NCBI GenBank assembly: GCA_965248835.1
Contig: CBDFLJ010000001.1
Location: 1,408,001-1,472,000, forward strand
DNA: 64,000 nt
Reading direction: 5' to 3'
Source of the DNA: Alphaproteobacteria bacterium
GTDB lineage: Bacteria; Pseudomonadota; Alphaproteobacteria; MPNO01
Numbering within the stretch: the first letter of the stretch is position 1; the number at the start of each line of letters is the position of its first letter. Position numbers and translations under genes: made by a program. Under the pieces are notes generated by a model. It was given only the letters and a program-made list of their open reading frames with translations. It was not told where the DNA came from and did no database searches. Positions 1 through 64,000 of this stretch are shown piece after piece.

Positions 1-964
1 CATCCCCAACAAGGTCATGGCGCTCAGGAACGGCACCATGGGCTGGACTCTGGCCGGCTACGCGCTCGAGCACGGCAACGAGCGCCCACCGCCGCCGATC
101 AGCCAACGCGGCCTGGCGCGTGCGCAGGCCTGTGCGGAGTCGGTGGCCCGCCGCGCCGGCATCGAGACCATCGACCGGGCGCGGCTGGAGCAATGGCGCG
201 CCGAGGCCGGTACGCGCTCGCTTTATCTGCTGGATGTGCGCGCGCCGGGCGAATACGAGACCGGACATCTCGCGGGCTCGGTACCGATCCCGGGCGGCCA
301 ACTCGTTCAGGCGACCGATACCGCGATCGGCACGCTCAATTCTCGCATCGTCCTGATCGACGACACCGGCGTGCGCGCGATGATGACCGCATCCTGGCTG
401 GTCCAGATGGGCTGGCGGGACGTCGCGGTCTATCGCCTTGATCCGGATGCCGCCGACCTCGAGACCGGACCCCATCGGCCGTGGGTTCTCGGCCTCGACG
501 GCGCGCGGGCAAGGTCGGTCTCGGTGCGCGATCTGGCCGGCATGCACGCCGAAGACGGCATCGCGGTGATCGATCTCGAAGGCAGCCAGGCCTACCGCCG
601 GGCGCACATCCCCGGCGCCTGGTTTGCGCTGCGCTCGCGCCTGGAGGAGGCGCGGGCTTGCCTTCCGGCCGACAGCGCGGTGGTGCTGACCTCGGCCGAC
701 GGCGTCGTCGCGCGCCTGGCTGCCGGCGAAAGCGCCGACGCCGCCTGGCTCGAAGGCGGCACTGCGGCCTGGATCGCCGCCGGGCTGGACACGGCCGACG
801 GCGAGGAGCGCATGGCGACGGCGAGCGATGACGTCTGGCTCCGACCGTACGACCGGGGCGGTGACGTCACCCAGGCGATGAACGCCTATCTCGAATGGGA
901 GCTCGCCCTGGTGCGCCAGATCGAGGCCGACGGCACCACCCGGTTCCGCCGCTTCGAGGCCTGA
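1..964 (+). CDS. Multi-domain rhodanese-related sulfurtransferase (5' end outside the window)
   Basis: Frame is open from the window edge (IPNKVMALRNGTMGW). Two rhodanese signatures: LLDVRAPGEYETGHLAGS and VIDLEGSQAYRRAHIPGA...LEGGTAAW. Confidence 0.85.
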   Translation, partial: IPNKVMALRNGTMGWTLAGYALEHGNERPPPPISQRGLARAQACAESVARRAGIETIDRARLEQWRAEAGTRSLYLLDVRAPGEYETGHLAGSVPIPGGQLVQATDTAIGTLNSRIVLIDDTGVRAMMTASWLVQMGWRDVAVYRLDPDAADLETGPHRPWVLGLDGARARSVSVRDLAGMHAEDGIAVIDLEGSQAYRRAHIPGAWFALRSRLEEARACLPADSAVVLTSADGVVARLAAGESADAAWLEGGTAAWIAAGLDTADGEERMATASDDVWLRPYDRGGDVTQAMNAYLEWELALVRQIEADGTTRFRRFEA

Positions 965-1743
965 TGGCGGCCGGGCTTCACAAGCTCGTCCTGGGGCTGG
1001 GCAAGGCCGCGCTCGACGTGGTTCTGCCGCCGCGCTGCCTTTCCTGTGGCATGCCGGTGGCCGAGATCGGCACCCTGTGCGGGCGCTGCTGGACCGGCCT
1101 GACGTTCATCTCCGCGCCGCGCTGCCTGATATGCGGCGTCCCCTTCGCCTACGAGGTCCCCGAGGAGACTCTGTGCGGCCAATGCCGGCGCCGGCCGCCG
1201 CGCTACGACAGAGCGCGTGCGGTGCTGCGCTACGATGCCGCCTCGCGCGGGCTGGTGATCGCCTTCAAGCACGCCGACCGGACGGATGCGGCGCCGACCT
1301 TCGCCGCCTGGCTGCACCACGCGGCGGGCGACATGCTGGACGGCGGTCCGCTGCTGATGCCGGTGCCGCTGCACCCGGCCCGGCTGCGCGCGCGGCGCTA
1401 CAACCAATCGGCGCTGATGGCCGCGCGGTTGGCCCGGATCGCGCGGCTGGACTGGTCGGCCGACGGGTTGGTGCGGACCCGGCCGACGCGCTCGCAGGGA
1501 CGGCTCGGCGCCGATGAGCGCAGGCGCAATGTCGGCGGCGCCTTCGCGCTGAGCGCGGCCGGCAGGGCGGCGGTCGCCGGCCGCCGGGTGGTGCTGATCG
1601 ACGACGTGCTGACCACCGGCGCCACCGTCGAAGCCTGCGCCCGGCCGCTGCGGGCCGGCGGTGCGGAAGCCGTCGACGTCCTGACCCTGACCAGGGTCAG
1701 TTCGCAAGGCGCGATCGATGCAAGGCGTGAAATTCCTGCGTGA
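964..1743 (+). CDS. comF: ComF family protein (double zinc ribbon + phosphoribosyltransferase domain)
   Basis: CxxC repeats (PPRCLSC, LCGRC, CLICG, LCGQC), RYNQS and PRT motif VVLIDDVLTTGAT. ATG overlaps the upstream TGA. Sits before grxC. Confidence 0.92.
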   Translation: MAAGLHKLVLGLGKAALDVVLPPRCLSCGMPVAEIGTLCGRCWTGLTFISAPRCLICGVPFAYEVPEETLCGQCRRRPPRYDRARAVLRYDAASRGLVIAFKHADRTDAAPTFAAWLHHAAGDMLDGGPLLMPVPLHPARLRARRYNQSALMAARLARIARLDWSADGLVRTRPTRSQGRLGADERRRNVGGAFALSAAGRAAVAGRRVVLIDDVLTTGATVEACARPLRAGGAEAVDVLTLTRVSSQGAIDARREIPA

Positions 1744-1785
1744 CCGGTCTATAGTGGCCGCATGGGATCAGTCGGGGTTTCAGAG

Positions 1786-2058
1786 GTGAGCAAGGTCGAG
1801 ATCTATTCGAGCCACTGGTGTCCGTTCTGCCATCGGGCGAAGGCGTTGCTGGGCGCCAGGGGCGTCTCGTTCGAAGAGATCGACGTCGATGCCGATCCCA
1901 ACCGGCGCCAGGAGATGATGCATCGTGCCGGCGGCCGGCGCACCGTGCCGCAGATCTTCATCGACGGCGCCCATGTCGGCGGCTCCGACGATCTGGCCGC
2001 CTTGGAGCGCGCGGGCAAGCTCGACGACATCCTCGATGCGGGGCGCGGGACGGCGTAG
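1786..2058 (+). CDS. grxC: Glutaredoxin 3
   Basis: CPFC active site, RTVPQIFI and GGSDDL. GTG start inferred. Confidence 0.95.
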   Translation: MSKVEIYSSHWCPFCHRAKALLGARGVSFEEIDVDADPNRRQEMMHRAGGRRTVPQIFIDGAHVGGSDDLAALERAGKLDDILDAGRGTA

Positions 2059-2903
2059 TGCCCGGGCGGTTCACGCTCGCCTGCGTCCAGACCAATAGCG
2101 GCGCCGACATGGCTGCGAACATCGCCGCCGCCGCCGCGCTGGTGCGCCAGGCCGATGCGGCCGGCGCGGATTTGATCGCGCTGCCCGAGGTGGTCGGTCT
2201 GATCGAGCCCGATCCTGCGGTGCTGCTCGCGCGCTCGCCGGGCGAGGCGGAACATCCGGTGCGCGCGGCATTCTCGGATCTCGCGCGTACGCTGGGGAAA
2301 TGGATCCTCATCGGCTCGATCACCGTCGGGCTGGGCGGCGGCAAGCTCGCCAACCGTTCGTTGCTGCTCGATCGGGCCGGCCGCACCGTCGCCCGCTACG
2401 ATAAGATCCACCTGTTCGATGTCGATCTGCCCAACGGCGAGCGTTTCCGCGAGTCCGAGCGCTACCGGGCGGGGGCCGAGGCCTGCCTTGCCGCGACCCC
2501 CTGGGGCGCGCTCGGCATGACGGTCTGCTACGACCTGCGCTTCCCCGCGCTCTACTGGGATCTCGCGCTCGCCGGGGCGGATTTTCTGAGCGTGCCGTCG
2601 GCATTCACCGCCCGGACCGGCCGGGACCACTGGCACGTGCTGCTGCGCGCGCGCGCGGTCGAAACCGGCTGCTACGTCATCGCCCCGGCCCAGTGCGGCG
2701 ACCACGGAAACGGCCGGCGGAGCTATGGCCACTCGCTGGTGGTCGATCCCTGGGGCACGGTGGTGGCCGACGGCGGCGAGGCGCCGGGTATCGTCCTGGC
2801 CGAGATCGAGCCGGCGCGCGTCGCCGAGGCCCGCGCTGCCCTGCCGACGCTCGCCAACCGCCGCCTCTATGCCGGGCCGTCCAGCCTGCGGGCGGCCGAA
2901 TAG
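2058..2903 (+). CDS. Carbon-nitrogen hydrolase (Nit1-like deaminated glutathione amidase)
   Basis: LPE, YDKIHLFDV, VCYDLRFP, LLRARAVETGCY and YGHSLVVDPWG. GTG overlaps the grxC stop. Confidence 0.92.
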   Translation: MPGRFTLACVQTNSGADMAANIAAAAALVRQADAAGADLIALPEVVGLIEPDPAVLLARSPGEAEHPVRAAFSDLARTLGKWILIGSITVGLGGGKLANRSLLLDRAGRTVARYDKIHLFDVDLPNGERFRESERYRAGAEACLAATPWGALGMTVCYDLRFPALYWDLALAGADFLSVPSAFTARTGRDHWHVLLRARAVETGCYVIAPAQCGDHGNGRRSYGHSLVVDPWGTVVADGGEAPGIVLAEIEPARVAEARAALPTLANRRLYAGPSSLRAAE

Positions 2904-3430
2904 GCAGCACCCACGGCACAGATCCGCTGCACCGCGGCCGCGCGCGGCCGCGAAACCTCGCCCTGCTCGAAGGCAACGACCGCGAGCCTGCCCGCGGCCG
3001 CGGACAAAAGCTCGCCCGGCGTGAGCAGGAAATCCGGATTGCTCGGCCGGCCGAAACGCGCGTTGCCCGAAGCGAAGGCCTCGTAGATCAGGACGCCGTC
3101 GTTTGCGACCGCGCCCACGATCGCCGGCAGGATCGGCCGATGGAGGTAGTTGGTCACCACGACGGCCGCAAAGCGGTCGGCCCCCGGCGGCCATGGCCCG
3201 CCCGATTCCAGATCGGCTTCGATCAGCGTGAAATCGTCCCTTCCCAGAAGGTCGACCACGCCGGCGTTGTAGCGGTCAAGCCCGGTGACGGGATGGCCCC
3301 GGTCGAGAAAATAGCGGGCATGGCGGCCGGTGCCGCAGGCGACATCGAGCACCGGCCCGCCGGCCCGGACAAGACCCGCAAACCGGCGCACCCAGGTCGA
3401 AGGCGGGGCGGGGCCGCTATGGCCGCTCAT
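2867..3430 (-). CDS. Class I SAM-dependent methyltransferase
   Basis: Motif I VLDVACGTGRH, plus VVTNYLHR and GRPSNPDFLL. Confidence 0.85.
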   Translation of the reverse strand: MSGHSGPAPPSTWVRRFAGLVRAGGPVLDVACGTGRHARYFLDRGHPVTGLDRYNAGVVDLLGRDDFTLIEADLESGGPWPPGADRFAAVVVTNYLHRPILPAIVGAVANDGVLIYEAFASGNARFGRPSNPDFLLTPGELLSAAAGRLAVVAFEQGEVSRPRAAAVQRICAVGAAYSAARRLDGPA

Positions 3431-3534
3431 GTGCAACGCCGCCACTCTCGGCAAGTTCGAGTCTTGCCCGAGGGCGCCCAATTGCCCACATTAACGGGAT
3501 TGCAATGATCGTCGGAACGTTGTGTGGGTCTTCG

Positions 3535-3963
3535 ATGATTCTGTTCAACCTGCGGTGCGCTGCCGATCACGAGTTCGAGGCGTGGTTCAGGGACGGCGCC
3601 ACCTATGAAGACCAGTCCGCGTCCGGGGAGATCGCCTGCCCGGTCTGCGGCGCCACCGATGTCGGCAAGGCCATCATGGCGCCCCGGGTGTCCAGCAGGG
3701 CGAAGAAGCGCAGCGGCCCGCCGGTCAGCCCGGCGGAGTTCCAGCGTCAATATGTGTCGGCCATGCGCGAGGTCCGCAAGCATGTCGAGGAGAATTGCGA
3801 CTATGTCGGGCCTGGCTTCGCCGAGGAGGCGCGCAAGATCCATAGTGGGGATTCCGAGGAGCGCGGCATCTACGGCGAGGCGACGGAGGACGAGGCCAAG
3901 ACGCTGAGCGAGGAGGGCGTCCCGTTCAACCGCATTCCCTGGGTCCCGCGCGAGGACGCTTAG
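3535..3963 (+). CDS. DUF1178 family protein
   Basis: MILFNLRC..HEFEAWF, CPVCG, KAIMAP, YVG..FAEEARKIH and RGIYGEA. Confidence 0.92.
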   Translation: MILFNLRCAADHEFEAWFRDGATYEDQSASGEIACPVCGATDVGKAIMAPRVSSRAKKRSGPPVSPAEFQRQYVSAMREVRKHVEENCDYVGPGFAEEARKIHSGDSEERGIYGEATEDEAKTLSEEGVPFNRIPWVPREDA

Positions 3964-4735
3964 CGCGCGTTCCAACCCGGTCAGCTCGGGCCGGCCGGCC
4001 CGCCATCTCGGCCGTCGCCAGGTAATTGACCGAAAGATCGCGGCTCAGCCGCCACTCCGCGGTGAGCAGGTCATAGCTCATTCCGTCGAGCGCGCTCAGC
4101 CGTGCGCCGGACTGCTCGAGCGCGCGCGACAACTCCGAGGGTCGGACGAAGCGGCCCCACCGGTGGGTGCCGCGCGGCAGCCAGCCGAGCACGTATTCGG
4201 CACCGACGATCGCCAGCGCGAACGCCTTTGCGGTGCGGTTGAGCGTGGCAAGGACCAGGACGGCGTCGGGTCTCGCCACCGCCGTCAAGGCGGCCATGAA
4301 CGCTGCCATGTCGGGGACGTGCTCGACCACCTCCAGCGCCACGACCGCATCGAAGCGCCGGTCCCCGGCAGCCAGGTCCTCCACGCTCGCGCAGCGATAG
4401 TCGATCCGCAGCCCCATCGCGCGTGCGTGATCGGCGGCGACCGCGATATTCCGCGCGCTCGGGTCGATGCCGGTCACCGAGGCGCCCAGCCGGGTGAGCG
4501 GCTCGGCCAGGAGCCCGCCGCCGCACCCGACATCGAGGATCGCGAGCCCGGCGAGCGGGCTGTCATCGGCGCCGTTGCGGCCGATGCGTTCGGCCAGCGC
4601 GTCGCGGACATAGCGCACCCTGACCGGGTTGATCTTGTGCAGCGGGCGAAAGCTGCCGTCGGGGTCCCACCACTGCTCGGCGAGAGCGGAGAAACGCGCA
4701 ACCTCGCCCTCGTCGACCGCCGCTGCTCCGGACAT
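3926..4735 (-). CDS. ubiG: Ubiquinone biosynthesis O-methyltransferase
   Basis: EVARFSALAEQWWDPDG..PLHKINPVR, LDVGCGGGLL and GAEYVLGWLPRGTH. Divergent from lysC. Confidence 0.95.
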   Translation of the reverse strand: MSGAAAVDEGEVARFSALAEQWWDPDGSFRPLHKINPVRVRYVRDALAERIGRNGADDSPLAGLAILDVGCGGGLLAEPLTRLGASVTGIDPSARNIAVAADHARAMGLRIDYRCASVEDLAAGDRRFDAVVALEVVEHVPDMAAFMAALTAVARPDAVLVLATLNRTAKAFALAIVGAEYVLGWLPRGTHRWGRFVRPSELSRALEQSGARLSALDGMSYDLLTAEWRLSRDLSVNYLATAEMAGRPARADRVGTRAKRPRAGPRECG

Positions 4736-4914
4736 CCTCCACCGCGCCTTTGCTTGCTATAACCCGATGTTGGGTATATGTATGCGCGCCCTTTCAGGAC
4801 AACCAACCAGGCGCGGATTTCGATCTGCCAGCGGCAACTTGCCGCCGCGGTTTTCTTTGATGCCCGATGCGGTGCATCGGGGCGGGCGCTTTCCGGGCGA
4901 AGGAGCGCTGATCT

Positions 4915-6168
4915 GTGCGTCTCGTGCAGAAATTCGGCGGGACATCGATGGCCGATATCGAGCGCATCCGCGCCTCGGCCCGGCTGGTGAAAGAGGAGGT
5001 CGATGCCGGCAATGAAGTTGCCGTGGTGGTCTCGGCGATGGCCGGATCGACCGATCAGCTCGTCGACTGGACGCGGCAGATGGACCGGGACCTTGACGGC
5101 CGTGAATACGACGTCGTGGTCTCGGCCGGCGAGCAGATCACCATCGGGCTGATGGCCCTTGCCCTCCAATCGCTGGGGATCCAGGCCCGGTCCTGGCTCG
5201 GATGGCAGGTGCCCATCCGCACCGACGCCGTGCACGGGCGGGCGCGCATCAGCGCGATCGAAGCCAAGGCGATCGAGGACACCCTGGCCGATGGACAGGT
5301 CGCGGTTATCGCCGGTTTCCAGGGGCTGGGTCCGGACGGCCGCATCACCACGCTCGGCCGCGGCGGCTCGGATACTTCTGCGGTCGCCGTCGCGGCTGCG
5401 CTGAACGCCGAGCGCTGCGACATCTTCACCGATGTCGAGGGCATCTACACCACCGACCCGCGGATCGTCGCCAAGGCGCGCAAGCTCGATCGGGTGACGT
5501 ACGAGGAAATGCTCGAGATGGCGTCCCAGGGAGCCAGGGTGCTGGAGACGCGCTCGGTCGAGATGGCGATGAACCACGGCGTCAAGCTGCAGGTCCGCTC
5601 GAGCTTCAACGACCGGCCCGGAACCCTGGTCGTCAAAGAGGACGGGGAATTGGAACACGAAGTCGTCAGAGGCATCGCCTACACGCGCGATGAGGCCAAG
5701 GTGACCATGGTCGGCGTGCCGGACCGGCCCGGGGTCGCGGCCGGCATTTTCGGCCCGCTCGCCGAGGCAGACATCAATGTCGACCTGATCGTGCAGAACG
5801 TCTCGGCCGACGGCCGCAAGACCGACCTGACCTTCACCGTCACCAAGGCCGATCTCGATCGGGCGATCGCCACCATCGAAGGGGTGCGCGATCAGATCGG
5901 CTACGACCGGCTGGAGGGTGATCCCGAGGTGGTCAAGATCTCGGTCATCGGCGTCGGCATGCGGTCCCACGCCGGCGTGGCGCAGGCGATGTTCACCGCG
6001 CTGGCCGAGAAGGGAATCAATATCCAGGTCATCTCGACATCGGAAATAAAGGTCAGCGTTCTGCTGGCCGAGGAGTATACCGAATTGGCGCTGCGCTCGC
6101 TTCACACGGTCTACGGGCTGGATGAGGACGAGGCCGGAGCCGTTGGCCGCGCGCCGGCCGGCGGCTGA
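4915..6168 (+). CDS. lysC: Aspartate kinase
   Basis: VQKFGGTS, TTLGRGGSDTSAV, DVEGIYTTDPR and two ACT domains (ISTSEIKVS). Confidence 0.97.
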   Translation: MRLVQKFGGTSMADIERIRASARLVKEEVDAGNEVAVVVSAMAGSTDQLVDWTRQMDRDLDGREYDVVVSAGEQITIGLMALALQSLGIQARSWLGWQVPIRTDAVHGRARISAIEAKAIEDTLADGQVAVIAGFQGLGPDGRITTLGRGGSDTSAVAVAAALNAERCDIFTDVEGIYTTDPRIVAKARKLDRVTYEEMLEMASQGARVLETRSVEMAMNHGVKLQVRSSFNDRPGTLVVKEDGELEHEVVRGIAYTRDEAKVTMVGVPDRPGVAAGIFGPLAEADINVDLIVQNVSADGRKTDLTFTVTKADLDRAIATIEGVRDQIGYDRLEGDPEVVKISVIGVGMRSHAGVAQAMFTALAEKGINIQVISTSEIKVSVLLAEEYTELALRSLHTVYGLDEDEAGAVGRAPAGG

Positions 6169-6185
6169 CGGCAAGGAGAGGGGGT

Positions 6186-7217
6186 ATGGATCGGAGCGCT
6201 GCCCGCGCGCGGCTTGACGCATTGTGGGCCCGCGGCCGGACGTTTCTCGGCGTCGAGCACGCAATCCTCGGCGGTGCGATGACCTGGGTATCGGAGCGCA
6301 ACCTGGTCTCGGCGCTGTCCAATTCCGGCGCGTTCGGGGTCATCGCCTGCGGCGCGATGGGGCCGGACCTGCTGTCGGCCGAGATCGCCGAGACCGCGAC
6401 GCGGACCGAGAGGCCTTTCGGGGTCAACCTGATCACCATGCATCCCGAGCTCGACGGCCTGATCGAGGTCTGCCTCGACCATCGGATCTCGCACGTGATC
6501 CTGGCCGGTGGGCTGCCCCGGTCCGCCTCGATCCAGCGGATCAACGACGGCGGCGCCAAGGTGGTCGCTTTCGCCCCGACGCTGGGCGTGGCCAGGCGTC
6601 TGGTCCGCCTGGGGGCAGGCGCCATCATCATCGAGGGCGCCGAGGCCGGCGGCCATGTCGGGCCGGTCGCGACCGGCGTGCTTGCCCAGGAGATCCTCCC
6701 CAGCCTGAACGACGTGCCGGTGTTCATCGCCGGCGGGATCGGCCGGGGCGATGCGATCCTGTCCTATCTCGAACTCGGCGCCTCGGGCTGCCAGCTCGGC
6801 ACCCGGTTCGTCTGTGCCAGCGAGTCGATCGCCCATCCGGACTTCAAGCGGGCCTTCATCCGCGCTGCCGCGCGCGATGCGGTCGCATCGGTGCAGATCG
6901 ACCCCGATTTCCCCGTCATCCCGGTGCGCGCGCTGCAGAACAAGGGCACCCAGGCCTTCATGGACACCCAGCGCCAGATCATCGCGCGCTACCGGGCCGG
7001 CGAGGTGGCCCAAGACGAAGCCCAGCTCGAGATCGAGCATTTCTGGGCCGGCGCCCTGCGGCGCGCGGTGATCGAGGGCGATATCGAGTTCGGCTCCCTG
7101 ATGGCCGGGCAGAGCGTCGGGATGGTGGCGCGCGAGGAGCCGATCGGCGCGATCATCGCCGAGCTGGTCGATCAGGCGCTGGACGCGATCGAAGCCAGGG
7201 CGGGGATCAAGAAGTGA
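6186..7217 (+). CDS. Nitronate monooxygenase / FabK-like flavin oxidoreductase
   Basis: EGAEAGGHVG, FIAGGI, QLGTRF and GSLMAGQSVG. Usual position between lysC and ptsP. Confidence 0.88.
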   Translation: MDRSAARARLDALWARGRTFLGVEHAILGGAMTWVSERNLVSALSNSGAFGVIACGAMGPDLLSAEIAETATRTERPFGVNLITMHPELDGLIEVCLDHRISHVILAGGLPRSASIQRINDGGAKVVAFAPTLGVARRLVRLGAGAIIIEGAEAGGHVGPVATGVLAQEILPSLNDVPVFIAGGIGRGDAILSYLELGASGCQLGTRFVCASESIAHPDFKRAFIRAAARDAVASVQIDPDFPVIPVRALQNKGTQAFMDTQRQIIARYRAGEVAQDEAQLEIEHFWAGALRRAVIEGDIEFGSLMAGQSVGMVAREEPIGAIIAELVDQALDAIEARAGIKK

Positions 7218-7222
7218 CGGCG

Positions 7223-9499
7223 ATGGTGCAAGCGGGAATCAGCGGTCACCGCCGCGCGCTTCGCCGGTTGCGCACCGTCATGGCGGGTGAGGGCTCGGCC
7301 GAGGAGCGGCTGGAGGAGATCGTCGAGATCGTCGCCGCCGAGATGGTGGCGGAGGTCTGCTCGGTCTACGTGATGCGCGCGGGCGAGCTGCTGGAGCTGT
7401 TCGCCACCAAGGGGCTCAACCCCGACGCGGTGCACCGGACCCGGCTGCGGGTCGGCGAGGGCCTGGTCGGTACGGTCGCCGCGCAGGCCCGGCCGCTCAA
7501 CCTGCCCGACGCCCAGTCGCACCCGCAGTTCACCTACCGGCCGGAGACCGGTGAGGAGATCTACCATTCGCTGCTCGGCGTGCCGATCCTGCGCGGCGGG
7601 CGGGTGCGCGGCGTGCTGGTCGTCCAGAACCAGGCGCGGCGCCAATATGCCGACGAAGAGGTCGAGGCGCTGGAATTGATCGGCGTGGTGGTCGCCGAGC
7701 TGATTGCCGGCGGCGCGCTGATCAACGCGGCGGAGACCACCCCCAGTCAAGGCAACGCGGTCCTGTCGGTCCGGCTCGAAGGCCTCAGGATCAGCGAAGG
7801 GCTGGCGATGGGCGAGGCGGTGCTGCACACCCCGCCGGTCAGCATCCCCCAGATGTTCGCCGACGAGCCCGAGCTCGAGCACGACCGGCTGGCCCAGGCG
7901 ATGGCCTCGATGCACAGTGAGCTCGACGACATGCTGGCGCTGAGCGAGCTGGACCAGGCGGGCGAGCATCGCGACATCCTCGCGACCTACCGCAAGTTCG
8001 CCGAGGACCGCGGCTGGCTGCGGCGCATCGGCGAGGCGATCGACGGTGGGCTGGCCGCCGAGGCCGCAGTCCAGAAAGTGCTCGACGACACCAGGGCGCG
8101 CATGCACCAGATCGTAGATCCCTATCTCAGCGAGCGCATGGCCGACCTGGAGGACCTCGCCTACCGGCTGCTTCACCATCTGACCGGCAATGTGCGCATC
8201 GCCGATTTGGAGGTGCAGCCCGAGGCCGTGGTCCTGGTCGCCCACAATATCGGCCCGGCGGAACTGCTGGACTACGAGCCTCGGCGGCTGAAGGCGCTGA
8301 TCCTCGAGGAGGGTTCCGCGACCTCCCACGTCGCGATCGTCGCACGGGCGCTCAACATCCCGGTGGTCGGCCGCATCAAGGGCCTCCTGACCCGAATCGA
8401 CCAGATGGATCCGGTCATCGTCGACGGCGATCACGCCCAGGTCTACGTGCGGCCGGGCGAGGACATCCTGCAAATGGCGGCCGATCACCTGTCGGTGCGC
8501 CAGCAGAGGTTGGCCGAATATGCCGCCATGCGCGATGCGCCGGCACGTACCCGCGACGGTGTGCGGATCAGCCTGAACATGAACGCCGGGCTGCTGATGG
8601 ATCTCCAGGCCCTGCCGGACAGCGGGGCGGAGGGCATCGGGCTCTACCGGACCGAGATTCCGTTCATGGTCCATTCCGAATTCCCCAGCGTCGAGGCCCA
8701 GACCGATCTCTACCGGCAGGTGCTGGAAGGCGCGAACGGCCTGCCGGTGACCTTCCGCACGCTCGACATCGGCGGCGACAAGGAGCTGCCTTATTTCCGG
8801 GACTCGAAGGACCAGAACCCGGCCATGGGTTGGCGGTCGATTCGGGTGGCGCTGGACCGGCCGCACATGATGCGCCAGCAGCTCCGCGCGCTGATCGGGG
8901 CCACCGGCGCCCGCGGGCTGAACATCATGTTCCCGATGATCGCGGAGGTCGCCGAGCTGGAAGCCGCGCGCGCCATCCTGGATCTCGAACTGCGCCGGGC
9001 CGCGACGCGGGGCGAGCCGATGCCCGATCCCGTGCGCGTCGGGGTGATGGTCGAGGTGCCCAGCCTGATGTGGCAGCTCGAGGCGCTGCTGCCGCGGGTC
9101 GATTTCGTCTCGGTCGGCAGCAACGACCTTTTCCAGTTTCTGTTCGCCTCGGACAGGGGAAACCCTCGGGTCAGCGAGCGTTACGACGTCCTGTCGCCCG
9201 GCCCGCTGTCGTTGCTGCGCGGCCTGGTCGCGCGCTGCGATGCCCATGGTGTCCCGGTCTCGCTTTGCGGCGAGATGGCGGGCCGGCCGATCGAGGCGAT
9301 GGCCGTGATCGGGGTCGGGTTCCGCAGCATTTCCGCGCCCGCCGGCACGATCGGGCCGGTTAAGAAAATGATCCTGAGCCTCGATGCCGGCATGCTCGGC
9401 GACTTCCTGGCGACGCTTCTGAACCTGCCCGACCGCAGCATCCGCGAACGGCTGCGAGGTTTCTCCCGCGACCGCGGCATAATACTGGAGGATGCTTGA
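7223..9499 (+). CDS. ptsP: Phosphoenolpyruvate-protein phosphotransferase EI-Ntr (GAF + EI)
   Basis: GAF domain (ELFATKGLN, YRPETGEEIYHS), phospho-His motif TSHVAIVAR, GIGLYRTE and LCGEMAG. The true start lies inside the longer 6224 ORF call. Confidence 0.96.
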   Translation: MVQAGISGHRRALRRLRTVMAGEGSAEERLEEIVEIVAAEMVAEVCSVYVMRAGELLELFATKGLNPDAVHRTRLRVGEGLVGTVAAQARPLNLPDAQSHPQFTYRPETGEEIYHSLLGVPILRGGRVRGVLVVQNQARRQYADEEVEALELIGVVVAELIAGGALINAAETTPSQGNAVLSVRLEGLRISEGLAMGEAVLHTPPVSIPQMFADEPELEHDRLAQAMASMHSELDDMLALSELDQAGEHRDILATYRKFAEDRGWLRRIGEAIDGGLAAEAAVQKVLDDTRARMHQIVDPYLSERMADLEDLAYRLLHHLTGNVRIADLEVQPEAVVLVAHNIGPAELLDYEPRRLKALILEEGSATSHVAIVARALNIPVVGRIKGLLTRIDQMDPVIVDGDHAQVYVRPGEDILQMAADHLSVRQQRLAEYAAMRDAPARTRDGVRISLNMNAGLLMDLQALPDSGAEGIGLYRTEIPFMVHSEFPSVEAQTDLYRQVLEGANGLPVTFRTLDIGGDKELPYFRDSKDQNPAMGWRSIRVALDRPHMMRQQLRALIGATGARGLNIMFPMIAEVAELEAARAILDLELRRAATRGEPMPDPVRVGVMVEVPSLMWQLEALLPRVDFVSVGSNDLFQFLFASDRGNPRVSERYDVLSPGPLSLLRGLVARCDAHGVPVSLCGEMAGRPIEAMAVIGVGFRSISAPAGTIGPVKKMILSLDAGMLGDFLATLLNLPDRSIRERLRGFSRDRGIILEDA

Positions 9500-9743
9500 C
9501 CGCAGGCCCGCGGCCTGGCGGACTCCAGGGCATCGGTCATCACAAATGAATTGATCGATGTCACCCGAAGTTGCTACTAAAGCTGGACCTGTCCGTTGGA
9601 CGGGTAAGGAGGCGAGCGGTCAGGCGCGCGTTGCGCCGCGGAAAGGCTGCCCGGGCGCACGGTGTCGGCCCAAGGGGCCGGCCCAAGATGCCGGTGGCGC
9701 GCGCACGCCGCACACGCTATCGAACCGGGCGTGAGCGTTCGGT

Positions 9744-10901
9744 ATGGACAATGGCGCGGACAGACCGCAAGAGCCGGAGGAAGCGACGCCGGTGGCCGCC
9801 GCCCGGACATCATTCGACGCAGCCGAAGTCGGCGCCCGCCTGCGCGAAGCGCGGCTTGCCCTTGGGTACGACGTGGTCGACGTCGCGAGCGAGCTGCGCA
9901 TCCGCCGCATCTATCTGCAAGCCATCGAGGAAGGCCGGCTGAGCGATCTGCCCGGGTCCGCCTATGTGACCGGTTTCCTGCGTGTCTATGGCGACTATCT
10001 GGGGCTCGACGGCCGCGAGATCATCGAATCGTACAAGGCGGCGGGCCGGCCCAGCACCGGCGAGACGGATCTGTCCCTGCCCTCGCCGGTCGAGGAAGGC
10101 CGGCTCCCCACCCGTCCGATCCTGCTGCTCGCCGCGTTGCTCGCCGTGGGGGCTTATGGCGTCTGGTACTACATGGCCAAAAGCGACCGCGACCCGGTCG
10201 AGAGTGTCGCGGCCCTGCCCGACCAGCTTATCGCACTGATCGAGGAGCCCACGGCCGCGGCGCCGCCGGAGACGGCCGAGGCGGACCGGGCCGCTCCAGA
10301 GCCGCCGGCCAACGACACGGCGACCGCGCCGACCAGTCAGCCGGTCGAAGATGTCCGGCCGCCGGCGCTCGAAGATCCTCCGGGCCAGGCCGAGGGCACT
10401 GTCACCGATCCCGTTGATGCCGACGCCGCCGCCGTTCCGGGGACGCCGACGCGCATGGAGACGGCCGCCGTTCAGCCGGAGACCGCCGCTGCGCCGCCGC
10501 CCATCCCTGTCGAGGCTGCCCCGGAGCCCGTCGAAACCGAAACGGCCGGCCGCTCGGCGACGGTCGCGCCCGAGGCCGACGGCGGGCTTTCGCCGCTCGG
10601 CGGCGGCGCCGCCGAGCAGGCCGAGACCCTGATCGCCGGCCGCATCGTTCTGCAGGCCAACACCGATATCTGGCTCGAAGTCGGGGCGGACGGTGCGGCG
10701 CCGGTCTATTCCGGCGTGCTGCGCCGGGGCGGCAGCTACCCTGTGCCCGCGCAGTCAGGGCTTACCCTGATGACCGGCGACGCCGGTGGCATCGACATCC
10801 TGGTCGACGGCCGGGCGATCCCCAAGCTCGGGCCTCGGGGTGCGGTCAAGCGCGATGTGGTGCTCGATGCCGACCGCCTGCTGGGGCTGGCGAGTCAGTA
10901 A
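9744..10901 (+). CDS. rodZ: RodZ-like cytoskeletal protein (HTH, TM, Pro/Ala linker, DUF4115)
   Basis: GARLREAR..LRIRRIYLQAIEEG..LPGSAYVTGFLRVY, one TM helix and C-terminal TGDAGG..VDG..LGPRG. Confidence 0.88.
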   Translation: MDNGADRPQEPEEATPVAAARTSFDAAEVGARLREARLALGYDVVDVASELRIRRIYLQAIEEGRLSDLPGSAYVTGFLRVYGDYLGLDGREIIESYKAAGRPSTGETDLSLPSPVEEGRLPTRPILLLAALLAVGAYGVWYYMAKSDRDPVESVAALPDQLIALIEEPTAAAPPETAEADRAAPEPPANDTATAPTSQPVEDVRPPALEDPPGQAEGTVTDPVDADAAAVPGTPTRMETAAVQPETAAAPPPIPVEAAPEPVETETAGRSATVAPEADGGLSPLGGGAAEQAETLIAGRIVLQANTDIWLEVGADGAAPVYSGVLRRGGSYPVPAQSGLTLMTGDAGGIDILVDGRAIPKLGPRGAVKRDVVLDADRLLGLASQ

Positions 10902-11037
10902 AGCCTTCGCCCGAGCGCGTTTTTGCACGGCGGCGAATTGCGCTATAACCCGCCGATGGCGGCGAGAATCGGCTTATTGATCCACCGCGCCGGGTTGCGG
11001 TATCGCGCTGCCGAGCCCGGCCGGCGAGCACCCTGAC

Positions 11038-12282
11038 GTGGCGAAGCTCCAGCCCGTGCGGGGAACGCACGACCTGCTGCCCGATCAGGCGCGCGGGTTC
11101 CGCCGAATCGTCGAGGCCGCGCGGCAGGTCGCCGGACGCTACGGCTATCACGAGATCGCGACGCCGGTCTTCGAGTTCTCCGAGGTCTTCAAGCGCACCC
11201 TTGGCGAGACCTCCGACATCGTTGCCAAGGAGATGTACACCTTCACCGACCGCGGCGGCGAGGAGCTCACCCTGCGCCCCGAGGCCACCGCCGGCATCGC
11301 CCGGGCGCTGATCTCCAACGGCCTGTCGCAGCACCTGCCGCTCAAATACTTCTGTGCCGGGCCGATGTTCCGCTATGAGCGGCCGCAAAAGGGCAGGCTC
11401 CGCCAGTTCCACCAGATCGATATCGAGCTGCTAGGCGTTGCCGAGCCGATCGCCGACATCGAGGTGATTGCGCTCGGCGCCGCGGTGCTCGATGCGCTCG
11501 GCGTCCGCGCCCGGACGACGCTGGAGCTCAACACGCTGGGCAATGCCGCCAGCCGGGCCGCCTATCGCACGGTCCTGGTCGACTACCTCCAGGCCCATCG
11601 CGCCGCGCTGTCCGAGGACAGCCTCGCGCGGCTCGACCGCAACCCCTTGCGGATCCTCGATTCCAAGGATGCCGGCGACCGCGAGGTCGTCGTCGGCGCG
11701 CCTTCGTTCGCCGACAGTCTGGATGGGGAATCGACGGATTTCTTCGCCACCGTGCGCGACGGGCTGGTCAGGCTCGGCATCGACCATGAGGTCAACCGTC
11801 GGCTGGTCCGCGGGCTCGACTATTATTGCCATACCGCCTTCGAGTTCACCACCGAGGCGCTGGGCGCGCAGGGTGCCGTCATTGCCGGCGGACGCTATGA
11901 CGGGCTGGTCGGAATGATGGGCGGACCACAGACTCCGGGTATCGGCTGGGCCGGCGGCATCGAGAGGCTTTCGATGCTGAGCGGCGAGCCGGAACCGCCG
12001 CCGCGGCCGATCGCGCTGGTCCCGGTCGGCGCCGCCGCCGAGGCCGCGACGCTGACGCTTGCCCAAAGCCTGCGCGGCGCCGGCTTTACCGTCGAGCTCG
12101 GCTATCGCGGCAACCTCAAGCGCCGCTTGGCGCGTGCCGACCGCCTCAACGCCCGGGCAGCGGTCATCCTGGGCGAGGACGAGCTCGCCGGCGGGACCGC
12201 CACGCTGCGCGATCTGGATAGCGGCGAGCAGACCGCGGTGCCCCTGTCCGAGCTTGCCGCCCACCTGGCGCGGTTTGCATGA
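11038..12282 (+). CDS. hisS: Histidine--tRNA ligase
   Basis: QPVRGTHD, LRPEATAG, FRYERPQKGRLRQFHQ, LVRGLDYY and GGRYDGL. Confidence 0.97.
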   Translation: MAKLQPVRGTHDLLPDQARGFRRIVEAARQVAGRYGYHEIATPVFEFSEVFKRTLGETSDIVAKEMYTFTDRGGEELTLRPEATAGIARALISNGLSQHLPLKYFCAGPMFRYERPQKGRLRQFHQIDIELLGVAEPIADIEVIALGAAVLDALGVRARTTLELNTLGNAASRAAYRTVLVDYLQAHRAALSEDSLARLDRNPLRILDSKDAGDREVVVGAPSFADSLDGESTDFFATVRDGLVRLGIDHEVNRRLVRGLDYYCHTAFEFTTEALGAQGAVIAGGRYDGLVGMMGGPQTPGIGWAGGIERLSMLSGEPEPPPRPIALVPVGAAAEAATLTLAQSLRGAGFTVELGYRGNLKRRLARADRLNARAAVILGEDELAGGTATLRDLDSGEQTAVPLSELAAHLARFA

Positions 12283-12289
12283 CCGGGCG

Positions 12290-13576
12290 ATGGGCCGGCC
12301 CGGGCAAAAACCGAATTTCCTCGTCGTCGGCGCGAACCACCGTTCCAGCGCCGCGACGACCCGCGACCGGTTGCTGGTCGAGGACGAGGCCCAGCCCGCT
12401 TTCCTCGAACGGCTCCGCCGGGCCGGTGTGGACCAGGCGGTGCTGCTGTCGACATGTGCCCGCACGGAGGTGCAGGCGGTTCAATCCGATACGGCTGCCG
12501 CGGTCGCGGCGATCTCGACCCTTTTCGCCGAACGGGCGGGTATGGAGGTCGAGGAGATCGCGGCCGAGCTTTACGTCAAGCGGGACGCCGAGGCGGTGCG
12601 CCATGTCTTCCGCGTTGCCGCGGCGCTGGACAGCCCGGTGATCGGCGAGCCCCAGGTTACCGGACAGGTCCGCGAAGGCCATCGCCGCGCGCGTGCGGCC
12701 GGGATGGTCGGAGCCGATCTCGAAGCACTGCTGAACGCGGCCTACGCTACGGCCAGACGGGTGCGGTCCGAGACGACGATCGGCCAGCGGCCGGTCTCGA
12801 TGGCCGCCGCGGCGCGCCGCCTCGCCCGCGACGTCCACGGCGACCTGACCGGCTGCACCGCGCTCATGCTGATCGGCGGTGACATGGGCGAGTTCGTCGC
12901 CGAGCACATCCTGGCCTCGGGGTTGCGCGGAATCGTCATGGCCGCTCGGGTGGCCGCGCGCGCGGAGGCCGCCGCACGGCGGCACGGATGCCACCATGCG
13001 CCGATCGAGACACTCCAGGATCTGCTGGCGGAGTCCGATATCGTGGTCAGCGCGCTCGGCACCGGACGACACGCGATCACCGCTTCGATGGTGCGCGCGG
13101 CCCTGCGCGCCCGCCGGCGCAAGCCGATCCTGCTGATCGATGCGGCCATCCCCGGCGACGTCGCCGCCGAGGTGGACGATCTCGACGATGCGTTCGTCTA
13201 TGATTTGGCGGATCTGGAGCGCATCGCCGAACAGGGCGTGGCGGGCCGGGAGGAGGCCGCGCACCAGGCCGAGGCGGTCCTCGACGAGGAGGTGGGCCGT
13301 TACCTCCGCACCCTGGTGGTGCGCGATCCGGGCCCGGCGATCGCGGCGCTGCGGGCCCACTTCGAGGCGGTACGCGGTGATGTGCTGGCCGCGCACGGCG
13401 GGGAGGATGTGGCGCTGGTCACCCGGCGCCTGGTAAACCGCCTGCTCGATACACCCTCACGCGCGCTTGGCGCGCTCGCCGCCGAGGACGATCCGGCGCG
13501 GCCCGATCTCGAAGCTGCGCTCGCTGCGCTGTTCGCGATCGAGTCGACCGATCGCGGCCCGGATGAGGATCGGTAG
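12290..13576 (+). CDS. hemA: Glutamyl-tRNA reductase (divergent)
   Basis: [15 protein letters not shown] (canonical STCNR), [28 protein letters not shown] and IDAAIPGD. Directly upstream of prfA-prmC. Confidence 0.85.
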
Positions 13577-13578
13577 GC

Positions 13579-14649
13579 ATGGACGAGAAGCTCGAACTTC
13601 TGCTCGCCCGCCATGAGGAGCTGGCGGCCACGCTCGCCGGCTCGGAGCTTCGCGACAGCCAGGAATTCGTTCGGGTATCGAAAGAATATGCCGAGCTCAA
13701 CCCTGTGGTCGATGCCATCAAGGCGCTGCGGGCCGCCCGGCGGGAAGCGCACGGACTGGAAGAAATCATCGCCGAGGAGATCTCGGATTCCGACATGCGC
13801 GAGCTCGCGCAGGCAGAGCTGTCCGAGGTCAGACGCGCCATCGGCGAGCACGAGCAGGCCTTGAAGTGGCTGCTCCTGCCGAAGGACGCTGCCGATGACG
13901 GGAACGCTATCCTCGAGATCCGGGCGGGCACCGGTGGCGAGGAGGCGGCGCTGTTCGCGGCCAATCTGTACCGCATGTATCAGCGTTACGCCGAACTGCA
14001 CAACTGGCGCATGGAGCTGATCCAGGCCACCGAGACCGGGATCGGCGGCTTCAAGGAGGCCATCGCGGAGATCTCGGGCAGCGGCGTGTTCGCGCGGCTG
14101 AAGTTTGAATCGGGTGTCCATCGCGTCCAGCGGGTCCCGGAGACCGAGTCCAGCGGGCGGATTCACACCTCGGCGGCGACGGTCGCGGTCCTGCCGGAGC
14201 CGGAGGATGTCGACATCCAGATCGATGAGCGCGATCTGCGGATCGACGTTTTCCGCTCTTCCGGACCCGGCGGGCAGTCGGTCAACACCACCGACAGCGC
14301 GGTTCGGATCACCCATGTCCCGACCGGGATCGTGGTCTCGCAGCAGGACGAGAAATCCCAGCACAAGAACCGTGCGAAGGCGATGAAGGTGCTGCGCGCG
14401 CGGCTCTATCAGGCGGAGCGCGCCGCCCGCGATGCCGAACGCGCTGCGGCGAGGCGCTCCCAGGTCGGCTCCGGCGACCGGTCGGAGCGTATCCGCACCT
14501 ACAACTATCCGCAGGGCCGGGTGACCGACCATCGGATCAACCTGACGCTGCACAAGCTCGACCGGGTCCTTGCCGGGGAGTCGCTGGACGAGATCATCGA
14601 TGCGCTGAGCGCCGACGACCAGGCGGCACGGCTGGCGGAAGTCTCTTGA
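13579..14649 (+). CDS. prfA: Peptide chain release factor 1
   Basis: [19 protein letters not shown] (RF1-type PxT), GGQ motif and [11 protein letters not shown]. Confidence 0.98.
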
Positions 14650-15521
14650 TCGCGGCCTCGACCGCGATGAGCCAGGCGGCACGCCGCCTGCGGGCGGCCG
14701 GTGTCGAACGCGCCGAGGCCGATGCGCGGCTGCTGCTGTGCGCGAGCCTCGGCATTGGCCGTGCCGGGCTGATCGCCGCCCCCGAGCGCTGCCTCGATGA
14801 CGACCAGGCGGCGGTCTACCGCGCGCGAATCGATCGGCGTTGCGGGCGCGAGCCGGTGTCGCGCATCCTCGGCGCGCGCGAGTTCTGGAGCCTCGATTTC
14901 GCGCTCAACCCGGCGACGCTGGATCCGCGGCCCGACAGCGAGACGCTCATCGAGGCGGTGCTGGCCTGGCAGCCCGACCGGGCCGCCGCGTTGCGGATCC
15001 TCGATCTCGGGACCGGCTCGGGATGTCTGCTGTGCGCCCTGTTGAGTGAGTTTCCGGCCGCCGCCGGCGTCGGGACGGACCGCGCCGCCGGCGCGGTCGG
15101 GATGGCGCGCGTGAACGCGGCCGCGCTGGGGCTTGCGGACCGTGCGCGGTTCGTCTGCACCAATTGGGAGGACGCGGTCGCGGCGGGCCGGTTCGACCTG
15201 ATCGTCGCCAACCCGCCCTATATCCCGCGCGCCGCGATTGACGGGCTGGCCCCGGAAGTTGCATTGTTCGATCCGCGCGCGGCCCTGGACGGCGGCGTGG
15301 ACGGGCTTGATGCCTACGGCGCCTTGGCGCCGCGGATGCATCGGAGGCTCGCGCGCGGAGGCGCGGCCTTCGTCGAGATCGCCCAGGGCCAGGCCGGTCC
15401 GGTGGGTGCGGTCATGGCCGCTTGCGGCCTGGAGCGATTCGTCGAAATGGCCGACCTGGGCGGTATAGTGCGCTGCCTGGGGCTGTGCAAAGCCGATGCG
15501 TCAACCCTCGGTAAAAAATAA
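14646..15521 (+). CDS. prmC: Release factor glutamine methyltransferase
   Basis: [32 protein letters not shown] and ALDGG.DGL. Confidence 0.96.
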
Positions 15522-15715
15522 AGGTTGGAAAGCATCGGATGCGTGGTTAGGTTTGAAGCCGGCAAGGCAGCGGGCAGCGGGCCCAGGACTGCCGGCCCGT
15601 GAAGCACCCTTTTGAGATGCCAACCTACGGGTAGCGGCAAGCGCCCGGAGCCAGGACATTTTGGGGCACCGGCGGTGGGAAAGGGCTTCGTAACTTGAAC
15701 AGAAAAGTGGAACCT

Positions 15716-16168
15716 ATGAGACAAGGATCCAACCCAAAGCGTCTTCGCGGGCGGACCGGCCGGAAGAATCCACATTCGAGGTCGCAGACCTTCGAGAGCA
15801 ACGGCCCGGAGGTGAAGGTCCGGGGCAACGCCCAGCAGGTCGTCGAGAAGTACCTGGCCCTGGCACGCGACGCGACCTCGGCAGGCGATCGGATTACCGC
15901 GGAAAGCTATTTCCAGCATGCCGAGCATTACTACCGGGTCATGACCGCCAACGGCGAGTTCGAGGATCGCAACGCCCAGAACGGCCGCCCGCAGGGAGAT
16001 CTGGACATCCGCGCCGAAGGCGACGCCGACGAGGCGCCGACGATCGAGGTCATCACCAATGGCGGCGCGCATGCGGAGATCCCCGAGGCGAGCGGGAACG
16101 GCGCCAACGGCGCATCGGCGAGTCCGACGCAGGAAGAACCGGCCCAGGATCCGCAGCCGCAGGATTGA
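15716..16168 (+). CDS. DUF4167 domain protein
   Basis: FESNGPEVKVRGNAQQVVEKYLALARDA...ESYFQHAEHYYR. Typical prmC-DUF4167-clpB context. Confidence 0.92.
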   Translation: MRQGSNPKRLRGRTGRKNPHSRSQTFESNGPEVKVRGNAQQVVEKYLALARDATSAGDRITAESYFQHAEHYYRVMTANGEFEDRNAQNGRPQGDLDIRAEGDADEAPTIEVITNGGAHAEIPEASGNGANGASASPTQEEPAQDPQPQD

Positions 16169-16222
16169 CCTGACCGGCGGCGGCCAGGACAGCCATACCC
16201 CAAAACTCCGAGATTATATGGC

Positions 16223-16252
16223 CTTGCGGGTCTCCTGCTTGGCATCCATATA
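16223..16252 (+). promoter_or_regulatory. Possible RpoH (sigma-32) promoter of clpB
   Basis: CTTG at 16223 and CCATATA at 16246, upstream of a heat-shock gene. Spacing is slightly longer than the alphaproteobacterial consensus. Confidence 0.3.
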
Positions 16253-16343
16253 GGATTCGGACGCCTGATCCAGGGTCCGGATAGCACGCCCGCCTGTTGC
16301 AGGGGGCATCAAGTTGCAATGTCTGTGAGCGGAGTTGCACGGC

Positions 16344-18938
16344 ATGGATTTCGACAGCTACACCGAGCGCGCCCGCGGCGTGGTCCAGTCGGCCCAGACC
16401 CAGGCGATGGGCCGCGGCCATCAGCGCTTCACCCCTGAACACATCTTGAAGGTCCTGCTCGAGGACCGCGAGGGCCTTGCGTCCGGCCTCGTCCGCAACG
16501 CCGGCGGCGATCCCGCCGAGGTGCTGCGGCGCACCGAGGCTGTGCTCGACGGGCTGCCGCGGGTCGAAGGCGGCAATGGACAGCTCTACCTGGCGCCCGA
16601 GACCGCGCGGGTCTTCGAGGCCGCCCGGGACGCCGGCAGGAAGGCCGGCGACCGCTTCGTGACCGTCGAGCGGCTGCTGCTTGCGCTCGCGCTGTCGAGC
16701 GAGACGCAGGCCGGCCGGATCCTCAAGGAATGCGGCCTCACGCCGCAGGCGCTGAATGGCGCGATCGAGGCCCTGCGCAAGGGCCGGACCGCCGACACCG
16801 CCGGCGCGGAGCAGGCCTATGACGCGCTCAAGCGCTACGCGACCGACCTGACCGGGCAGGCCGAGACCGGCAAGCTCGATCCGGTGATCGGGCGCGACGA
16901 GGAGATCCGCCGCACCATCCAGGTGCTGGCCCGCCGGACCAAGAATAATCCCGTCCTGATCGGTGAGCCCGGCGTCGGCAAGACCGCCATCGTCGAGGGT
17001 CTGGCCCAGCGGATCGTCAAGGGCGACGTGCCCGAATCGCTGCGCAACAAGCGGCTGATGGCGCTCGACCTCGGTGCGGTCGTTGCCGGCGCCAAGTACC
17101 GCGGCGAGTTCGAAGAGCGGCTCAAGGCCGTGCTCGAGGAGATTCGCGCCGCTGAGGGCGAAGTGTTGGTTTTCATCGACGAGCTCCACACGCTGGTCGG
17201 CGCCGGCGCCGCCGAAGGGGCGATGGATGCATCCAACATGCTCAAGCCCATGCTGGCGCGTGGCGAGCTTCATTGCATCGGCGCAACGACGCTGGACGAA
17301 TACCGCAAGCACATCGAGAAGGACGCCGCGCTCGCCCGGCGGTTCCAGCCGGTGTTCGTCGCCGAGCCGAACGTTGCCGATACGATCTCGATCCTGCGCG
17401 GGCTCAAGGAGAAGTACGAGCTGCACCACGGCATCCGGATCGCCGACGGGGCGATCGTTGCCGCGGCCACGCTGTCGAGCCGCTATATCGCCGACCGGTT
17501 TCTGCCTGACAAGGCGATCGACCTGGTCGATGAGGCGTCCTCACGGTTGAGGATGAGCATCGATTCCAAGCCGGAGGAGATCGACGAGCTCGACCGGCGG
17601 ATCATCCAGCTCAAGATCGAGCGCGAGGCGCTTGGCAAGGAGAGCGATCCGGCCTCGCGCGAACGGCTCGAAAAGCTGGAGAGCGAGCTTGCCGATTTCG
17701 AGCAGAAATCGATCGAGTTGACCGCCGTCTGGCAGGCGGAGAAGGACAAGATCGCCGACAGTCACAAGGTCCAGGAGCGGCTCGACCAGGCACGTATCGA
17801 GCTCGAGCAGGCTCAGCGCTCCGGCGACCTTGCGCGCGCCGGCGAGCTGGCTTATGGCCTGATCCCCGAACTCGAGTGCAAGCTCGCCACCGACGGCAAC
17901 GGCCAGGACGGCCGCCGGATGCTCAACGAGCAGGTGAGCGAGGCCGACATCGCCGCCGTGGTCTCGCGTTGGACCGGCATCCCGACGGACAAGATGCTGG
18001 AGGGCGAGCGCGACCGGCTGCTCGGCATGGAGGGTGCGCTGTCGGCCCGTGTGGTCGGCCAGGACGAGGCGGTCGGCACCATCGCCAATGCGGTCCGGCG
18101 CGCCCGTGCCGGGCTCCAGGACCCCAACCGGCCGCTGGGATCGTTCATGTTCCTCGGGCCGACCGGCGTCGGCAAGACGGAGCTCACCAAGGCTCTTGCG
18201 GCTTTCCTGTTCGACGACGAGGCGGCGCTGATTCGCATCGACATGTCGGAGTACATGGAAAAGCATGCCGTCGCCCGGCTGATCGGCGCGCCGCCCGGCT
18301 ATGTCGGCTATGAAGAGGGCGGCAGCCTGACCGAGGCGGTCCGTCGCCGGCCTTATCAGGTGATCCTGTTCGACGAGGTCGAGAAGGCCCACCCGGACGT
18401 TTTCAACATCCTGCTCCAGGTGCTCGACGACGGAAGGCTGACCGACGGCCACGGCCGCCATGTCGATTTCCGCAACACGCTGATCGTGCTGACCTCGAAC
18501 CTCGGCAGCGAAGCCCTGGCCGCCCAGACCGAGGGCGAGGACGTCGAGGCGGCGCGCGCAGGCATCATGGACGCGGTGCGCGCCGCGTTCCGCCCGGAGT
18601 TCCTCAACCGGCTCGACGAGATCCTGCTGTTCCGCCGGCTCGACCGCGGGCACATGGAGGCGATCGTCGATATCCAGCTCGACCGCCTCGCTTGCTTGCT
18701 GGAGGACCGCTCGGTGAGGTTGGCCGTCGATGAGGCCGCCAAGGCCTGGCTCGCCGAGGAGGGGTACGATCCGGCCTATGGCGCCCGTCCGCTCAAGCGC
18801 GTCATCCAGCGGAGCCTGCAAAACCCGCTCGCGACCCTGATCCTCGAGGGCAGGATCCGCGACGGCGAGACGGTACGCATCGCCCGCGGTGCGGCGGGGC
18901 TGACCTTCAACGGCGAAGCGATCGCGCGCGCGGCCTGA
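16344..18938 (+). CDS. clpB: ATP-dependent chaperone ClpB
   Basis: Two AAA+ modules ([16 protein letters not shown]), coiled-coil middle domain and [13 protein letters not shown]. Confidence 0.98.
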
Positions 18939-18939
18939 A

Positions 18940-18956
18940 GACGGGCGCAGCCCGTC
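18940..18956 (+). terminator. Short hairpin after clpB (possible terminator)
   Basis: GACGGGC-gca-GCCCGTC right after the stop codon, with a weak T tail. Confidence 0.35.
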
Positions 18957-19041
18957 GGCTTGACGCCGCCGGCCCCGCTTCCCGATACTCGGCCACCGGC
19001 GGGCCGCCGTCCGGCGGGCCAGGCAAAAGACCGGGGGATGT

Positions 19042-21114
19042 GTGTTTCGGTCCGTCGAAGGGCTGTTTCGCCCGCGATCGGTGGCGATCGTCGGGGCTTC
19101 GGAGTCCGGCGGCGGCGGATGGGCTCGGGCGATTTACGAAAACGCCGCGCAGGCGGGGTTCCCGATCCCGGTCTATCTGATCAATCCGCGGCGCCAATCC
19201 TTGTGGTCGCAGCCGGTCTACCCGTCGTTTGCGAGCCTTCCCGAACCGGTCGATCTCGCGCTCACGATCATCCCGGCCGAAGGCGTGGTCGACAGCCTGG
19301 CCGAGGGCTTGGCCAACGGGCTGAAGGCGGGGCTGGTCTATGCCGCACGGTTCGGCGAGGGCGGCGACGAGCCGGGCGCGGCGCGGGCGCGCGGCCTGCG
19401 CGCGCTGTGCGACCGGGGTCTGCGGGTCTGCGGCCCCAACTGCATGGGCTCGATCTCGCTGCCCGAGAACCTGCTGTTCTATCCGGCGAGCCGGGTCCGC
19501 GGCCTGCCGCGGGGCGGTGTCGGGGTGATCTTCCAGTCCGGCGGCACCTTCCAGTACTGGCTGCAGCAGGCTGCGGTGCGCGGGCTGGGCTTCTCCTATG
19601 CGATCTCCTCGGGCAACGAGCTCGATCTCGATGTCGCCGACTACCTGTCCTTCATGGTCGAGGATCCCGGGACACGGGTGATCGCCTGCATGCTCGAGGG
19701 AATCCGCCGGCCCGAGCCGTTCAAGGCCGCCGCTGCCAAGGCGCTTGCGGCGGGCAAGCCGGTCGTCGTGGTCAAGGCGGGTGCCAGCGCGGCCGGCCGC
19801 CGGGCGGGCGAGAGCCACACCGGCGCGATCGCCGGCGACGACGAAATCTTCAACGCAGTCTGCGACCGTTACGGGATCGTTCGCTGCCACGGCCTCGACG
19901 ACATGATCGAGGCCGCGCTGATCTTTTCGAAATGCGCGCTTCCCGCGGGCCGGCGCGTGGCGATGGCCGGCTTCTCGGGCGGTGCGAAGGGGCTGTTCCT
20001 CGACTACGCGGCGGCGGCCGGGCTCGCGCTCGCGGAATTCTCGCCAGCGACCAACGCCGCGCTGCAGCCGTTGCTCGATCCTGGGCTCAAGCCGACCAAT
20101 CCGCTGGACACCGGCGCCGGGCTCGCCCGCCAGCCCGGGAAGTTCGCCGAGATCTGCCGGCTGATCGCGGCTGATCCCAACGTCGATGTTCTGTCGATGC
20201 AGGGGCAGCTCCCGGCCTCCGAGCATGACGACGCAAACCCGGAGACGTTCTCCCGCGTTGCCGCGGTAGGCACGCCGGTGATCGCCCATGTCCGGATGGG
20301 CCAGAATGTCGGCGCGGCCGGGCGGGCCTTCCAGGAGGAAGCGGGCATCCCGTTCATACAGGGCCTGCCCGAGACGGTGCGCGCGCTGAAGGCGCTGACC
20401 TTCTATGCGGCGCGGCGTCGGCAGGGGCTGCCCGAAGCGGCGGGGCTCGGCCCGATCGACGACGACATCGCCGCCGCGCTTGCGGCCGCCGGATTGCCCG
20501 CCCCCAAGGGCGCGCTGGCCGCCGATCCGGCCGAAGCCGCGCATCACGCGGCCGAGATCGGCTTTCCGGTCGCGCTCAAAATCGTCTCGCCCGCCGCCAG
20601 CCACAAGACGGAGATCGGCGGCGTTGCGCTCGGCCTCGCCGACGGCGAGGCGGTGGTCCGGGCCGCACGGAACATCGCCGCCCGGCTCGAGCAAGCCGCG
20701 CCGGGTGCGCCGCTGGACGGGTTCCTCGTCCAGCAGATGGTCGCCGGGCTGGAGATTCTGGTCGGGGTCCGCGAGGACCCGCAGTTCGGGCCGTTCATCG
20801 TTGCCGGGCTCGGCGGCGTTGCGGTCGAGGTGCTGGGTGATCTCGCCTTCCGGCTGCTGCCGATCGATGAACACGAGGCGCGCGCGATGCTGTCCTCGCT
20901 GCGCAGCGCGGCGCTGCTGGAGGCGTTCCGCGGCCGGCCGGCGCGCGACGTCGATGCCCTGGTCCGCGCGATGGTGGGATTGTCCGAGCTGTTCCTGGCC
21001 GCGGATCGGCGGTATTCGGACCTCGAGATCAACCCGCTGATGGTGTTGGCGCGCGGCGAGGGCGTGCGCGCGGTCGATATCCGGGCGATCGAACGCGAGA
21101 AGCGGCAATCCTGA
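19042..21114 (+). CDS. NDP-forming acyl-CoA synthetase (acetate--CoA ligase family, fused alpha-beta)
   Basis: PRSVAIVGAS, GPNCMG, SSGNELD, phospho-His motif SHTGAIAG, NPLD, ATP-grasp HKTEIGGV and DLEINPL. Confidence 0.9.
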   Translation: MFRSVEGLFRPRSVAIVGASESGGGGWARAIYENAAQAGFPIPVYLINPRRQSLWSQPVYPSFASLPEPVDLALTIIPAEGVVDSLAEGLANGLKAGLVYAARFGEGGDEPGAARARGLRALCDRGLRVCGPNCMGSISLPENLLFYPASRVRGLPRGGVGVIFQSGGTFQYWLQQAAVRGLGFSYAISSGNELDLDVADYLSFMVEDPGTRVIACMLEGIRRPEPFKAAAAKALAAGKPVVVVKAGASAAGRRAGESHTGAIAGDDEIFNAVCDRYGIVRCHGLDDMIEAALIFSKCALPAGRRVAMAGFSGGAKGLFLDYAAAAGLALAEFSPATNAALQPLLDPGLKPTNPLDTGAGLARQPGKFAEICRLIAADPNVDVLSMQGQLPASEHDDANPETFSRVAAVGTPVIAHVRMGQNVGAAGRAFQEEAGIPFIQGLPETVRALKALTFYAARRRQGLPEAAGLGPIDDDIAAALAAAGLPAPKGALAADPAEAAHHAAEIGFPVALKIVSPAASHKTEIGGVALGLADGEAVVRAARNIAARLEQAAPGAPLDGFLVQQMVAGLEILVGVREDPQFGPFIVAGLGGVAVEVLGDLAFRLLPIDEHEARAMLSSLRSAALLEAFRGRPARDVDALVRAMVGLSELFLAADRRYSDLEINPLMVLARGEGVRAVDIRAIEREKRQS

Positions 21115-21126
21115 AGGAGGCGGTTC

Positions 21127-22320
21127 ATGGAAGGTGGGATCGACGGGTCTGGCATGGGCGCGATGAATTTCGATTTGCCCGATGAGCTGCGCATGCTCAA
21201 GGAGACGGTGCGCAAGTTCGTCGACCGCGAACTGATCCCGATCGAGCGCGAGACCTGCGTCGGCAACAAGGTCAAGCCGGAGATCCGCACCGCGCTGGAG
21301 CAAAAGGCGAAGGAACTGGGGCTGTGGCTCTATGACGTGCCCGAGGCGTATGGCGGGATCGGGCTCGGCCTGCTCGCCCGCGTTGTGGTGTGGTCCGAGC
21401 TCGGCCGGACCATCGCGCTGCCGACGCGCAATGCCAGCATCTTCGGGCCCAGCGTGAGCCCGATCCTCTATTTCCTCAACGACGAGCAGAAGGAACGCTA
21501 CCTCAAGCCGGTGATCGCCGGCGAGCGCAAGGCCTGCTTCGCCCAGACCGAGCCCGATGCCGGCGGCGACCCCGGCGCCATGCGCTCGACCGCGGTCAGG
21601 GACGGCGACCACTACGTGATCAACGGCATGAAGCGGTTCATCACCGGCGCGGACGAGGCCGACTTCGCCCAGGTGTTCGCCGCGACCGACCGGTCCAAGG
21701 GCTCGCGCGGCGGGATCTCGGGCTTCCTGGTCGACATGGACACCCCGGGGGTGAAGCTGCTGCGCCCCCAGGAGACGATGATGGACGACCGGCCGTGGGA
21801 GATTGCCTTCGAGGATGTCAGGGTGCCGGCGGAAAACCGCATCGGCGAGGAGGGCGAGGGCTTCAAGTTCGCCCAGAACTGGATCAGCGCCGGGCGTATC
21901 CGCCACGGCGCGCGCGGCATCGGCGTGATGGAGCGCTGCCTGGAGCTCGGCGCGCGCTATGCCATGCAGCGGGTGACCTTCGGCCAGCCCCTGGCCGAGC
22001 GTCAGTCGGTCCAATGGATGCTGGTCGACACCTATGCCGAGCTCCATCAGCTCCGCCTGATGGTGCACAATGCCGCCTGGAAGGCCGACCGCGACGAGGA
22101 TGTCCGCTACGAGGCGTATATGTGCAAATATATCGGCGACACCAAGTCCTTCGAGGCGGCCGACCGCTGCATGCAGATCCACGGCGGCATCGGGCTGACC
22201 ACCGATTTGCCGATCGAGCGGTTCTGGCGCGACCAGCGCAGCTTCGTTATCACCGAAGGGCCGACCGAGATCCTGAAAATGGCCCTGGCCCGCCGCGTCC
22301 TGCGGGAGTATGGCGGTTGA
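21127..22320 (+). CDS. Acyl-CoA dehydrogenase
   Basis: FAQTEPDAGGD, INGMKRFIT, RVTFGQPL, QIHGGIG and ITEGPTEI. Start may be 21163. Confidence 0.93.
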   Translation: MEGGIDGSGMGAMNFDLPDELRMLKETVRKFVDRELIPIERETCVGNKVKPEIRTALEQKAKELGLWLYDVPEAYGGIGLGLLARVVVWSELGRTIALPTRNASIFGPSVSPILYFLNDEQKERYLKPVIAGERKACFAQTEPDAGGDPGAMRSTAVRDGDHYVINGMKRFITGADEADFAQVFAATDRSKGSRGGISGFLVDMDTPGVKLLRPQETMMDDRPWEIAFEDVRVPAENRIGEEGEGFKFAQNWISAGRIRHGARGIGVMERCLELGARYAMQRVTFGQPLAERQSVQWMLVDTYAELHQLRLMVHNAAWKADRDEDVRYEAYMCKYIGDTKSFEAADRCMQIHGGIGLTTDLPIERFWRDQRSFVITEGPTEILKMALARRVLREYGG

Positions 22321-22386
22321 TCTGACCCGCCTTTGGGCTAAGCTTTCACCAGCGGCGGGTTTGCCGAAGAGCACACGGGGGGCCAG

Positions 22387-23232
22387 ATGTCCGACTACAT
22401 CTACGAATGCGTGAAGGTCGAGATTCGCGACGGCATCGCCTGGGCGATCATGAACCGCCCGGAGAAACGCAACGCGATGAGCCCCCAGCTCCATTACGAC
22501 ATGGACGACGCGCTCGAGCGGCTGGAAGTCGATCCCGACGTAAAGGTCGTCATCGTCACCGGCGCCGGCGGCAATTTCAGCGCCGGACAGGACCTGAAGA
22601 AGTTCTTCCGCGAGCTGGAGAACGATCCCTACGAGCGCAAGAAGGCGCAAAGACACGCCAATAGCTGGCGCTGGCAGCGGCTGTACAACTACGACAAGCC
22701 GACGATCGCGATGATCCACGGCTACTGCGTGGGCGGGGCGTTCATGCAGCTCCTTGGGACCGACTTCGCGATCGCGGCGAAGGAGGCGACGTTCTCGCTG
22801 TCGGAGGTCAACTGGGGCATCCTGCCCGGCGCGCTGGTCTCCAAGGTCGTCTCCGATGCCGTCCTGCCGCGCCACGCGCTCTACTACTGCTGCCTCGGCG
22901 AGCCGTTCGACGGCGACGAGGCGGCCCGGATCGGCATGGTGAACTATGCCGTGCCGCTGGCCGATCTGGAGGCCGAGACGATCAAGCTTGCCGAAAAGCT
23001 GATGGCCAAGAGTCCGGCGGTGCTGCGCGCGACCAAGCAGGCGGTCCGCAAGGTCCGGACGATGGACTTCGATCAGGCCTACGACTACCTGGCCGAGAAG
23101 GGCAAGGCGATCAAGATCGGCGATGCCGAGGATTCCTACAACACCGGCATGCGCCAGTTCCTGGACGAGAAGAGCTACAAGCCGACCTTCGAACCGTTCA
23201 AGCTGGGCACGCTGCTCTCCGACCAGCGTTAG
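22387..23232 (+). CDS. p-Hydroxycinnamoyl-CoA hydratase/lyase (Ech/FerB/CouA type)
   Basis: NRPEKRNAMSP, AGQDLKKFFRE, W-x-W-x-x-L..KPTIAM, LSEVNWGILPG, DYL..K and QFLDEKSYKP, all characteristic of the HCHL crotonase subfamily. Confidence 0.88.
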   Translation: MSDYIYECVKVEIRDGIAWAIMNRPEKRNAMSPQLHYDMDDALERLEVDPDVKVVIVTGAGGNFSAGQDLKKFFRELENDPYERKKAQRHANSWRWQRLYNYDKPTIAMIHGYCVGGAFMQLLGTDFAIAAKEATFSLSEVNWGILPGALVSKVVSDAVLPRHALYYCCLGEPFDGDEAARIGMVNYAVPLADLEAETIKLAEKLMAKSPAVLRATKQAVRKVRTMDFDQAYDYLAEKGKAIKIGDAEDSYNTGMRQFLDEKSYKPTFEPFKLGTLLSDQR

Positions 23233-23287
23233 GCCGGGCCGGAGCGGCCAACCGAGGGTCATCGCCACCTATGACGGGAGGATCACC

Positions 23288-24349
23288 ATGAAGAAGCTGC
23301 TGTTTGCCGCATTTGCCGGCGTGCTCGCCACCGTCGGTGGGCAGGCCGACGCCCAGTTCTACAAGGGCAAGCGGATCACCGTTTTGATCAACTACTCCGC
23401 CGGCGGTCCGACCGACATCGAGGGACGACTGGTCGCCAAGCATTTTGGCAAGCACATTCCCGGCAACCCGCGGATCATCGTCAAGAACATCGCCGGCGCC
23501 GGCGGCATCATCGGCTCCAACTTCATGGGCGAGGTTGCCAGGCCGGACGGGCGGACGGTCGCGATCTTTACCCCGCCGGTAATCTCTCAGCTGCTTGAAG
23601 ATCCCGGCCTGCGGGTGGATTTTTCCAACTTCATCTGGCTTGCCGGCATCGGCCATCCCCAGGTCTGCTACGTGCGCAAGGATGTCGGCACCGGCGTCTC
23701 CATGGTCGCTGACCTGCTGAACCAGAAGGGCTTCAAGGCTGCGGGCATGCGCACCACCTCCTCGCACGACATCCGGCTCAGGATGGCGCTCGACCTGCTT
23801 GGGGCGGACTACAGGTATGTCACCGGCTATCGCGGCCTCGCCAAGGTCGTCGCCTCGGTGATGCAGAACGAAACGCAGTTCTCCTGCGGCTCGGTGCCGG
23901 GCTTCCGCAAGAACGTCGAGCCCAACCTGATAAAGCCGGGCCTTGCGCTCGCGCTGTGGTACTACTCCGCGGTCGATGCCATGGGCAAACAGGTGCGCAA
24001 CCCGCAACTGAAGGGCATCCCGACCTATATCGACGTCTACCGGCAACTCAAGGGCAAGGCCCCCTCGGGTACCAAGTACGAGGCCTTCCAGCTGATCAAC
24101 AACCTCTCGGTCAGCATGCTGCGCGGCTCGTTCGTGCCGGCCGGCACGCCCGATGCGGCGGTCAAGGATCTGCGCGCGGCGTGGGAGGCGCTGGCCAACG
24201 ACAAGGACTTTGCCGCCGATTACATCAAGGTCATCAAGGCGCCGCCGAACCTGATCCAGGCCGCCGCCGCCCAGGCCCACATCAAAGCCGCCGGTCAGGT
24301 CGCGCCCGAGGTCGTCGCCTTTATCAAGGACTTCGTCGGCATCAAGTAG
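23288..24349 (+). CDS. Tripartite tricarboxylate transporter substrate-binding protein (TctC/Bug-like)
   Basis: Signal peptide, FYKGKRI..YSAGGPTD..GR..KHIPGNP.IIVKNIAGAGG and PAGTP. Confidence 0.85.
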   Translation: MKKLLFAAFAGVLATVGGQADAQFYKGKRITVLINYSAGGPTDIEGRLVAKHFGKHIPGNPRIIVKNIAGAGGIIGSNFMGEVARPDGRTVAIFTPPVISQLLEDPGLRVDFSNFIWLAGIGHPQVCYVRKDVGTGVSMVADLLNQKGFKAAGMRTTSSHDIRLRMALDLLGADYRYVTGYRGLAKVVASVMQNETQFSCGSVPGFRKNVEPNLIKPGLALALWYYSAVDAMGKQVRNPQLKGIPTYIDVYRQLKGKAPSGTKYEAFQLINNLSVSMLRGSFVPAGTPDAAVKDLRAAWEALANDKDFAADYIKVIKAPPNLIQAAAAQAHIKAAGQVAPEVVAFIKDFVGIK

Positions 24350-24364
24350 CCGCGCCGACAGCGT

Positions 24365-24416
24365 CCGACGGATAGGAGTGCCCGGGCGGCAGGCAGCCGC
24401 CCGGGCGTTTCGTCGG
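24365..24416 (+). terminator. Strong intercistronic stem-loop between tctC and tctAB
   Basis: Perfect 11-bp stem GCCCGGGCGGC-aggca-GCCGCCCGGGC (24380-24406) with outer CCGACG/CGTCGG pairing. Confidence 0.6.
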
Positions 24417-24426
24417 GGATCCGGGG

Positions 24427-26382
24427 ATGTTCGATGCCGCGCTGGCCGGTCTGGTCTCGGTGCTCGCCTGGCCGGCGATCGGCTATCTGTTCCTCGGGGT
24501 CTTCATCGGGCTTTATTTCGGCGCCGTGCCCGGCCTGTCGGGGCTGGTCGGCATGGCGATCCTGCTGCCGTTCACCTTCTCGATGGACCCGGTGCCGGCG
24601 CTCGCCTTCCTGCTCGGAATGTTCGCGGTCACCACGACCAGCGACACCATCGCCTCGGTTTTGCTCGGCATTCCCGGGACCGCGGCCTCCCAGGCCACCA
24701 TCCTCGACGGCTATCCGATGGCGATGAAGGGCGAAGCCTCGCGCGCCTTCGGGGCCGCCTTCACGGTCTCCGCCGTCGGCGGGCTCCTGGGCGCGCTTGT
24801 CCTCGGCGTTTCGATTCCGATCGTCAAGCCGCTGATCCTGTCCTTCACCCAGGCGGAGTTCTTCATGCTGGGCCTGCTCGGGCTCGCCATGGTGGGCTCG
24901 CTCAGCGGCGATTCGATGCTGCGCGGGCTCACCGCGGCATTGATCGGGCTGTCGCTCAGCTTCATCGGCTATGCCGAGAACGGCGCGGTGCCGCGCTACT
25001 GGCTGGGCGCGACCTACCTGCTCGAGGGGTTGCCGCTGATCCCGGTCGTGCTCGGGCTGTTCGCGCTGCCCGAGGTGATCGACCTGGCCATCCGCGACAC
25101 CTCGATCTCGCGGGTGCCGCAGGACAAGGTCGCCGGCGGCATGCTGACCGGCATCGGCGACGCCGCCCGCAACTGGTGGCTGGTGCTGCGCTCGACCGCG
25201 ATCGGGGCCTATGTCGGGATGCTGCCGGGCCTCGGCGGCTCGATCGTCGACTGGGTGGCCTACGGCCATGTGGTGCAGAGCAGCAAGGACAAGGACGGGT
25301 TCGGCAAGGGCGATGTGCGCGGGGTGATCGCGCCGGAGACCGCCAACAACGCCATGAAGGGCGGCGCGCTGATCCCGACCGTCGCCTTCGGCATCCCGGG
25401 CAGCGCCTCGATGGCGATCCTCCTGGGCGCGCTGCTGATCCAGGGCATGACCCCGGGTCCGGAGATGCTGACGGTCAAGCTCGACGTCACCTTCGCGATG
25501 ATGTGGACGCTGGCGATCGCCAACGTCGCCGGCGCGATCCTGCTGATGCTGCTCGCCAAGCAGGTCGCCAAGGTGAGCTTCATCCGCGGCACTCTGATCG
25601 TGCCGGCGGTGACGGTCTTCGTCTTCATGGGCGCGTGGCTTGCCAACAGCAACCTGGGTGACTGGGTGACGCTGATGATCTTCGGCGTCTTCGGCTACCT
25701 GATGAAGCAGGGCGGCGTGCCGCGCCCGCCGATGGTGCTCGGCTTGGTGATCGGCCCGATCATGGAGAACGCGCTGTTCATCACCAATTCGGCCCATGAC
25801 GGGCTCGACTGGCTGGGCCGGCCGATCTGCCTGGTGATCGCGGTGCTGATCGCGCTCACCATCGCCTTCGCCGTCCGCCGCACGGTGACCGCGCGCGCGG
25901 GCGGGACCAGGATTTCGGCCGACCTCGGCCGCGCCGACCCGGTGCTGGCGGTCGCAGCCATCGCGGTCTGCTTTGCCGTGTTCGCCTATGCTGTGGTCCC
26001 GACCTTCTCCTGGCCGGCGGACGTCGGCCGGATCCCGATGGTCACCGTAATTCCGGGCATCGCGCTGTCCGTTGCGGCACTGGTCGTTGCGGTGCGCGAG
26101 CTCGTCAGGGTTTGCGCCTCGGGCGGCGATGCCTTCCCGGTCCGGGGCGAGCTCGGCGCTGCCGGCCGCTTCTTCCTCTGGTGGATCGGCGTCTTCGCCG
26201 TCACGCTGCTGGCCGGCCAGCTCGTCGCCCTGCCGGCCTTCGTCTTCCTGTTCATGCTCTTCTGGGGCCGGTTTTCCTGGTGGAACGCCGGACTCTACGC
26301 CGCGGCGACCTGGCTGTTCCTCTATGTGATGTTCGACCAGGTCGTCGCGGTGCTCTGGTACCCCTCGGTGCTGTTCTACTGA
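24427..26382 (+). CDS. TTT permease TctA with a fused C-terminal TctB-like 4-TM domain
   Basis: GAVPGLSG, LGIPGT..TILDGYPMA, APETANNA..GGALIPT..FGIPG, then about 150 extra hydrophobic residues ending LFLYVMFDQVVAVLWY. Confidence 0.85.
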   Translation: MFDAALAGLVSVLAWPAIGYLFLGVFIGLYFGAVPGLSGLVGMAILLPFTFSMDPVPALAFLLGMFAVTTTSDTIASVLLGIPGTAASQATILDGYPMAMKGEASRAFGAAFTVSAVGGLLGALVLGVSIPIVKPLILSFTQAEFFMLGLLGLAMVGSLSGDSMLRGLTAALIGLSLSFIGYAENGAVPRYWLGATYLLEGLPLIPVVLGLFALPEVIDLAIRDTSISRVPQDKVAGGMLTGIGDAARNWWLVLRSTAIGAYVGMLPGLGGSIVDWVAYGHVVQSSKDKDGFGKGDVRGVIAPETANNAMKGGALIPTVAFGIPGSASMAILLGALLIQGMTPGPEMLTVKLDVTFAMMWTLAIANVAGAILLMLLAKQVAKVSFIRGTLIVPAVTVFVFMGAWLANSNLGDWVTLMIFGVFGYLMKQGGVPRPPMVLGLVIGPIMENALFITNSAHDGLDWLGRPICLVIAVLIALTIAFAVRRTVTARAGGTRISADLGRADPVLAVAAIAVCFAVFAYAVVPTFSWPADVGRIPMVTVIPGIALSVAALVVAVRELVRVCASGGDAFPVRGELGAAGRFFLWWIGVFAVTLLAGQLVALPAFVFLFMLFWGRFSWWNAGLYAAATWLFLYVMFDQVVAVLWYPSVLFY

Positions 26383-27464
26383 GACCGGCCGCGGGCGGCG
26401 ATCTCCCAGATGTCCTCGACCTCGTCGTCGCGGGTGATGATGAAGCGGTCGTGCAGGTTGACCGTGGTATCGCAGTGGCTCGGCATCAGCACCACCTTGT
26501 CGCCGACCGCCAGCGGCGAGTCGCCCGGAAAGCTCAGCTCGCCGTGCTCGTCGCCGGCGAACCGGAACACCGCCTCGGGATGATTGATCGCCATCGGCGG
26601 ACCGCCGTCGCCGCTGATCGCCTTCCAGCCCGAATCCAGGATAACCCGGTTCGGGGCCGGCCGGCTGATGACCCCGGCATAGACGCTCAGTGAACTCTCG
26701 AACGGCGGGGCCGGCGCGTCCTGCCATTCGATCGCGCTGTAGTTCGTGTCCATGAAGATGTAGCTGCCAGGCTGGAGCTCGGTCAGCCCGCCGAGCGCGA
26801 TGTCGATCACCGAGGTGCCGGTGCCGCCGCCGGTCAGGACCGCGATCTCGATTCCGGCCTTGCGCACCAGGTCCGCGCTCCGGTTCAGCAGGTCGAGCGC
26901 CTTCTCGACCGCGCTGCGCCGCTCGGCGAGGCTCGCCCGCATCTGGACCGCGCCCTGATAGCCCTGCAGGCCCTTGAAGGTGAGCCACGGATTTCCGTCG
27001 ATCAGGACGGCGAGCTCGGCCGCGCGCGGGCCCGGCGGAACGCCGCAGCGGCCCTGGCCGACATCGACCTCGACCAGAACGTCGAGCCGGAGCCCCGCGG
27101 TCTGGGCGCCGGCGGCGAGATCGGCGATGTTGTCCGCATCATCGACGACCACCGCGATACGGGACTTTTGCGCCGCGTTGACCAGCCGCATCACCTTGGA
27201 CCGGCCGATGACCCCGGTGGTGATCAATATGTCCTCGATGCCGGCCTCGGCCATCACCTCGGCCTCGCCGAGCTTGGCGCAGCACACGCCGACGGCGCCG
27301 GCCTCGATCTGAAGCTTCGCGACATGCGGCGACTTGTGAGCCTTGGCGTGCGGCCGGTAGGCGATCCCGGCCTCGGCGGCGAGCGCGGACATGCGCGCGA
27401 TATTGCGCTCGAACGACGCGGCGTCGACCATCAGGACGGGGGTGTCGAGCTCTTCGATCTTCAT
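26376..27464 (-). CDS. DSD1/D-threonine aldolase family PLP enzyme (fold type III)
   Basis: LDTPVL, RPHAKAHK, EVDVGQGRCGV, GGGTGT, ELQPGSYIFMD, DEHG and PSHCDTTVN. Confidence 0.9.
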   Translation of the reverse strand: MKIEELDTPVLMVDAASFERNIARMSALAAEAGIAYRPHAKAHKSPHVAKLQIEAGAVGVCCAKLGEAEVMAEAGIEDILITTGVIGRSKVMRLVNAAQKSRIAVVVDDADNIADLAAGAQTAGLRLDVLVEVDVGQGRCGVPPGPRAAELAVLIDGNPWLTFKGLQGYQGAVQMRASLAERRSAVEKALDLLNRSADLVRKAGIEIAVLTGGGTGTSVIDIALGGLTELQPGSYIFMDTNYSAIEWQDAPAPPFESSLSVYAGVISRPAPNRVILDSGWKAISGDGGPPMAINHPEAVFRFAGDEHGELSFPGDSPLAVGDKVVLMPSHCDTTVNLHDRFIITRDDEVEDIWEIAARGRSQ

Positions 27465-29140
27465 GGCCTGCGTTCGTAGACCACCTTTCCGCCGACGATC
27501 GTGGTTTCGGCCAGCGTGTCTTTGATGTCCCCTTCGGGACAGCTCAGCGGGTCGCGGTCGAGCACGACCATGTCGGCGAGCTTGCCGACCTCGAGCGAGC
27601 CCTTGACGTCTTCCTCGAAGCTCAGCCACGCGCCTTCGATCGTCGCGCAGCGCAGCGCGTCCTCCCGGCTCAGCGCCTGGCCGGCCCCGATCCGCGTGCC
27701 GGTATGCAGGTTCTCGCGCGCGATCGACTGCCAGACCGGGTAGAATAGGCTGGTCGGCACGTTGTCGGTGGCCAGCGAGACGTGCACGCCGTGCTCACGC
27801 AGCCGCTTGAGGGGCACGATGTCCTCCTCCCGCGCCGGGCCGAGCTCTTCGAGCATGATATGGGACTGCTTGTGGATGTAGCGGTTGGTGTGGGTGGTCA
27901 GCACCAGGCCCAGATCGGCGATGCGGCGGACCTCGTCCTGGCTGAACGCGCGGATGTGGCCAAGGATCCAGCGCTGATCGGCGATCGGCACCACCCGGTT
28001 CGCCGCCTCGAACAGGTCCAGGAACTCGCCCCACAGCGCCGCCACCCGGATGCCGTTGCGCGCGGCCTCGACCAGGAAGCCGACCATCCGATCCTCGGGC
28101 ACGCCGCAATCGTAGTTGAATCCCGACCACCCGGTATAGGGCGAGGCGCGCGCGCGCAGCAGGCTGTCCTGGTTGAAGCCGAACTCGGTATACATGCCAC
28201 CGACCGCGAGCCACGGATCGCCCAGCCCGCGCCCACCGAGCCAGCCCGACCACGACCTGAGCGCGTGGGTGTAGTCGATATCCCGCTCCGGCCCCCAGGA
28301 CGGGCTGAAGACGAGGTTCGCCCGCACCGTTGCCTCACCCGCGGCATGGACCGCCTGATAGGCCTGGATCAGCTCCTGCGCGGCGCCATGCTCCTCGAAG
28401 ACGCTGGTCGTGCCGGTGGCGTTGTAGACCCGCATCGCCACCTTGAGCCCGCGGACCCGGTCCTCGGCCGTGAACCGCGGCGCCATCTGGAAATGGCTGA
28501 GCTCGACCACCGGCATGAAGGTGTTCTCGTGGATGACGCCGGTGGGTTCACCGGTCTGCGCATCACGCTCGAAGGTGATGGTATCCGACGGATCGGCCGT
28601 CTCCCTGCCGATCCCGCCAAGCGCCAGCGCGGCCGAGTTGGCGACCGAGGTCAGCGGCAGGATGTGGCGCCAGAACCCCCAGATCGGGCGGATATAGACC
28701 GGATTGTCCGGCGCGACCCGGTCGAGCTCCCAGCGCGTCGGGAAGCGTTTCTCGGCGAGGTTGTCGGGGACGTCCCAGTAATAGGGCGGATCGCCGATCG
28801 GCATGGTGAGGATCCACTGGCCCGGCGTGGATTCGGCAACCAGCGCTTCGATGCGCTGCAAGACATCGTCGATCGAACGGCAGCCCGCGAGCGAGGGGAA
28901 GACCGGCTTCAGCCCTTCGCGGTCGAGATGGGCGTGGCCGTCGATCAGCCCGGGCACGACCGCCCGTCCGCCGGCATCGATCAGCCTGGTTTCGGGTCCG
29001 GCCAGCGCTTCGATCTCGGCCGCTCCGCCGATGGCCACAATCCGCTCGCCGCGCACTGCCACGGCTTCGGCGAGCCCGAAGGCGGGATCGACGGTGATGA
29101 CCTTCCCGCGGCTGAGGATCAGATCGACCGGGCCTGCCAT
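27461..29140 (-). CDS. Amidohydrolase 3 family protein (YtcJ/NfdA-like)
   Basis: AVAVRGERIVAIG, PGLIDGHAH, TRWELDRVAPDNPV and KGSLEVGKLAD...TIVGGKVVY. ATGA/TGATG overlaps with both neighbours. Confidence 0.9.
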   Translation of the reverse strand: MAGPVDLILSRGKVITVDPAFGLAEAVAVRGERIVAIGGAAEIEALAGPETRLIDAGGRAVVPGLIDGHAHLDREGLKPVFPSLAGCRSIDDVLQRIEALVAESTPGQWILTMPIGDPPYYWDVPDNLAEKRFPTRWELDRVAPDNPVYIRPIWGFWRHILPLTSVANSAALALGGIGRETADPSDTITFERDAQTGEPTGVIHENTFMPVVELSHFQMAPRFTAEDRVRGLKVAMRVYNATGTTSVFEEHGAAQELIQAYQAVHAAGEATVRANLVFSPSWGPERDIDYTHALRSWSGWLGGRGLGDPWLAVGGMYTEFGFNQDSLLRARASPYTGWSGFNYDCGVPEDRMVGFLVEAARNGIRVAALWGEFLDLFEAANRVVPIADQRWILGHIRAFSQDEVRRIADLGLVLTTHTNRYIHKQSHIMLEELGPAREEDIVPLKRLREHGVHVSLATDNVPTSLFYPVWQSIARENLHTGTRIGAGQALSREDALRCATIEGAWLSFEEDVKGSLEVGKLADMVVLDRDPLSCPEGDIKDTLAETTIVGGKVVYERRP

Positions 29141-30726
29141 CAGGCGCCGACCGCGTAGGCCTCGCGCCGGGTATCGGCCGCGCCCAGCAGCACGCCGTCG
29201 GCCCGTCGTTCGATCACCTTGGCCGATCCGAAATATGACGCGCCCGCCGCGCGCTTGACCGGGAAGCCCTGGGCGGCCAAGCGCCGGGCGACATCGTCGG
29301 GGTAGGCCTCGTCCAGCAGCGTCTCGCCGTTGAGGTTGATGCTCCAGCGCGGCGCCTCGATGGCGGCCGTCAGCTCGATGCCGCGGTCGACCAGGTTCGA
29401 CAGGATCTGGACGTGCGACAGCGTCTGGCTCGGCCCGCCCGGCGTGGCCATCAGGTAGCGCAGCGCGCCGCCGTCGAGGACCACCACCGGATTCAGCGTG
29501 TGGGCCGGCCGCTTGCCGGGCGCAAGCACGCCGGCATGGTCCGGGTCGGTGCTGAACCCGGTCATCCGGTTGTTCATGTGGAAGCCGGTGCCGGGATCGA
29601 GGAAAGCGCCGCCGAAGACATGGAACACCGACTGCACGACCGAGATGCCGTTGCCTTCGCCGTCGGCCAGCGTGATGCAGGACGTCCCGCCCGCCGGATG
29701 GGCCGCCGCCGCGGCCGTCGCCGTCTCGCCCCGCGCCGCTTCCCGCAGCCGAGCGGTGGTCGCGGCACCCAGCATGTCGTCCACCGGGACCGGGTTGGTC
29801 CTGGGATCGGCGATCAGGTCCCGGCCCTCGGCGAAGACCGCGCGTTGGGCGCGCATGAAACAGGCAAGCCGAGCCGCATCGTCCGCGGTGAGGTCCTCGG
29901 GTGCGATGCCGTCCAGCGCGTTGAGCTGCATCAGCATCAGCACGCCGTATGAGTTGGGCGGCATCACTCGGACGGTCAGCCCGCGATAGGTCCCGGTCAG
30001 CGGCTCGACCCATTCGGGCTCGTAGCCGGCGAAGTCCTCGGCCGTCATCACGCCGCCGCAGGCCTGGCTGTAGGCGCCGATCGAGGCGCCGATCTCGCCC
30101 TCATAGACGACCTTGCTGCCCTCATCGGCGATCAGCCGCAGGCTGCGGGCAAGCGCCGGCTGGCGGACGATCGCTCCGGCGGGCAGGGGCTCGCCGTCGG
30201 GGTAGTAGATCTCTCGCAGCCCCGGATCGCCCTCGACATCCTCGCGGAACAGGTGCAGCGCGGCGGCGAGCACGCGCGAAACCGGATGGGCTTCGGCGAG
30301 CCGGACCGCGTCTTCCATCAGATCGGCCCAGGCGAGCTTGCCGTAGTGTTGGTGCATGCGCTCCCAGCCGCGGACCATGCCTGGCACGCTGGCGGCCAGC
30401 GGCCCGCGCAGCGGGATGCCGTCCCGGTAGGCCGCCAGCGTCGCCCCGGCCGGCGCGTGGCCCGAGGCGTTCATGCCGTGGGTGCGGCCCTGCCTGGCGT
30501 CGTGGAAGAGGATGAACGCATCGCCGCCGAGCGAGGTCGCGTGCGGCAGGACCACCGACAGCGTAGCCGAGGTGGCGATCATCGCGTCGACCAGCGAGCC
30601 GCCGCGCTCCAACACCCGCAGCCCGGAGATCGAGGCCTGGGAGTGGCCGGAGACCACCATCGCGTTCATGCCGTAGACCGGTGAGCGGGGGATCTTGACC
30701 CCGGCGAAACTGTCTTGCTTGGCCAT
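29140..30726 (-). CDS. Gamma-glutamyltransferase family Ntn hydrolase, no signal peptide
   Basis: LGGDAF, SVPG.V.GW, PPNSYG, autoprocessing Thr in GGTSCIT.AD.EGN, PGKRPAHTLNP, TPGG and GAADTRR. Confidence 0.9.
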   Translation of the reverse strand: MAKQDSFAGVKIPRSPVYGMNAMVVSGHSQASISGLRVLERGGSLVDAMIATSATLSVVLPHATSLGGDAFILFHDARQGRTHGMNASGHAPAGATLAAYRDGIPLRGPLAASVPGMVRGWERMHQHYGKLAWADLMEDAVRLAEAHPVSRVLAAALHLFREDVEGDPGLREIYYPDGEPLPAGAIVRQPALARSLRLIADEGSKVVYEGEIGASIGAYSQACGGVMTAEDFAGYEPEWVEPLTGTYRGLTVRVMPPNSYGVLMLMQLNALDGIAPEDLTADDAARLACFMRAQRAVFAEGRDLIADPRTNPVPVDDMLGAATTARLREAARGETATAAAAAHPAGGTSCITLADGEGNGISVVQSVFHVFGGAFLDPGTGFHMNNRMTGFSTDPDHAGVLAPGKRPAHTLNPVVVLDGGALRYLMATPGGPSQTLSHVQILSNLVDRGIELTAAIEAPRWSINLNGETLLDEAYPDDVARRLAAQGFPVKRAAGASYFGSAKVIERRADGVLLGAADTRREAYAVGA

Positions 30727-30752
30727 CGATTCCGCTCTCGTCCCGGTCGCGC

Positions 30753-31925
30753 TCAGCCCGGCGCCAGACAGGTCTCCACCAGCCGGGCCCAGTAGCTCGC
30801 GCCGATCGGCAGGATCTCGTCGTTGAAGTCGTAATTGGGATTGTGCAGCAGGCAGCCGCCGTCGCCCGGCCCGTTGCCCAGCCAGACATAGGTGCCGGGC
30901 TTCTCGTTGAGCATGAAGGCGAAGTCCTCCGAGGCGAGCTTGGGGTTGAGGTCGGCGTGCACATTGCCCGCGCCGACGACCTCGGCCGCGGCGGTTGCTG
31001 CGATCTCGGATTCCTTCACCGCGTTGACCGTCGGCGGGTAGCGCTTCTCGTAACGGACGGCGGCGTCCAGCCCGTGGGTCGCGGCCACCCCGGCGACGAT
31101 GCGCCGCAGCGCGGCCTCGGCCCGGTCCTGGACCTCGGGGCGGAACGAACGGATCGTGCCGCGCAGCGTCACGTCCTCGGGGATCACGTTCCAGGTGTCG
31201 CCGCCGTGGATCTGGGTGATGGTCAGGATCACCGCTTCCTGTGCATCGATGTTGCGGCTGGCCACGGTCTGAAGCGCGGTGACCATCTCGGCCGCGGCGA
31301 CGATCGCATCGGTTCCCTGGTGCGGCGCCGCCGCGTGGGTCCCGTGCCCGGTGACCGCGATCTCGAAGATGTCGAAGGCCGCCATCATCGGCCCCGGCCG
31401 CACCGCCATCTCGCCGACGCCGAGCCAGGGCATGTTGTGCATGCCGAAGACCTGCTGCATCGGGAAGGTCTCGAACAGGCCGTCCTCGATCATCACCCGC
31501 GCGCCGCCCTCGTTCTCCTCGGCGGGCTGGAAGATGAAATGCACCGTGCCCGCGAAGTTGCGCGTCTCGGCGAGGTACCGCGCCGCCCCCAGCAGCATCG
31601 TCGTGTGCCCGTCATGGCCGCAGGCATGCATCTTGCCCTGGTTCCGCGAGCGGTGCGCGAAGTCGTTCTTCTCCTCGATATGCAACGCATCCAGATCGGC
31701 GCGCAGCCCGATTGTCTTGCCCGCGCCGCGGCTGCCCTCCAGCGTGCCCACCACGCCGGTCCCGGCAAGCCCGCGATGGGTTGCGATCCCGAGCTCGGCC
31801 AGCCGGTCGGCGACGAACTGCGCGGTCTCGTGCTCTTCGAAGGCGGTCTCCGGGTGCGTGTGCAGGTGCCGCCGCCAAGCGGTCATTTCGTCGTGGAACT
31901 CCGCGATTCGATTGATGACCGGCAT
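30753..31925 (-). CDS. M20 aminoacylase family amidohydrolase (hippurate hydrolase-like)
   Basis: WRRHLH.HPE, LRADLDAL, MHACGHDGH, FQPAEE, SEDFA and LHNPNYDFND. Confidence 0.93.
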   Translation of the reverse strand: MPVINRIAEFHDEMTAWRRHLHTHPETAFEEHETAQFVADRLAELGIATHRGLAGTGVVGTLEGSRGAGKTIGLRADLDALHIEEKNDFAHRSRNQGKMHACGHDGHTTMLLGAARYLAETRNFAGTVHFIFQPAEENEGGARVMIEDGLFETFPMQQVFGMHNMPWLGVGEMAVRPGPMMAAFDIFEIAVTGHGTHAAAPHQGTDAIVAAAEMVTALQTVASRNIDAQEAVILTITQIHGGDTWNVIPEDVTLRGTIRSFRPEVQDRAEAALRRIVAGVAATHGLDAAVRYEKRYPPTVNAVKESEIAATAAAEVVGAGNVHADLNPKLASEDFAFMLNEKPGTYVWLGNGPGDGGCLLHNPNYDFNDEILPIGASYWARLVETCLAPG

Positions 31926-32086
31926 GCAGGGGGCCTCCGTGGTCCGGCCGGGATGGTCACCGGCCGACCAGGCGGTGTCAAGGCCGGGCGATGTCTGATA
32001 TCCGTCCGAGCCAGGTCGGCGACGGCGGTTGATCGCCGAGGCTGTGGGCGCTATCACCGGGGCTAGACCGAACGGGAGGCGAGACG

Positions 32087-33133
32087 ATGAACCAGGGACC
32101 GCGCGGGCCGGCGGCCCGGTCTTCCGGCGCCGGCCGGCCGCCGATCGGGCCGCGCTATCAGCCGCGCCCGCTGCTTAAGCCCTCCGACGGGTTCGGCCGC
32201 GGCGCGGCCGCGATCACCGGCGGACGCAAGGACATCCTGTGCGCCATCGGCATCGATGTCGATGCGGTGGCCGGCTGGCTCGGCTCCTATGGCGGGGAGA
32301 ACTCGCCGTGCGACATCTCGCGCGGGATGTTCTCCGGCGAGGTCGGCACGCCGCGCCTGGTCAGGCTGTTCGACCGGCTTGGCCTGCGCACCACCTGGTT
32401 CATCCCCGGCCATTCGATCGAGACCTTCCCCGTGCAATGCCGCATGGTGGTCGATGCCGGCCATGAGATCGGCATGCACGGCTACAGCCACGAGAACCCG
32501 ATCGCCATGACGCCGGAGCAGGAAGAGGCGGTCATGGACAAGTGCATCGCGCTGATCGAGCGGCTGTGCGGGCGCCGGCCGACCGGCTATGTCGCGCCGT
32601 GGTGGGAGTTCAGCCCGGTCACCAACGAGCTCCTGCTCAAGAAAGGCATCAAGTACGACCACAGCCTGATGAACGACGACTTCCACCCGTTCTACGTCCG
32701 GGTCGGCGATAGCTGGACGCTCATCGACTACGCGCAGCACCCCGATGCGTGGATGAAGCCGTTGGTACGCGGCGAAGAGACCGACCTGATCGACATCCCC
32801 GGCAACTGGTACCTCGACGACCTGCCGCCGATGATGTTCATCAAGTCGGCACCCAATAGCTTCGGTTTCATCAACCCGCGCGACATCGAGGAGCTCTGGC
32901 GCGACCAGTTCGACTGGGTCTACCGCGAGTACGACTACGCGGTGTTCACGATCACCATACACCCCGACGTCTCGGGCCGGCCGCAGGTGCTCGCCATGCT
33001 GGAGCGGGTCTATGAGCACATCGCGGGGCACACCGGCGTGCGGTTCTGCACCTTCGATGAGATCGCCGAGGATTTCCGCGTACGCTACCCGCGCGACCAG
33101 GCCGCCCGGCCGCATTCCGAGACCGCCGCATAG
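32087..33133 (+). CDS. Polysaccharide deacetylase family protein, HP0310/PuuE-like
   Basis: [50 protein letters not shown] and [11 protein letters not shown]. Start uncertain; there is a basic ~45-aa N-terminal extension. Confidence 0.9.
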
Positions 33134-33147
33134 CGGCGGCAGCGGCG

Positions 33148-33480
33148 ATGTGCAGCCTCTGCGGGGTCCTCGGCGGGCGGATCCATTGGAGCGAGGCCGC
33201 CAGCGCGCCCGAGGCCTTCGTCAGCCGGAAGGACCCGGTGACCCGACGGCGCGAGCGCCAGAACCGGACCCGTATCGCCAACGCGGTCCTCGAAGAGTAC
33301 GGCCTGGTGCTGTCCGAATGGGCGGGACCGTCCTACGTGCTTGCCAGCCGCACCGGCAGGACCACGCTGGTCGACAATTTGACCGAGCTGTGGGCCGCGG
33401 CGGAAAAGCTCGCCCGCCGGCCGTGCGATCCGCTCGATGATCGCCTGATTGCCGCTCTGGAGCGCCGCGGCGGTGGCTGA
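33148..33480 (+). CDS. Small hypothetical protein with N-terminal MCxxCG motif
   Basis: MCSLCGVLGG..HW, RRRER..R, W.G..Y.L.S.TG.T.LV..L..LW.AAE.L..RPCDPLD. Coupled to the cobW-like gene. Confidence 0.75.
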   Translation: MCSLCGVLGGRIHWSEAASAPEAFVSRKDPVTRRRERQNRTRIANAVLEEYGLVLSEWAGPSYVLASRTGRTTLVDNLTELWAAAEKLARRPCDPLDDRLIAALERRGGG

Positions 33481-34486
33481 GCCGGCGGTGCCGATCCCGG
33501 TCAACGTGCTGACCGGCTTCCTCGGCAGCGGCAAGACGACGCTGCTGCGGCGCATGCTGGCCGCTCCGGGCATGGGCGAGACCGCGGTGCTAATCAACGA
33601 GTTCGGCGAGGTCGGTCTCGACCATCACCTGATCGAGCACGCGACCGAGAGCACGCTGGTGCTGGAGAACGGCTGCGTGTGCTGCGCCATGCGCGGTGAT
33701 CTGCAGGCCGCCCTGCGCGACCTGCTGTCGCGCCGCGACCGCGGCCAGGTGCCGTATTTCCGGAAGGTCGTCATCGAGACCTCGGGCCTCGCCGATCCGG
33801 TGCCGATCATCTACACCGTGACCGCCGAGCCGGTCATCCGGCACCATTTCCGTATCGGCTCGGTTCTGACGGTCGTCGATGCGGTGAACGGGGCGGCACA
33901 GCTCGACCGGTTCCCGGAATCGGTCAAGCAAGTCGCGGTCGCCGACCGCATCCTTGTCACCAAAACCGACCTTGCGGGCCAAGAGCGGGGGCCGTCCTTG
34001 CGGGCGGTGCTGGGCCGGATCAATTCGGCCTGCGAGATCATCGATTGCACCGAGGTGTTGCCGGCAATCGAGGATCTGCTGGCCGATGGGGCGGCGGTGC
34101 GAGAGTGGGTGAACGGGGCGGCGGCGGCCGATCACGCCCATGCAAGCGGGGTCAGCTCATTCACGATGTGGTTCGACGGCGCGCTCGATTGGACGGCCTT
34201 CGGCATCTGGCTCACCATGCTGCTCAACCGCCACGGCGAGGCGGTGCTCCGCGTCAAGGGCATGCTCAACGTGGCGGGGGTGGCCGATCCCGTGCTGATC
34301 AACGGCGTCCAGCACCTTGTGCACCCGCCGGCCCACCTTGCAAGCTGGCCGGACGAAGACCGGCGCTCGCGGATCGTCTTCATCGTCCGCGATATCGACG
34401 AGGCGCGGATCAGACGATCGCTGGAAGCGTTCAACGCGCTGGCCGCCCGGCGGCCGGGCGATCGGGCTGCTATGCCGGAGGGTTAG
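33473..34486 (+). CDS. COG0523 (CobW/ZigA-like) metallochaperone GTPase
   Basis: TGFLGSGKTT, NEFGEVGLD, GCVCC, IETSGLADP, TKTD and CobW_C (LRVKG, GVQH, SRIVFI). Confidence 0.93.
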   Translation: MAEPAVPIPVNVLTGFLGSGKTTLLRRMLAAPGMGETAVLINEFGEVGLDHHLIEHATESTLVLENGCVCCAMRGDLQAALRDLLSRRDRGQVPYFRKVVIETSGLADPVPIIYTVTAEPVIRHHFRIGSVLTVVDAVNGAAQLDRFPESVKQVAVADRILVTKTDLAGQERGPSLRAVLGRINSACEIIDCTEVLPAIEDLLADGAAVREWVNGAAAADHAHASGVSSFTMWFDGALDWTAFGIWLTMLLNRHGEAVLRVKGMLNVAGVADPVLINGVQHLVHPPAHLASWPDEDRRSRIVFIVRDIDEARIRRSLEAFNALAARRPGDRAAMPEG

Positions 34487-35003
34487 CCCGCCCGCCGTTG
34501 TCCCGCAGGCGGCCGTGGCTCGGGCGCCAGCCGGTGCGGAAGGCGCCTACCAATCGATGCAGCAAATAGAACGCGATCGCCAGTAGAATCAGGACGATGA
34601 TCTTCAGGACCAGCCCGCCGAAGATCGGGTCCAGCGTGGCGCCCCGGCTGATCAGGTGCTCGATCAGCATCACCAGCGCCTGCAGGGTCGCGCCGGCGCA
34701 GACGATCACCGCGATCAGGATGGCGATCTGCAGCGTATCGAAGACCAGGCCCTCGGCCCCGAGATCGCCGGTCGCGCGGACGATGTTGTGGCGAAGCGAC
34801 TGCCAGTGGGCGATCACATAGCCGATCAGCCCGACCACGGCAGCGAACCAGAACACGATGTTGGAGGCCCGGACGTCGTCGACGCCGCCGGCGATGAAGG
34901 CCTCAAACGGCTGGTAGAAATAGAGGAACACCAGCACCACCACCAGCCCGGCGGGGACGATCCACAAAAACGGTCTTCTGGGTGAATCGGTGTCGGTGCT
35001 CAT
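34470..35003 (-). CDS. Hypothetical ~4-TM membrane protein (paralog of 47967..48428)
   Basis: Four hydrophobic segments. Motifs FLYFYQPF, FW, HW and AGATLQA are shared with the 47967 ORF. Confidence 0.7.
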   Translation of the reverse strand: MSTDTDSPRRPFLWIVPAGLVVVLVFLYFYQPFEAFIAGGVDDVRASNIVFWFAAVVGLIGYVIAHWQSLRHNIVRATGDLGAEGLVFDTLQIAILIAVIVCAGATLQALVMLIEHLISRGATLDPIFGGLVLKIIVLILLAIAFYLLHRLVGAFRTGWRPSHGRLRDNGGRANPPA

Positions 35004-35080
35004 TGCCCGGCCGGGTCGTCGCCTCGATGACGTCAGCCTATACCAACGCACCCCGCCGCGTCGACCGGCGGACTCCGTTG

Positions 35081-35099
35081 ACCACCTGTGACAGGTGGT
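35081..35099. promoter_or_regulatory. Perfect palindrome, candidate operator
   Basis: ACCACCTGT-G-ACAGGTGGT in a divergent intergenic region, overlapping TTGACC at 35078. Confidence 0.6.
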
Positions 35100-35163
35100 A
35101 GATCATTGAAAGCGAGGCGAAGAACCGGTGATCGGGCCGAAAACGGCGTCTTTGGAACGGGTC

Positions 35164-37221
35164 ATGACAGCGCGTCTTGGTATCGATGTCGGCGGCACTT
35201 TCACCGATCTGTTGCTGTTCGACGACGATTCGGGCGCGATGCACTTCCTCAAGACGCCGTCCACGCCGCACGATCAGTCGATCGGCATCCTGACCGGAAT
35301 CGAGAAGATCCTCGCGGAGTCCGGCATGGCGCCGGCGGACATCCGCGGGCTGCTCCACGGCACCACGGTCTCGACCAATATCGTCCTGGAAGAAAAGGGC
35401 GCGAAGGTCGGCCTGCTGGTGACCGAGAACTTCGAACAGGTCCTCCACCTCGCCCGGTCGCAGACGCCGGGACCGCTTGCGGGCTGGATCACCATGATCA
35501 AGCCCGAGCCGCTGGCCGATCTGGCGCTGACCCGCGGCATCGCCGAGCGGATCAACGCCCGCGGCCAGGTTCTCAAGCCGCTGGAGGAGGAAAGCGCCCG
35601 CGCGGCGGTCCGCGAATTGATCGATCAGGGCGTGGAATCGATCACCATCTCGCTGTTGCACTCCTACGCCAATCCGAGCCACGAGCAGCGCCTGAAAGCG
35701 ATTGCGGAGAGCTTCGACGCGGGACTCCCGCTGTCGCTGTCCTCGGAGATCCTGCCCGAGTTCCGCGAGTACGAGCGCACATTGGTCACGGTCATGAACG
35801 CCTATGTCGGACCCAGCATGCGGAACTATCTGCGGCAGTTCGAAGACAAGCTGCGCGGCATCGCGTTCTCGCCCAAGGTCAACATCGTGCGCTCCGACGG
35901 CGGGCTGATGAGCGTTGCCCGCGCCTCGGAATCGCCGGTGCACACGATGCTGTCCGGGCCGGCGGGCGGAGTCTCCGGAGCTGCGTTCGTCTCGACGATC
36001 GCCGGCCAGACCGATGCGCTGGGCTTCGACATGGGCGGCACGTCGACCGACGTCTCGCTGATCCAGAACGGCCGGCCGACGATCTCGCGCCAGACCACGC
36101 TCGGCTACTATCCGGTCAAGGTGCCCTCGGTCGAGGTCCACAGCGTCGGCGCCGGCGGCGGCTCGATCGCCCATGTGCCGATGACCGGCGCGCTGCGCGT
36201 CGGGCCGGAGAGCGCCGGCGCGGTGCCGGGTCCGGCCTGCTATGGGCGCGGCGGCACCGAGCCCACGGTGACCGATGCCAACGTCGTCCTCGGACGGCTG
36301 CCGCCGATGCTGCTGGGCGGGGAGATGAGACTCGACGTCAACGCCGCCGAGGAGGCGGTCACCAAGGTCGCCCGCGCTCTCGGGCTCGATCCGCTGCAGG
36401 CGGCCCAGGGCATCCTCGACATCGTCAACGAGAACATGTTCGGCGCCCTTCGCCTGGTCACCGTGCAGAAGGGTTTCGACCCGCGCGATTTTGCGCTGGT
36501 CGCCTTCGGCGGGGCGGGTCCGCTGCACGGCAACGCGATCGCCATGCTGGCCGGGTGCTATCCGGTCATTGTGCCGGCCACGCCCGGCGTGCTGTCCGCG
36601 TTGGGCTTTCTGTATTCCGACGTGAAGAACGAGTTCGCCCAGACCTTCATCCGCAACATCGTCGATGCGCAACCCGGCGAGGTCGCCGAGGTGCTCGGCC
36701 GTCTCGGCGGCGAGGCGCGCGGATGGCTGGCCGAGGAGGGTGTGCCGCCGGACGGCCAGGACGTCCATTTCGAGGTCGACGTCCGGTATTTCCGCCAGGG
36801 CTACGAGGTCTCGCTCGAGGTCGCGCCCGACGGGCTCGGCGCCGAGGCGCTGGCCGACATCGGCCGCCGGTTCGGCGCCGTGCACGAGCGGCTCTACGGG
36901 TTCAAGCTGGAGACGCTGGTCGAGCTGGTCAATCTGCGCGCGGTCGGCGTCGGCCGCGTGCCGAAGGTCGATATCCCGCGCTTCGAACACGAGGGCGAGG
37001 ACGCATCGGCCGCCGTCGTCGACCAGCACCGGGTCTATATCGACAACGGCTTCGTCGCGTCGAAGATCTACGACCGCATCCTGCTCCGAGCGGGCAACGT
37101 CATCGCCGGCCCGGCCGTGGTCCAGCAGAAGGATTCAACGACGTTGATCCACCCCGGCCATGTCGGCGTAGTCGATGCGTTTCTGAACATCGTCATTCGT
37201 CCCGAGGCGATGAATGCGTAG
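35164..37221 (+). CDS. Hydantoinase A / 5-oxoprolinase ATP-binding subunit
   Basis: GIDVGGTFTD, HGTT, EFREYER, LSGPAGG, DMGGTSTDV, GAGGGSIA, GPESAGA.PGPACY and FGGAGPLH. Confidence 0.94.
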   Translation: MTARLGIDVGGTFTDLLLFDDDSGAMHFLKTPSTPHDQSIGILTGIEKILAESGMAPADIRGLLHGTTVSTNIVLEEKGAKVGLLVTENFEQVLHLARSQTPGPLAGWITMIKPEPLADLALTRGIAERINARGQVLKPLEEESARAAVRELIDQGVESITISLLHSYANPSHEQRLKAIAESFDAGLPLSLSSEILPEFREYERTLVTVMNAYVGPSMRNYLRQFEDKLRGIAFSPKVNIVRSDGGLMSVARASESPVHTMLSGPAGGVSGAAFVSTIAGQTDALGFDMGGTSTDVSLIQNGRPTISRQTTLGYYPVKVPSVEVHSVGAGGGSIAHVPMTGALRVGPESAGAVPGPACYGRGGTEPTVTDANVVLGRLPPMLLGGEMRLDVNAAEEAVTKVARALGLDPLQAAQGILDIVNENMFGALRLVTVQKGFDPRDFALVAFGGAGPLHGNAIAMLAGCYPVIVPATPGVLSALGFLYSDVKNEFAQTFIRNIVDAQPGEVAEVLGRLGGEARGWLAEEGVPPDGQDVHFEVDVRYFRQGYEVSLEVAPDGLGAEALADIGRRFGAVHERLYGFKLETLVELVNLRAVGVGRVPKVDIPRFEHEGEDASAAVVDQHRVYIDNGFVASKIYDRILLRAGNVIAGPAVVQQKDSTTLIHPGHVGVVDAFLNIVIRPEAMNA

Positions 37222-37241
37222 ATCAAGGAGATCCTTCCGCG

Positions 37242-39542
37242 ATGACTGAGACATGGCGCACCGCCGGGTCGGTTTCGTTCGACGAGCTGTTGAAGGCCAA
37301 CAAGAAACAGTTCGATGAGGTCTTCTCGGTCCAGATGAAGGCGTTCGGGCTGCGCGAAGCTTCCGGCCTGCCGCCGACCGCGGACGCCCTCGGCTCGGCG
37401 AGCCTGGAGGCGAGCAACGGCGCGCCGAACGGCGAGGCGACGGCCAGGCTCAATGCCCGTTTCGGGACGGGCTGGTCGAGCGAGATCGTCGAACACAGCA
37501 TCGACCAGGGCAAGGTCAGCGTGTTGTGCAAGCTCGTGGTCGAGGGTACGACCAGGATGCAGTTCGGCTCGGCCCGGGTGAACGGCGATGCGGGCGCTGC
37601 GCTGCAGCGCGCGACCGAAGAAGCCCTCGAAAAATGCGCCGCTCAGTTCGACGCCGTCCTATCGGCTCTCGAAGGCGAAGACCGCGCGCCGGTGCCGGCC
37701 GAGCCCGCCGAGCCCGCCGCGGCCGCCTCACCGGCGCCGGCGGCAGCGCGGCGCGGCACGGGATCGCGGCTGGATACGATCACGCTGGATCTGATCGAGA
37801 ACGCGCTGCGCAACGCGCGCCACGAGATGGATGCGGTGCTGTTCCGCTCCGCCATGTCGCCGGTCATCCGCGAGCAGCATGACGAGTTCCCGATGCTGAC
37901 CGACGCCAAGGGGCGGATGATCGTCGGCCAGTTCGGCTCCTACGTCCCGGAGATGCTGAAGGAACAGAGCTTCGACCTCTTTCCGGGCGACGTGATCCTG
38001 CAAAGCGATCCGTACAAATGCGGCGGCGCGATCAGCCACATCAACGACTGGATGGTCCTGGTCCCGATCTTCTTCGACGGTGATCTGGTCGGATTCAGCT
38101 CCATGTTCGGCCACATGATGGATGTCGGCGGCCCGGTGCCGGGCAGCATGCCGACCGCCGCGACCTCGATCTTCGGCGAGGGGCTCAGGATTCCGCCGAT
38201 CAAGATCTACGAGCGCGGCGAGGTGAACAAATCCGCGATCGATCTGATCATGAACAACACCCGCACGCCGGAGATGAACTACTCCGACCTGATGGCGATC
38301 GTCGCCGGCTGCCGTGCCGGCGAGCGCCGGGTGGTCGAGATGTGCGAACGCTTCGGCCAGGAGGTCTACAAGCAGGCCTGCGAGGCGTTGCTCGAGCGCA
38401 CCAACCGGGCGATGCGCCAACTCATCGTCCGCAACCTGCCCGAGGAGCCTCAGTCGTTCGAGGACTATGTCGACGACGATGGGCTCGGCAACGGGCCCTT
38501 CAGGATGAAGCTCACCGTCTGGCGTGAAGGGGAGCATGCCTATTTCGACTGGACCGGCACCTCGGCGCAGGCGCCGGGCCCGATCAACTTCTACCTCCAT
38601 GACGGCATGTTCAAGATGTTCATCGGCGTCTACATGATCATGGTCTTCGACCCCCAGATCCTGTTCAACGACGGGTTCTATGACCTGATCCACGTCACGA
38701 TTCCGGACGGCTCGCTGCTGCATCCGAAGTTCCCGGCGGCGCTGGGCTGCCGCACCCACGCTCTGTCGCGCCAGTTCGACGTCCTGGGCGGGGCGCTTTC
38801 GAAGAACGCGCCGGAGATGGCGACCGCGGCCGGCTACGGCTCCAGCCCGCATTTCCTCTATTCCGGGCGCGACGCCAAGGGACGGGACTTCCAGCTCATG
38901 GAGATCCTCTATGGCGGCATCCCGGGGCGCCCGATCGGCGACGGTATGGACGGCCATTCGTGGTGGCCGCTGTTCGAGAACATCCCCAGCGAGTATCTCG
39001 AGAGCTACTACCCGATGGTGATCGAATCCTATGCCAGCGTTCCCGACTCGGGCGGGGCCGGGCTGCACCGCGGCGGCAATGGCATCGAGAAGGTCTATCT
39101 GCTTCTGGAAGGCGGCGAGATTTCCATCCACGACGACCGCCATTTGACCCAGCCGTGGGGGATCCTGGGCGGCAAGCCGGGCGCGTGCTCGCAGAAATGG
39201 CTGGTCCGGGCCGACGGCACGCGCGAGCCGCTGCCATCGAAGATCGACAACGTGCGGGTGCAGGGCGGCGACCGCATCGTGTTCCGCACCGCCGGCGGCG
39301 GAGGTTGGGGCGACCCGCTGGACCGCGCGCCCGAGAAGATCGCTACCGACGTGCGGCGCAAGCTGCTTACGCGCGAGGCGGCGCGCGAGCGCTACGGCGT
39401 GGTCCTGGGCGAGCGGGGCACGTCCGATATCAAGGCGACCGAGGCGTTGCGCGCAAGCCTGCGCTCCAGCCGCCGGCCGCCGGAGACGTTCGACTTCGGC
39501 GACCGCCCCGAAGGAATCGCGAACGGGGTGATCACCGTTTGA
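37242..39542 (+). CDS. Hydantoinase B / oxoprolinase subunit with a ~175-aa N-terminal extension (Rad52/22-like domain + Pro/Ala linker)
   Basis: AAGGAG RBS. Core motifs SPVIREQHD, DPY..GG.SHIND, GHMMDVGG.VPGS, EGLRIPP, DSGGAG.HRGG and GGGGWGDPL. The core begins at about residue 177. Confidence 0.92.
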   Translation: MTETWRTAGSVSFDELLKANKKQFDEVFSVQMKAFGLREASGLPPTADALGSASLEASNGAPNGEATARLNARFGTGWSSEIVEHSIDQGKVSVLCKLVVEGTTRMQFGSARVNGDAGAALQRATEEALEKCAAQFDAVLSALEGEDRAPVPAEPAEPAAAASPAPAAARRGTGSRLDTITLDLIENALRNARHEMDAVLFRSAMSPVIREQHDEFPMLTDAKGRMIVGQFGSYVPEMLKEQSFDLFPGDVILQSDPYKCGGAISHINDWMVLVPIFFDGDLVGFSSMFGHMMDVGGPVPGSMPTAATSIFGEGLRIPPIKIYERGEVNKSAIDLIMNNTRTPEMNYSDLMAIVAGCRAGERRVVEMCERFGQEVYKQACEALLERTNRAMRQLIVRNLPEEPQSFEDYVDDDGLGNGPFRMKLTVWREGEHAYFDWTGTSAQAPGPINFYLHDGMFKMFIGVYMIMVFDPQILFNDGFYDLIHVTIPDGSLLHPKFPAALGCRTHALSRQFDVLGGALSKNAPEMATAAGYGSSPHFLYSGRDAKGRDFQLMEILYGGIPGRPIGDGMDGHSWWPLFENIPSEYLESYYPMVIESYASVPDSGGAGLHRGGNGIEKVYLLLEGGEISIHDDRHLTQPWGILGGKPGACSQKWLVRADGTREPLPSKIDNVRVQGGDRIVFRTAGGGGWGDPLDRAPEKIATDVRRKLLTREAARERYGVVLGERGTSDIKATEALRASLRSSRRPPETFDFGDRPEGIANGVITV

Positions 39543-39573
39543 GGGCGCGCCTGAGCAGGGAGCTGGGAAGACC

Positions 39574-42066
39574 ATGCTGGAGTCCGTAATCATCGCACTC
39601 GTCGTCGCGGTCGTCGTCATCGCGATCGTCTATATCCTGTCGGTGTGGATCTACAAGCGCGCGCCGGCGAACATGGGCTTCGTGCGCACCGGGATGCTCG
39701 GCACCAAGGTGTGCCTGGGCCGCGGTGCGATCGTCCTGCCGGTCTTTCACGAGGTCACGTGGGTCTCGCTGGAGACGATCAAGCTGATCGTCAGCCGCGC
39801 GCGCGAGCAGGCCGTTCTGACCTCCGACAAGATCCGGATCGACGTCGTGGCCGAGCTCTACGCCCATGTCGGCCGGACTCCCGAGGATCTGCTGACCGCG
39901 AGCCGGAGCCTGGGGGAAAAGACATTCGATCCCGACAAGGTCCGCAACCTCCTGGAGGCCAAGGTCGTCAGCGTGTTGAGGAGCTATGCCGCCACCAAGA
40001 CGCTCAGCGAGCTGCACGAGAACCGCGAGGCCATCTCGCGCGAGATGAAGGCCGCGGTCATGGAGAGCTTCCAGGCCAACGGGCTGACGCTCGAGGAAGT
40101 CACGATCGCGGCCCTGGAACAGACCGCGAAGGAGCATTTCAAGCCCGACAACGTCTTCGATGCCGAGGGCCTGAAAATCATCACCGACATCACCTCGGAT
40201 GCCCGCCGCAAGGTCCACGAGACCGAAAAGCGGACCGCGGTCGCGATCCGCCAGCGCGACCTCGACACCCAGCTCGATCTCCTGGAGATCGAAAAGAACG
40301 AAGCGCTCGCCAAGGCGGGTCAGGACAAGACGATCTCCAACGAACAGGCCCAGCAGCTTCGCGAGAAGCAGATCTTCATCCTCGACCAACGCAAGGCGGT
40401 TGAGGAGCGCGAGATCGAGAACGACGTTACCCTGGAGCGCATGCGGACCGACCGCGAGGTCGCGATCACCGAGGAGGCGCAAAAGCGCGAGGTGACCGAG
40501 ATCCAAAAGGAGCTTGCGCTGGAGCAGGAACGCAAGGACCGCGAGATCCAGCTCATCAACAAGGAACGCGAGCGCGAGGCGGCCGAGATCCAGCAGCGCA
40601 CCGCCGTGCTGGCCGAACAGGAGGTCGCCCGCGTGCTGCGCCACCAGGCGAGCGAGGACGCCACCGTCGCCACCCGCAAGCAGAGCGTCGAGGCGCGGCT
40701 GACCGTCCTCGATCTCGAAAAGCAGGAGGAGCTCGCCGCGGCCGGGCAGGAGCGCGACGTCGCCAACGAGAAGGCCCGCGCGCTCAGCGAGCGCCAGCGC
40801 TACATCCTGGAACAGCGCTGGGAGGTCCAGCAGGACGAGATCGACAAGGCCCTGGCACTCGACCGCGCGCAGATCCAGAAAGACGCGGCGGTGGCCGAAG
40901 AGAGCAAGATCCTGGAGGCCGCCGAGGTCCGCCGCGCGCTCGCGCTCGAGCTTGAGGAACGCGACCGCGAGATCGCCCTGATCAGGAAGGAGCAGGAACG
41001 CGAGAAGATCGACATCCAGCGGTTCCTGGGACGCGAGAGGGAGGAGCGCGACCGCGAGATCGCCCTTGTCCGCAAGACCGGAGAGCTCGAGGCGGTCGAG
41101 GTCGAGCGGCTGAAAACGACCGCAGAGAAGGAAAACGCCGAGCACGGCGTGGAGTCGGTGCGCATCCTCGCCGATGCCGAGCGGGACAAGGCGATCGAGC
41201 GCATCGAGGCCGAGAAGCTTGCCGAGGTCCGTCGGATCGACGAGGAGAACAAGGCGCAGATCTCGCGTATGCACATGATCACCCAGGCCGAGGCCCGGCA
41301 GACCTCGGCCGAGCGCGAGGCCGAGGCCACGCTGATCAAGGCGCGCGCCAACAGCGATGCGCAGAAGGTCGCGGCCGAGGGCATCGAGAAGGAGGCCGCG
41401 GCCCCGGGCCGCGCCGAGATGGCGGTCGAATCGCTGCGGGTGGAGAACACCCAGCGCATGCTCGAAGCCGAAGCGACCGGCATCGAGGCCAAGGCCGATG
41501 CGCTCAAGAAGTACAACGAGGCTGCGACCTTCCTGGAGCTGGCCAAGATGTATATCGAGGCCGAGCGCGATGTTCATATCGACCAGGCCAAGGCGATGGG
41601 CACCGCGCTCGGTGGCGCGCAGATCCGCATGTACGGCGGCGGCGACGGCACGGTGGAGACGATCCGCGGCATGTTCACCTCCGGCTTCGGCCTGGGCGAG
41701 GCGCTTGAGGGGCTTGGCCAGTCGATGCCCGAGGGGCTGCGCGAGCGGCTGTCCGCGCAGGGCCTCCGCGGCCTCCTCGGCCTGGCGCCGGGCGAGGCAA
41801 AGCCCGATGTCGAACGGACGCTGCAAAAGACCGTCCAACGGCTCGATGCACTGGCCGCCAAGTCGCTGCGCGGCCAGAAGGCGCGCGCGATGCCGCTGTC
41901 CGAAGCGCTCGCCAAGCTCGAACAGCAGGCCAGCGGCGACGACGAAGCGATTCGGGCCGTCAACACGCTCAAGGGCATGAACCCCGAAGGCGCCTTCGAT
42001 GACCTGCCTTTCGACAAGGTGTGGGCGCTGCTTCAGAGCGTGGCGCAGGCGCCCAGCCAGGCTTGA
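39574..42066 (+). CDS. Flotillin-family SPFH protein with an extended, duplicated coiled coil
   Basis: N-terminal TM, YKRA....FVRTG..G.KV...GAIVLPVFHE, D.IR.DV.AE, LEQT....F...N.FDAEGL (bacterial flotillin/YqiK-like), then a long E/R/A-rich coiled coil. Confidence 0.88.
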   Translation: MLESVIIALVVAVVVIAIVYILSVWIYKRAPANMGFVRTGMLGTKVCLGRGAIVLPVFHEVTWVSLETIKLIVSRAREQAVLTSDKIRIDVVAELYAHVGRTPEDLLTASRSLGEKTFDPDKVRNLLEAKVVSVLRSYAATKTLSELHENREAISREMKAAVMESFQANGLTLEEVTIAALEQTAKEHFKPDNVFDAEGLKIITDITSDARRKVHETEKRTAVAIRQRDLDTQLDLLEIEKNEALAKAGQDKTISNEQAQQLREKQIFILDQRKAVEEREIENDVTLERMRTDREVAITEEAQKREVTEIQKELALEQERKDREIQLINKEREREAAEIQQRTAVLAEQEVARVLRHQASEDATVATRKQSVEARLTVLDLEKQEELAAAGQERDVANEKARALSERQRYILEQRWEVQQDEIDKALALDRAQIQKDAAVAEESKILEAAEVRRALALELEERDREIALIRKEQEREKIDIQRFLGREREERDREIALVRKTGELEAVEVERLKTTAEKENAEHGVESVRILADAERDKAIERIEAEKLAEVRRIDEENKAQISRMHMITQAEARQTSAEREAEATLIKARANSDAQKVAAEGIEKEAAAPGRAEMAVESLRVENTQRMLEAEATGIEAKADALKKYNEAATFLELAKMYIEAERDVHIDQAKAMGTALGGAQIRMYGGGDGTVETIRGMFTSGFGLGEALEGLGQSMPEGLRERLSAQGLRGLLGLAPGEAKPDVERTLQKTVQRLDALAAKSLRGQKARAMPLSEALAKLEQQASGDDEAIRAVNTLKGMNPEGAFDDLPFDKVWALLQSVAQAPSQA
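40201..41034 (+). repeat. Internal tandem duplication in the flotillin, period 142 aa (426 bp)
   Basis: AGQ at residues 248/390, ILDQR/ILEQR at 269/411 and DREIQLINKE/DREIALIRKE at 322/464. A third DREIALVRK follows at 493. Confidence 0.75.
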
Positions 42067-42078
42067 GGCGGGGCTGCG

Positions 42079-43164
42079 GTGGCCGAGAACGACGTCGTCC
42101 TGGTCGGGGTGAACAAGACCTTCGAGGGCAATGTCCGCGCGGTGATCGATTTCAACGCCGAGATCGAGCACGGCGAGTTCGTTGCCTTGCTGGGTCCTAG
42201 CGGTTGCGGCAAGACGACCACGCTCAGAATGATCGGCGGGCTGGAGGAGATCACTTCGGGCAAGATCTACCTCTCCGGCAGGGACGTCACCGATCTGCCC
42301 CCGTCCGAGCGCGACACCGCGATGATGTTCCAGAGCTTTGCCCTGTTCCCGCATCGCACCGTCTTCCAGAACGTCGAGTTCAGCCTGAAGATGCAGGGCC
42401 GCGCGCGCGCTGATCGGGCCAAGCCGGTCTGGGACATGTTGGAGATGGTGGGTCTCGCCGATCTCGCCGGCCGCAAGCCGTCCGACCTCAGCGGCGGGCA
42501 GCAGCAGCGCGTGGCGCTGGCCCGGGCGCTGATCAGCCGGCCGACGGTGCTGCTGCTCGACGAGCCGCTGGGCGCGCTCGACTACAACTTGCGCCAGACG
42601 ATGATCGTCGAGCTGAAGAAGATCCAGCGCGAGCTCGGCATGACCTTCATCATGGTCACCCATTCCCAGGAAGAAGCCATGGGCATGGCCGACAAGGTGA
42701 TCGTGATGAGTGACGCGGTGATCCAGCAGACCGGCACCTCGCGCCAGATCTACGAGAACCCGCGCACCCGCTTCGTTGCCGAGTTCATCGGCAACAACAA
42801 CCTGTTCGCCGGCAAGGTCGCCTCGCGCAGCGGCTCGGTCGTCTTCGTCGAGGCCGAGGACAAGCTGTTCTACGTCAGGGTGCCCGAGCACATCCGCCAG
42901 GTCCCGGTCGGGGCCACGGCCAGTTTTGCGGTGCGCGCGGATCTGATGCATGCCGGCGATCACCCCGGGATGGCAAACCGGGTCGAGGGCCGCTACATCA
43001 CCACCGAGTTCCGGGGCTCGCTGGAGACCGACGTCTTCGAAGTCGGCTCGGGGCTGTTCGTCCACGTCGAGCAGCACCGCAACATCTCCGACCGGATCTA
43101 CGCGATGGGCGACCGCGAGACGATCTGCTGGCCGGCGGACGGCGGCGTTCTGCTGGAGGCCTGA
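42079..43164 (+). CDS. ABC transporter ATP-binding protein (PotA-like, TOBE domain)
   Basis: GPSGCGKTT, FQSFALFPH, LSGGQQQRVALARAL, LLLDEP and VTHSQEEA. Confidence 0.95.
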   Translation: MAENDVVLVGVNKTFEGNVRAVIDFNAEIEHGEFVALLGPSGCGKTTTLRMIGGLEEITSGKIYLSGRDVTDLPPSERDTAMMFQSFALFPHRTVFQNVEFSLKMQGRARADRAKPVWDMLEMVGLADLAGRKPSDLSGGQQQRVALARALISRPTVLLLDEPLGALDYNLRQTMIVELKKIQRELGMTFIMVTHSQEEAMGMADKVIVMSDAVIQQTGTSRQIYENPRTRFVAEFIGNNNLFAGKVASRSGSVVFVEAEDKLFYVRVPEHIRQVPVGATASFAVRADLMHAGDHPGMANRVEGRYITTEFRGSLETDVFEVGSGLFVHVEQHRNISDRIYAMGDRETICWPADGGVLLEA

Positions 43165-43226
43165 GGCTTCGGTGCGGCCCGGCTTGCCGGGGACATGCGC
43201 CAGACCCCGCACGGTCCGAAATCCGT

Positions 43227-44054
43227 CTATCGCGCCCGCCGGTAGAGGACCGAATAGACCGTGACGAACAAGCCGATCATCAGCAGCGAGAAGATGGTCG
43301 ACGCCGTGCCCAGCGCGAACAGGGTCGGTCGGATGCGCTGGGTCATCGAGGCGTTGATGTCCAGCGGCAGCGTGTTGAACTCGCCCGACAACAGCGTGGT
43401 GCGCGCGAACTCGTCATAGGACAGGGTGAACCCGAACAGCCCGGCCGCGACCACCCCCGGCAGGATCAGCGGCAGCGTGATCTCCTTGAAGACGGTCCAT
43501 TCGCTCGCCCCCATGTCCCGGGCAGCCTCCTCCAGGCTTGAATCGAACCGGTTGAAGACCGCCATCATCACCAGGAATCCGAAGGGCAGCGTCCACACGA
43601 CATGGACCCCGAGGGCGGTCGACCACCAGGCCGGCGGGATGCCGGCCTCCCTCAAGAGCGTCGCGAGCCCGAGGCTGAGCAGCACGCCGGGCACCATGAG
43701 GCCGGACATGACCGTATAGAACAGGATCGACGAGCCGAGGAACGGCTTGCGGAACGCCATCGCCAACATGGTCGCGAACAGCGCGGTGACCACCATCACC
43801 ACCAGCGCCAGGATCAGCGAGCGGCCGAGCGCGCCCTGCAGGTCGCCCACCGTCGAGGGCTCGAGGAGCTTGTTCCACCAATAGAAGCTGAAGCCCCGCA
43901 TCGGGAAGCTGGTCCCGCCGCGCCGCGCTTGGAAGGACAGCACGAACATCGCGATCATCGGACCGTAGACGAAGACCAGGAACAGCGCGTAGTAGACGCT
44001 GAAACCGCCTTTGATCAGCGATTTGCGCCGCCGGTCCGGGGTCCAGCGCGCCAC
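43227..44054 (-). CDS. ABC permease (PotC-like)
   Basis: EAA loop LEEAARDMGAS, FTLSYDEF and six TM segments. Confidence 0.92.
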   Translation of the reverse strand: MARWTPDRRRKSLIKGGFSVYYALFLVFVYGPMIAMFVLSFQARRGGTSFPMRGFSFYWWNKLLEPSTVGDLQGALGRSLILALVVMVVTALFATMLAMAFRKPFLGSSILFYTVMSGLMVPGVLLSLGLATLLREAGIPPAWWSTALGVHVVWTLPFGFLVMMAVFNRFDSSLEEAARDMGASEWTVFKEITLPLILPGVVAAGLFGFTLSYDEFARTTLLSGEFNTLPLDINASMTQRIRPTLFALGTASTIFSLLMIGLFVTVYSVLYRRAR

Positions 44055-44055
44055 C

Positions 44056-45036
44056 TCAGAGCTCCTTGCGGATGTTGACCACGCGCAGGATCATCACCAC
44101 GCCGATCATCATCGCCAGCATCAGCATGATCGCGTTGACCGCGGCGAAGGGATAGTTGGCGATGGCATAGTAGTTGAGGATCACGGTGCCGGTGGTCGAT
44201 GTCTTGCCGCCATAGACCACCACGGCGGTTGCGAACTCGCCCATGATCATCACGAAGATGAAGATCAGCCCGATGGCGACGCCCGGCAGGGACAGGGGGC
44301 CGATGATCTCGCGAAAGATCTGGAACGAGCTCGCGCCCATGTCGCGCGCGGCATCGATGATCGACCTGTCGATCTTGGCCAGCGAGAAGAAGATCGGCCC
44401 GACGATCAGGACGACATAGAGTTGGACCAGGGCCATGGTGTAGCCGAATTCCGAATAGAGCAGGAAGCCGACCGGTTTGTCGACGATGTCGAGATTGACC
44501 AGCAGCTTGTTGAGCAGCCCGCGTCGGCCCAGCATCGGCAGCCAGGCCACCGCGCGGATCAGGTAGCTGGTCCAGAACGGCACCATCGAGATCAGGAACA
44601 GCGCGAGCTGCCACTTGAACGACTCGACCTGGAAGGCGAGGAAATAGGCGATCGGGAAACCGACGATCAGGCAGAAGAACATCACCACCAGCGCGAAGCG
44701 CAGCGTCGTTCCGAGCGTCTGGATATAGATCGAAAGGGACAGGAACCGGTCCGAGGATGGATCGAAGAAACCCTCGGTCCGGAAGAAGTCGTCGTAGTGC
44801 TGGAGCGTCAGGTCGGGCGCCATGCCATAGCCGGTCGCCTTCCAGAAACTGAACACCACGATTCCGACCAGCGGCAGGACCAGAAAGAGGATCAGCCACG
44901 CCGCGGCCGGGCTGATCAGCCAATAGACCGGAAACCCCTGCGCGCGGCGCGGCTTGTCCGACCCGGCACGCTGGGCGGCCGGTGCCGCGCGGCCGCCGAT
45001 CAGGCCCGGGCGCGCCGTCTGTCCGAGCTGGCTCAC
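44056..45036 (-). CDS. ABC permease (PotB-like)
   Basis: PFWTSYLIR..W..LG..G and the EAA loop IIDAARDMGAS...PLSLPG. Confidence 0.92.
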   Translation of the reverse strand: MSQLGQTARPGLIGGRAAPAAQRAGSDKPRRAQGFPVYWLISPAAAWLILFLVLPLVGIVVFSFWKATGYGMAPDLTLQHYDDFFRTEGFFDPSSDRFLSLSIYIQTLGTTLRFALVVMFFCLIVGFPIAYFLAFQVESFKWQLALFLISMVPFWTSYLIRAVAWLPMLGRRGLLNKLLVNLDIVDKPVGFLLYSEFGYTMALVQLYVVLIVGPIFFSLAKIDRSIIDAARDMGASSFQIFREIIGPLSLPGVAIGLIFIFVMIMGEFATAVVVYGGKTSTTGTVILNYYAIANYPFAAVNAIMLMLAMMIGVVMILRVVNIRKEL

Positions 45037-45059
45037 GGTGTTGGCGGCCGGTCAGGAAT

Positions 45060-45088
45060 GCGGGCGGGCCCGCGACGATCCCGCCCGC
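45060..45088 (-). terminator. Intercistronic hairpin after the substrate-binding protein gene
   Basis: GCGGGCGGG-N11-CCCGCCCGC between the binding-protein stop and the permease start. Confidence 0.5.
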
Positions 45089-45104
45089 GCGCACCGGTCT
45101 GCCG

Positions 45105-46385
45105 TCAAGCGCTGAGGAACTCCGTCCAGCGCTTGACCAAGTAGTCGTTCTCCTTCATCAGCGAGTTCCAGACCGCGATGTTCTTGAAGCGGTTCCAATA
45201 GGAGCCGCCGTCGCGGACCTCGCCCTTCTCGACGATCGGCGTGCCGAAGGGGTCGTTGAGCTCTCCTGCCGCCGGTTTGCCCATGTACCAGAAGTCCCAT
45301 TCCTCCGGCGTGAGGTGCTGCTTGACGTTTTCCGGCACCGACATGTAGTAGCCCTGACGGGCGACGAACGCGCCGGGCCAGCCGCTCATCCACCAGTTGA
45401 TATAGTCATAGGCCGCATCGAGCTTCTTGCCGGTCACCTTGGCCGAGATCGCAAGCCCGCCGTGCCAGCCGCGCATGCCTTCCTTGGGGAAGGCGTAGAC
45501 GCAGGGCACGCCCTCGGCCTTGACTGCGGTGACCGCCGGCGACCACATCGACTGGACCGCGACCTCGCCGGAGACCATCAGGTTGACCGACTGGCCGAAG
45601 GTCTCCCAGAAGGCGCGGAAATGGCCCTCTTTCTTGCGCTTGATCAGGAAATCGATCAGGAAGTCGATTTCCTCGCGGGTCATGTCGCCCTTGTCCTTGA
45701 ATTTGAGCAGCCCCATCGCCTCGATGGCGAGCGCTGCATCCATGGTGCCGATCTGCGGCACGTTGAGCAGCGCGACCTTGCCCTTGAAGTCCGCGGAGAA
45801 CAGCTCGGCCCAGCTTTCGATCTTGCGGCCGGTCTCGTCCGGGTTGTAGCCGATCGAATCGGCGTTGTGCCAGCCGGGTACCATCGAGATGTAGCGCGAC
45901 GGCCCGTTGACCCGGTTGCCGTCCTTGTCGAGCCAGAGATGGCGGAACGGCGCATCGCCCTGGCCGGGATTGGACTCCGGCGTCAGCCGGCCGGTCTTTG
46001 TAAGGTCGGTGACCTTGTCCCAGTCCTTGATGCGCTGCGTGTCGATCGGCTGCCACACCTTGGCAGGGATGAACACGTCGCAGTCGTTGTAATAACCTTC
46101 GGCGATCTCGTACTGATCGTTCTGGTTGAGCATCTTGCCGAACATCGCGCCATAGCCCAGCGCCTGGCCGCGCACCTGCATGCCGAGATCCTTGCCGGCG
46201 CGGCCCTGAATCTCGTTGATGATGCTCACGCCGAGGCCGATCGTCCGGATGGACTCGGCGCCAAACGCAATGCTGGGAAAGCCGCCTGCCGCGCCCGCGG
46301 CGAGCGCCGCGGCGGACGTGCCGACGAATGTGCGGCGCCTCACGCGCCGGGGTTTGCTGATGTCCGTCTTGAGCTTGTCCGACAT
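45105..46385 (-). CDS. ABC substrate-binding protein (PotD/PotF-like) with a Tat signal
   Basis: GGAGG RBS, twin-arginine RRTFVG..AAALAAG, SWAELF...FKGKVAL and PKEG.RGW. Confidence 0.88.
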   Translation of the reverse strand: MSDKLKTDISKPRRVRRRTFVGTSAAALAAGAAGGFPSIAFGAESIRTIGLGVSIINEIQGRAGKDLGMQVRGQALGYGAMFGKMLNQNDQYEIAEGYYNDCDVFIPAKVWQPIDTQRIKDWDKVTDLTKTGRLTPESNPGQGDAPFRHLWLDKDGNRVNGPSRYISMVPGWHNADSIGYNPDETGRKIESWAELFSADFKGKVALLNVPQIGTMDAALAIEAMGLLKFKDKGDMTREEIDFLIDFLIKRKKEGHFRAFWETFGQSVNLMVSGEVAVQSMWSPAVTAVKAEGVPCVYAFPKEGMRGWHGGLAISAKVTGKKLDAAYDYINWWMSGWPGAFVARQGYYMSVPENVKQHLTPEEWDFWYMGKPAAGELNDPFGTPIVEKGEVRDGGSYWNRFKNIAVWNSLMKENDYLVKRWTEFLSA

Positions 46386-46486
46386 TTGAGCCTCCATCTT
46401 ATCCGAGACGATTAGGACATTTTCTGAACCCTCTGACAATATGGGCCGGCAAAAAGGATTTTGGGAAAGCGGCCTGGGAGGTGCGG

Positions 46487-47920
46487 GTGAGCGTATTGAT
46501 CAAGGGCGGCAGGATCGTCACCGCAGCCGATGACTACCATGCCGACATCTTCGCGGCCGACGCCACGGTGAGCCTGATCGGCACCGACCTGACGATTGAG
46601 GCCGATGAGGTGATCGATGCGGCGGGGAAGCTGGTCATCCCGGGCGGCGTCGATCCGCACACCCATCTCGAGCTTCCCTTCGGCGGCACGACGACCTCGG
46701 ACACCTTCGAGTCCGGCACCCGGGCGGCGGCGTTCGGCGGCACGACCTGCATCGTCGACTTCGCCGTCCAGTCGCGCGGTATTTCAATGCTGGAATCGCT
46801 CGATAGCTGGCATGCCAAGGCCGCCGGCAAGACCGCGATCGACTACGGCTTCCACATGATCGTTACCGACCTGCCCGAGGAGCGGGTGCCGGAGATGCGC
46901 CGCCTGTCGGACGAGGGGATCACCAGCTACAAGCTGTTCATGGCCTATCCCGGGGCGCTGCTGTCCGATGACGGGACGATCTTCCGGGCGATGCGCAAGG
47001 CCGGCCAGGACGGCACCCTGGTCTGCATGCACGCCGAGAACGGCATCGTGATCGACGAGCTGATCAGGATCGCGCTGGCCGAGGGCCATATCGAGCCCAA
47101 ATACCACGCGGTCACGCGTCCGACCCGGCTGGAGGCCGAAGGCACTCACCGCGCGCTCGCGATCGCCGAGGTCGCACGCGCGCCGGTCTATATCGTCCAC
47201 CTCAGCGCCTTTGACGCGCTCAAGGAACTGCGCGATGCCCAGGCACGCGGCGTGATGGCCCACGCCGAGACCTGCCCGCAATACCTGCTGCTGGACGTCG
47301 GCGCCTATGACGAGCCCGGCTTCGACGGCGCGAAATACGTGCTGACCCCGCCGCTGCGCGAGAAATGGAACCAGGACGAGCTGTGGCGCGGACTGCGGAG
47401 CGGCGATCTGCACGTGATCTCGACCGACCATTGCCCGTTCTGCCTCAAGGAGCAGAAGGAGCTGGGCCTGGACGATTTCTCCAAGATCCCCAACGGCGGG
47501 CCGGGCATCGAGAACCGGATGAGCCTGATCTATCACAACGGCGTCGGCGAGGGCCGGATCACCCTCAACAAGTTTGTCGAGCTGACCTCGACCGCGCCGG
47601 CCAGGATCTTCGGACTGTTCCCGCGCAAGGGCACCATCGCGGTGGGCTCGGACGCCGATATCGTCATCTTCGATCCCGACCGGTCGGAGACCATCAGCGT
47701 CCACAACCCGCGGACCCACCACATGAACATCGACTACAGCGCCTACGAAGGCTTCACGGTCAAGGGCTATACCGAGACCGTGATCTCACGCGGCAAGATC
47801 ATCGTCGACAAGGGCGCGTATGTCGGCCGGCCGGGCGATGGGATGTTCATCAAGCGCGGCCCCTATGGCGGGCTCTACGCCGCGCAGACCTCGCGCGCCG
47901 CGCGCGAGCGCTCCGCCTGA
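46487..47920 (+). CDS. hydA: Dihydropyrimidinase / D-hydantoinase
   Basis: PGGVDPHTH, AAFGGTT, SYKLFMAY, HAENG, YIVH, ETCPQY, TDHCPF, IPNG.PG.E and GSDAD. Confidence 0.95.
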   Translation: MSVLIKGGRIVTAADDYHADIFAADATVSLIGTDLTIEADEVIDAAGKLVIPGGVDPHTHLELPFGGTTTSDTFESGTRAAAFGGTTCIVDFAVQSRGISMLESLDSWHAKAAGKTAIDYGFHMIVTDLPEERVPEMRRLSDEGITSYKLFMAYPGALLSDDGTIFRAMRKAGQDGTLVCMHAENGIVIDELIRIALAEGHIEPKYHAVTRPTRLEAEGTHRALAIAEVARAPVYIVHLSAFDALKELRDAQARGVMAHAETCPQYLLLDVGAYDEPGFDGAKYVLTPPLREKWNQDELWRGLRSGDLHVISTDHCPFCLKEQKELGLDDFSKIPNGGPGIENRMSLIYHNGVGEGRITLNKFVELTSTAPARIFGLFPRKGTIAVGSDADIVIFDPDRSETISVHNPRTHHMNIDYSAYEGFTVKGYTETVISRGKIIVDKGAYVGRPGDGMFIKRGPYGGLYAAQTSRAARERSA

Positions 47921-47966
47921 AGGTCGCTGGCGCCGGCATCGATATCCGGCGCAACCCGGCCGGCGC

Positions 47967-48428
47967 TCAGGCGGAGGCCAGGCGGACCAGCTTCAGGAGC
48001 CAGAAGATAACGCAGAAGATCCCGGTCAGGACCACCAGCAGAACCACCGCGCCGAGGCGGTCGCCGAACCCCGCGCTGAGCACCGCGCCGTCGCGCAGCA
48101 GATAGACGCACAGGATCTGCACCGCCTGCAAGGCGGCGCCCGCGCTCAGCAGGATCGCCACGAACACCGAGCCTTGCAGCGAGCTCAGCACCATCGCCTC
48201 GATCGACCGCTGCCGGGTGATGTGCAGCCGGTAGGCCCGCCAGTGATAGCCGCAGAACCCGATCACCGCGATGACCAGCGCCGCCCAGAAGATGTCGTTG
48301 CCGTAGTCGATGCCGTTGAAGACCAGGCTGAACAGGTCCGCGAACGGTTTGTAAAAGAACAGAAAGATCAGGACGATGATGAAGACCAGGAACCCGACCA
48401 GCGTCCAGAACCATTGCCACCCTGTCAT
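47967..48428 (-). CDS. Hypothetical ~4-TM membrane protein (paralog of 34470..35003)
   Basis: FLFFYKPF, FW, HW and AGAALQA; hydrophobic throughout. Confidence 0.72.
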   Translation of the reverse strand: MTGWQWFWTLVGFLVFIIVLIFLFFYKPFADLFSLVFNGIDYGNDIFWAALVIAVIGFCGYHWRAYRLHITRQRSIEAMVLSSLQGSVFVAILLSAGAALQAVQILCVYLLRDGAVLSAGFGDRLGAVVLLVVLTGIFCVIFWLLKLVRLASA

Positions 48429-48488
48429 GTCGTCACCGCTGCGGGACCGCTTGTTGGGGCACCGTTTTACCCGATCGGCCGCACGCCG

Positions 48489-49535
48489 TCATTCGCCGGT
48501 TGCCGGCAGCGCGACCAGAAGAAGAACGCCGTAGAGCAGGAAGAATACGGCATCCTTGACCGCCGGCATCCCGTGGCGCGCCTGCGCGCGCGCGCTCAAG
48601 AGGACGGCAAGCTCCAGGATGAAGAACCCCAGCGACAGATAGAAGATCGGCCACAGGGTCTGCCACCACGAGATGCCGTCGGGCGTGGCCACGCCCTGGC
48701 TCGCGCGCCAGATTACCAGAAGGACCGGTGCGAGCGTGACATAGGCATAGCCCAGCAGGAACCGCATCCGCCCGGCGGTTCGATCGATGATCCAGAAGAC
48801 GACAAGCACGGCGAGGATCTGGACGGTGTCCCAGAACAGCGCGACGTATTTCCCGTCCGCGCCGGACTCCGCGAGGTTGACGAAGCCCAACACCAGCAGG
48901 AACGCCAGCCCGTCGCAGAACAACCATTCCCGGAACGATTCGGCGCTCTGCTTCCCTGCCTCGGCGCGCGAAGCCTTGTCGAGGATGAGCACGAGGATGA
49001 CCGCGAACGCACCCGGATAGGCGAGCGATAGCATCAGCCGGTATCGCTGGGCGCCGGCGACATAGGTCCAGTTCAGCAGCAGCAGGGCCGCGATCAGGAT
49101 CGCGATCCCGACCACGGGGACGAACAGCGAGGACCCGGTGCGCTCGGCCGCTTCCTGCGCCGGCGCGGCGACGGCGCCGGTGCGTGCGCGCATCCAGACG
49201 ACGACCAGGAATCCGAGGACCGCAAGCCCGGCGGCGATCAGCATGACGACGAAGAACGACGATGCGCCGGTCTGGGTACGCCAGGGGCCGCTTTTGCCCT
49301 CCCCGAGGGAGAGGGGATCGAGCTGCCAGACCAGCACCGCGCAGGCCACGACCAGCAGCGTAGCGGCCAGGATCATCGGGTAATGTGCCCCGACCGGATG
49401 CCGCGCCGGAACGTCCGGCGCAGCGCCGTCGGCCGCGCGGCCCCACCTGGCGACCGCCGCAATCACGAAGCAGACCAGCGCCAGGACGGCGATGCCGCCC
49501 ATTACCTCCAGGAAGGCGATCGAGCGGCTATCCAT
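48489..49535 (-). CDS. Hypothetical polytopic membrane protein (roughly 10 TM)
   Basis: Many hydrophobic helices with short loops. Directly downstream of the ureidopropionase-like gene. No family recognised. Confidence 0.7.
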   Translation of the reverse strand: MDSRSIAFLEVMGGIAVLALVCFVIAAVARWGRAADGAAPDVPARHPVGAHYPMILAATLLVVACAVLVWQLDPLSLGEGKSGPWRTQTGASSFFVVMLIAAGLAVLGFLVVVWMRARTGAVAAPAQEAAERTGSSLFVPVVGIAILIAALLLLNWTYVAGAQRYRLMLSLAYPGAFAVILVLILDKASRAEAGKQSAESFREWLFCDGLAFLLVLGFVNLAESGADGKYVALFWDTVQILAVLVVFWIIDRTAGRMRFLLGYAYVTLAPVLLVIWRASQGVATPDGISWWQTLWPIFYLSLGFFILELAVLLSARAQARHGMPAVKDAVFFLLYGVLLLVALPATGE

Positions 49536-49567
49536 CGCCGGACCGTGCTGAGGCCGGGTGTGCCGTC

Positions 49568-50431
49568 TCAGATTCGGACCAGAGGCTCATAGGTCTCCGG
49601 CCGCCGGTCACGATAGAACTGCCAGAGGTTGCGCACCTCGCGCACGACCTCGAGATCCATCTCGCAGGTGAGGACCTCGTCCCGGTCCTCGCTCGCCTGG
49701 GCGAGGATCCTGCCGCGCGGGTCGGCGAAGTAGCTGGCGCCGTAGAACCGGCCGATCTCCCACGGCGTCTCGGTGCCGATGCGGTTGACCGCGCCGACGA
49801 AATAGCCGTTGGCGACGGCGGCGGCGGGCTGTTCGAGCTCCCATAGATGGCGGCTCAGCCCGGCCACGGTGGCCGATGGGTTGACGACGTACTCCGCGCC
49901 CGCCAGGCCCAGCGCCCGCCAGCCTTCCGGGAAATGCCGGTCGTAGCAGATGTAGACCGCGAGCCGGCAAAAGGCGGTCTCGAACACCGGATAACCCGCG
50001 TTGCCGGGCTTGAAGAAGAATTTTTCGTAAAATCCCGCAACCTGCGGGATGTGGTGCTTGCGGTACTTGCCGAGGTATCGGCCGTCGGCGTCGATCACCG
50101 CGGCGGTGTTGTAATAGACCCCGGTGGTCTCCTCCTCGTAGATCGGCACGACGATGACCATGCCATGCGCCCTGGCCTGTTCCTGCATCAGCCGGACGGT
50201 CGGGCCGTCGGGGACGGGCTCGGCCGCGCCGTACCATCTGGTGTCCTGGCTGGGACAGAAATAGGGCTGGTTGAAGACCTCCTGCAGGCACAGCACCTGG
50301 ACGCCGCGGGCTGCGGCTTCGGCGATCAGCGGCAGGTGCGCCTCGTTCATGATGTCGCGGATCCGCTCCGGCGGCTCCTCGGTGCCGGCCTTGAGAGCCA
50401 TCTGGATCAGCCCGCCCTTGAGCATGCTCAT
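49568..50431 (-). CDS. Nitrilase-superfamily N-carbamoyl hydrolase (beta-ureidopropionase-like)
   Basis: CLQEVF, YYNTAAVIDADG, YRKHHIP, EKFFF.PG, ICYDRHFPEGWR, NPSATV and FYRDRRP. Confidence 0.9.
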   Translation of the reverse strand: MSMLKGGLIQMALKAGTEEPPERIRDIMNEAHLPLIAEAAARGVQVLCLQEVFNQPYFCPSQDTRWYGAAEPVPDGPTVRLMQEQARAHGMVIVVPIYEEETTGVYYNTAAVIDADGRYLGKYRKHHIPQVAGFYEKFFFKPGNAGYPVFETAFCRLAVYICYDRHFPEGWRALGLAGAEYVVNPSATVAGLSRHLWELEQPAAAVANGYFVGAVNRIGTETPWEIGRFYGASYFADPRGRILAQASEDRDEVLTCEMDLEVVREVRNLWQFYRDRRPETYEPLVRI

Positions 50432-50551
50432 GCCCGCCTCCCCCAATGCGCCGGCATCGCCTTGCGAGCGGTGTCATACCATCTGGCGGCGCCCGGCGAC
50501 AGGCGCGCAAGCCGCCCGCGATACCATGTCTCCCGCGTCACGCGATCCTGC

Positions 50552-51625
50552 TCATCCGCCGCGCGGATAGAGCCGGGTGATATGGCCCATCTTGCGGCCC
50601 GGCCGCGCGTCCGCCTTGCCGTAGAGATGCAGCCGCGCGCCGGGGTCGGACAACGGGGCGAGCCAGTCCTCGATCTCCTCGCCCAGGATGTTGGTCATCA
50701 CCGCATCGCTGTGGCGCTCGGTCCCCGACAGCGGCAGGCCGCAGATCGCGCGGACCAGGAGCTCGAACTGGCTGGTCGGGCAGGCATCGATGGTCCAATG
50801 CCCGGAGTTGTGCGGGCGCGGGGCGATTTCGTTGACCAGCAACCGGCCGCCCGCGCAGGCAAACATCTCCACCGCCATCACGCCGACCAGATCGAGCGCC
50901 CCGGCAATCTTCTCGGCGATCGCGCGCGCCTGTCCGGCCATTGCCGGATCGATCCGGGCCGGTGCGCGGGTGGTTCTCAGGATCCCGTTCTCGTGGCGGT
51001 TCTCCACCGCATCGAAGGCGGCGATCACCCCGTCTTCCCCACGGCCCAGCACCACCGAGAGCTCGCAGGTGAAATCCACCCAGGCCTCGAGCACGCCGCG
51101 CGGTGCGGCAAGCGCGGACCACGCCGGACCCGGGTCGGTATCGTCTGCGATCCGGATCTGACCCTTGCCGTCATAGCCGAGCCGGGCGGTCTTGAGGATG
51201 CCGGGCCTGCCGAGGGCGGCGCGCGCATCGGCCAGCGCTTCGGCCGAGGCGACAGCCCGGTAGGCGGTGGTCGCAACGCCGATCCGGTTGAGGAAATCCT
51301 TCTCCTCGAGGCGGTCCTGAGCGATCTCCAGGGCCTGTTTTCCGGGGCGCACCGGGATCCGTGCGGCCAGATGCGCGACCGCGCTTATCGGGATGTTCTC
51401 GAACTCGTAGGTGACAACATCGACCGCTGCGGCGAACCCATCGAGCGCGGCGCAATCGTCATAATCCGCCACCGTCGCCGCGCAGGCCACCTCGGCCGCC
51501 GGAGAGTCCGCGTCGGGGCACAGGACATGGCACCGATAGCCCATCGCCGCCGCGGCAAGCGCGGTCATCCGGCCGAGCTGCCCGCCGCCCAGGATGCCGA
51601 TCGTCGAGCCGGGCGGCAGCCTCAT
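50552..51625 (-). CDS. purK: N5-carboxyaminoimidazole ribonucleotide synthase
   Basis: GILGGGQLGRM, TYEFEN, GYDGKGQ, NEIAPRPHNSGH and YGK..RPGRKMGH. Confidence 0.97.
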   Translation of the reverse strand: MRLPPGSTIGILGGGQLGRMTALAAAAMGYRCHVLCPDADSPAAEVACAATVADYDDCAALDGFAAAVDVVTYEFENIPISAVAHLAARIPVRPGKQALEIAQDRLEEKDFLNRIGVATTAYRAVASAEALADARAALGRPGILKTARLGYDGKGQIRIADDTDPGPAWSALAAPRGVLEAWVDFTCELSVVLGRGEDGVIAAFDAVENRHENGILRTTRAPARIDPAMAGQARAIAEKIAGALDLVGVMAVEMFACAGGRLLVNEIAPRPHNSGHWTIDACPTSQFELLVRAICGLPLSGTERHSDAVMTNILGEEIEDWLAPLSDPGARLHLYGKADARPGRKMGHITRLYPRGG

Positions 51626-51631
51626 CGATGG

Positions 51632-52129
51632 TCAATCGGCCGGCGTATCGGGCACCTCGGCCGTCTGGCGCGCACGCCAGGCGTCCAGCGCCCGGGCCAC
51701 GGCCGGATCGCCGAGCGCGAGCACCGCGGCGGCAAGCAGCGCGGCATTGATCGCGCCGGGTCTGCCGACCGCCGTCGTTCCCACCGGCACGCCGCCCGGC
51801 ATCTGGACGATCGACAGCAGGCTGTCCAGGCCCGACAGCCCGGTCGAGCCGACCGGCACGCCGAAGACGGGCAATGGGGTCATCGCGGCCGTCATGCCCG
51901 GCAGGTGGGCGGCCCCGCCGGCACCGGCGATGATCACCTTGAGCCCGCGCTCGCGCGCGCCGGCGGCATAGGCGTACAGCCTGTCGGGTGTGCGGTGGGC
52001 CGAGACCACCCGGGTCTCGAAGGGAATATCGAGCGCATCGAGCGTATCGGCGGCATGGCTCATCGTCGCCCAGTCCGACCGGCTGCCCATGATGATGCCG
52101 ACGAGCGGCGCTGCGGCATCGGGCGGCAT
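51632..52129 (-). CDS. purE: N5-CAIR mutase
   Basis: [26 protein letters not shown] and SIVQMP.G.PV. Confidence 0.97.
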
Positions 52130-52270
52130 GGGCGGGCGTCTCCGTCTCCCTCGGGCGCCGCATTATAGGATCGCCGACCCCTGCCGGGCCAGCCGGTGCG
52201 AGACGTCGTCAACCGCTCCGATGCCGGAGCCTGTCCCGACAAGTCGGATCGGCCGACGGTTGCGCCGGCC

Positions 52271-52474
52271 TCAGGCGATGATGTCGGGCAGCAGAATGGC
52301 CCGGAGCCGGGTGATTGCGTCCTTGAGCATCAGCTTGCGCTTCTTCAGGCGCTGGACCTGAAGCTGGTCGAACGGCGCGTTGTCGGAAATTCGCGCAATC
52401 ACGTCGTCCAGATCGCGATGCTGGGTCTCCAAATCCGCAAGCTGCCGGCGCAGAACGTCGTACTCTTCCATCAC
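52271..52474 (-). CDS. DUF465 (YdcH) family protein
   Basis: HRDLD..I...DQL..QRLKKRKL.LKD.I...LLPDIIA, upstream of purE. Confidence 0.9.
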   Translation of the reverse strand: MMEEYDVLRRQLADLETQHRDLDDVIARISDNAPFDQLQVQRLKKRKLMLKDAITRLRAILLPDIIA

Positions 52475-52602
52475 CTCAATTGGCCGGTGGGAGTGGTCGG
52501 CGCAGTATAGCAGCGTCTGGACGAAACCGTTATCACTGGATTGGTTCCGTGCGGTGCCTAGTCCACCGCGGCGAATGGGGGCGGCCGGAATTGAGCGGGC
52601 AA

Positions 52603-53697
52603 ATGCGGATCGGCATCTTGACCAGCGGCGGCGACTGCGCGGGGCTCAACGCCGCGATCAGGGCCGTCGCCTATCGGGCGATCGGCGGCCACGGCTGGAA
52701 GGTCTTCGGCATCCACCAAGGGACCGTGGGCCTGATGCGCCGGCCGGTCGATCACCGCGAGCTCACCCTGGACATGTTCGACGGCAACCTGTTGCGTCAG
52801 GGCGGCACGATCCTCGGGACGACGAACCGCGGCGATCCGTTCGCCTGGCCGATGCCCGACGGGACACTCAAGGACCGCTCGGAAGAGATCATCGAAGGCT
52901 ACCGGCTGCTCGGGCTGGAGGCGCTGATCGTGATCGGCGGCGACGGCAGCCTTGGGATCGCGCGCCGGATCGCCCAGCAGGGCGGCCTCAACCTGATCGG
53001 CATCCCCAAGACCATCGACAACGATGTCGGCGCCACCGAGAACGCGATCGGCTTCGGCACCGCGGTCGATGTCGCGACCGAGGCGCTGGACAGGCTCCAG
53101 CCGACCGCGGCGAGCCACAGCCGGGTGCTGGTGCTCGAGGTTATGGGCCGCGATGCCGGGCACATTGCTCTGAACGCGGGGATTGCCGGCGGGGCGGACG
53201 TGATCCTGATCCCCGAGATCCCCTATACGCTGAACGGCATCGCCGGAAAGATCGAACGGGTCAGGAGGCAGGGCCGCAACTTCGCCCTGGTCGTGGTCGC
53301 CGAAGCGGTCAAGACCGAGGACGGCACGCGGGTGATGGTCACCGATTCGACCGGCAAAAAGCGCCTGGGCGGTATCGGTTATCACCTGGGCTCACGCATC
53401 GCCGACACGACCGCAGCGGAGACCCGGGTGACCGTGCTCGGCCATGTCCAGCGCGGCGGCACGCCGTCGCCGCGTGACCGGCTGTTCGCGGCCTCGTTCG
53501 GCGTCCACGCGGTCGAGCTGATCGCCCAGCGCCGGTTCGACCGCATGGTCGGCTGGTCCAACCGGCAATGCATCGATGTGCCGCTTGCCGATGCGATCGC
53601 CCACTACCAGGCCGTCGAACCCGGCGGAGCGCTGGTGCGCACCGCGCGCGGGCTCGGGATCTATATCGGCAGCGAGGCAGAGGCCAATGACCATTGA
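52603..53697 (+). CDS. pfkA: 6-phosphofructokinase (group III type, probably ATP-dependent)
   Basis: GILTSGGDCAGLN, GGTILGT, IGGDGS, PKTIDND, EVMGR and LGHVQRGG. Confidence 0.93.
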   Translation: MRIGILTSGGDCAGLNAAIRAVAYRAIGGHGWKVFGIHQGTVGLMRRPVDHRELTLDMFDGNLLRQGGTILGTTNRGDPFAWPMPDGTLKDRSEEIIEGYRLLGLEALIVIGGDGSLGIARRIAQQGGLNLIGIPKTIDNDVGATENAIGFGTAVDVATEALDRLQPTAASHSRVLVLEVMGRDAGHIALNAGIAGGADVILIPEIPYTLNGIAGKIERVRRQGRNFALVVVAEAVKTEDGTRVMVTDSTGKKRLGGIGYHLGSRIADTTAAETRVTVLGHVQRGGTPSPRDRLFAASFGVHAVELIAQRRFDRMVGWSNRQCIDVPLADAIAHYQAVEPGGALVRTARGLGIYIGSEAEANDH

Positions 53698-54256
53698 TTT
53701 CCCCGCACACCCGTTCTGGGACTTCTCGCTGGAAGTCTATGGCAGCACGGGCATCCCGGAGGCCTGCCTGGAGCTTCAGGAGGCCCACGGCGTCGATGTC
53801 AACGTGATCCTGTTCTGCTGCTGGCTGGGCCGCACCGGCCGCGGCCGGCTGGAGCGGGCCGAGACCGAGGCGATGTGCGGCGCGGTCGCGCAGTGGCACG
53901 AGGTCGCGGTGTGCGGCGTGCGTGCCGTCCGCCAGCGGTTGAAGGGCGGCATGCCGCCGGCCCCGATCGCGCTTTCCGAGCCGTTGCGTCGCCGCCTGGC
54001 CGCGATCGAAGTCCAGCTTGAGCATATCGAGCAGCTCATGTTGACGGAATCGGTCGATCGGGACGCCGACGCGGCCCGCACCGAAGCCGACCGTTTGGCC
54101 GATGCGGTTGCCAACACGCGGGACTATTTCGATGCGTTCGGCGCCGCGGCGACACCGGCCGATGCCGAAAGCTTCGCGGTCATCCTGGGTTCGGTCTTCC
54201 CCGAGGCGCCGGCCGCGCGGGTCCGCAGGGCCGCAGCACGGCTCGCCTCGGGCTGA
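53687..54256 (+). CDS. TIGR02444 family protein
   Basis: FWDFSL.VY....ACL.LQ...G.DVN..LFCCW. Confidence 0.85.
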   Translation: MTIDFPAHPFWDFSLEVYGSTGIPEACLELQEAHGVDVNVILFCCWLGRTGRGRLERAETEAMCGAVAQWHEVAVCGVRAVRQRLKGGMPPAPIALSEPLRRRLAAIEVQLEHIEQLMLTESVDRDADAARTEADRLADAVANTRDYFDAFGAAATPADAESFAVILGSVFPEAPAARVRRAAARLASG

Positions 54257-54343
54257 TTTCCCTCATGGATGATTTGCAACATCGCCGCGTCGGGTTATCC
54301 TTGGGCGGTTGCGAAGCGAACCCGGAATAGGGAGGACGGATAC

Positions 54344-54517
54344 ATGGGCGTCGGTGATCAGGTCGAATCCCTCAAGGCACGCCATGCCGAGCTCGACATG
54401 GCGCTTTCCAAGGAGAATTCCAGACCGATGCCCGATCCGGTGATCATCGCCGACCTCAAGAAAAGAAAGCTTCGCATAAAGGACGAGCTGGCCAGGCTCC
54501 AGGACGCTTCCGTCTGA
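54344..54517 (+). CDS. DUF465 family small protein
   Basis: GGAGG RBS and L..RHA.LD...E..RP.PD...I..LKKRKL.IKDEL. Confidence 0.88.
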   Translation: MGVGDQVESLKARHAELDMALSKENSRPMPDPVIIADLKKRKLRIKDELARLQDASV

Positions 54518-54561
54518 CGGTCACACGACATGCCGCACCCGCCGGGCGCGAGGGAGGCACC

Positions 54562-56466
54562 GTGAGCGAGCTGCTGATCGACCGACTCTGCCGCCAGGCC
54601 ATCGACGATCCCGAGACGTTCTGGGCAGACGCTGCCGAGGACATCTCCTGGGACCGCCGCTGGGACAAGGTGCTCGATGACGGCGCCGCGCCGCACCACC
54701 GGTGGTTCACCGGTGCGCGGCTGAATAGCTGCTACAACGCGCTCGACCGCCATATCGAGGCCGGCAACGGCCAGCGTCCGGCGCTGATCTACGACAGCCC
54801 GATCACCGGCGCCAAGGAGACCTTCAGCTATCGCGGCCTGCGAGACCGCGTCGCGCGCCTGGCCGGCGCCCTGGCTGCGCGCGGGGTGGTGCGCGGCGAC
54901 CGGGTGGTGATCTATATGCCGATGGTGCCCGAGGCCGCGATCGCGATGCTCGCCTGCGCCAGGATCGGGGCAATCCATTCGGTCGTGTTCGGCGGGTTCG
55001 CGGCCAACGAGCTGGCCATGCGGATCGACGATTCGACGCCCAAGGCGATCATCGCCGGCTCGTGCGGGATCGAGCCCGGACGGATCCTCGCCTACAAGCC
55101 GCTGCTCGATGCCGCGATCGAGACGGCGCGCCATAAGCCGGATTTCTGCATCATCCTCCAGCGTGAGGCGCTGCGGGCCGACATGGTGCCGGGCCGCGAT
55201 GTCGACTGGCACGAGGCCGAGGACGCAGCCAGCCCCCACGAATGCGTGTCGGTCGCAGCCACCGATCCGCTCTACATCCTCTACACCTCCGGCACCACCG
55301 GGCAGCCCAAGGGCATCGTCCGCGACAATGGCGGCCACGCGGTCGCGCTGCGCTGGTCGATGCCCAACATTTACGGTATTGCCGAGGACGAGGTGTTCTG
55401 GGCCGCCTCCGATGTCGGCTGGGTGGTCGGCCATTCCTATATCGTCTACGCGCCGCTGTTCAACGGCTCGACCAGCCTCCTTTTCGAGGGCAAGCCCGTC
55501 GGCACGCCCGACGCCGGCGTCTACTGGCGCATCATCGCCGAGCACGGCGTCAAGGCGCTGTTCACCGCACCGACCGCGTTCCGGGCGATCAAGAAGGAGG
55601 ATCCTGACTGCCGGTTGCTCGCGGCCCACGACCTCGGCCGGTTCGAGACTCTGTTCCTGGCCGGCGAACGGGCCGATCCGGACACCGTCCGCTGGGCGGA
55701 GGCCAAGCTCGGCGTGCCGGTTGTCGATCACTGGTGGCAGACCGAGACCGGCTGGCCGATGGCCGCCAATTGCGTCGGGCTGGGCCGGCTTCCGGTCAAG
55801 TACGGCTCGCCGACCCGTCCGGTGCCGGGCTGGGATCTCAAGGTGCTGGACGAGACCGGAACCGAGCGGCGGCCGGGCGAGATCGGCGCGCTGGTCGCGC
55901 GCCTGCCGATGCCGCCCGGCTGCGCGCCGACCCTATGGAATGCCGAGGATCGGTTCCGGCAGGCCTATCTGGCCGAGTTTCCCGGCTATTACGCCACCGC
56001 CGACGCCGGTTATATCGACGAGGACGGCTATATATTCGTGATGGCGCGGACCGACGACATCATCAACGTCGCCGGTCATCGACTGTCGACGGGCGCGATG
56101 GAGGAGGTCCTGGCGGAGCATCCCGACGTTGCCGAATGCGCGGTCATCGGCGTCGGCGATGCGATCAAGGGCCAGGTGCCGTTCGGCTTGCTGGTGCTCA
56201 AGGACGGCGTCGCCCGCCCGCCCGAATCGATCATCGGCGAGGTCGTCGACATGGTGCGCAGCCGCATCGGCCCGGTCGCCGCGTTCAAGACGGCCACCGT
56301 GGTCGCCCGGCTGCCCAAGACCCGGTCGGGCAAGATCCTGCGCGGCACTATGCGCAGCATCGCCGATGGCGAGGAATGGCGCATGCCGGCGACCATCGAC
56401 GACCCGGTGATCCTTGAGGAGATCACCGAATCGCTGAAATCGGCAGGCTACGCCGGCAACCGCTGA
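54562..56466 (+). CDS. prpE: Propionyl-CoA synthetase
   Basis: HSVVFGGF, YTSGTTG.PKG..RDNGGH, AASDVGWVVGHSY, DHWWQTETG and PKTRSGKILR. Confidence 0.9.
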   Translation: MSELLIDRLCRQAIDDPETFWADAAEDISWDRRWDKVLDDGAAPHHRWFTGARLNSCYNALDRHIEAGNGQRPALIYDSPITGAKETFSYRGLRDRVARLAGALAARGVVRGDRVVIYMPMVPEAAIAMLACARIGAIHSVVFGGFAANELAMRIDDSTPKAIIAGSCGIEPGRILAYKPLLDAAIETARHKPDFCIILQREALRADMVPGRDVDWHEAEDAASPHECVSVAATDPLYILYTSGTTGQPKGIVRDNGGHAVALRWSMPNIYGIAEDEVFWAASDVGWVVGHSYIVYAPLFNGSTSLLFEGKPVGTPDAGVYWRIIAEHGVKALFTAPTAFRAIKKEDPDCRLLAAHDLGRFETLFLAGERADPDTVRWAEAKLGVPVVDHWWQTETGWPMAANCVGLGRLPVKYGSPTRPVPGWDLKVLDETGTERRPGEIGALVARLPMPPGCAPTLWNAEDRFRQAYLAEFPGYYATADAGYIDEDGYIFVMARTDDIINVAGHRLSTGAMEEVLAEHPDVAECAVIGVGDAIKGQVPFGLLVLKDGVARPPESIIGEVVDMVRSRIGPVAAFKTATVVARLPKTRSGKILRGTMRSIADGEEWRMPATIDDPVILEEITESLKSAGYAGNR

Positions 56467-56472
56467 CCGGCT

Positions 56473-57039
56473 CTACAGCTCCGGCGAAGCGGTCCGGTCT
56501 TCGTCCGGCACGGGCGCCTCGATGTAGCCCGCCTTGTCGAGCGCATTCTGCAGGTCGTGGCGGGTGCACAGGCCAAGCGTGACCGGCTCGCGAGGCTTGA
56601 TGTTGGCCATGTTCCAATGGGTGCGGTCGCGGATCGCCAGAATGGTCGGCTTGGTCGTGCCGATCAGCCGTGAGATCTGTCCGTCGCTCAGCCGCGGATA
56701 GTTGCGCACCAGCCAGGCGATCGCGTCCGGCTTGTCCTGGCGCCGGGCGACCGGCGTGTAGCGCGGCCCCTTGGTGCGCGGCGCGGGCGGCGGGATGTTC
56801 TGCACCGCCATGTTCAGCCGCCCCGCTGGGTCGGCCGCACACCGGTCGATCTCCTCGCGGGTAAGCTGGCCGTTGGCGATCGGGTCGAACCCGACGATCC
56901 CGATCGCGACCTCCTCATCGGCGATGCTCTGGACCTCGAGCTCGTGGAGGTCGCAGAAGTCCGCGATCTGCTCGAAGGTCAAGACGGTATTTTCGATCAG
57001 CCACACCGCGGTGGCTTTGGGCATCAGTGGTCTGGCCAT
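56473..57039 (-). CDS. DUF1013 family protein (TrcR-like)
   Basis: PLMPKATAVWL..NT.LTF.QIA.FC, GPRYTP..RRQDKPDAI.W and IR.RTHWN. Confidence 0.9.
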   Translation of the reverse strand: MARPLMPKATAVWLIENTVLTFEQIADFCDLHELEVQSIADEEVAIGIVGFDPIANGQLTREEIDRCAADPAGRLNMAVQNIPPPAPRTKGPRYTPVARRQDKPDAIAWLVRNYPRLSDGQISRLIGTTKPTILAIRDRTHWNMANIKPREPVTLGLCTRHDLQNALDKAGYIEAPVPDEDRTASPEL

Positions 57040-57070
57040 CAACTCTCCCCCAACCACGCCAGGCCGGCGT

Positions 57071-58072
57071 TCAGTTGGTCAATACGATTTTACCGATATG
57101 CTCGCTCGATTCCATCAACGTGTGCGCCGATGCGGCCGCGTCAAGGGCGAAAGTCGTATGGATCAGCGGGCCGATCCGGCCCGATTCGATCACGGGCCAA
57201 ACATGCTCGCGCACCGCATCGGCAATGGCGCCCTTTTGCGCGACGGTCCGCGGCCGCAGCGTCGATCCGGTCACGATCAGGCGCTTGCGCATGACGGTGT
57301 CCAGCCGCAGCACCGCCTCCGCGCCCTGCATGACCGCAATCTGGACCAGGCGTCCTTCGGGCCTGAGCGCGGCGATGTTCCGGGCCAGGTAATCGCCGCC
57401 CACGATGTCGAGAATCACATCGGCACCCGCGCCACCGGTCATCTCCTTGACCACTGCGACGAAGTCCTCGTCGCGGTAGTTGATCGCCCGCACCGCGCCC
57501 AAGGTCTCGCAAAGGCGGCACTTCTCGGCGGTACGCGCGGTCGTCAGCACCCGGCCGCCGAACGCGGTGGCGAGCTGGATGCCCGCCGTGCCGATGCCGC
57601 CCGACCCGCCATGGATCAGGACCCACTCGCCGGCTTTCATCGCCCCGCCGTCGAACAGGTTGGTCCACATTGTGAAGAAGGTCTCGGGGATCGCCGCGGC
57701 CTCGACCATGGAGCGGCCGGCCGGCAGCGGCAGGCATTGCTGCTGCGGTGCCACGCAGAATTCGGCGTAGCCGCCGCCGGACACCAGGGCGCAGACCTCA
57801 TCGCCCTGGGCAAGACCGTTCACGCCCGGACCCAGCCCCACGACGGTGCCGGCGATCTCGAGCCCGGGAATGTCGCTGGCGCCGGGCGGTGGTGGATAGA
57901 GGCCGTGCCGCTGCACGACATCGGGGTAGTTGACGCCGGCGGCAGCGACCCTGATCAGCACCTCGCCGTCTTCGGGCGCGGGCACGGCGCGCGCAGCAGG
58001 GCGCAGCACTTCCGGGCCACCGAATTCGGTGATTTCGATCGCCGTCATCGACGCGGGAACGGTTTCGCCCAT
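57071..58072 (-). CDS. NAD(P)H-quinone oxidoreductase (PIG3 family)
   Basis: AAGVN.PD..QR.G.YPPP.GAS.IPGLE, HGGSGGIG, GSTLRPR and HIGKIVL. Confidence 0.93.
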   Translation of the reverse strand: MGETVPASMTAIEITEFGGPEVLRPAARAVPAPEDGEVLIRVAAAGVNYPDVVQRHGLYPPPPGASDIPGLEIAGTVVGLGPGVNGLAQGDEVCALVSGGGYAEFCVAPQQQCLPLPAGRSMVEAAAIPETFFTMWTNLFDGGAMKAGEWVLIHGGSGGIGTAGIQLATAFGGRVLTTARTAEKCRLCETLGAVRAINYRDEDFVAVVKEMTGGAGADVILDIVGGDYLARNIAALRPEGRLVQIAVMQGAEAVLRLDTVMRKRLIVTGSTLRPRTVAQKGAIADAVREHVWPVIESGRIGPLIHTTFALDAAASAHTLMESSEHIGKIVLTN

Positions 58073-58173
58073 CGCCTTCGGTGTTCGCCAATGGTTGGAG
58101 CAGGTTGCCTGTCTAAAGGCTGAGCGTCAGACTGGCAAGGTGGAATTCGGCCGACGAGCGGGAGATCCCGGCC

Positions 58174-58362
58174 ATGGAGGAAGATGATCTGCGGCCCCAG
58201 AAGGCCCCCGCCAAGCTGCGCAATCTCGACGATCTGTCGATCGAGGACCTCGAGGAATACATCGCCGAACTCGAAGCGGAGATTTCACGCGTCAGGCAGG
58301 ACATCGCCAAGAAGAATCGGCACCGCGAAGGCGTCGAGGGGCTGTTCAAAGGCGATCGATGA
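58174..58362 (+). CDS. DUF1192 family protein
   Basis: LDDLSIEDL..YIA.LEAEI.R......K...R...E.LFK. Confidence 0.88.
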   Translation: MEEDDLRPQKAPAKLRNLDDLSIEDLEEYIAELEAEISRVRQDIAKKNRHREGVEGLFKGDR

Positions 58363-58428
58363 ACCGGCTTCGCCCTCGGCGCATGTTCCAATCGGATCGA
58401 GTCGGTGCGGTTTGCACCCCTACCCGGC

Positions 58429-58653
58429 TCAGCCGATGCCGAGATTCTTGAAGCGCTTGTTGAACTTCGCGACCTGTCCGGCGCTGTCGACCAGACGCTG
58501 ATGGCCCCCGGTCCAGGCCGGATGGGTCCGCGGGTCGATGTCGAGCTTCAGCGTGTCGCCGGGCTGTCCCCAGGTCGATCGGGTCGTATAGGTCGTCCCG
58601 TCCGTCATGACCACGGTGATCTCGTGGTAGTCGGGGTGAGTGTCCTTTTTCAT
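58429..58653 (-). CDS. rpmE: 50S ribosomal protein L31 (Cys-less alphaproteobacterial type)
   Basis: [10 protein letters not shown]...TRST...[13 protein letters not shown]...[10 protein letters not shown]. Confidence 0.96.
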
Positions 58654-58769
58654 CGACCCGTCTCCGCTGCGGCCGGGCGTATATAGGCGACCGGCACGGC
58701 GCTGGCAAGCCTGGGCGATACACCTCGCGCGCCCGATGCTGTATGGATTGCACCGATCTGGGAGGTGCG

Positions 58770-60584
58770 ATGGGCCGGAGCCATCGAATCGATTGGGCGG
58801 ATAGGCCGCGCGGCGCGACCGGCGCGTTGCGCGGGATTCTGCCCTATTTGGCAGCCTACAGGCTGCGCATCGCGGGCGCGGCCTGCGCGCTGACCGTCGC
58901 CGCGGCAACGGTGCTGGTGCTGGGCCAGGGGTTGCGGGCGCTTGTCGATGACGGTTTCGGCGGCGGTGACGCCGCCCTGCTCGACCGAGCCCTGGTCGGG
59001 CTGTTCGCGATCATTGCGCTGCTGGCGGGTGCGACCTATGGGCGGTTCTACCTGGTCTCCTGGGTCGGCGAGAAGGTGGTCGCCGACATCCGGCGCGACG
59101 TCTACCGCCGCGTGCTCGCGCTCAGCCCCGCGTTCTTCGAGGTCACCAAGGTGGGCGAGATCCTGTCCCGGCTGACCACCGATACCGCCACTGTGCAGGT
59201 CGTCGTCGGCTCTTCGATCTCGATCGCACTGCGCAACGTGCTGCTGTTCGCCGGCGGCACCGTGATGCTGGTCGTCACCAGCCCGCGGCTGGCCGGGCTG
59301 GTGGTGCTGATCGTCCCCGTGGTGGTGGTCCCGATCGTCTTTTTCGGGCGCCGCGTGCGCCGGCTGTCACGGACGAGCCAGGACCGCATCGCCGACCTCT
59401 CGGCCCATGGCGAGGAGACGTTGAACGCCATCCGCACCGTCCAGGCCTTCGGCCACGAGCCGGTCGACCGGCGCCGCTTCCAGGATCGGGTCGACGCGGC
59501 GCTTGCCGCGGCGCTTCGCCGCATCGCGGTGCGCGGCGCCCTGACCGCGTTCGTCGTGCTGACAGTGTTCAGCGCGATCGGGGTGATTCTGTGGATCGGC
59601 GGGCATGACGTGATGGCGGGCCGGCTGTCGGCCGGTGAGCTGTCGGCCTTCGTGTTCTATTCCGTCGTCGTCGCCGGGTCGGTCGGCGCGGTCAGCGAGG
59701 TTATCGGCGACATCCAGCGCGCGGCCGGCGCGACGGAGCGGCTGCTGGAACTGATCCGCGTCGAACCCGAGATTTCCGCCAAGCCCGACCCCGTAGCGCT
59801 GCCCGAGCCCGCCTCGGGGACCATTGCGTTCGAGGCGGTGAGATTCAGCTATCCGGCGCGCCTCGACCTGCCGGCGCTCGCCGACATCGATCTTTCGGTC
59901 GCCGCGGGCGAACGGGTTGCCCTGGTCGGGCCGTCGGGCGCCGGCAAGTCGACCGTCTTTCAGCTCTTGCTTCGGTTCTACGACCCGCAGTCGGGATCGA
60001 TCCGGATCGACGGGGTGGACTTGCGTGATGCCGATCCGGGTCAAATCCGCGAGCGCATCGGTCTGGTCCCGCAGGACCCGTTCATCTTCTCCGCCGATGC
60101 CTGGGAGAATATCGGCTACGGCCGGCCCGGGGCGAGCAAGGCGGATGTCCGCGCGGCCGCCGAGGCTGCGGCCGCGGCGGAGTTCCTCGATGCCCTGCCC
60201 GACGGGTTCGCGACGTTTCTGGGCGAGAAGGGCGTCCGGCTGTCCGGCGGGCAGCGCCAGCGCATCGCGATCGCGCGCGCGGTGCTGCGCGATCCCGCGA
60301 TCCTGCTGCTGGATGAGGCGACCAGCGCGCTGGACTCCGAAAGCGAGCGGCTGGTCCAGCAAGCGCTGCGCCGGCTGATGGCCGGTCGCACCTCGGTGGT
60401 GATCGCCCACCGGCTGTCGACCGTACAGGAGGCCGACCGGATCATCGTGCTCGACGGCGGGCGCATCCTGGCGACCGGCAGCCACGCAACCCTGATCGCG
60501 GAGGGCGGCCTCTATGCCCGGCTCGCCGCATTGCAGTTCGGCGGCCTCGGGGCGCCCGAGCCGTCCCGGCTCAGCGCTGTGTGA
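58770..60584 (+). CDS. ABC exporter, fused permease/ATPase (MsbA-like)
   Basis: Six-TM domain, [45 protein letters not shown] and IAHRLST. Confidence 0.93.
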
Positions 60585-62016
60585 GCTTGAACTCGATTCG
60601 GCGGTTGAGCCGGAAGGCCCGGACGGTGTTGCTCCGGTCCAACGGCTGAAACTCGCCGAACCCGGTCGCGGCCAGCCGGTTGGGCGGCAGGCCGAGTTCG
60701 ATGAGCAACTTCACGACCGAGACCGCGCGCGCGGTCGACAGCTCCCAGTTCGATGGAAAGCTCGGAGTCGAGATCGGCAACCGGTCGGTATGCCCGTCCA
60801 CGCGCAGCACCCAGTTGAGGTCTTTGGGGATGCGCCCGGACAGTTCGATCAGCGTCCGGGCGAGCTGGCTGATCTGGCTGCGCCCCGATTGCTGCAGCGT
60901 CGCGGTTCCCGAGGGGAACAGGACCTCGGACTGGAAGACGAACCGGTCGCCCACGATGGTGATGTCCCGGCGGTTGCCGAGCGTCTGGCGCAGCCGGCCG
61001 AAGAACTCCGAGCGGAAGCTGGCGAGCTCCTGGACCTTTCTGGCCAACGCCGCGTTGAGGCGCTTCGACAGATTGACGATCTGAACGTTCTGCTGCTTCG
61101 ACTCGGCCTCGGAGGCTTCGAGTGCCGCGGCGATAAGGGTGAGTTGCTGGCGCAGGGCCGCGATCTGGAGATTGAGCAGACGCACCTCGTCGCGCGCCTT
61201 CTCGGACAGGGCCTGTTCTTCGACCAGCGCGGTTTCGGTCTCGCCGGCGCGCCCGAGCAGCGCCGCCAGCCGGATGTCCTTCTCTTCGATGGTCTTCTGG
61301 GCGAGCAAGGTGCGTTCGCGTTCGGAGGCGAGCTCGGCAGCGAGCGCCTTCGATCGGTCGCGCAGCGCGCCCACCTCCTCGGCTCGGTCCTGAAGGCTTG
61401 CCGCCTGCGCGGCGACCTTCTGCTCCAGCGCCTTGCGCACCGCGCTCAGCGCCTCGATGTCGCGCTCCAGGCTGGCGATCCGGCGAAGCTGGAGCTCGAT
61501 CCTGTCCTTGTCCGCGGCGATCGTCTTGTAGGCGTCCTCGAGCTCCCTGGCGGTGGCGGCCGACGTCCTGCTGGCCTCTTCGACGGCCAGCTTGAGCGCG
61601 TCGCGCTCGGCCTCGCGCTTGGCCAGAAGGCTGGAGAACGTCTCCACCTCCTTGGCCCGCTCGCTCAGCATCGCCTGCAGCATGTCCCGTTCGGGCATCA
61701 GCTCGGCGAGCTGGCTCGACAGCCGGTCGCGCTCGGCGGTCGTGGTCTCGAGCCGGATCGAAACCTGGGACAGCTTGTCCCTCAGATCGGTGTTTGTGGT
61801 CTGCTCGATCGACAGCATCTCGGCGAGCTGGTTGACTTGGCGGTTGAGCCGTTCGAGCGCCGCATCCCGCCCGCTCAGGATCTCGTTCAGCAAAAACTGT
61901 GCGATCGTGAAGACCATCAGGAGGAAGATGACGATGATCAGCAGCGCCGAGAGCGCGTCCACGAAGCCCGGCCAGATATCCGAACCGGCGCGTTGTCTTC
62001 GGCTGGCGGCAGGCAT
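60571..62016 (-). CDS. MotB-like protein: TM, long coiled coil and OmpA peptidoglycan-binding domain
   Basis: WPGFVDAL TM with the conserved Asp, ~300-aa coiled coil, VDGHTD, NWELSTARA and NRRIE. Confidence 0.9.
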   Translation of the reverse strand: MPAASRRQRAGSDIWPGFVDALSALLIIVIFLLMVFTIAQFLLNEILSGRDAALERLNRQVNQLAEMLSIEQTTNTDLRDKLSQVSIRLETTTAERDRLSSQLAELMPERDMLQAMLSERAKEVETFSSLLAKREAERDALKLAVEEASRTSAATARELEDAYKTIAADKDRIELQLRRIASLERDIEALSAVRKALEQKVAAQAASLQDRAEEVGALRDRSKALAAELASERERTLLAQKTIEEKDIRLAALLGRAGETETALVEEQALSEKARDEVRLLNLQIAALRQQLTLIAAALEASEAESKQQNVQIVNLSKRLNAALARKVQELASFRSEFFGRLRQTLGNRRDITIVGDRFVFQSEVLFPSGTATLQQSGRSQISQLARTLIELSGRIPKDLNWVLRVDGHTDRLPISTPSFPSNWELSTARAVSVVKLLIELGLPPNRLAATGFGEFQPLDRSNTVRAFRLNRRIEFKLTQR

Positions 62017-62032
62017 CCGGGCTCGCCCCGAC

Positions 62033-63172
62033 CTAGCGGACCGATTTCTCGGCGATCGCGGCCAGGGTTCGCGACAGCACCCGGATCTCCGTGCGCAGCT
62101 CCTGGACCATCTCGGTCCGGCCGGTCGCGAGCTCTTCGTGCAGCCGGGTCATGTGCACGTCGATGTTGCGCACATGGGCGCGCAGGTTGTCGTCGTTCAG
62201 CCCGCCGCCCAGGACGCTATCGGCAAGGCGCGACAGGACCGGCTTGAGCTCGACCTGGCTCTCGACGAGCTTCCTCATCAGCCCCTGCTCGGCGCGCATC
62301 TGGTCGGTCAGCGTCGACAGATTTTCCGACAACACGGTGATGCTGTTGTTAGCCGAGATCCGGCTTTCCTCGCCGCGGTCGAGCGTCCGCTGGAGATGCT
62401 CGAGGCTGTCGGCGGTCTGTTCGAGCAGCGCCTGGACATAGGCTGGCACGGACTGGTCGCCGTCGCTGGCCAGCGCACTGCTGGCGAGCTTGGTCTGGCC
62501 GGCCAGCCAATCCTCCAGATCGTTGTAGAACCGGTTCTGCGCCTGGCCGGCCTGGAGCTCCAGGAAGCCCAGCACCAGAGAACCGGCGAGGCCGAACAGC
62601 GAGGAGCTGAAGGCGGTGCCCATGCCGACCAGCGGCTCGCGCAGGCCCCGCTTGAGATCGGTGAGCACCGAGCTCAGCTCGCCGCCGCCGACGGTGAGCC
62701 CCGAGATCACCGAGCCGACCGACGTGATGGTCTGCAAAAGCCCCCAGAAGGTCCCCAGGAGGCCGAGGAATATCAGCAGCCCGATCATGTAGCGCAAGAT
62801 GTCGCGCTGCTCGTCGAGGCGGGCCGAGATGCCGTCCAGCAGCGAGCGCAAGGCAAGCGCGGACAGGCTGAAGCGATGGTTTCGCTCGCCCAGCATCGTC
62901 GCCATCGGCGCCAGCAGGCGCGGGGCTGCCTGGACCGAGATCCCCGGCCGCCCGGTGCGGAAGTTCTCGATCCAGTTGACCTCGCGGCCCAGCATGAGGA
63001 CCTGGCGGAACCCGTAGGCGATCCCCAACACCAGCACGCCGATGATCAGGCCGTTGAGCGCCGGGTTGGCGAAGAAAGCCCGCGCGAGGTCGTCGAACAG
63101 GACGGCAACGATCACCGCGACCGCGATGACGAACAGCAGCATGCGGGTCAGGTAGTGTCTGGGGCTGGTCAT
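62033..63172 (-). CDS. MotA/TolQ/ExbB-like protein (non-flagellar)
   Basis: LIFLGLLGTFWGL and GMGTAFSSSLFGL..SL.LGFL, with a C-terminal coiled coil. Confidence 0.88.
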   Translation of the reverse strand: MTSPRHYLTRMLLFVIAVAVIVAVLFDDLARAFFANPALNGLIIGVLVLGIAYGFRQVLMLGREVNWIENFRTGRPGISVQAAPRLLAPMATMLGERNHRFSLSALALRSLLDGISARLDEQRDILRYMIGLLIFLGLLGTFWGLLQTITSVGSVISGLTVGGGELSSVLTDLKRGLREPLVGMGTAFSSSLFGLAGSLVLGFLELQAGQAQNRFYNDLEDWLAGQTKLASSALASDGDQSVPAYVQALLEQTADSLEHLQRTLDRGEESRISANNSITVLSENLSTLTDQMRAEQGLMRKLVESQVELKPVLSRLADSVLGGGLNDDNLRAHVRNIDVHMTRLHEELATGRTEMVQELRTEIRVLSRTLAAIAEKSVR

Positions 63173-63257
63173 CGCGTCGTCGTCATTCCGGGGGCAGCCA
63201 AGTCTTGGTGGCGCAAGCTCCGCGCGGCCTTGCGCGCGCAGCAACGGGGTCGGTCGC

Positions 63258-64000
63258 TCAGCGTCTGGTCACTACAACGTCCACGCGGTCCGGCGGCCCG
63301 TCCTGGTAGCGACTGCCCAGGGCCCGGATATCGATCCGCGTGCTCCGCACACCCTTGTCGATCAGATAGGAGCGGACCGACAGCGCCCGCGTGAGGGACA
63401 GGCGACGCGATTCGCGGGCAGTGCTATCGCGCCCGCCGGCATAGGCCAGGAGCTGCAGCCGGAGGCGCCCGTCGGACTTGAGGCCGTCGACGACGCGGTC
63501 GAGAGTCCGGCCCGCCCGCGTGTCGAGCTTGGAGGTGTCCGAGGCGAACCCCAGCCGGTAATGGCTGCCCGCCCCGAAGATCCTGGAGTCTTCATGGCCG
63601 CGCTTTGGCGCCGGCGGCACGGCGGCGGTGCGCATTGGCGCGGCCCTCGGCGCGCGCGCGTCCTGTTCGGGAGCCTCCCTTTTCCGGGCCGTGGCAGTCC
63701 CGAGGTCCGGGGGGGCGACCGCCGTTCGGAGCGGGGGCGCCGCCGATGCGATTGCCGCCCGCGGCGGCGGCTCCAACGGTGGCGGTGATCCGTAGATGGT
63801 CGGTTTGGGCTTGGGTTGCGGCACGGCCGCGGCGCGGTCCGCGGGCGGCGCGGGCTTGCGCTTCGGCACCGGCGGCCCGGCCCGAGGCATGCTGCCGATA
63901 GGCGGCTTGACGCGCGGCGGCCGGATGGACGACGACCGGGTCGGGGCGTGCGGCGCCTGAGGGCGGACAGTGGTGCGGACATCGACCGGCGGCGCCGCGG
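63258..64000 (-). CDS. OmpA-family protein with a Pro-rich linker (5' end outside the window)
   Basis: RLQLLAYA, RRLSLTRALSVRSYL..GV.STRI..RALG and DRVDV. Confidence 0.82.
   Translation of the reverse strand, partial: AAPPVDVRTTVRPQAPHAPTRSSSIRPPRVKPPIGSMPRAGPPVPKRKPAPPADRAAAVPQPKPKPTIYGSPPPLEPPPRAAIASAAPPLRTAVAPPDLGTATARKREAPEQDARAPRAAPMRTAAVPPAPKRGHEDSRIFGAGSHYRLGFASDTSKLDTRAGRTLDRVVDGLKSDGRLRLQLLAYAGGRDSTARESRRLSLTRALSVRSYLIDKGVRSTRIDIRALGSRYQDGPPDRVDVVVTRR

Follow-up and report, generated by a model that had tools for sequence, protein, structure and literature searches.

Does a giant flotillin encoded among cyclic-amide catabolic genes serve that pathway, or does it only share a neighbourhood with it? 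We addressed this question in a window of 64,000 nt, the whole stretch of DNA analyzed (contig CBDFLJ010000001.1, assembly GCA_965248835.1, Alphaproteobacteria bacterium), to which all coordinates refer. The first-pass annotation of the window had proposed a flotillin-associated locus dedicated to the uptake and catabolism of cyclic amides. Its features are:

32087-33133, + strand: polysaccharide-deacetylase-fold (PuuE/HP0310-like) amidohydrolase (PF01522, 61 bits)
33449-34486, + strand: CobW/ZigA-type metallochaperone GTPase (NCBIfam PRK11537, 203 bits)
34470-35051, - strand: 4-TM membrane protein, paralog a, divergent from hyuA (no Pfam or NCBIfam family)
35078-35106, + strand: sigma-70-like promoter match upstream of hyuA (consensus match only)
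35128-37221, + strand: HyuA, hydantoinase/oxoprolinase A subunit (PF01968, 320 bits; PF05378, 170 bits; PF19278)
37242-39542, + strand: HyuB, hydantoinase B subunit, 766 aa (PF02538, 498 bits, from about residue 180)
39574-42066, + strand: giant SPFH/flotillin-type (Band_7) protein, 830 aa (PF01145, 58.6 bits against a cut-off of 23.6)
42079-43164, + strand: ABC transporter ATPase, PotA/MalK-type with TOBE domain (PF00005, 120 bits)
43227-44054, - strand: PotC-like ABC permease (PF00528; PotC model, 120 bits, below cut-off)
44056-45036, - strand: PotB-like ABC permease (PotB model, 133 bits, below cut-off)
45105-46439, - strand: periplasmic solute-binding protein with a twin-arginine signal (PF13416; RRRTFV, then an Ala-rich h-region)
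46481-47920, + strand: dihydropyrimidinase/D-hydantoinase (TIGR02033, 601 bits against a cut-off of 393)
47967-48428, - strand: 4-TM membrane protein, paralog b (no Pfam or NCBIfam family)
48489-49535, - strand: multi-TM membrane protein, 348 aa (no known family)
49568-50446, - strand: CN-hydrolase, carbamoylase/beta-ureidopropionase-like (PF00795, 209 bits)

Gene order around the flotillin gene

The genes for HyuA, HyuB, the flotillin and the ABC ATPase form a single + strand run with gaps of 20, 31 and 12 bp, matching the range of 12-31 bp given in the first-pass annotation, and no terminator-like site was found in the + strand gaps of the run. The start codon of hyuB is the ATG at 37242, preceded by aaggag. 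The match at 35078-35106 was the one promoter-like site between 31500 and 51000, where 1.8 were expected, and is thus weak evidence. Around the run, the open reading frames and family matches bear out the permeases, the Tat-signal binding protein, the dihydropyrimidinase, the CN-hydrolase and the three membrane proteins described at first; all three membrane proteins are at the locus, but just one lies upstream of hyuA, in divergent orientation.

We then compared 19 flotillin loci, taken from two named MAG records and from 17 genomes that represent 11 families. The genomes in this comparison are kin of one another. The order HyuA-HyuB-flotillin-ABC ATPase was kept in 19/19 loci, with flotillin identities of 53-67% across at least 11 alphaproteobacterial families, an arrangement that, being the same in every ortholog locus, is far beyond chance. 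Close flotillin homologs occurring mostly apart from these neighbours, the outcome named beforehand as speaking against the association, were not what we found, since each of the 19 had hydantoinase A/B upstream and the ATPase downstream. The ATPase gene, which scored 347 bits against the PotA model (below the cut-off of 482), is separated from the permease genes and lies directly 3' of the flotillin gene in 19/19 loci. The PotC-like permease (77-87% identity) and the PotB-like permease were each present in 17/19 stretches, and the solute-binding protein in 16/19 (70-84%). The amidohydrolase at 32087-33133 is also a conserved member of the cluster (15/19 stretches, 59-81% identity); its closest solved structure is 3qbu/4ly4 (491 bits), against 55 bits for PuuE allantoinase. 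The CobW/ZigA-type GTPase was found in 14/19.

HyuA scored 518 bits against the caprolactamase-alpha model, below the cut-off of 1000. Orthologs of HyuA with 69% identity or more were confined to flotillin loci, and the 14 next-closest HyuAB loci (HyuA identity 47-54%) had no flotillin.

The flotillin and its membrane neighbours

Behind an N-terminal TM helix, the flotillin has the SPFH domain and a helix of about 490 aa made of 29-residue repeats. Its C-terminal domain is helical and terminates in FDDVPFxxVW, a motif that is conserved in the alignment. The repeat is reflected in indels of 29, 58, 87, 116 and 145 columns and in an autocorrelation peak at lag 29. AF2 modeled the C-terminal bundle with a pLDDT of 85-89; the full-length model was poor (mean pLDDT 59), so the oligomeric state and orientation proposed below are putative. 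The C-terminal domain is specific to the subfamily, as generic flotillins of relatives match no further than query residue 613.

NfeD is the usual partner of bacterial flotillins. None is encoded at the locus, as the first-pass annotation had noted: the sole PF01957 match in the genome lies about 330 kb away, beside the stomatin-like genes. The 4-TM paralogs a and b are 35% identical (E 9e-21), and Atlas gave no usable lead for paralog b either. Paralog a was present in 17/19 ortholog stretches. In the class sample of 400 alphaproteobacterial genomes, the flotillin was found in 17, and the 4-TM family occurred in exactly these 17, with both paralogs in each. Given the constant gene order, this co-occurrence, the restriction of close HyuA orthologs and the absence of NfeD, the proposal of a dedicated flotillin-associated cyclic-amide locus stands.

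An N-terminal extension of HyuB that also occurs as a separate protein

HyuB carries an N-terminal extension of about 178 aa, in which a conserved helix is followed by a Rad52-like alpha-beta3-alpha domain and then by a Pro/Ala linker:

37275-37343, + strand: HyuB residues 12-34, N-terminal amphipathic helix, candidate docking peptide (alignments, AF2)
37434-37676, + strand: HyuB residues 65-145, Rad52-like alpha-beta-beta-beta-alpha domain (PF04098, 24.5 bits against a cut-off of 20.3)

The helix motif S-(L/F)-D-D-L-L-K-x-N-K-x-Q-F-D-x-x-F was found in 19/19 HyuB, and AF2 placed a helix at residues 13-34 (pLDDT about 80). The Rad52-like domain, present in 17/19 HyuB, was modeled with a pLDDT above 90; its best Foldseek matches were RAD52 and Mgm101, and it aligned with yeast Rad52 (VIA) at Z 8.5 and an rmsd of 2.1 A over 74 residues. 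That the domain forms rings is conjecture based on its homology to Rad52, because the alpha-beta3-alpha fold is common and the dsRBD and HPF folds score within 1 Z of Rad52 (VIA).

By sequence comparison, the extension is specific to the flotillin setting. All 71 matches to it among near-length proteins (71/71) were HyuB proteins of 527-792 aa, and the HyuB matches at the 14 flotillin-free loci begin at query residue 143 or later.

The helix plus Rad52-like module also occurs as a separate protein of 150-195 aa with the same helix motif at its head. Its gene starts 2-11 nt after, or overlaps, an isochorismatase-family gene in 11/11 metagenome loci that could be evaluated, as well as in G339 and this genome. 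The nearest relative of that enzyme is N-carbamoylsarcosine amidohydrolase (219 bits). Nine of 13 such loci directly adjoin the flotillin cluster. Fused or free, the module was found in 15 of the 340 genomes searched for it, all 15 flotillin-positive, and in 0/325 others. This shared module may dock enzymes to a flotillin scaffold.

Putative substrate and mode of action

The first-pass annotation named hydantoins or dihydropyrimidines as the substrate. A hydantoin-type cyclic amide fits our results, while dihydropyrimidine specifically is less well supported. The closest solved relative of HyuB is the N-methylhydantoinase 7hk5 (252 bits, residues 176-736 only) and the associated enzyme is closest to N-carbamoylsarcosine amidase; judging from these similarities, the substrate is better framed as an N-substituted hydantoin or another cyclic amide.

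We give about an even chance to the reading that the 830-aa flotillin is co-transcribed with, and a dedicated structural part of, a module for cyclic-amide uptake and ATP-dependent ring opening, whose importer and enzymes it organizes. Two reports describe flotillins as building closed barrels or domes on membranes (10.1101/2024.05.09.593390, PMC13000311). Held in the membrane by a single N-terminal TM helix and lying mostly in the cytoplasm, the flotillin would likewise oligomerize into a membrane-attached ring or dome, as other SPFH proteins do, the 29-residue helical repeats forming the wall. This cage may gather the binding-protein-dependent ABC importer, the two 4-TM paralogs and the 348-aa membrane protein, the last three standing in for the usual NfeD partner. 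Soluble HyuAB would be tethered there through the HyuB extension, by way of the helix, the Rad52-like domain (probably ring- or oligomer-forming) and the flexible Pro/Ala linker. In many genomes, the next enzyme, the N-carbamoylsarcosine-amidase-like hydrolase, may be brought in by the free-standing small protein that consists of this module. We infer that import and ring opening are coupled in such a microdomain: imported substrate would be opened in an ATP-dependent step and then decarbamoylated at its point of entry. The system would thus be a variant of SPFH scaffolding in which a flotillin is fixed and co-inherited in a cyclic-amide import and opening cluster. We found no description of such a system in print.

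Alternative explanations

A less likely alternative is that the flotillin serves the membrane parts only, stabilizing, assembling or quality-controlling the permeases, 4-TM proteins and 348-aa protein in a microdomain, while HyuAB stays unbound and the HyuB extension, as a separate device for oligomerization or regulation, joins HyuAB and the carbamoyl-amidase in a soluble metabolon. Gene linkage and co-occurrence fit this equally, the flotillin gene adjoins the transporter ATPase gene, and the stand-alone module of this genome is encoded, together with its amidase, 1.36 Mb away from the flotillin gene. Stabilization of membrane proteins by bacterial flotillins is also reported in PMC11222466. 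The confinement of the module to flotillin-bearing genomes (15/15 genomes with a match, among 340) argues for the scaffold instead, as does the retention of the extension where the catalytic core has been swapped for a version of only 42-45% identity (L050-52, L061); this is not easily reconciled with a module and a flotillin that lack any functional connection.

By analogy with SPFH proteins tied to envelope-stress systems, as described in PMC8581546 and PMC13713150, the SPFH protein might, together with the 4-TM proteins and the 348-aa protein, respond to stress or carry out repair, guarding the membrane against the substrate or its products, with catalysis not organized at all. We consider this quite improbable. 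The membrane partners do lack a recognizable transport or enzyme family; however, the locus showed neither PspA/Vipp1 nor a stress regulator, unlike the SPFH-PspA links that serve as the model, and the flotillin shares a putative operon with the enzyme pair and transporter ATPase, whereas the unknown membrane proteins are on the other strand.

It is very improbable that a general-purpose flotillin hitch-hikes on a catabolic island that is mobile or readily lost, its linkage reflecting common descent and co-transfer and no shared function. The flotillin lies between hyuB and the ATPase gene at every locus although flanking genes shuffle, its C-terminal domain is its own, its distribution coincides perfectly with that of three further lineage-specific parts, and general roles can fall to the other SPFH proteins of the genome (an HflK/C-like pair, and a stomatin-like pair accompanied by NfeD). 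What favours hitch-hiking is a patchy distribution. Among 40 relatives searched, the sole ortholog-strength match was G000's own, nine others giving only 30-39% identical flotillins or weak partial matches; two same-genus genomes had no ortholog, a same-genus genome retained just remnants, and the phylum sample gave 0/400. Such patchiness among kin genomes is what a transferred or readily lost island would show, so the linkage could partly reflect co-transfer.

A role of the Rad52-like module in nucleic-acid binding, such as autoregulation through the operon mRNA, with an indirect link to the flotillin, is extremely improbable despite its Pfam Rad52_Rad22 match and structural neighbours that are all nucleic-acid binders (Rad52, Mgm101, dsRBD, HPF), because it is linker-fused to one metabolic enzyme or translationally coupled to another, the domain is missing in 2/19 HyuB, both of which still bear the N-terminal helix, and the locus holds no DNA- or RNA-related gene.

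Variation outside the core

Outside the four-gene core the loci differ: L002, L048, L050-52 and L055 are among those in which the cluster has been rearranged, inverted or interrupted. The dihydropyrimidinase was present in 11/19 stretches (73-85% identity) and is not a constant neighbour. The CN-hydrolase, which scored 238 bits against the N-carbamoylputrescine amidase model (below the cut-off of 410), is present in this window as first described, but was found in 1/19 fetched stretches and is not a conserved neighbour. Nor is the 348-aa membrane protein constant (8/19 stretches, 37-51% identity); it also adjoins a second HyuAB pair in L103 and L140.

Organization of the flotillin gene cluster

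We mapped the cluster from an ORF listing and from Pfam and NCBIfam family scans of the window, which has a G+C content of about 68% and sits on a 2.29-Mb contig of an assembly flagged with 9.5% contamination.

Genes of the cluster (window coordinates, strand, product)
32087-33133, +, polysaccharide-deacetylase-fold enzyme
33449-34486, +, CobW-type GTPase
34470-35051, -, 4-TM protein a, family-less
35128-37221, +, HyuA, hydantoinase A subunit (PF01968, PF05378, PF19278)
37242-39542, +, HyuB, hydantoinase B subunit (PF02538)
39574-42066, +, flotillin, an 830-aa SPFH protein (PF01145)
42079-43164, +, ABC ATPase
43227-44054 and 44056-45036, -, two permeases
45105-46439, -, binding protein with an RRRTFV twin-arginine motif
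46481-47920, +, dihydropyrimidinase (DHPase; TIGR02033)
47967-48428, -, 4-TM protein b, family-less
48489-49535, -, 348-aa multi-TM protein, family-less
49568-50446, -, CN-hydrolase
50552-52129, -, purK and purE

HyuB starts at the ATG at 37242, preceded by aaggag; the gaps in the + strand run from hyuA to the ABC ATPase gene are therefore 20, 31 and 12 bp. The first-pass annotation had described such a tightly spaced run with partner genes facing it and no NfeD partner, and the ORFs and family assignments agree with it on every point that can be read from sequence. No locus protein matches PF01957. A consensus scan placed a single promoter-like site directly 5' of hyuA and no terminator-like site within the + strand gaps. 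Inspection of the divergent promoter regions gave no convincing inverted repeat or operator, and an Rfam scan of 30000-52000 matched no family. Among public sequencing runs, window 37000-43300 is covered by four of a single study, of DNA or unstated type, and by none listed as RNA. PADLOC assigned none of six locus proteins to a defence family, and the locus proteins include no Pfam family of HK97-fold or BMC-domain shell proteins.

HyuA and HyuB carry both subunit domains of a hydantoinase/oxoprolinase pair on adjacent genes. The pair matches no equivalog model (caprolactamase CapA 518 against 1000, CapB 254 against 1000) and scores far below the cut-offs of the Apc (acetophenone carboxylase) models. 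The importer proteins likewise fall short of the equivalog cut-offs for PotA (347 against 482), PotB (133 against 348), PotC (120 against 326) and PotD (28 against 582); judged from these scores, the ABC importer has a PotABCD-like architecture and probably a different substrate. The DHPase scores above its equivalog cut-off (601 bits against 393). A plain pyrimidine reductive pathway was considered and rejected, as Pfam found no dihydropyrimidine dehydrogenase among window ORFs 19042-56466 and the DHPase occurs in only 11/19 of the stretches compared below.

Conservation of the cluster in Alphaproteobacteria

About 920 relatives of the flotillin were found in a large protein collection at E<=1e-20. 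The best 120 of these all score above 1100 bits, and the few named ones among them come from Alphaproteobacteria or Rhodospirillaceae MAGs. Orthologs (E<=1e-60) are present in 17/400 same-class genomes, spread over 11 families; none was found in two same-genus genomes or in a 400-genome phylum sample. A search of 40 relatives returned the window genome itself as the sole ortholog-strength match, and nine other genomes gave only 30-39% identical flotillins or weak partial matches.

Two named MAG loci from a contig search and the 17 carriers of the class sample gave 19 ortholog loci. We fetched up to 20 kb around each and mapped 15 proteins of the window by tblastn.

Occurrence of cluster genes at the 19 flotillin loci (loci end at 20 kb or at contig ends, and several missing neighbours are such contig or stretch ends)
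HyuA, upstream of the flotillin: 19/19
ABC ATPase, directly downstream of the flotillin: 19/19
HyuB, between HyuA and the flotillin: 17/19 by tblastn
4-TM protein a: 17/19
PotC/PotB permeases: 17/19
Binding protein: 16/19
Deacetylase-fold enzyme: 15/19
CobW: 14/19
4-TM protein b: 12/19
DHPase: 11/19
348-aa protein: 8/19
CN-hydrolase: 1/19

ORF and alignment analysis found HyuB also in the two loci missed by tblastn. The expectation raised by the first-pass annotation, that flotillin homologs would keep these neighbours, thus held, with HyuA upstream and the ATPase downstream at all 19 loci and the 4-TM family in the same 17 genomes. Inversions, interruptions or moves affect the periphery of L002, L048, L050-52, L055 and L061, but never the four-gene core.

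The association was also visible from the enzyme side. Every HyuA match with 69-77% identity belongs to a flotillin locus; the next class reaches at most 54%. At 14 loci of this next class, HyuB matches start only at query residue 143 or later, and these loci contain no flotillin; the only cluster genes there belong to a single, distantly related set for an ABC transporter.

The 4-TM proteins a and b are paralogs that share 35% identity (E 9e-21). Neither falls into a family of Pfam, NCBIfam or Atlas, and nothing of use came from the ESM Atlas for the 153-aa or the 348-aa membrane protein. Of the 400 class genomes, the 17 flotillin carriers all have the 4-TM family, in two copies each, and the other 383 all lack it; carriers of one genus are kin, and such counts from our samples (400, 340 and 400 genomes) are not independent events. 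We also considered whether the 4-TM proteins are short forms of NfeD and rejected this, since neither matches PF01957 at E<=1 and an OB-fold would not fit.

HyuA, extended HyuB, the flotillin and the ABC ATPase are therefore the invariant core of a co-inherited system, and the two 4-TM paralogs are its constant companions. The system is usually accompanied by the permeases, the binding protein, a PuuE/HP0310-like amidohydrolase, CobW, a D-hydantoinase and the 348-aa protein, as well as a carbamoylsarcosine-amidase-like enzyme with a free module (see below) and, often, a second HyuAB pair. This pattern, held across 11 families with a shuffled periphery, is strong comparative evidence for functional linkage.

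A flotillin subfamily with a length-variable helical region

PF01145 matches residues 38-181 of the flotillin with 58.6 bits against a cut-off of 23.6, and its orthologs with 47-52 bits. The N-terminus has a hydrophobic stretch at residues 4-26, followed by YKRAP. Applying the positive-inside rule, established knowledge on membrane protein orientation, to this helix and the YKRAP motif, we infer that the bulk of the protein lies in the cytoplasm. With an N-terminal anchor, an SPFH domain and a long coiled-coil region, it has the architecture of the bacterial flotillins (FloT/YuaG, YqiK) and the giant SPFH2 proteins.

The protein is thus an SPFH member by Pfam with flotillin architecture. Unlike FloT/YqiK flotillins, however, it scores only 19.6 bits against the FloT equivalog cut-off of 700 (NF058507), has no NfeD partner in its operon, carries a C-terminal domain of its own subfamily and is set in a catabolic operon. 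The sole NfeD (PF01957) match of its genome (G000:C1:1779023-1779184) lies about 330 kb away and adjoins two stomatin-like genes, and the HflK/C-like pair is on another contig. According to the accessible text of Hinderhofer et al. 2009 (PMC2636767), an NfeD partner is typical of SPFH1, SPFH2 and SPFH5 operons, and "giant SPFH2" proteins reach 800-1000 aa; their length, as here, comes from an expanded coiled coil. That text gives no gene context of the present kind for the giant proteins, while its additional files might.

Generic flotillins of relatives are about 31-39% identical, and their matches end by flotillin residue 613 at the latest. The C-terminal end is a conserved FDDVPFxxVW motif, and by sequence comparison the C-terminal domain is subfamily-specific. 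Against solved SPFH chains, phmmer gave no match at E<=0.01, and a profile search of solved structures returned stomatin alone (E 0.19). The full-length AF2 monomer was poor (mean pLDDT 59, SPFH region below 50), with helices over 194-680 at low confidence and a C-terminal helical bundle at pLDDT 85-89.

In an alignment of 30 orthologs, every large indel is a multiple of 29 columns (29, 58, 87, 116 or 145). Sequence autocorrelation is strongest at lag 29, with smaller peaks at 11 and 18, and the shortest and longest orthologs have 822 and 1023 aa. The helical wall therefore appears to consist of 29-residue units, more or fewer of them depending on the species, so that its length is quantised between species.

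HyuB carries an N-terminal extension with a Rad52-like domain

PF02538 begins at about residue 180 of HyuB. The best solved relative is the N-methylhydantoinase 7hk5 (252 bits), and solved N-methylhydantoinase and caprolactamase align only from residue 176. The preceding extension, conserved among loci, has the N-terminal motif S-(L/F)-D-D-L-L-K-x-N-K-x-Q-F-D-x-x-F; a variable linker follows it, then a domain of some 80 residues and lastly a linker rich in Pro and Ala. In an AF2 model from a 17-row alignment, residues 13-34 form a helix (pLDDT about 80) and residues 65-145 an alpha-beta-beta-beta-alpha domain (pLDDT above 90).

The window's extension matches PF04098 (Rad52_Rad22) with 24.5 bits against a cut-off of 20.3; that of L053 lies exactly at 20.3 and those of L050, L058 and L059 give no match, so that the assignment is borderline for the family as a whole. 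The model contains the beta-beta-beta-alpha core fold of the Rad52 family. Foldseek placed human RAD52 and, with an rmsd of 2.0 A over 71 columns, yeast Mgm101 at the top. In a structure search independent of Foldseek the best match was yeast Rad52 (74 residues at rmsd 2.1 A, Z 8.5). With dsRBD and HPF folds within 1 Z of Rad52, fold resemblance by itself is not specific.

The N-terminal helix is present in 19/19 HyuB proteins (including that of L047) and the Rad52-like domain in 17/19, being missing in L045 and L061. At four loci the HyuAB core has only 37-45% identity to that of the window, and the extension is kept there too; all 71 near-length proteins that match it are HyuB. In one metagenome protein, P0233, the HyuB helix and linker are joined to a histidine-kinase ATPase domain; an assembly chimera or a frameshift is the probable cause, rather than a real fusion.

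A free-standing module pairs with an amidase-like enzyme

A profile of the extension, searched against 1.84 billion representatives, matched 792 proteins at E<=0.001. These include fragments, genuine SSAP-like proteins and, at 150-195 aa, stand-alone proteins that share helix motif, linker and Rad52-like domain with the HyuB extension. We refer to helix, linker and domain, fused or free, as the module.

A metagenome scan with seven stand-alone modules (7-row alignment A5) gave 13 loci. In all 11 with readable upstream sequence, the free-module gene is preceded by an isochorismatase-family gene, at a spacing of 2-11 nt in nine, with overlapping frames in L135 and at about 280 nt in L134. The pair adjoins the deacetylase/CobW/4-TM/HyuA side of the flotillin cluster in 9/13 loci. 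Genome G339 has the same pair, its genes overlapping by 8 nt, and the window's own genome has it 1.36 Mb from the flotillin cluster. At this last site (G000:C1:42411-46268; L147 7412-11269), the free module and its amidase-like partner have, downstream on the same strand, genes for a luciferase-like monooxygenase and a member of the fumarylacetoacetate-hydrolase family, and a gene for a pyruvate-carboxylase-like biotin enzyme lies nearby on the opposite strand. The module, fused or free, was found in 15/340 class-sample genomes; all 15 are flotillin carriers, and the search found it in none of the other 325.

The isochorismatase-family enzyme is closest to solved N-carbamoylsarcosine amidohydrolases (26st, 219 bits; 1nba, 141 bits). 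In creatinine degradation, an ATP-hydrolysing N-methylhydantoinase acts directly before N-carbamoylsarcosine amidase, and these are the closest relatives of HyuB and of the module-linked amidase, respectively. Unlike the enzymes of that route, HyuB and the amidase have no equivalog-level match, and their substrate is not assignable by homology. The solved creatinine-route enzymes have no N-terminal extension, because the match starts at HyuB residue 176, and we know of no membrane scaffold in that route.

A proposed working of the cluster

In the working proposed here, the flotillin would oligomerise on the membrane so as to surround the importer and the novel membrane proteins, and the shared helix and Rad52-like module would hold consecutive soluble enzymes at this site. 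With the enzymes held at the importer, an imported cyclic amide would be opened and then decarbamoylated at its point of entry. The ATPase gene is detached from the permease genes and fixed behind the flotillin at all 19 loci, an arrangement that fits co-assembly of these products. The evidence for linkage is comparative throughout; orientation, oligomer, contacts and substrate are inferred.

The flotillin may instead serve the membrane parts only, which is quite conceivable though not the likely case. The flotillin gene does sit beside that of the transporter ATPase, and the 4-TM paralogs are the constant companions. On the other side stands the module, found only in flotillin carriers among the 340 genomes. 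A two-chain model of flotillin 630-830 with HyuB 1-175 (alignments A2 and A1) gave an ipSAE of 0.00 in two runs, which speaks neither for nor against binding.

A more specific form of the proposal, speculative and rather unlikely as a whole, is a membrane-attached SPFH nanocompartment on the cytoplasmic face. A dome, with height steps of 29 residues, would surround the importer's inner face, with hydantoinase and carbamoyl-amidase inside, loaded through the module, and the 4-TM pair in place of NfeD. As part of the same speculation, the cargo module would be an N-terminal helix plus a Rad52-derived ring domain, either fused to an enzyme or acting as a translationally coupled adaptor. A flotillin barrel or dome is described from eukaryotic structures in the accessible parts of two reports (10.1101/2024.05.09.593390, PMC13000311).

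Encapsulin cargo-loading peptides and BMC encapsulation peptides are short terminal helices on flexible linkers, found on different enzymes of a pathway. By analogy, the module may be compared with them, as it sits on different enzymes of what would be the same pathway and only where the scaffold gene is present. Unlike in those systems, the scaffold would be a membrane SPFH protein and not an HK97-fold or BMC shell, and loading is proposed by analogy; the module, moreover, has an extra Rad52-like domain and can be a separate polypeptide. If the nanocompartment existed, it would be the first SPFH "organelle" for catabolism, with the first cargo-targeting signal for an SPFH cage and a Rad52 fold co-opted outside nucleic-acid metabolism.

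Three other explanations fare worse. Membrane protection as the role of the flotillin appears improbable: membrane proteins do accompany the flotillin, and so do, at every locus, a hydantoinase pair and a transporter ATPase. A flotillin that simply hitch-hikes on a genomic island is a shade more improbable; the distribution is patchy, but the core stays together in 11 families while the periphery is shuffled. Least credible is a module that binds nucleic acid. Rad52 and Mgm101 are single-strand annealing proteins that form rings, and the module resembles them in its PF04098 match above the cut-off, in its best structural matches and in a profile that reaches genuine SSAP-like proteins. Unlike them, it has only the core of about 80 residues, is fused to or coupled with metabolic enzymes and has no recombination genes around it.

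Comparison with other SPFH systems and significance

HflK/C-FtsH and the stomatin-NfeD protease assemblies are SPFH cages with a dedicated client, encoded or regulated together. The present flotillin, going by its genes, would also be an SPFH oligomer dedicated to one client. In contrast to those assemblies, the proposed clients are a transporter and soluble catabolic enzymes instead of a protease, the predicted orientation is cytoplasmic, and the partners (4-TM paralogs, Rad52-like module) are unrelated.

In the accessible text of PMC10308929, the flotillin-associated rhodopsin (FAR) cluster of SAR11, HIMB59 and Pseudothioglobus is an approximately 26-kb, patchily distributed cluster of aquatic bacteria. 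Its genes encode transporters and enzymes acting on nitrogen compounds, among them a PxpA-like 5-oxoprolinase subunit, carboxylases and formamidase, and its 659-aa flotillin (1,977 bp) is paired with rhodopsin. On that text, it is the closest earlier case of a flotillin tied to a conserved set of genes, similarly patchy and similarly provided with transporters and nitrogen-compound enzymes; HyuAB, the ABC ATPase adjacency, the 4-TM paralogs and the Rad52-like module are not part of the cluster as described there. A full-text literature search found no paper joining flotillin or SPFH with hydantoinase, although the supplements of PMC2636767 and PMC10308929 might list such neighbours, and a search for flotillin with oxoprolinase led only to the FAR paper as relevant. 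Among the papers listed by a broader search, none connected such enzymes with SPFH proteins.

The clients and purposes of most bacterial SPFH proteins and flotillins are obscure, because their genes seldom adjoin anything informative. Here, a flotillin subfamily is locked in one operon with an enzyme pair and a transporter ATPase, and co-occurs perfectly with two new membrane-protein families and a new enzyme-borne module. This gives a defined, genetically tractable client set, with which content selection by a flotillin scaffold or cage and metabolic channelling by SPFH proteins at the membrane can be tested. New as components are the 4-TM paralog family, the 348-aa protein and the module of helix and Rad52-like domain, fused and free. 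The cluster also provides hypotheses for three uncharacterised protein families and for a Rad52-like domain outside DNA metabolism. The arrangement also suggests a possible route to membrane-tethered enzymes in engineered pathways.

Neighbouring genes and variant loci

Upstream of the cluster, window 26376-32057 (-) encodes an M20 amidohydrolase (TIGR01891, 368 bits), a gamma-glutamyltranspeptidase, an Amidohydro_3 enzyme and a D-serine-dehydratase-like protein, preceded by a TctA transporter gene at 24427-26382 (+). Together these genes form a wider amide/amino-acid catabolic neighbourhood, which same-genus genomes keep with 87-89% DNA identity at other chromosome positions.

The deacetylase-fold enzyme matches Helicobacter pylori 3qbu/4ly4, deposited as "peptidoglycan deacetylase", with 491 bits over 291 residues, and is 59-81% identical across cluster loci. 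Its constant company of hydantoinases and CobW suggests that this highly conserved family may act on cyclic amides or ureides and not on peptidoglycan.

In many carriers the cluster is accompanied, within 10-20 kb, by a further HyuAB pair whose HyuA is 39-51% identical; examples are L103 (G113), L104 (G339), L140 and L144. The order in L140 is isochorismatase-family gene, free module, HyuA2, HyuB2, 348-aa protein and 4-TM b, and in its 728-aa HyuB2, PF02538 covers 7-536 and leaves a C-terminal tail of about 190 aa unexplained. In L002 (13950-20500) and L048 (12600-18700), extra genes separate the ABC ATPase from the permeases, with the flotillin-ATPase junction intact; they encode two AcnX proteins, an AcnX swivel protein, a luciferase-like monooxygenase and an OYE/2,4-dienoyl-reductase-like flavoenzyme.

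The complete same-genus genome G002 has no hyuAB, flotillin, ATPase or 4-TM genes. Compared with window 43228-47897, its segment G002:C1:3545925-3548718 has the DHPase gene joined to a PotB-like gene at 85-87% DNA identity, the binding-protein gene and potC being mostly deleted. This state looks like decay of the transport and flotillin part with the DHPase retained.
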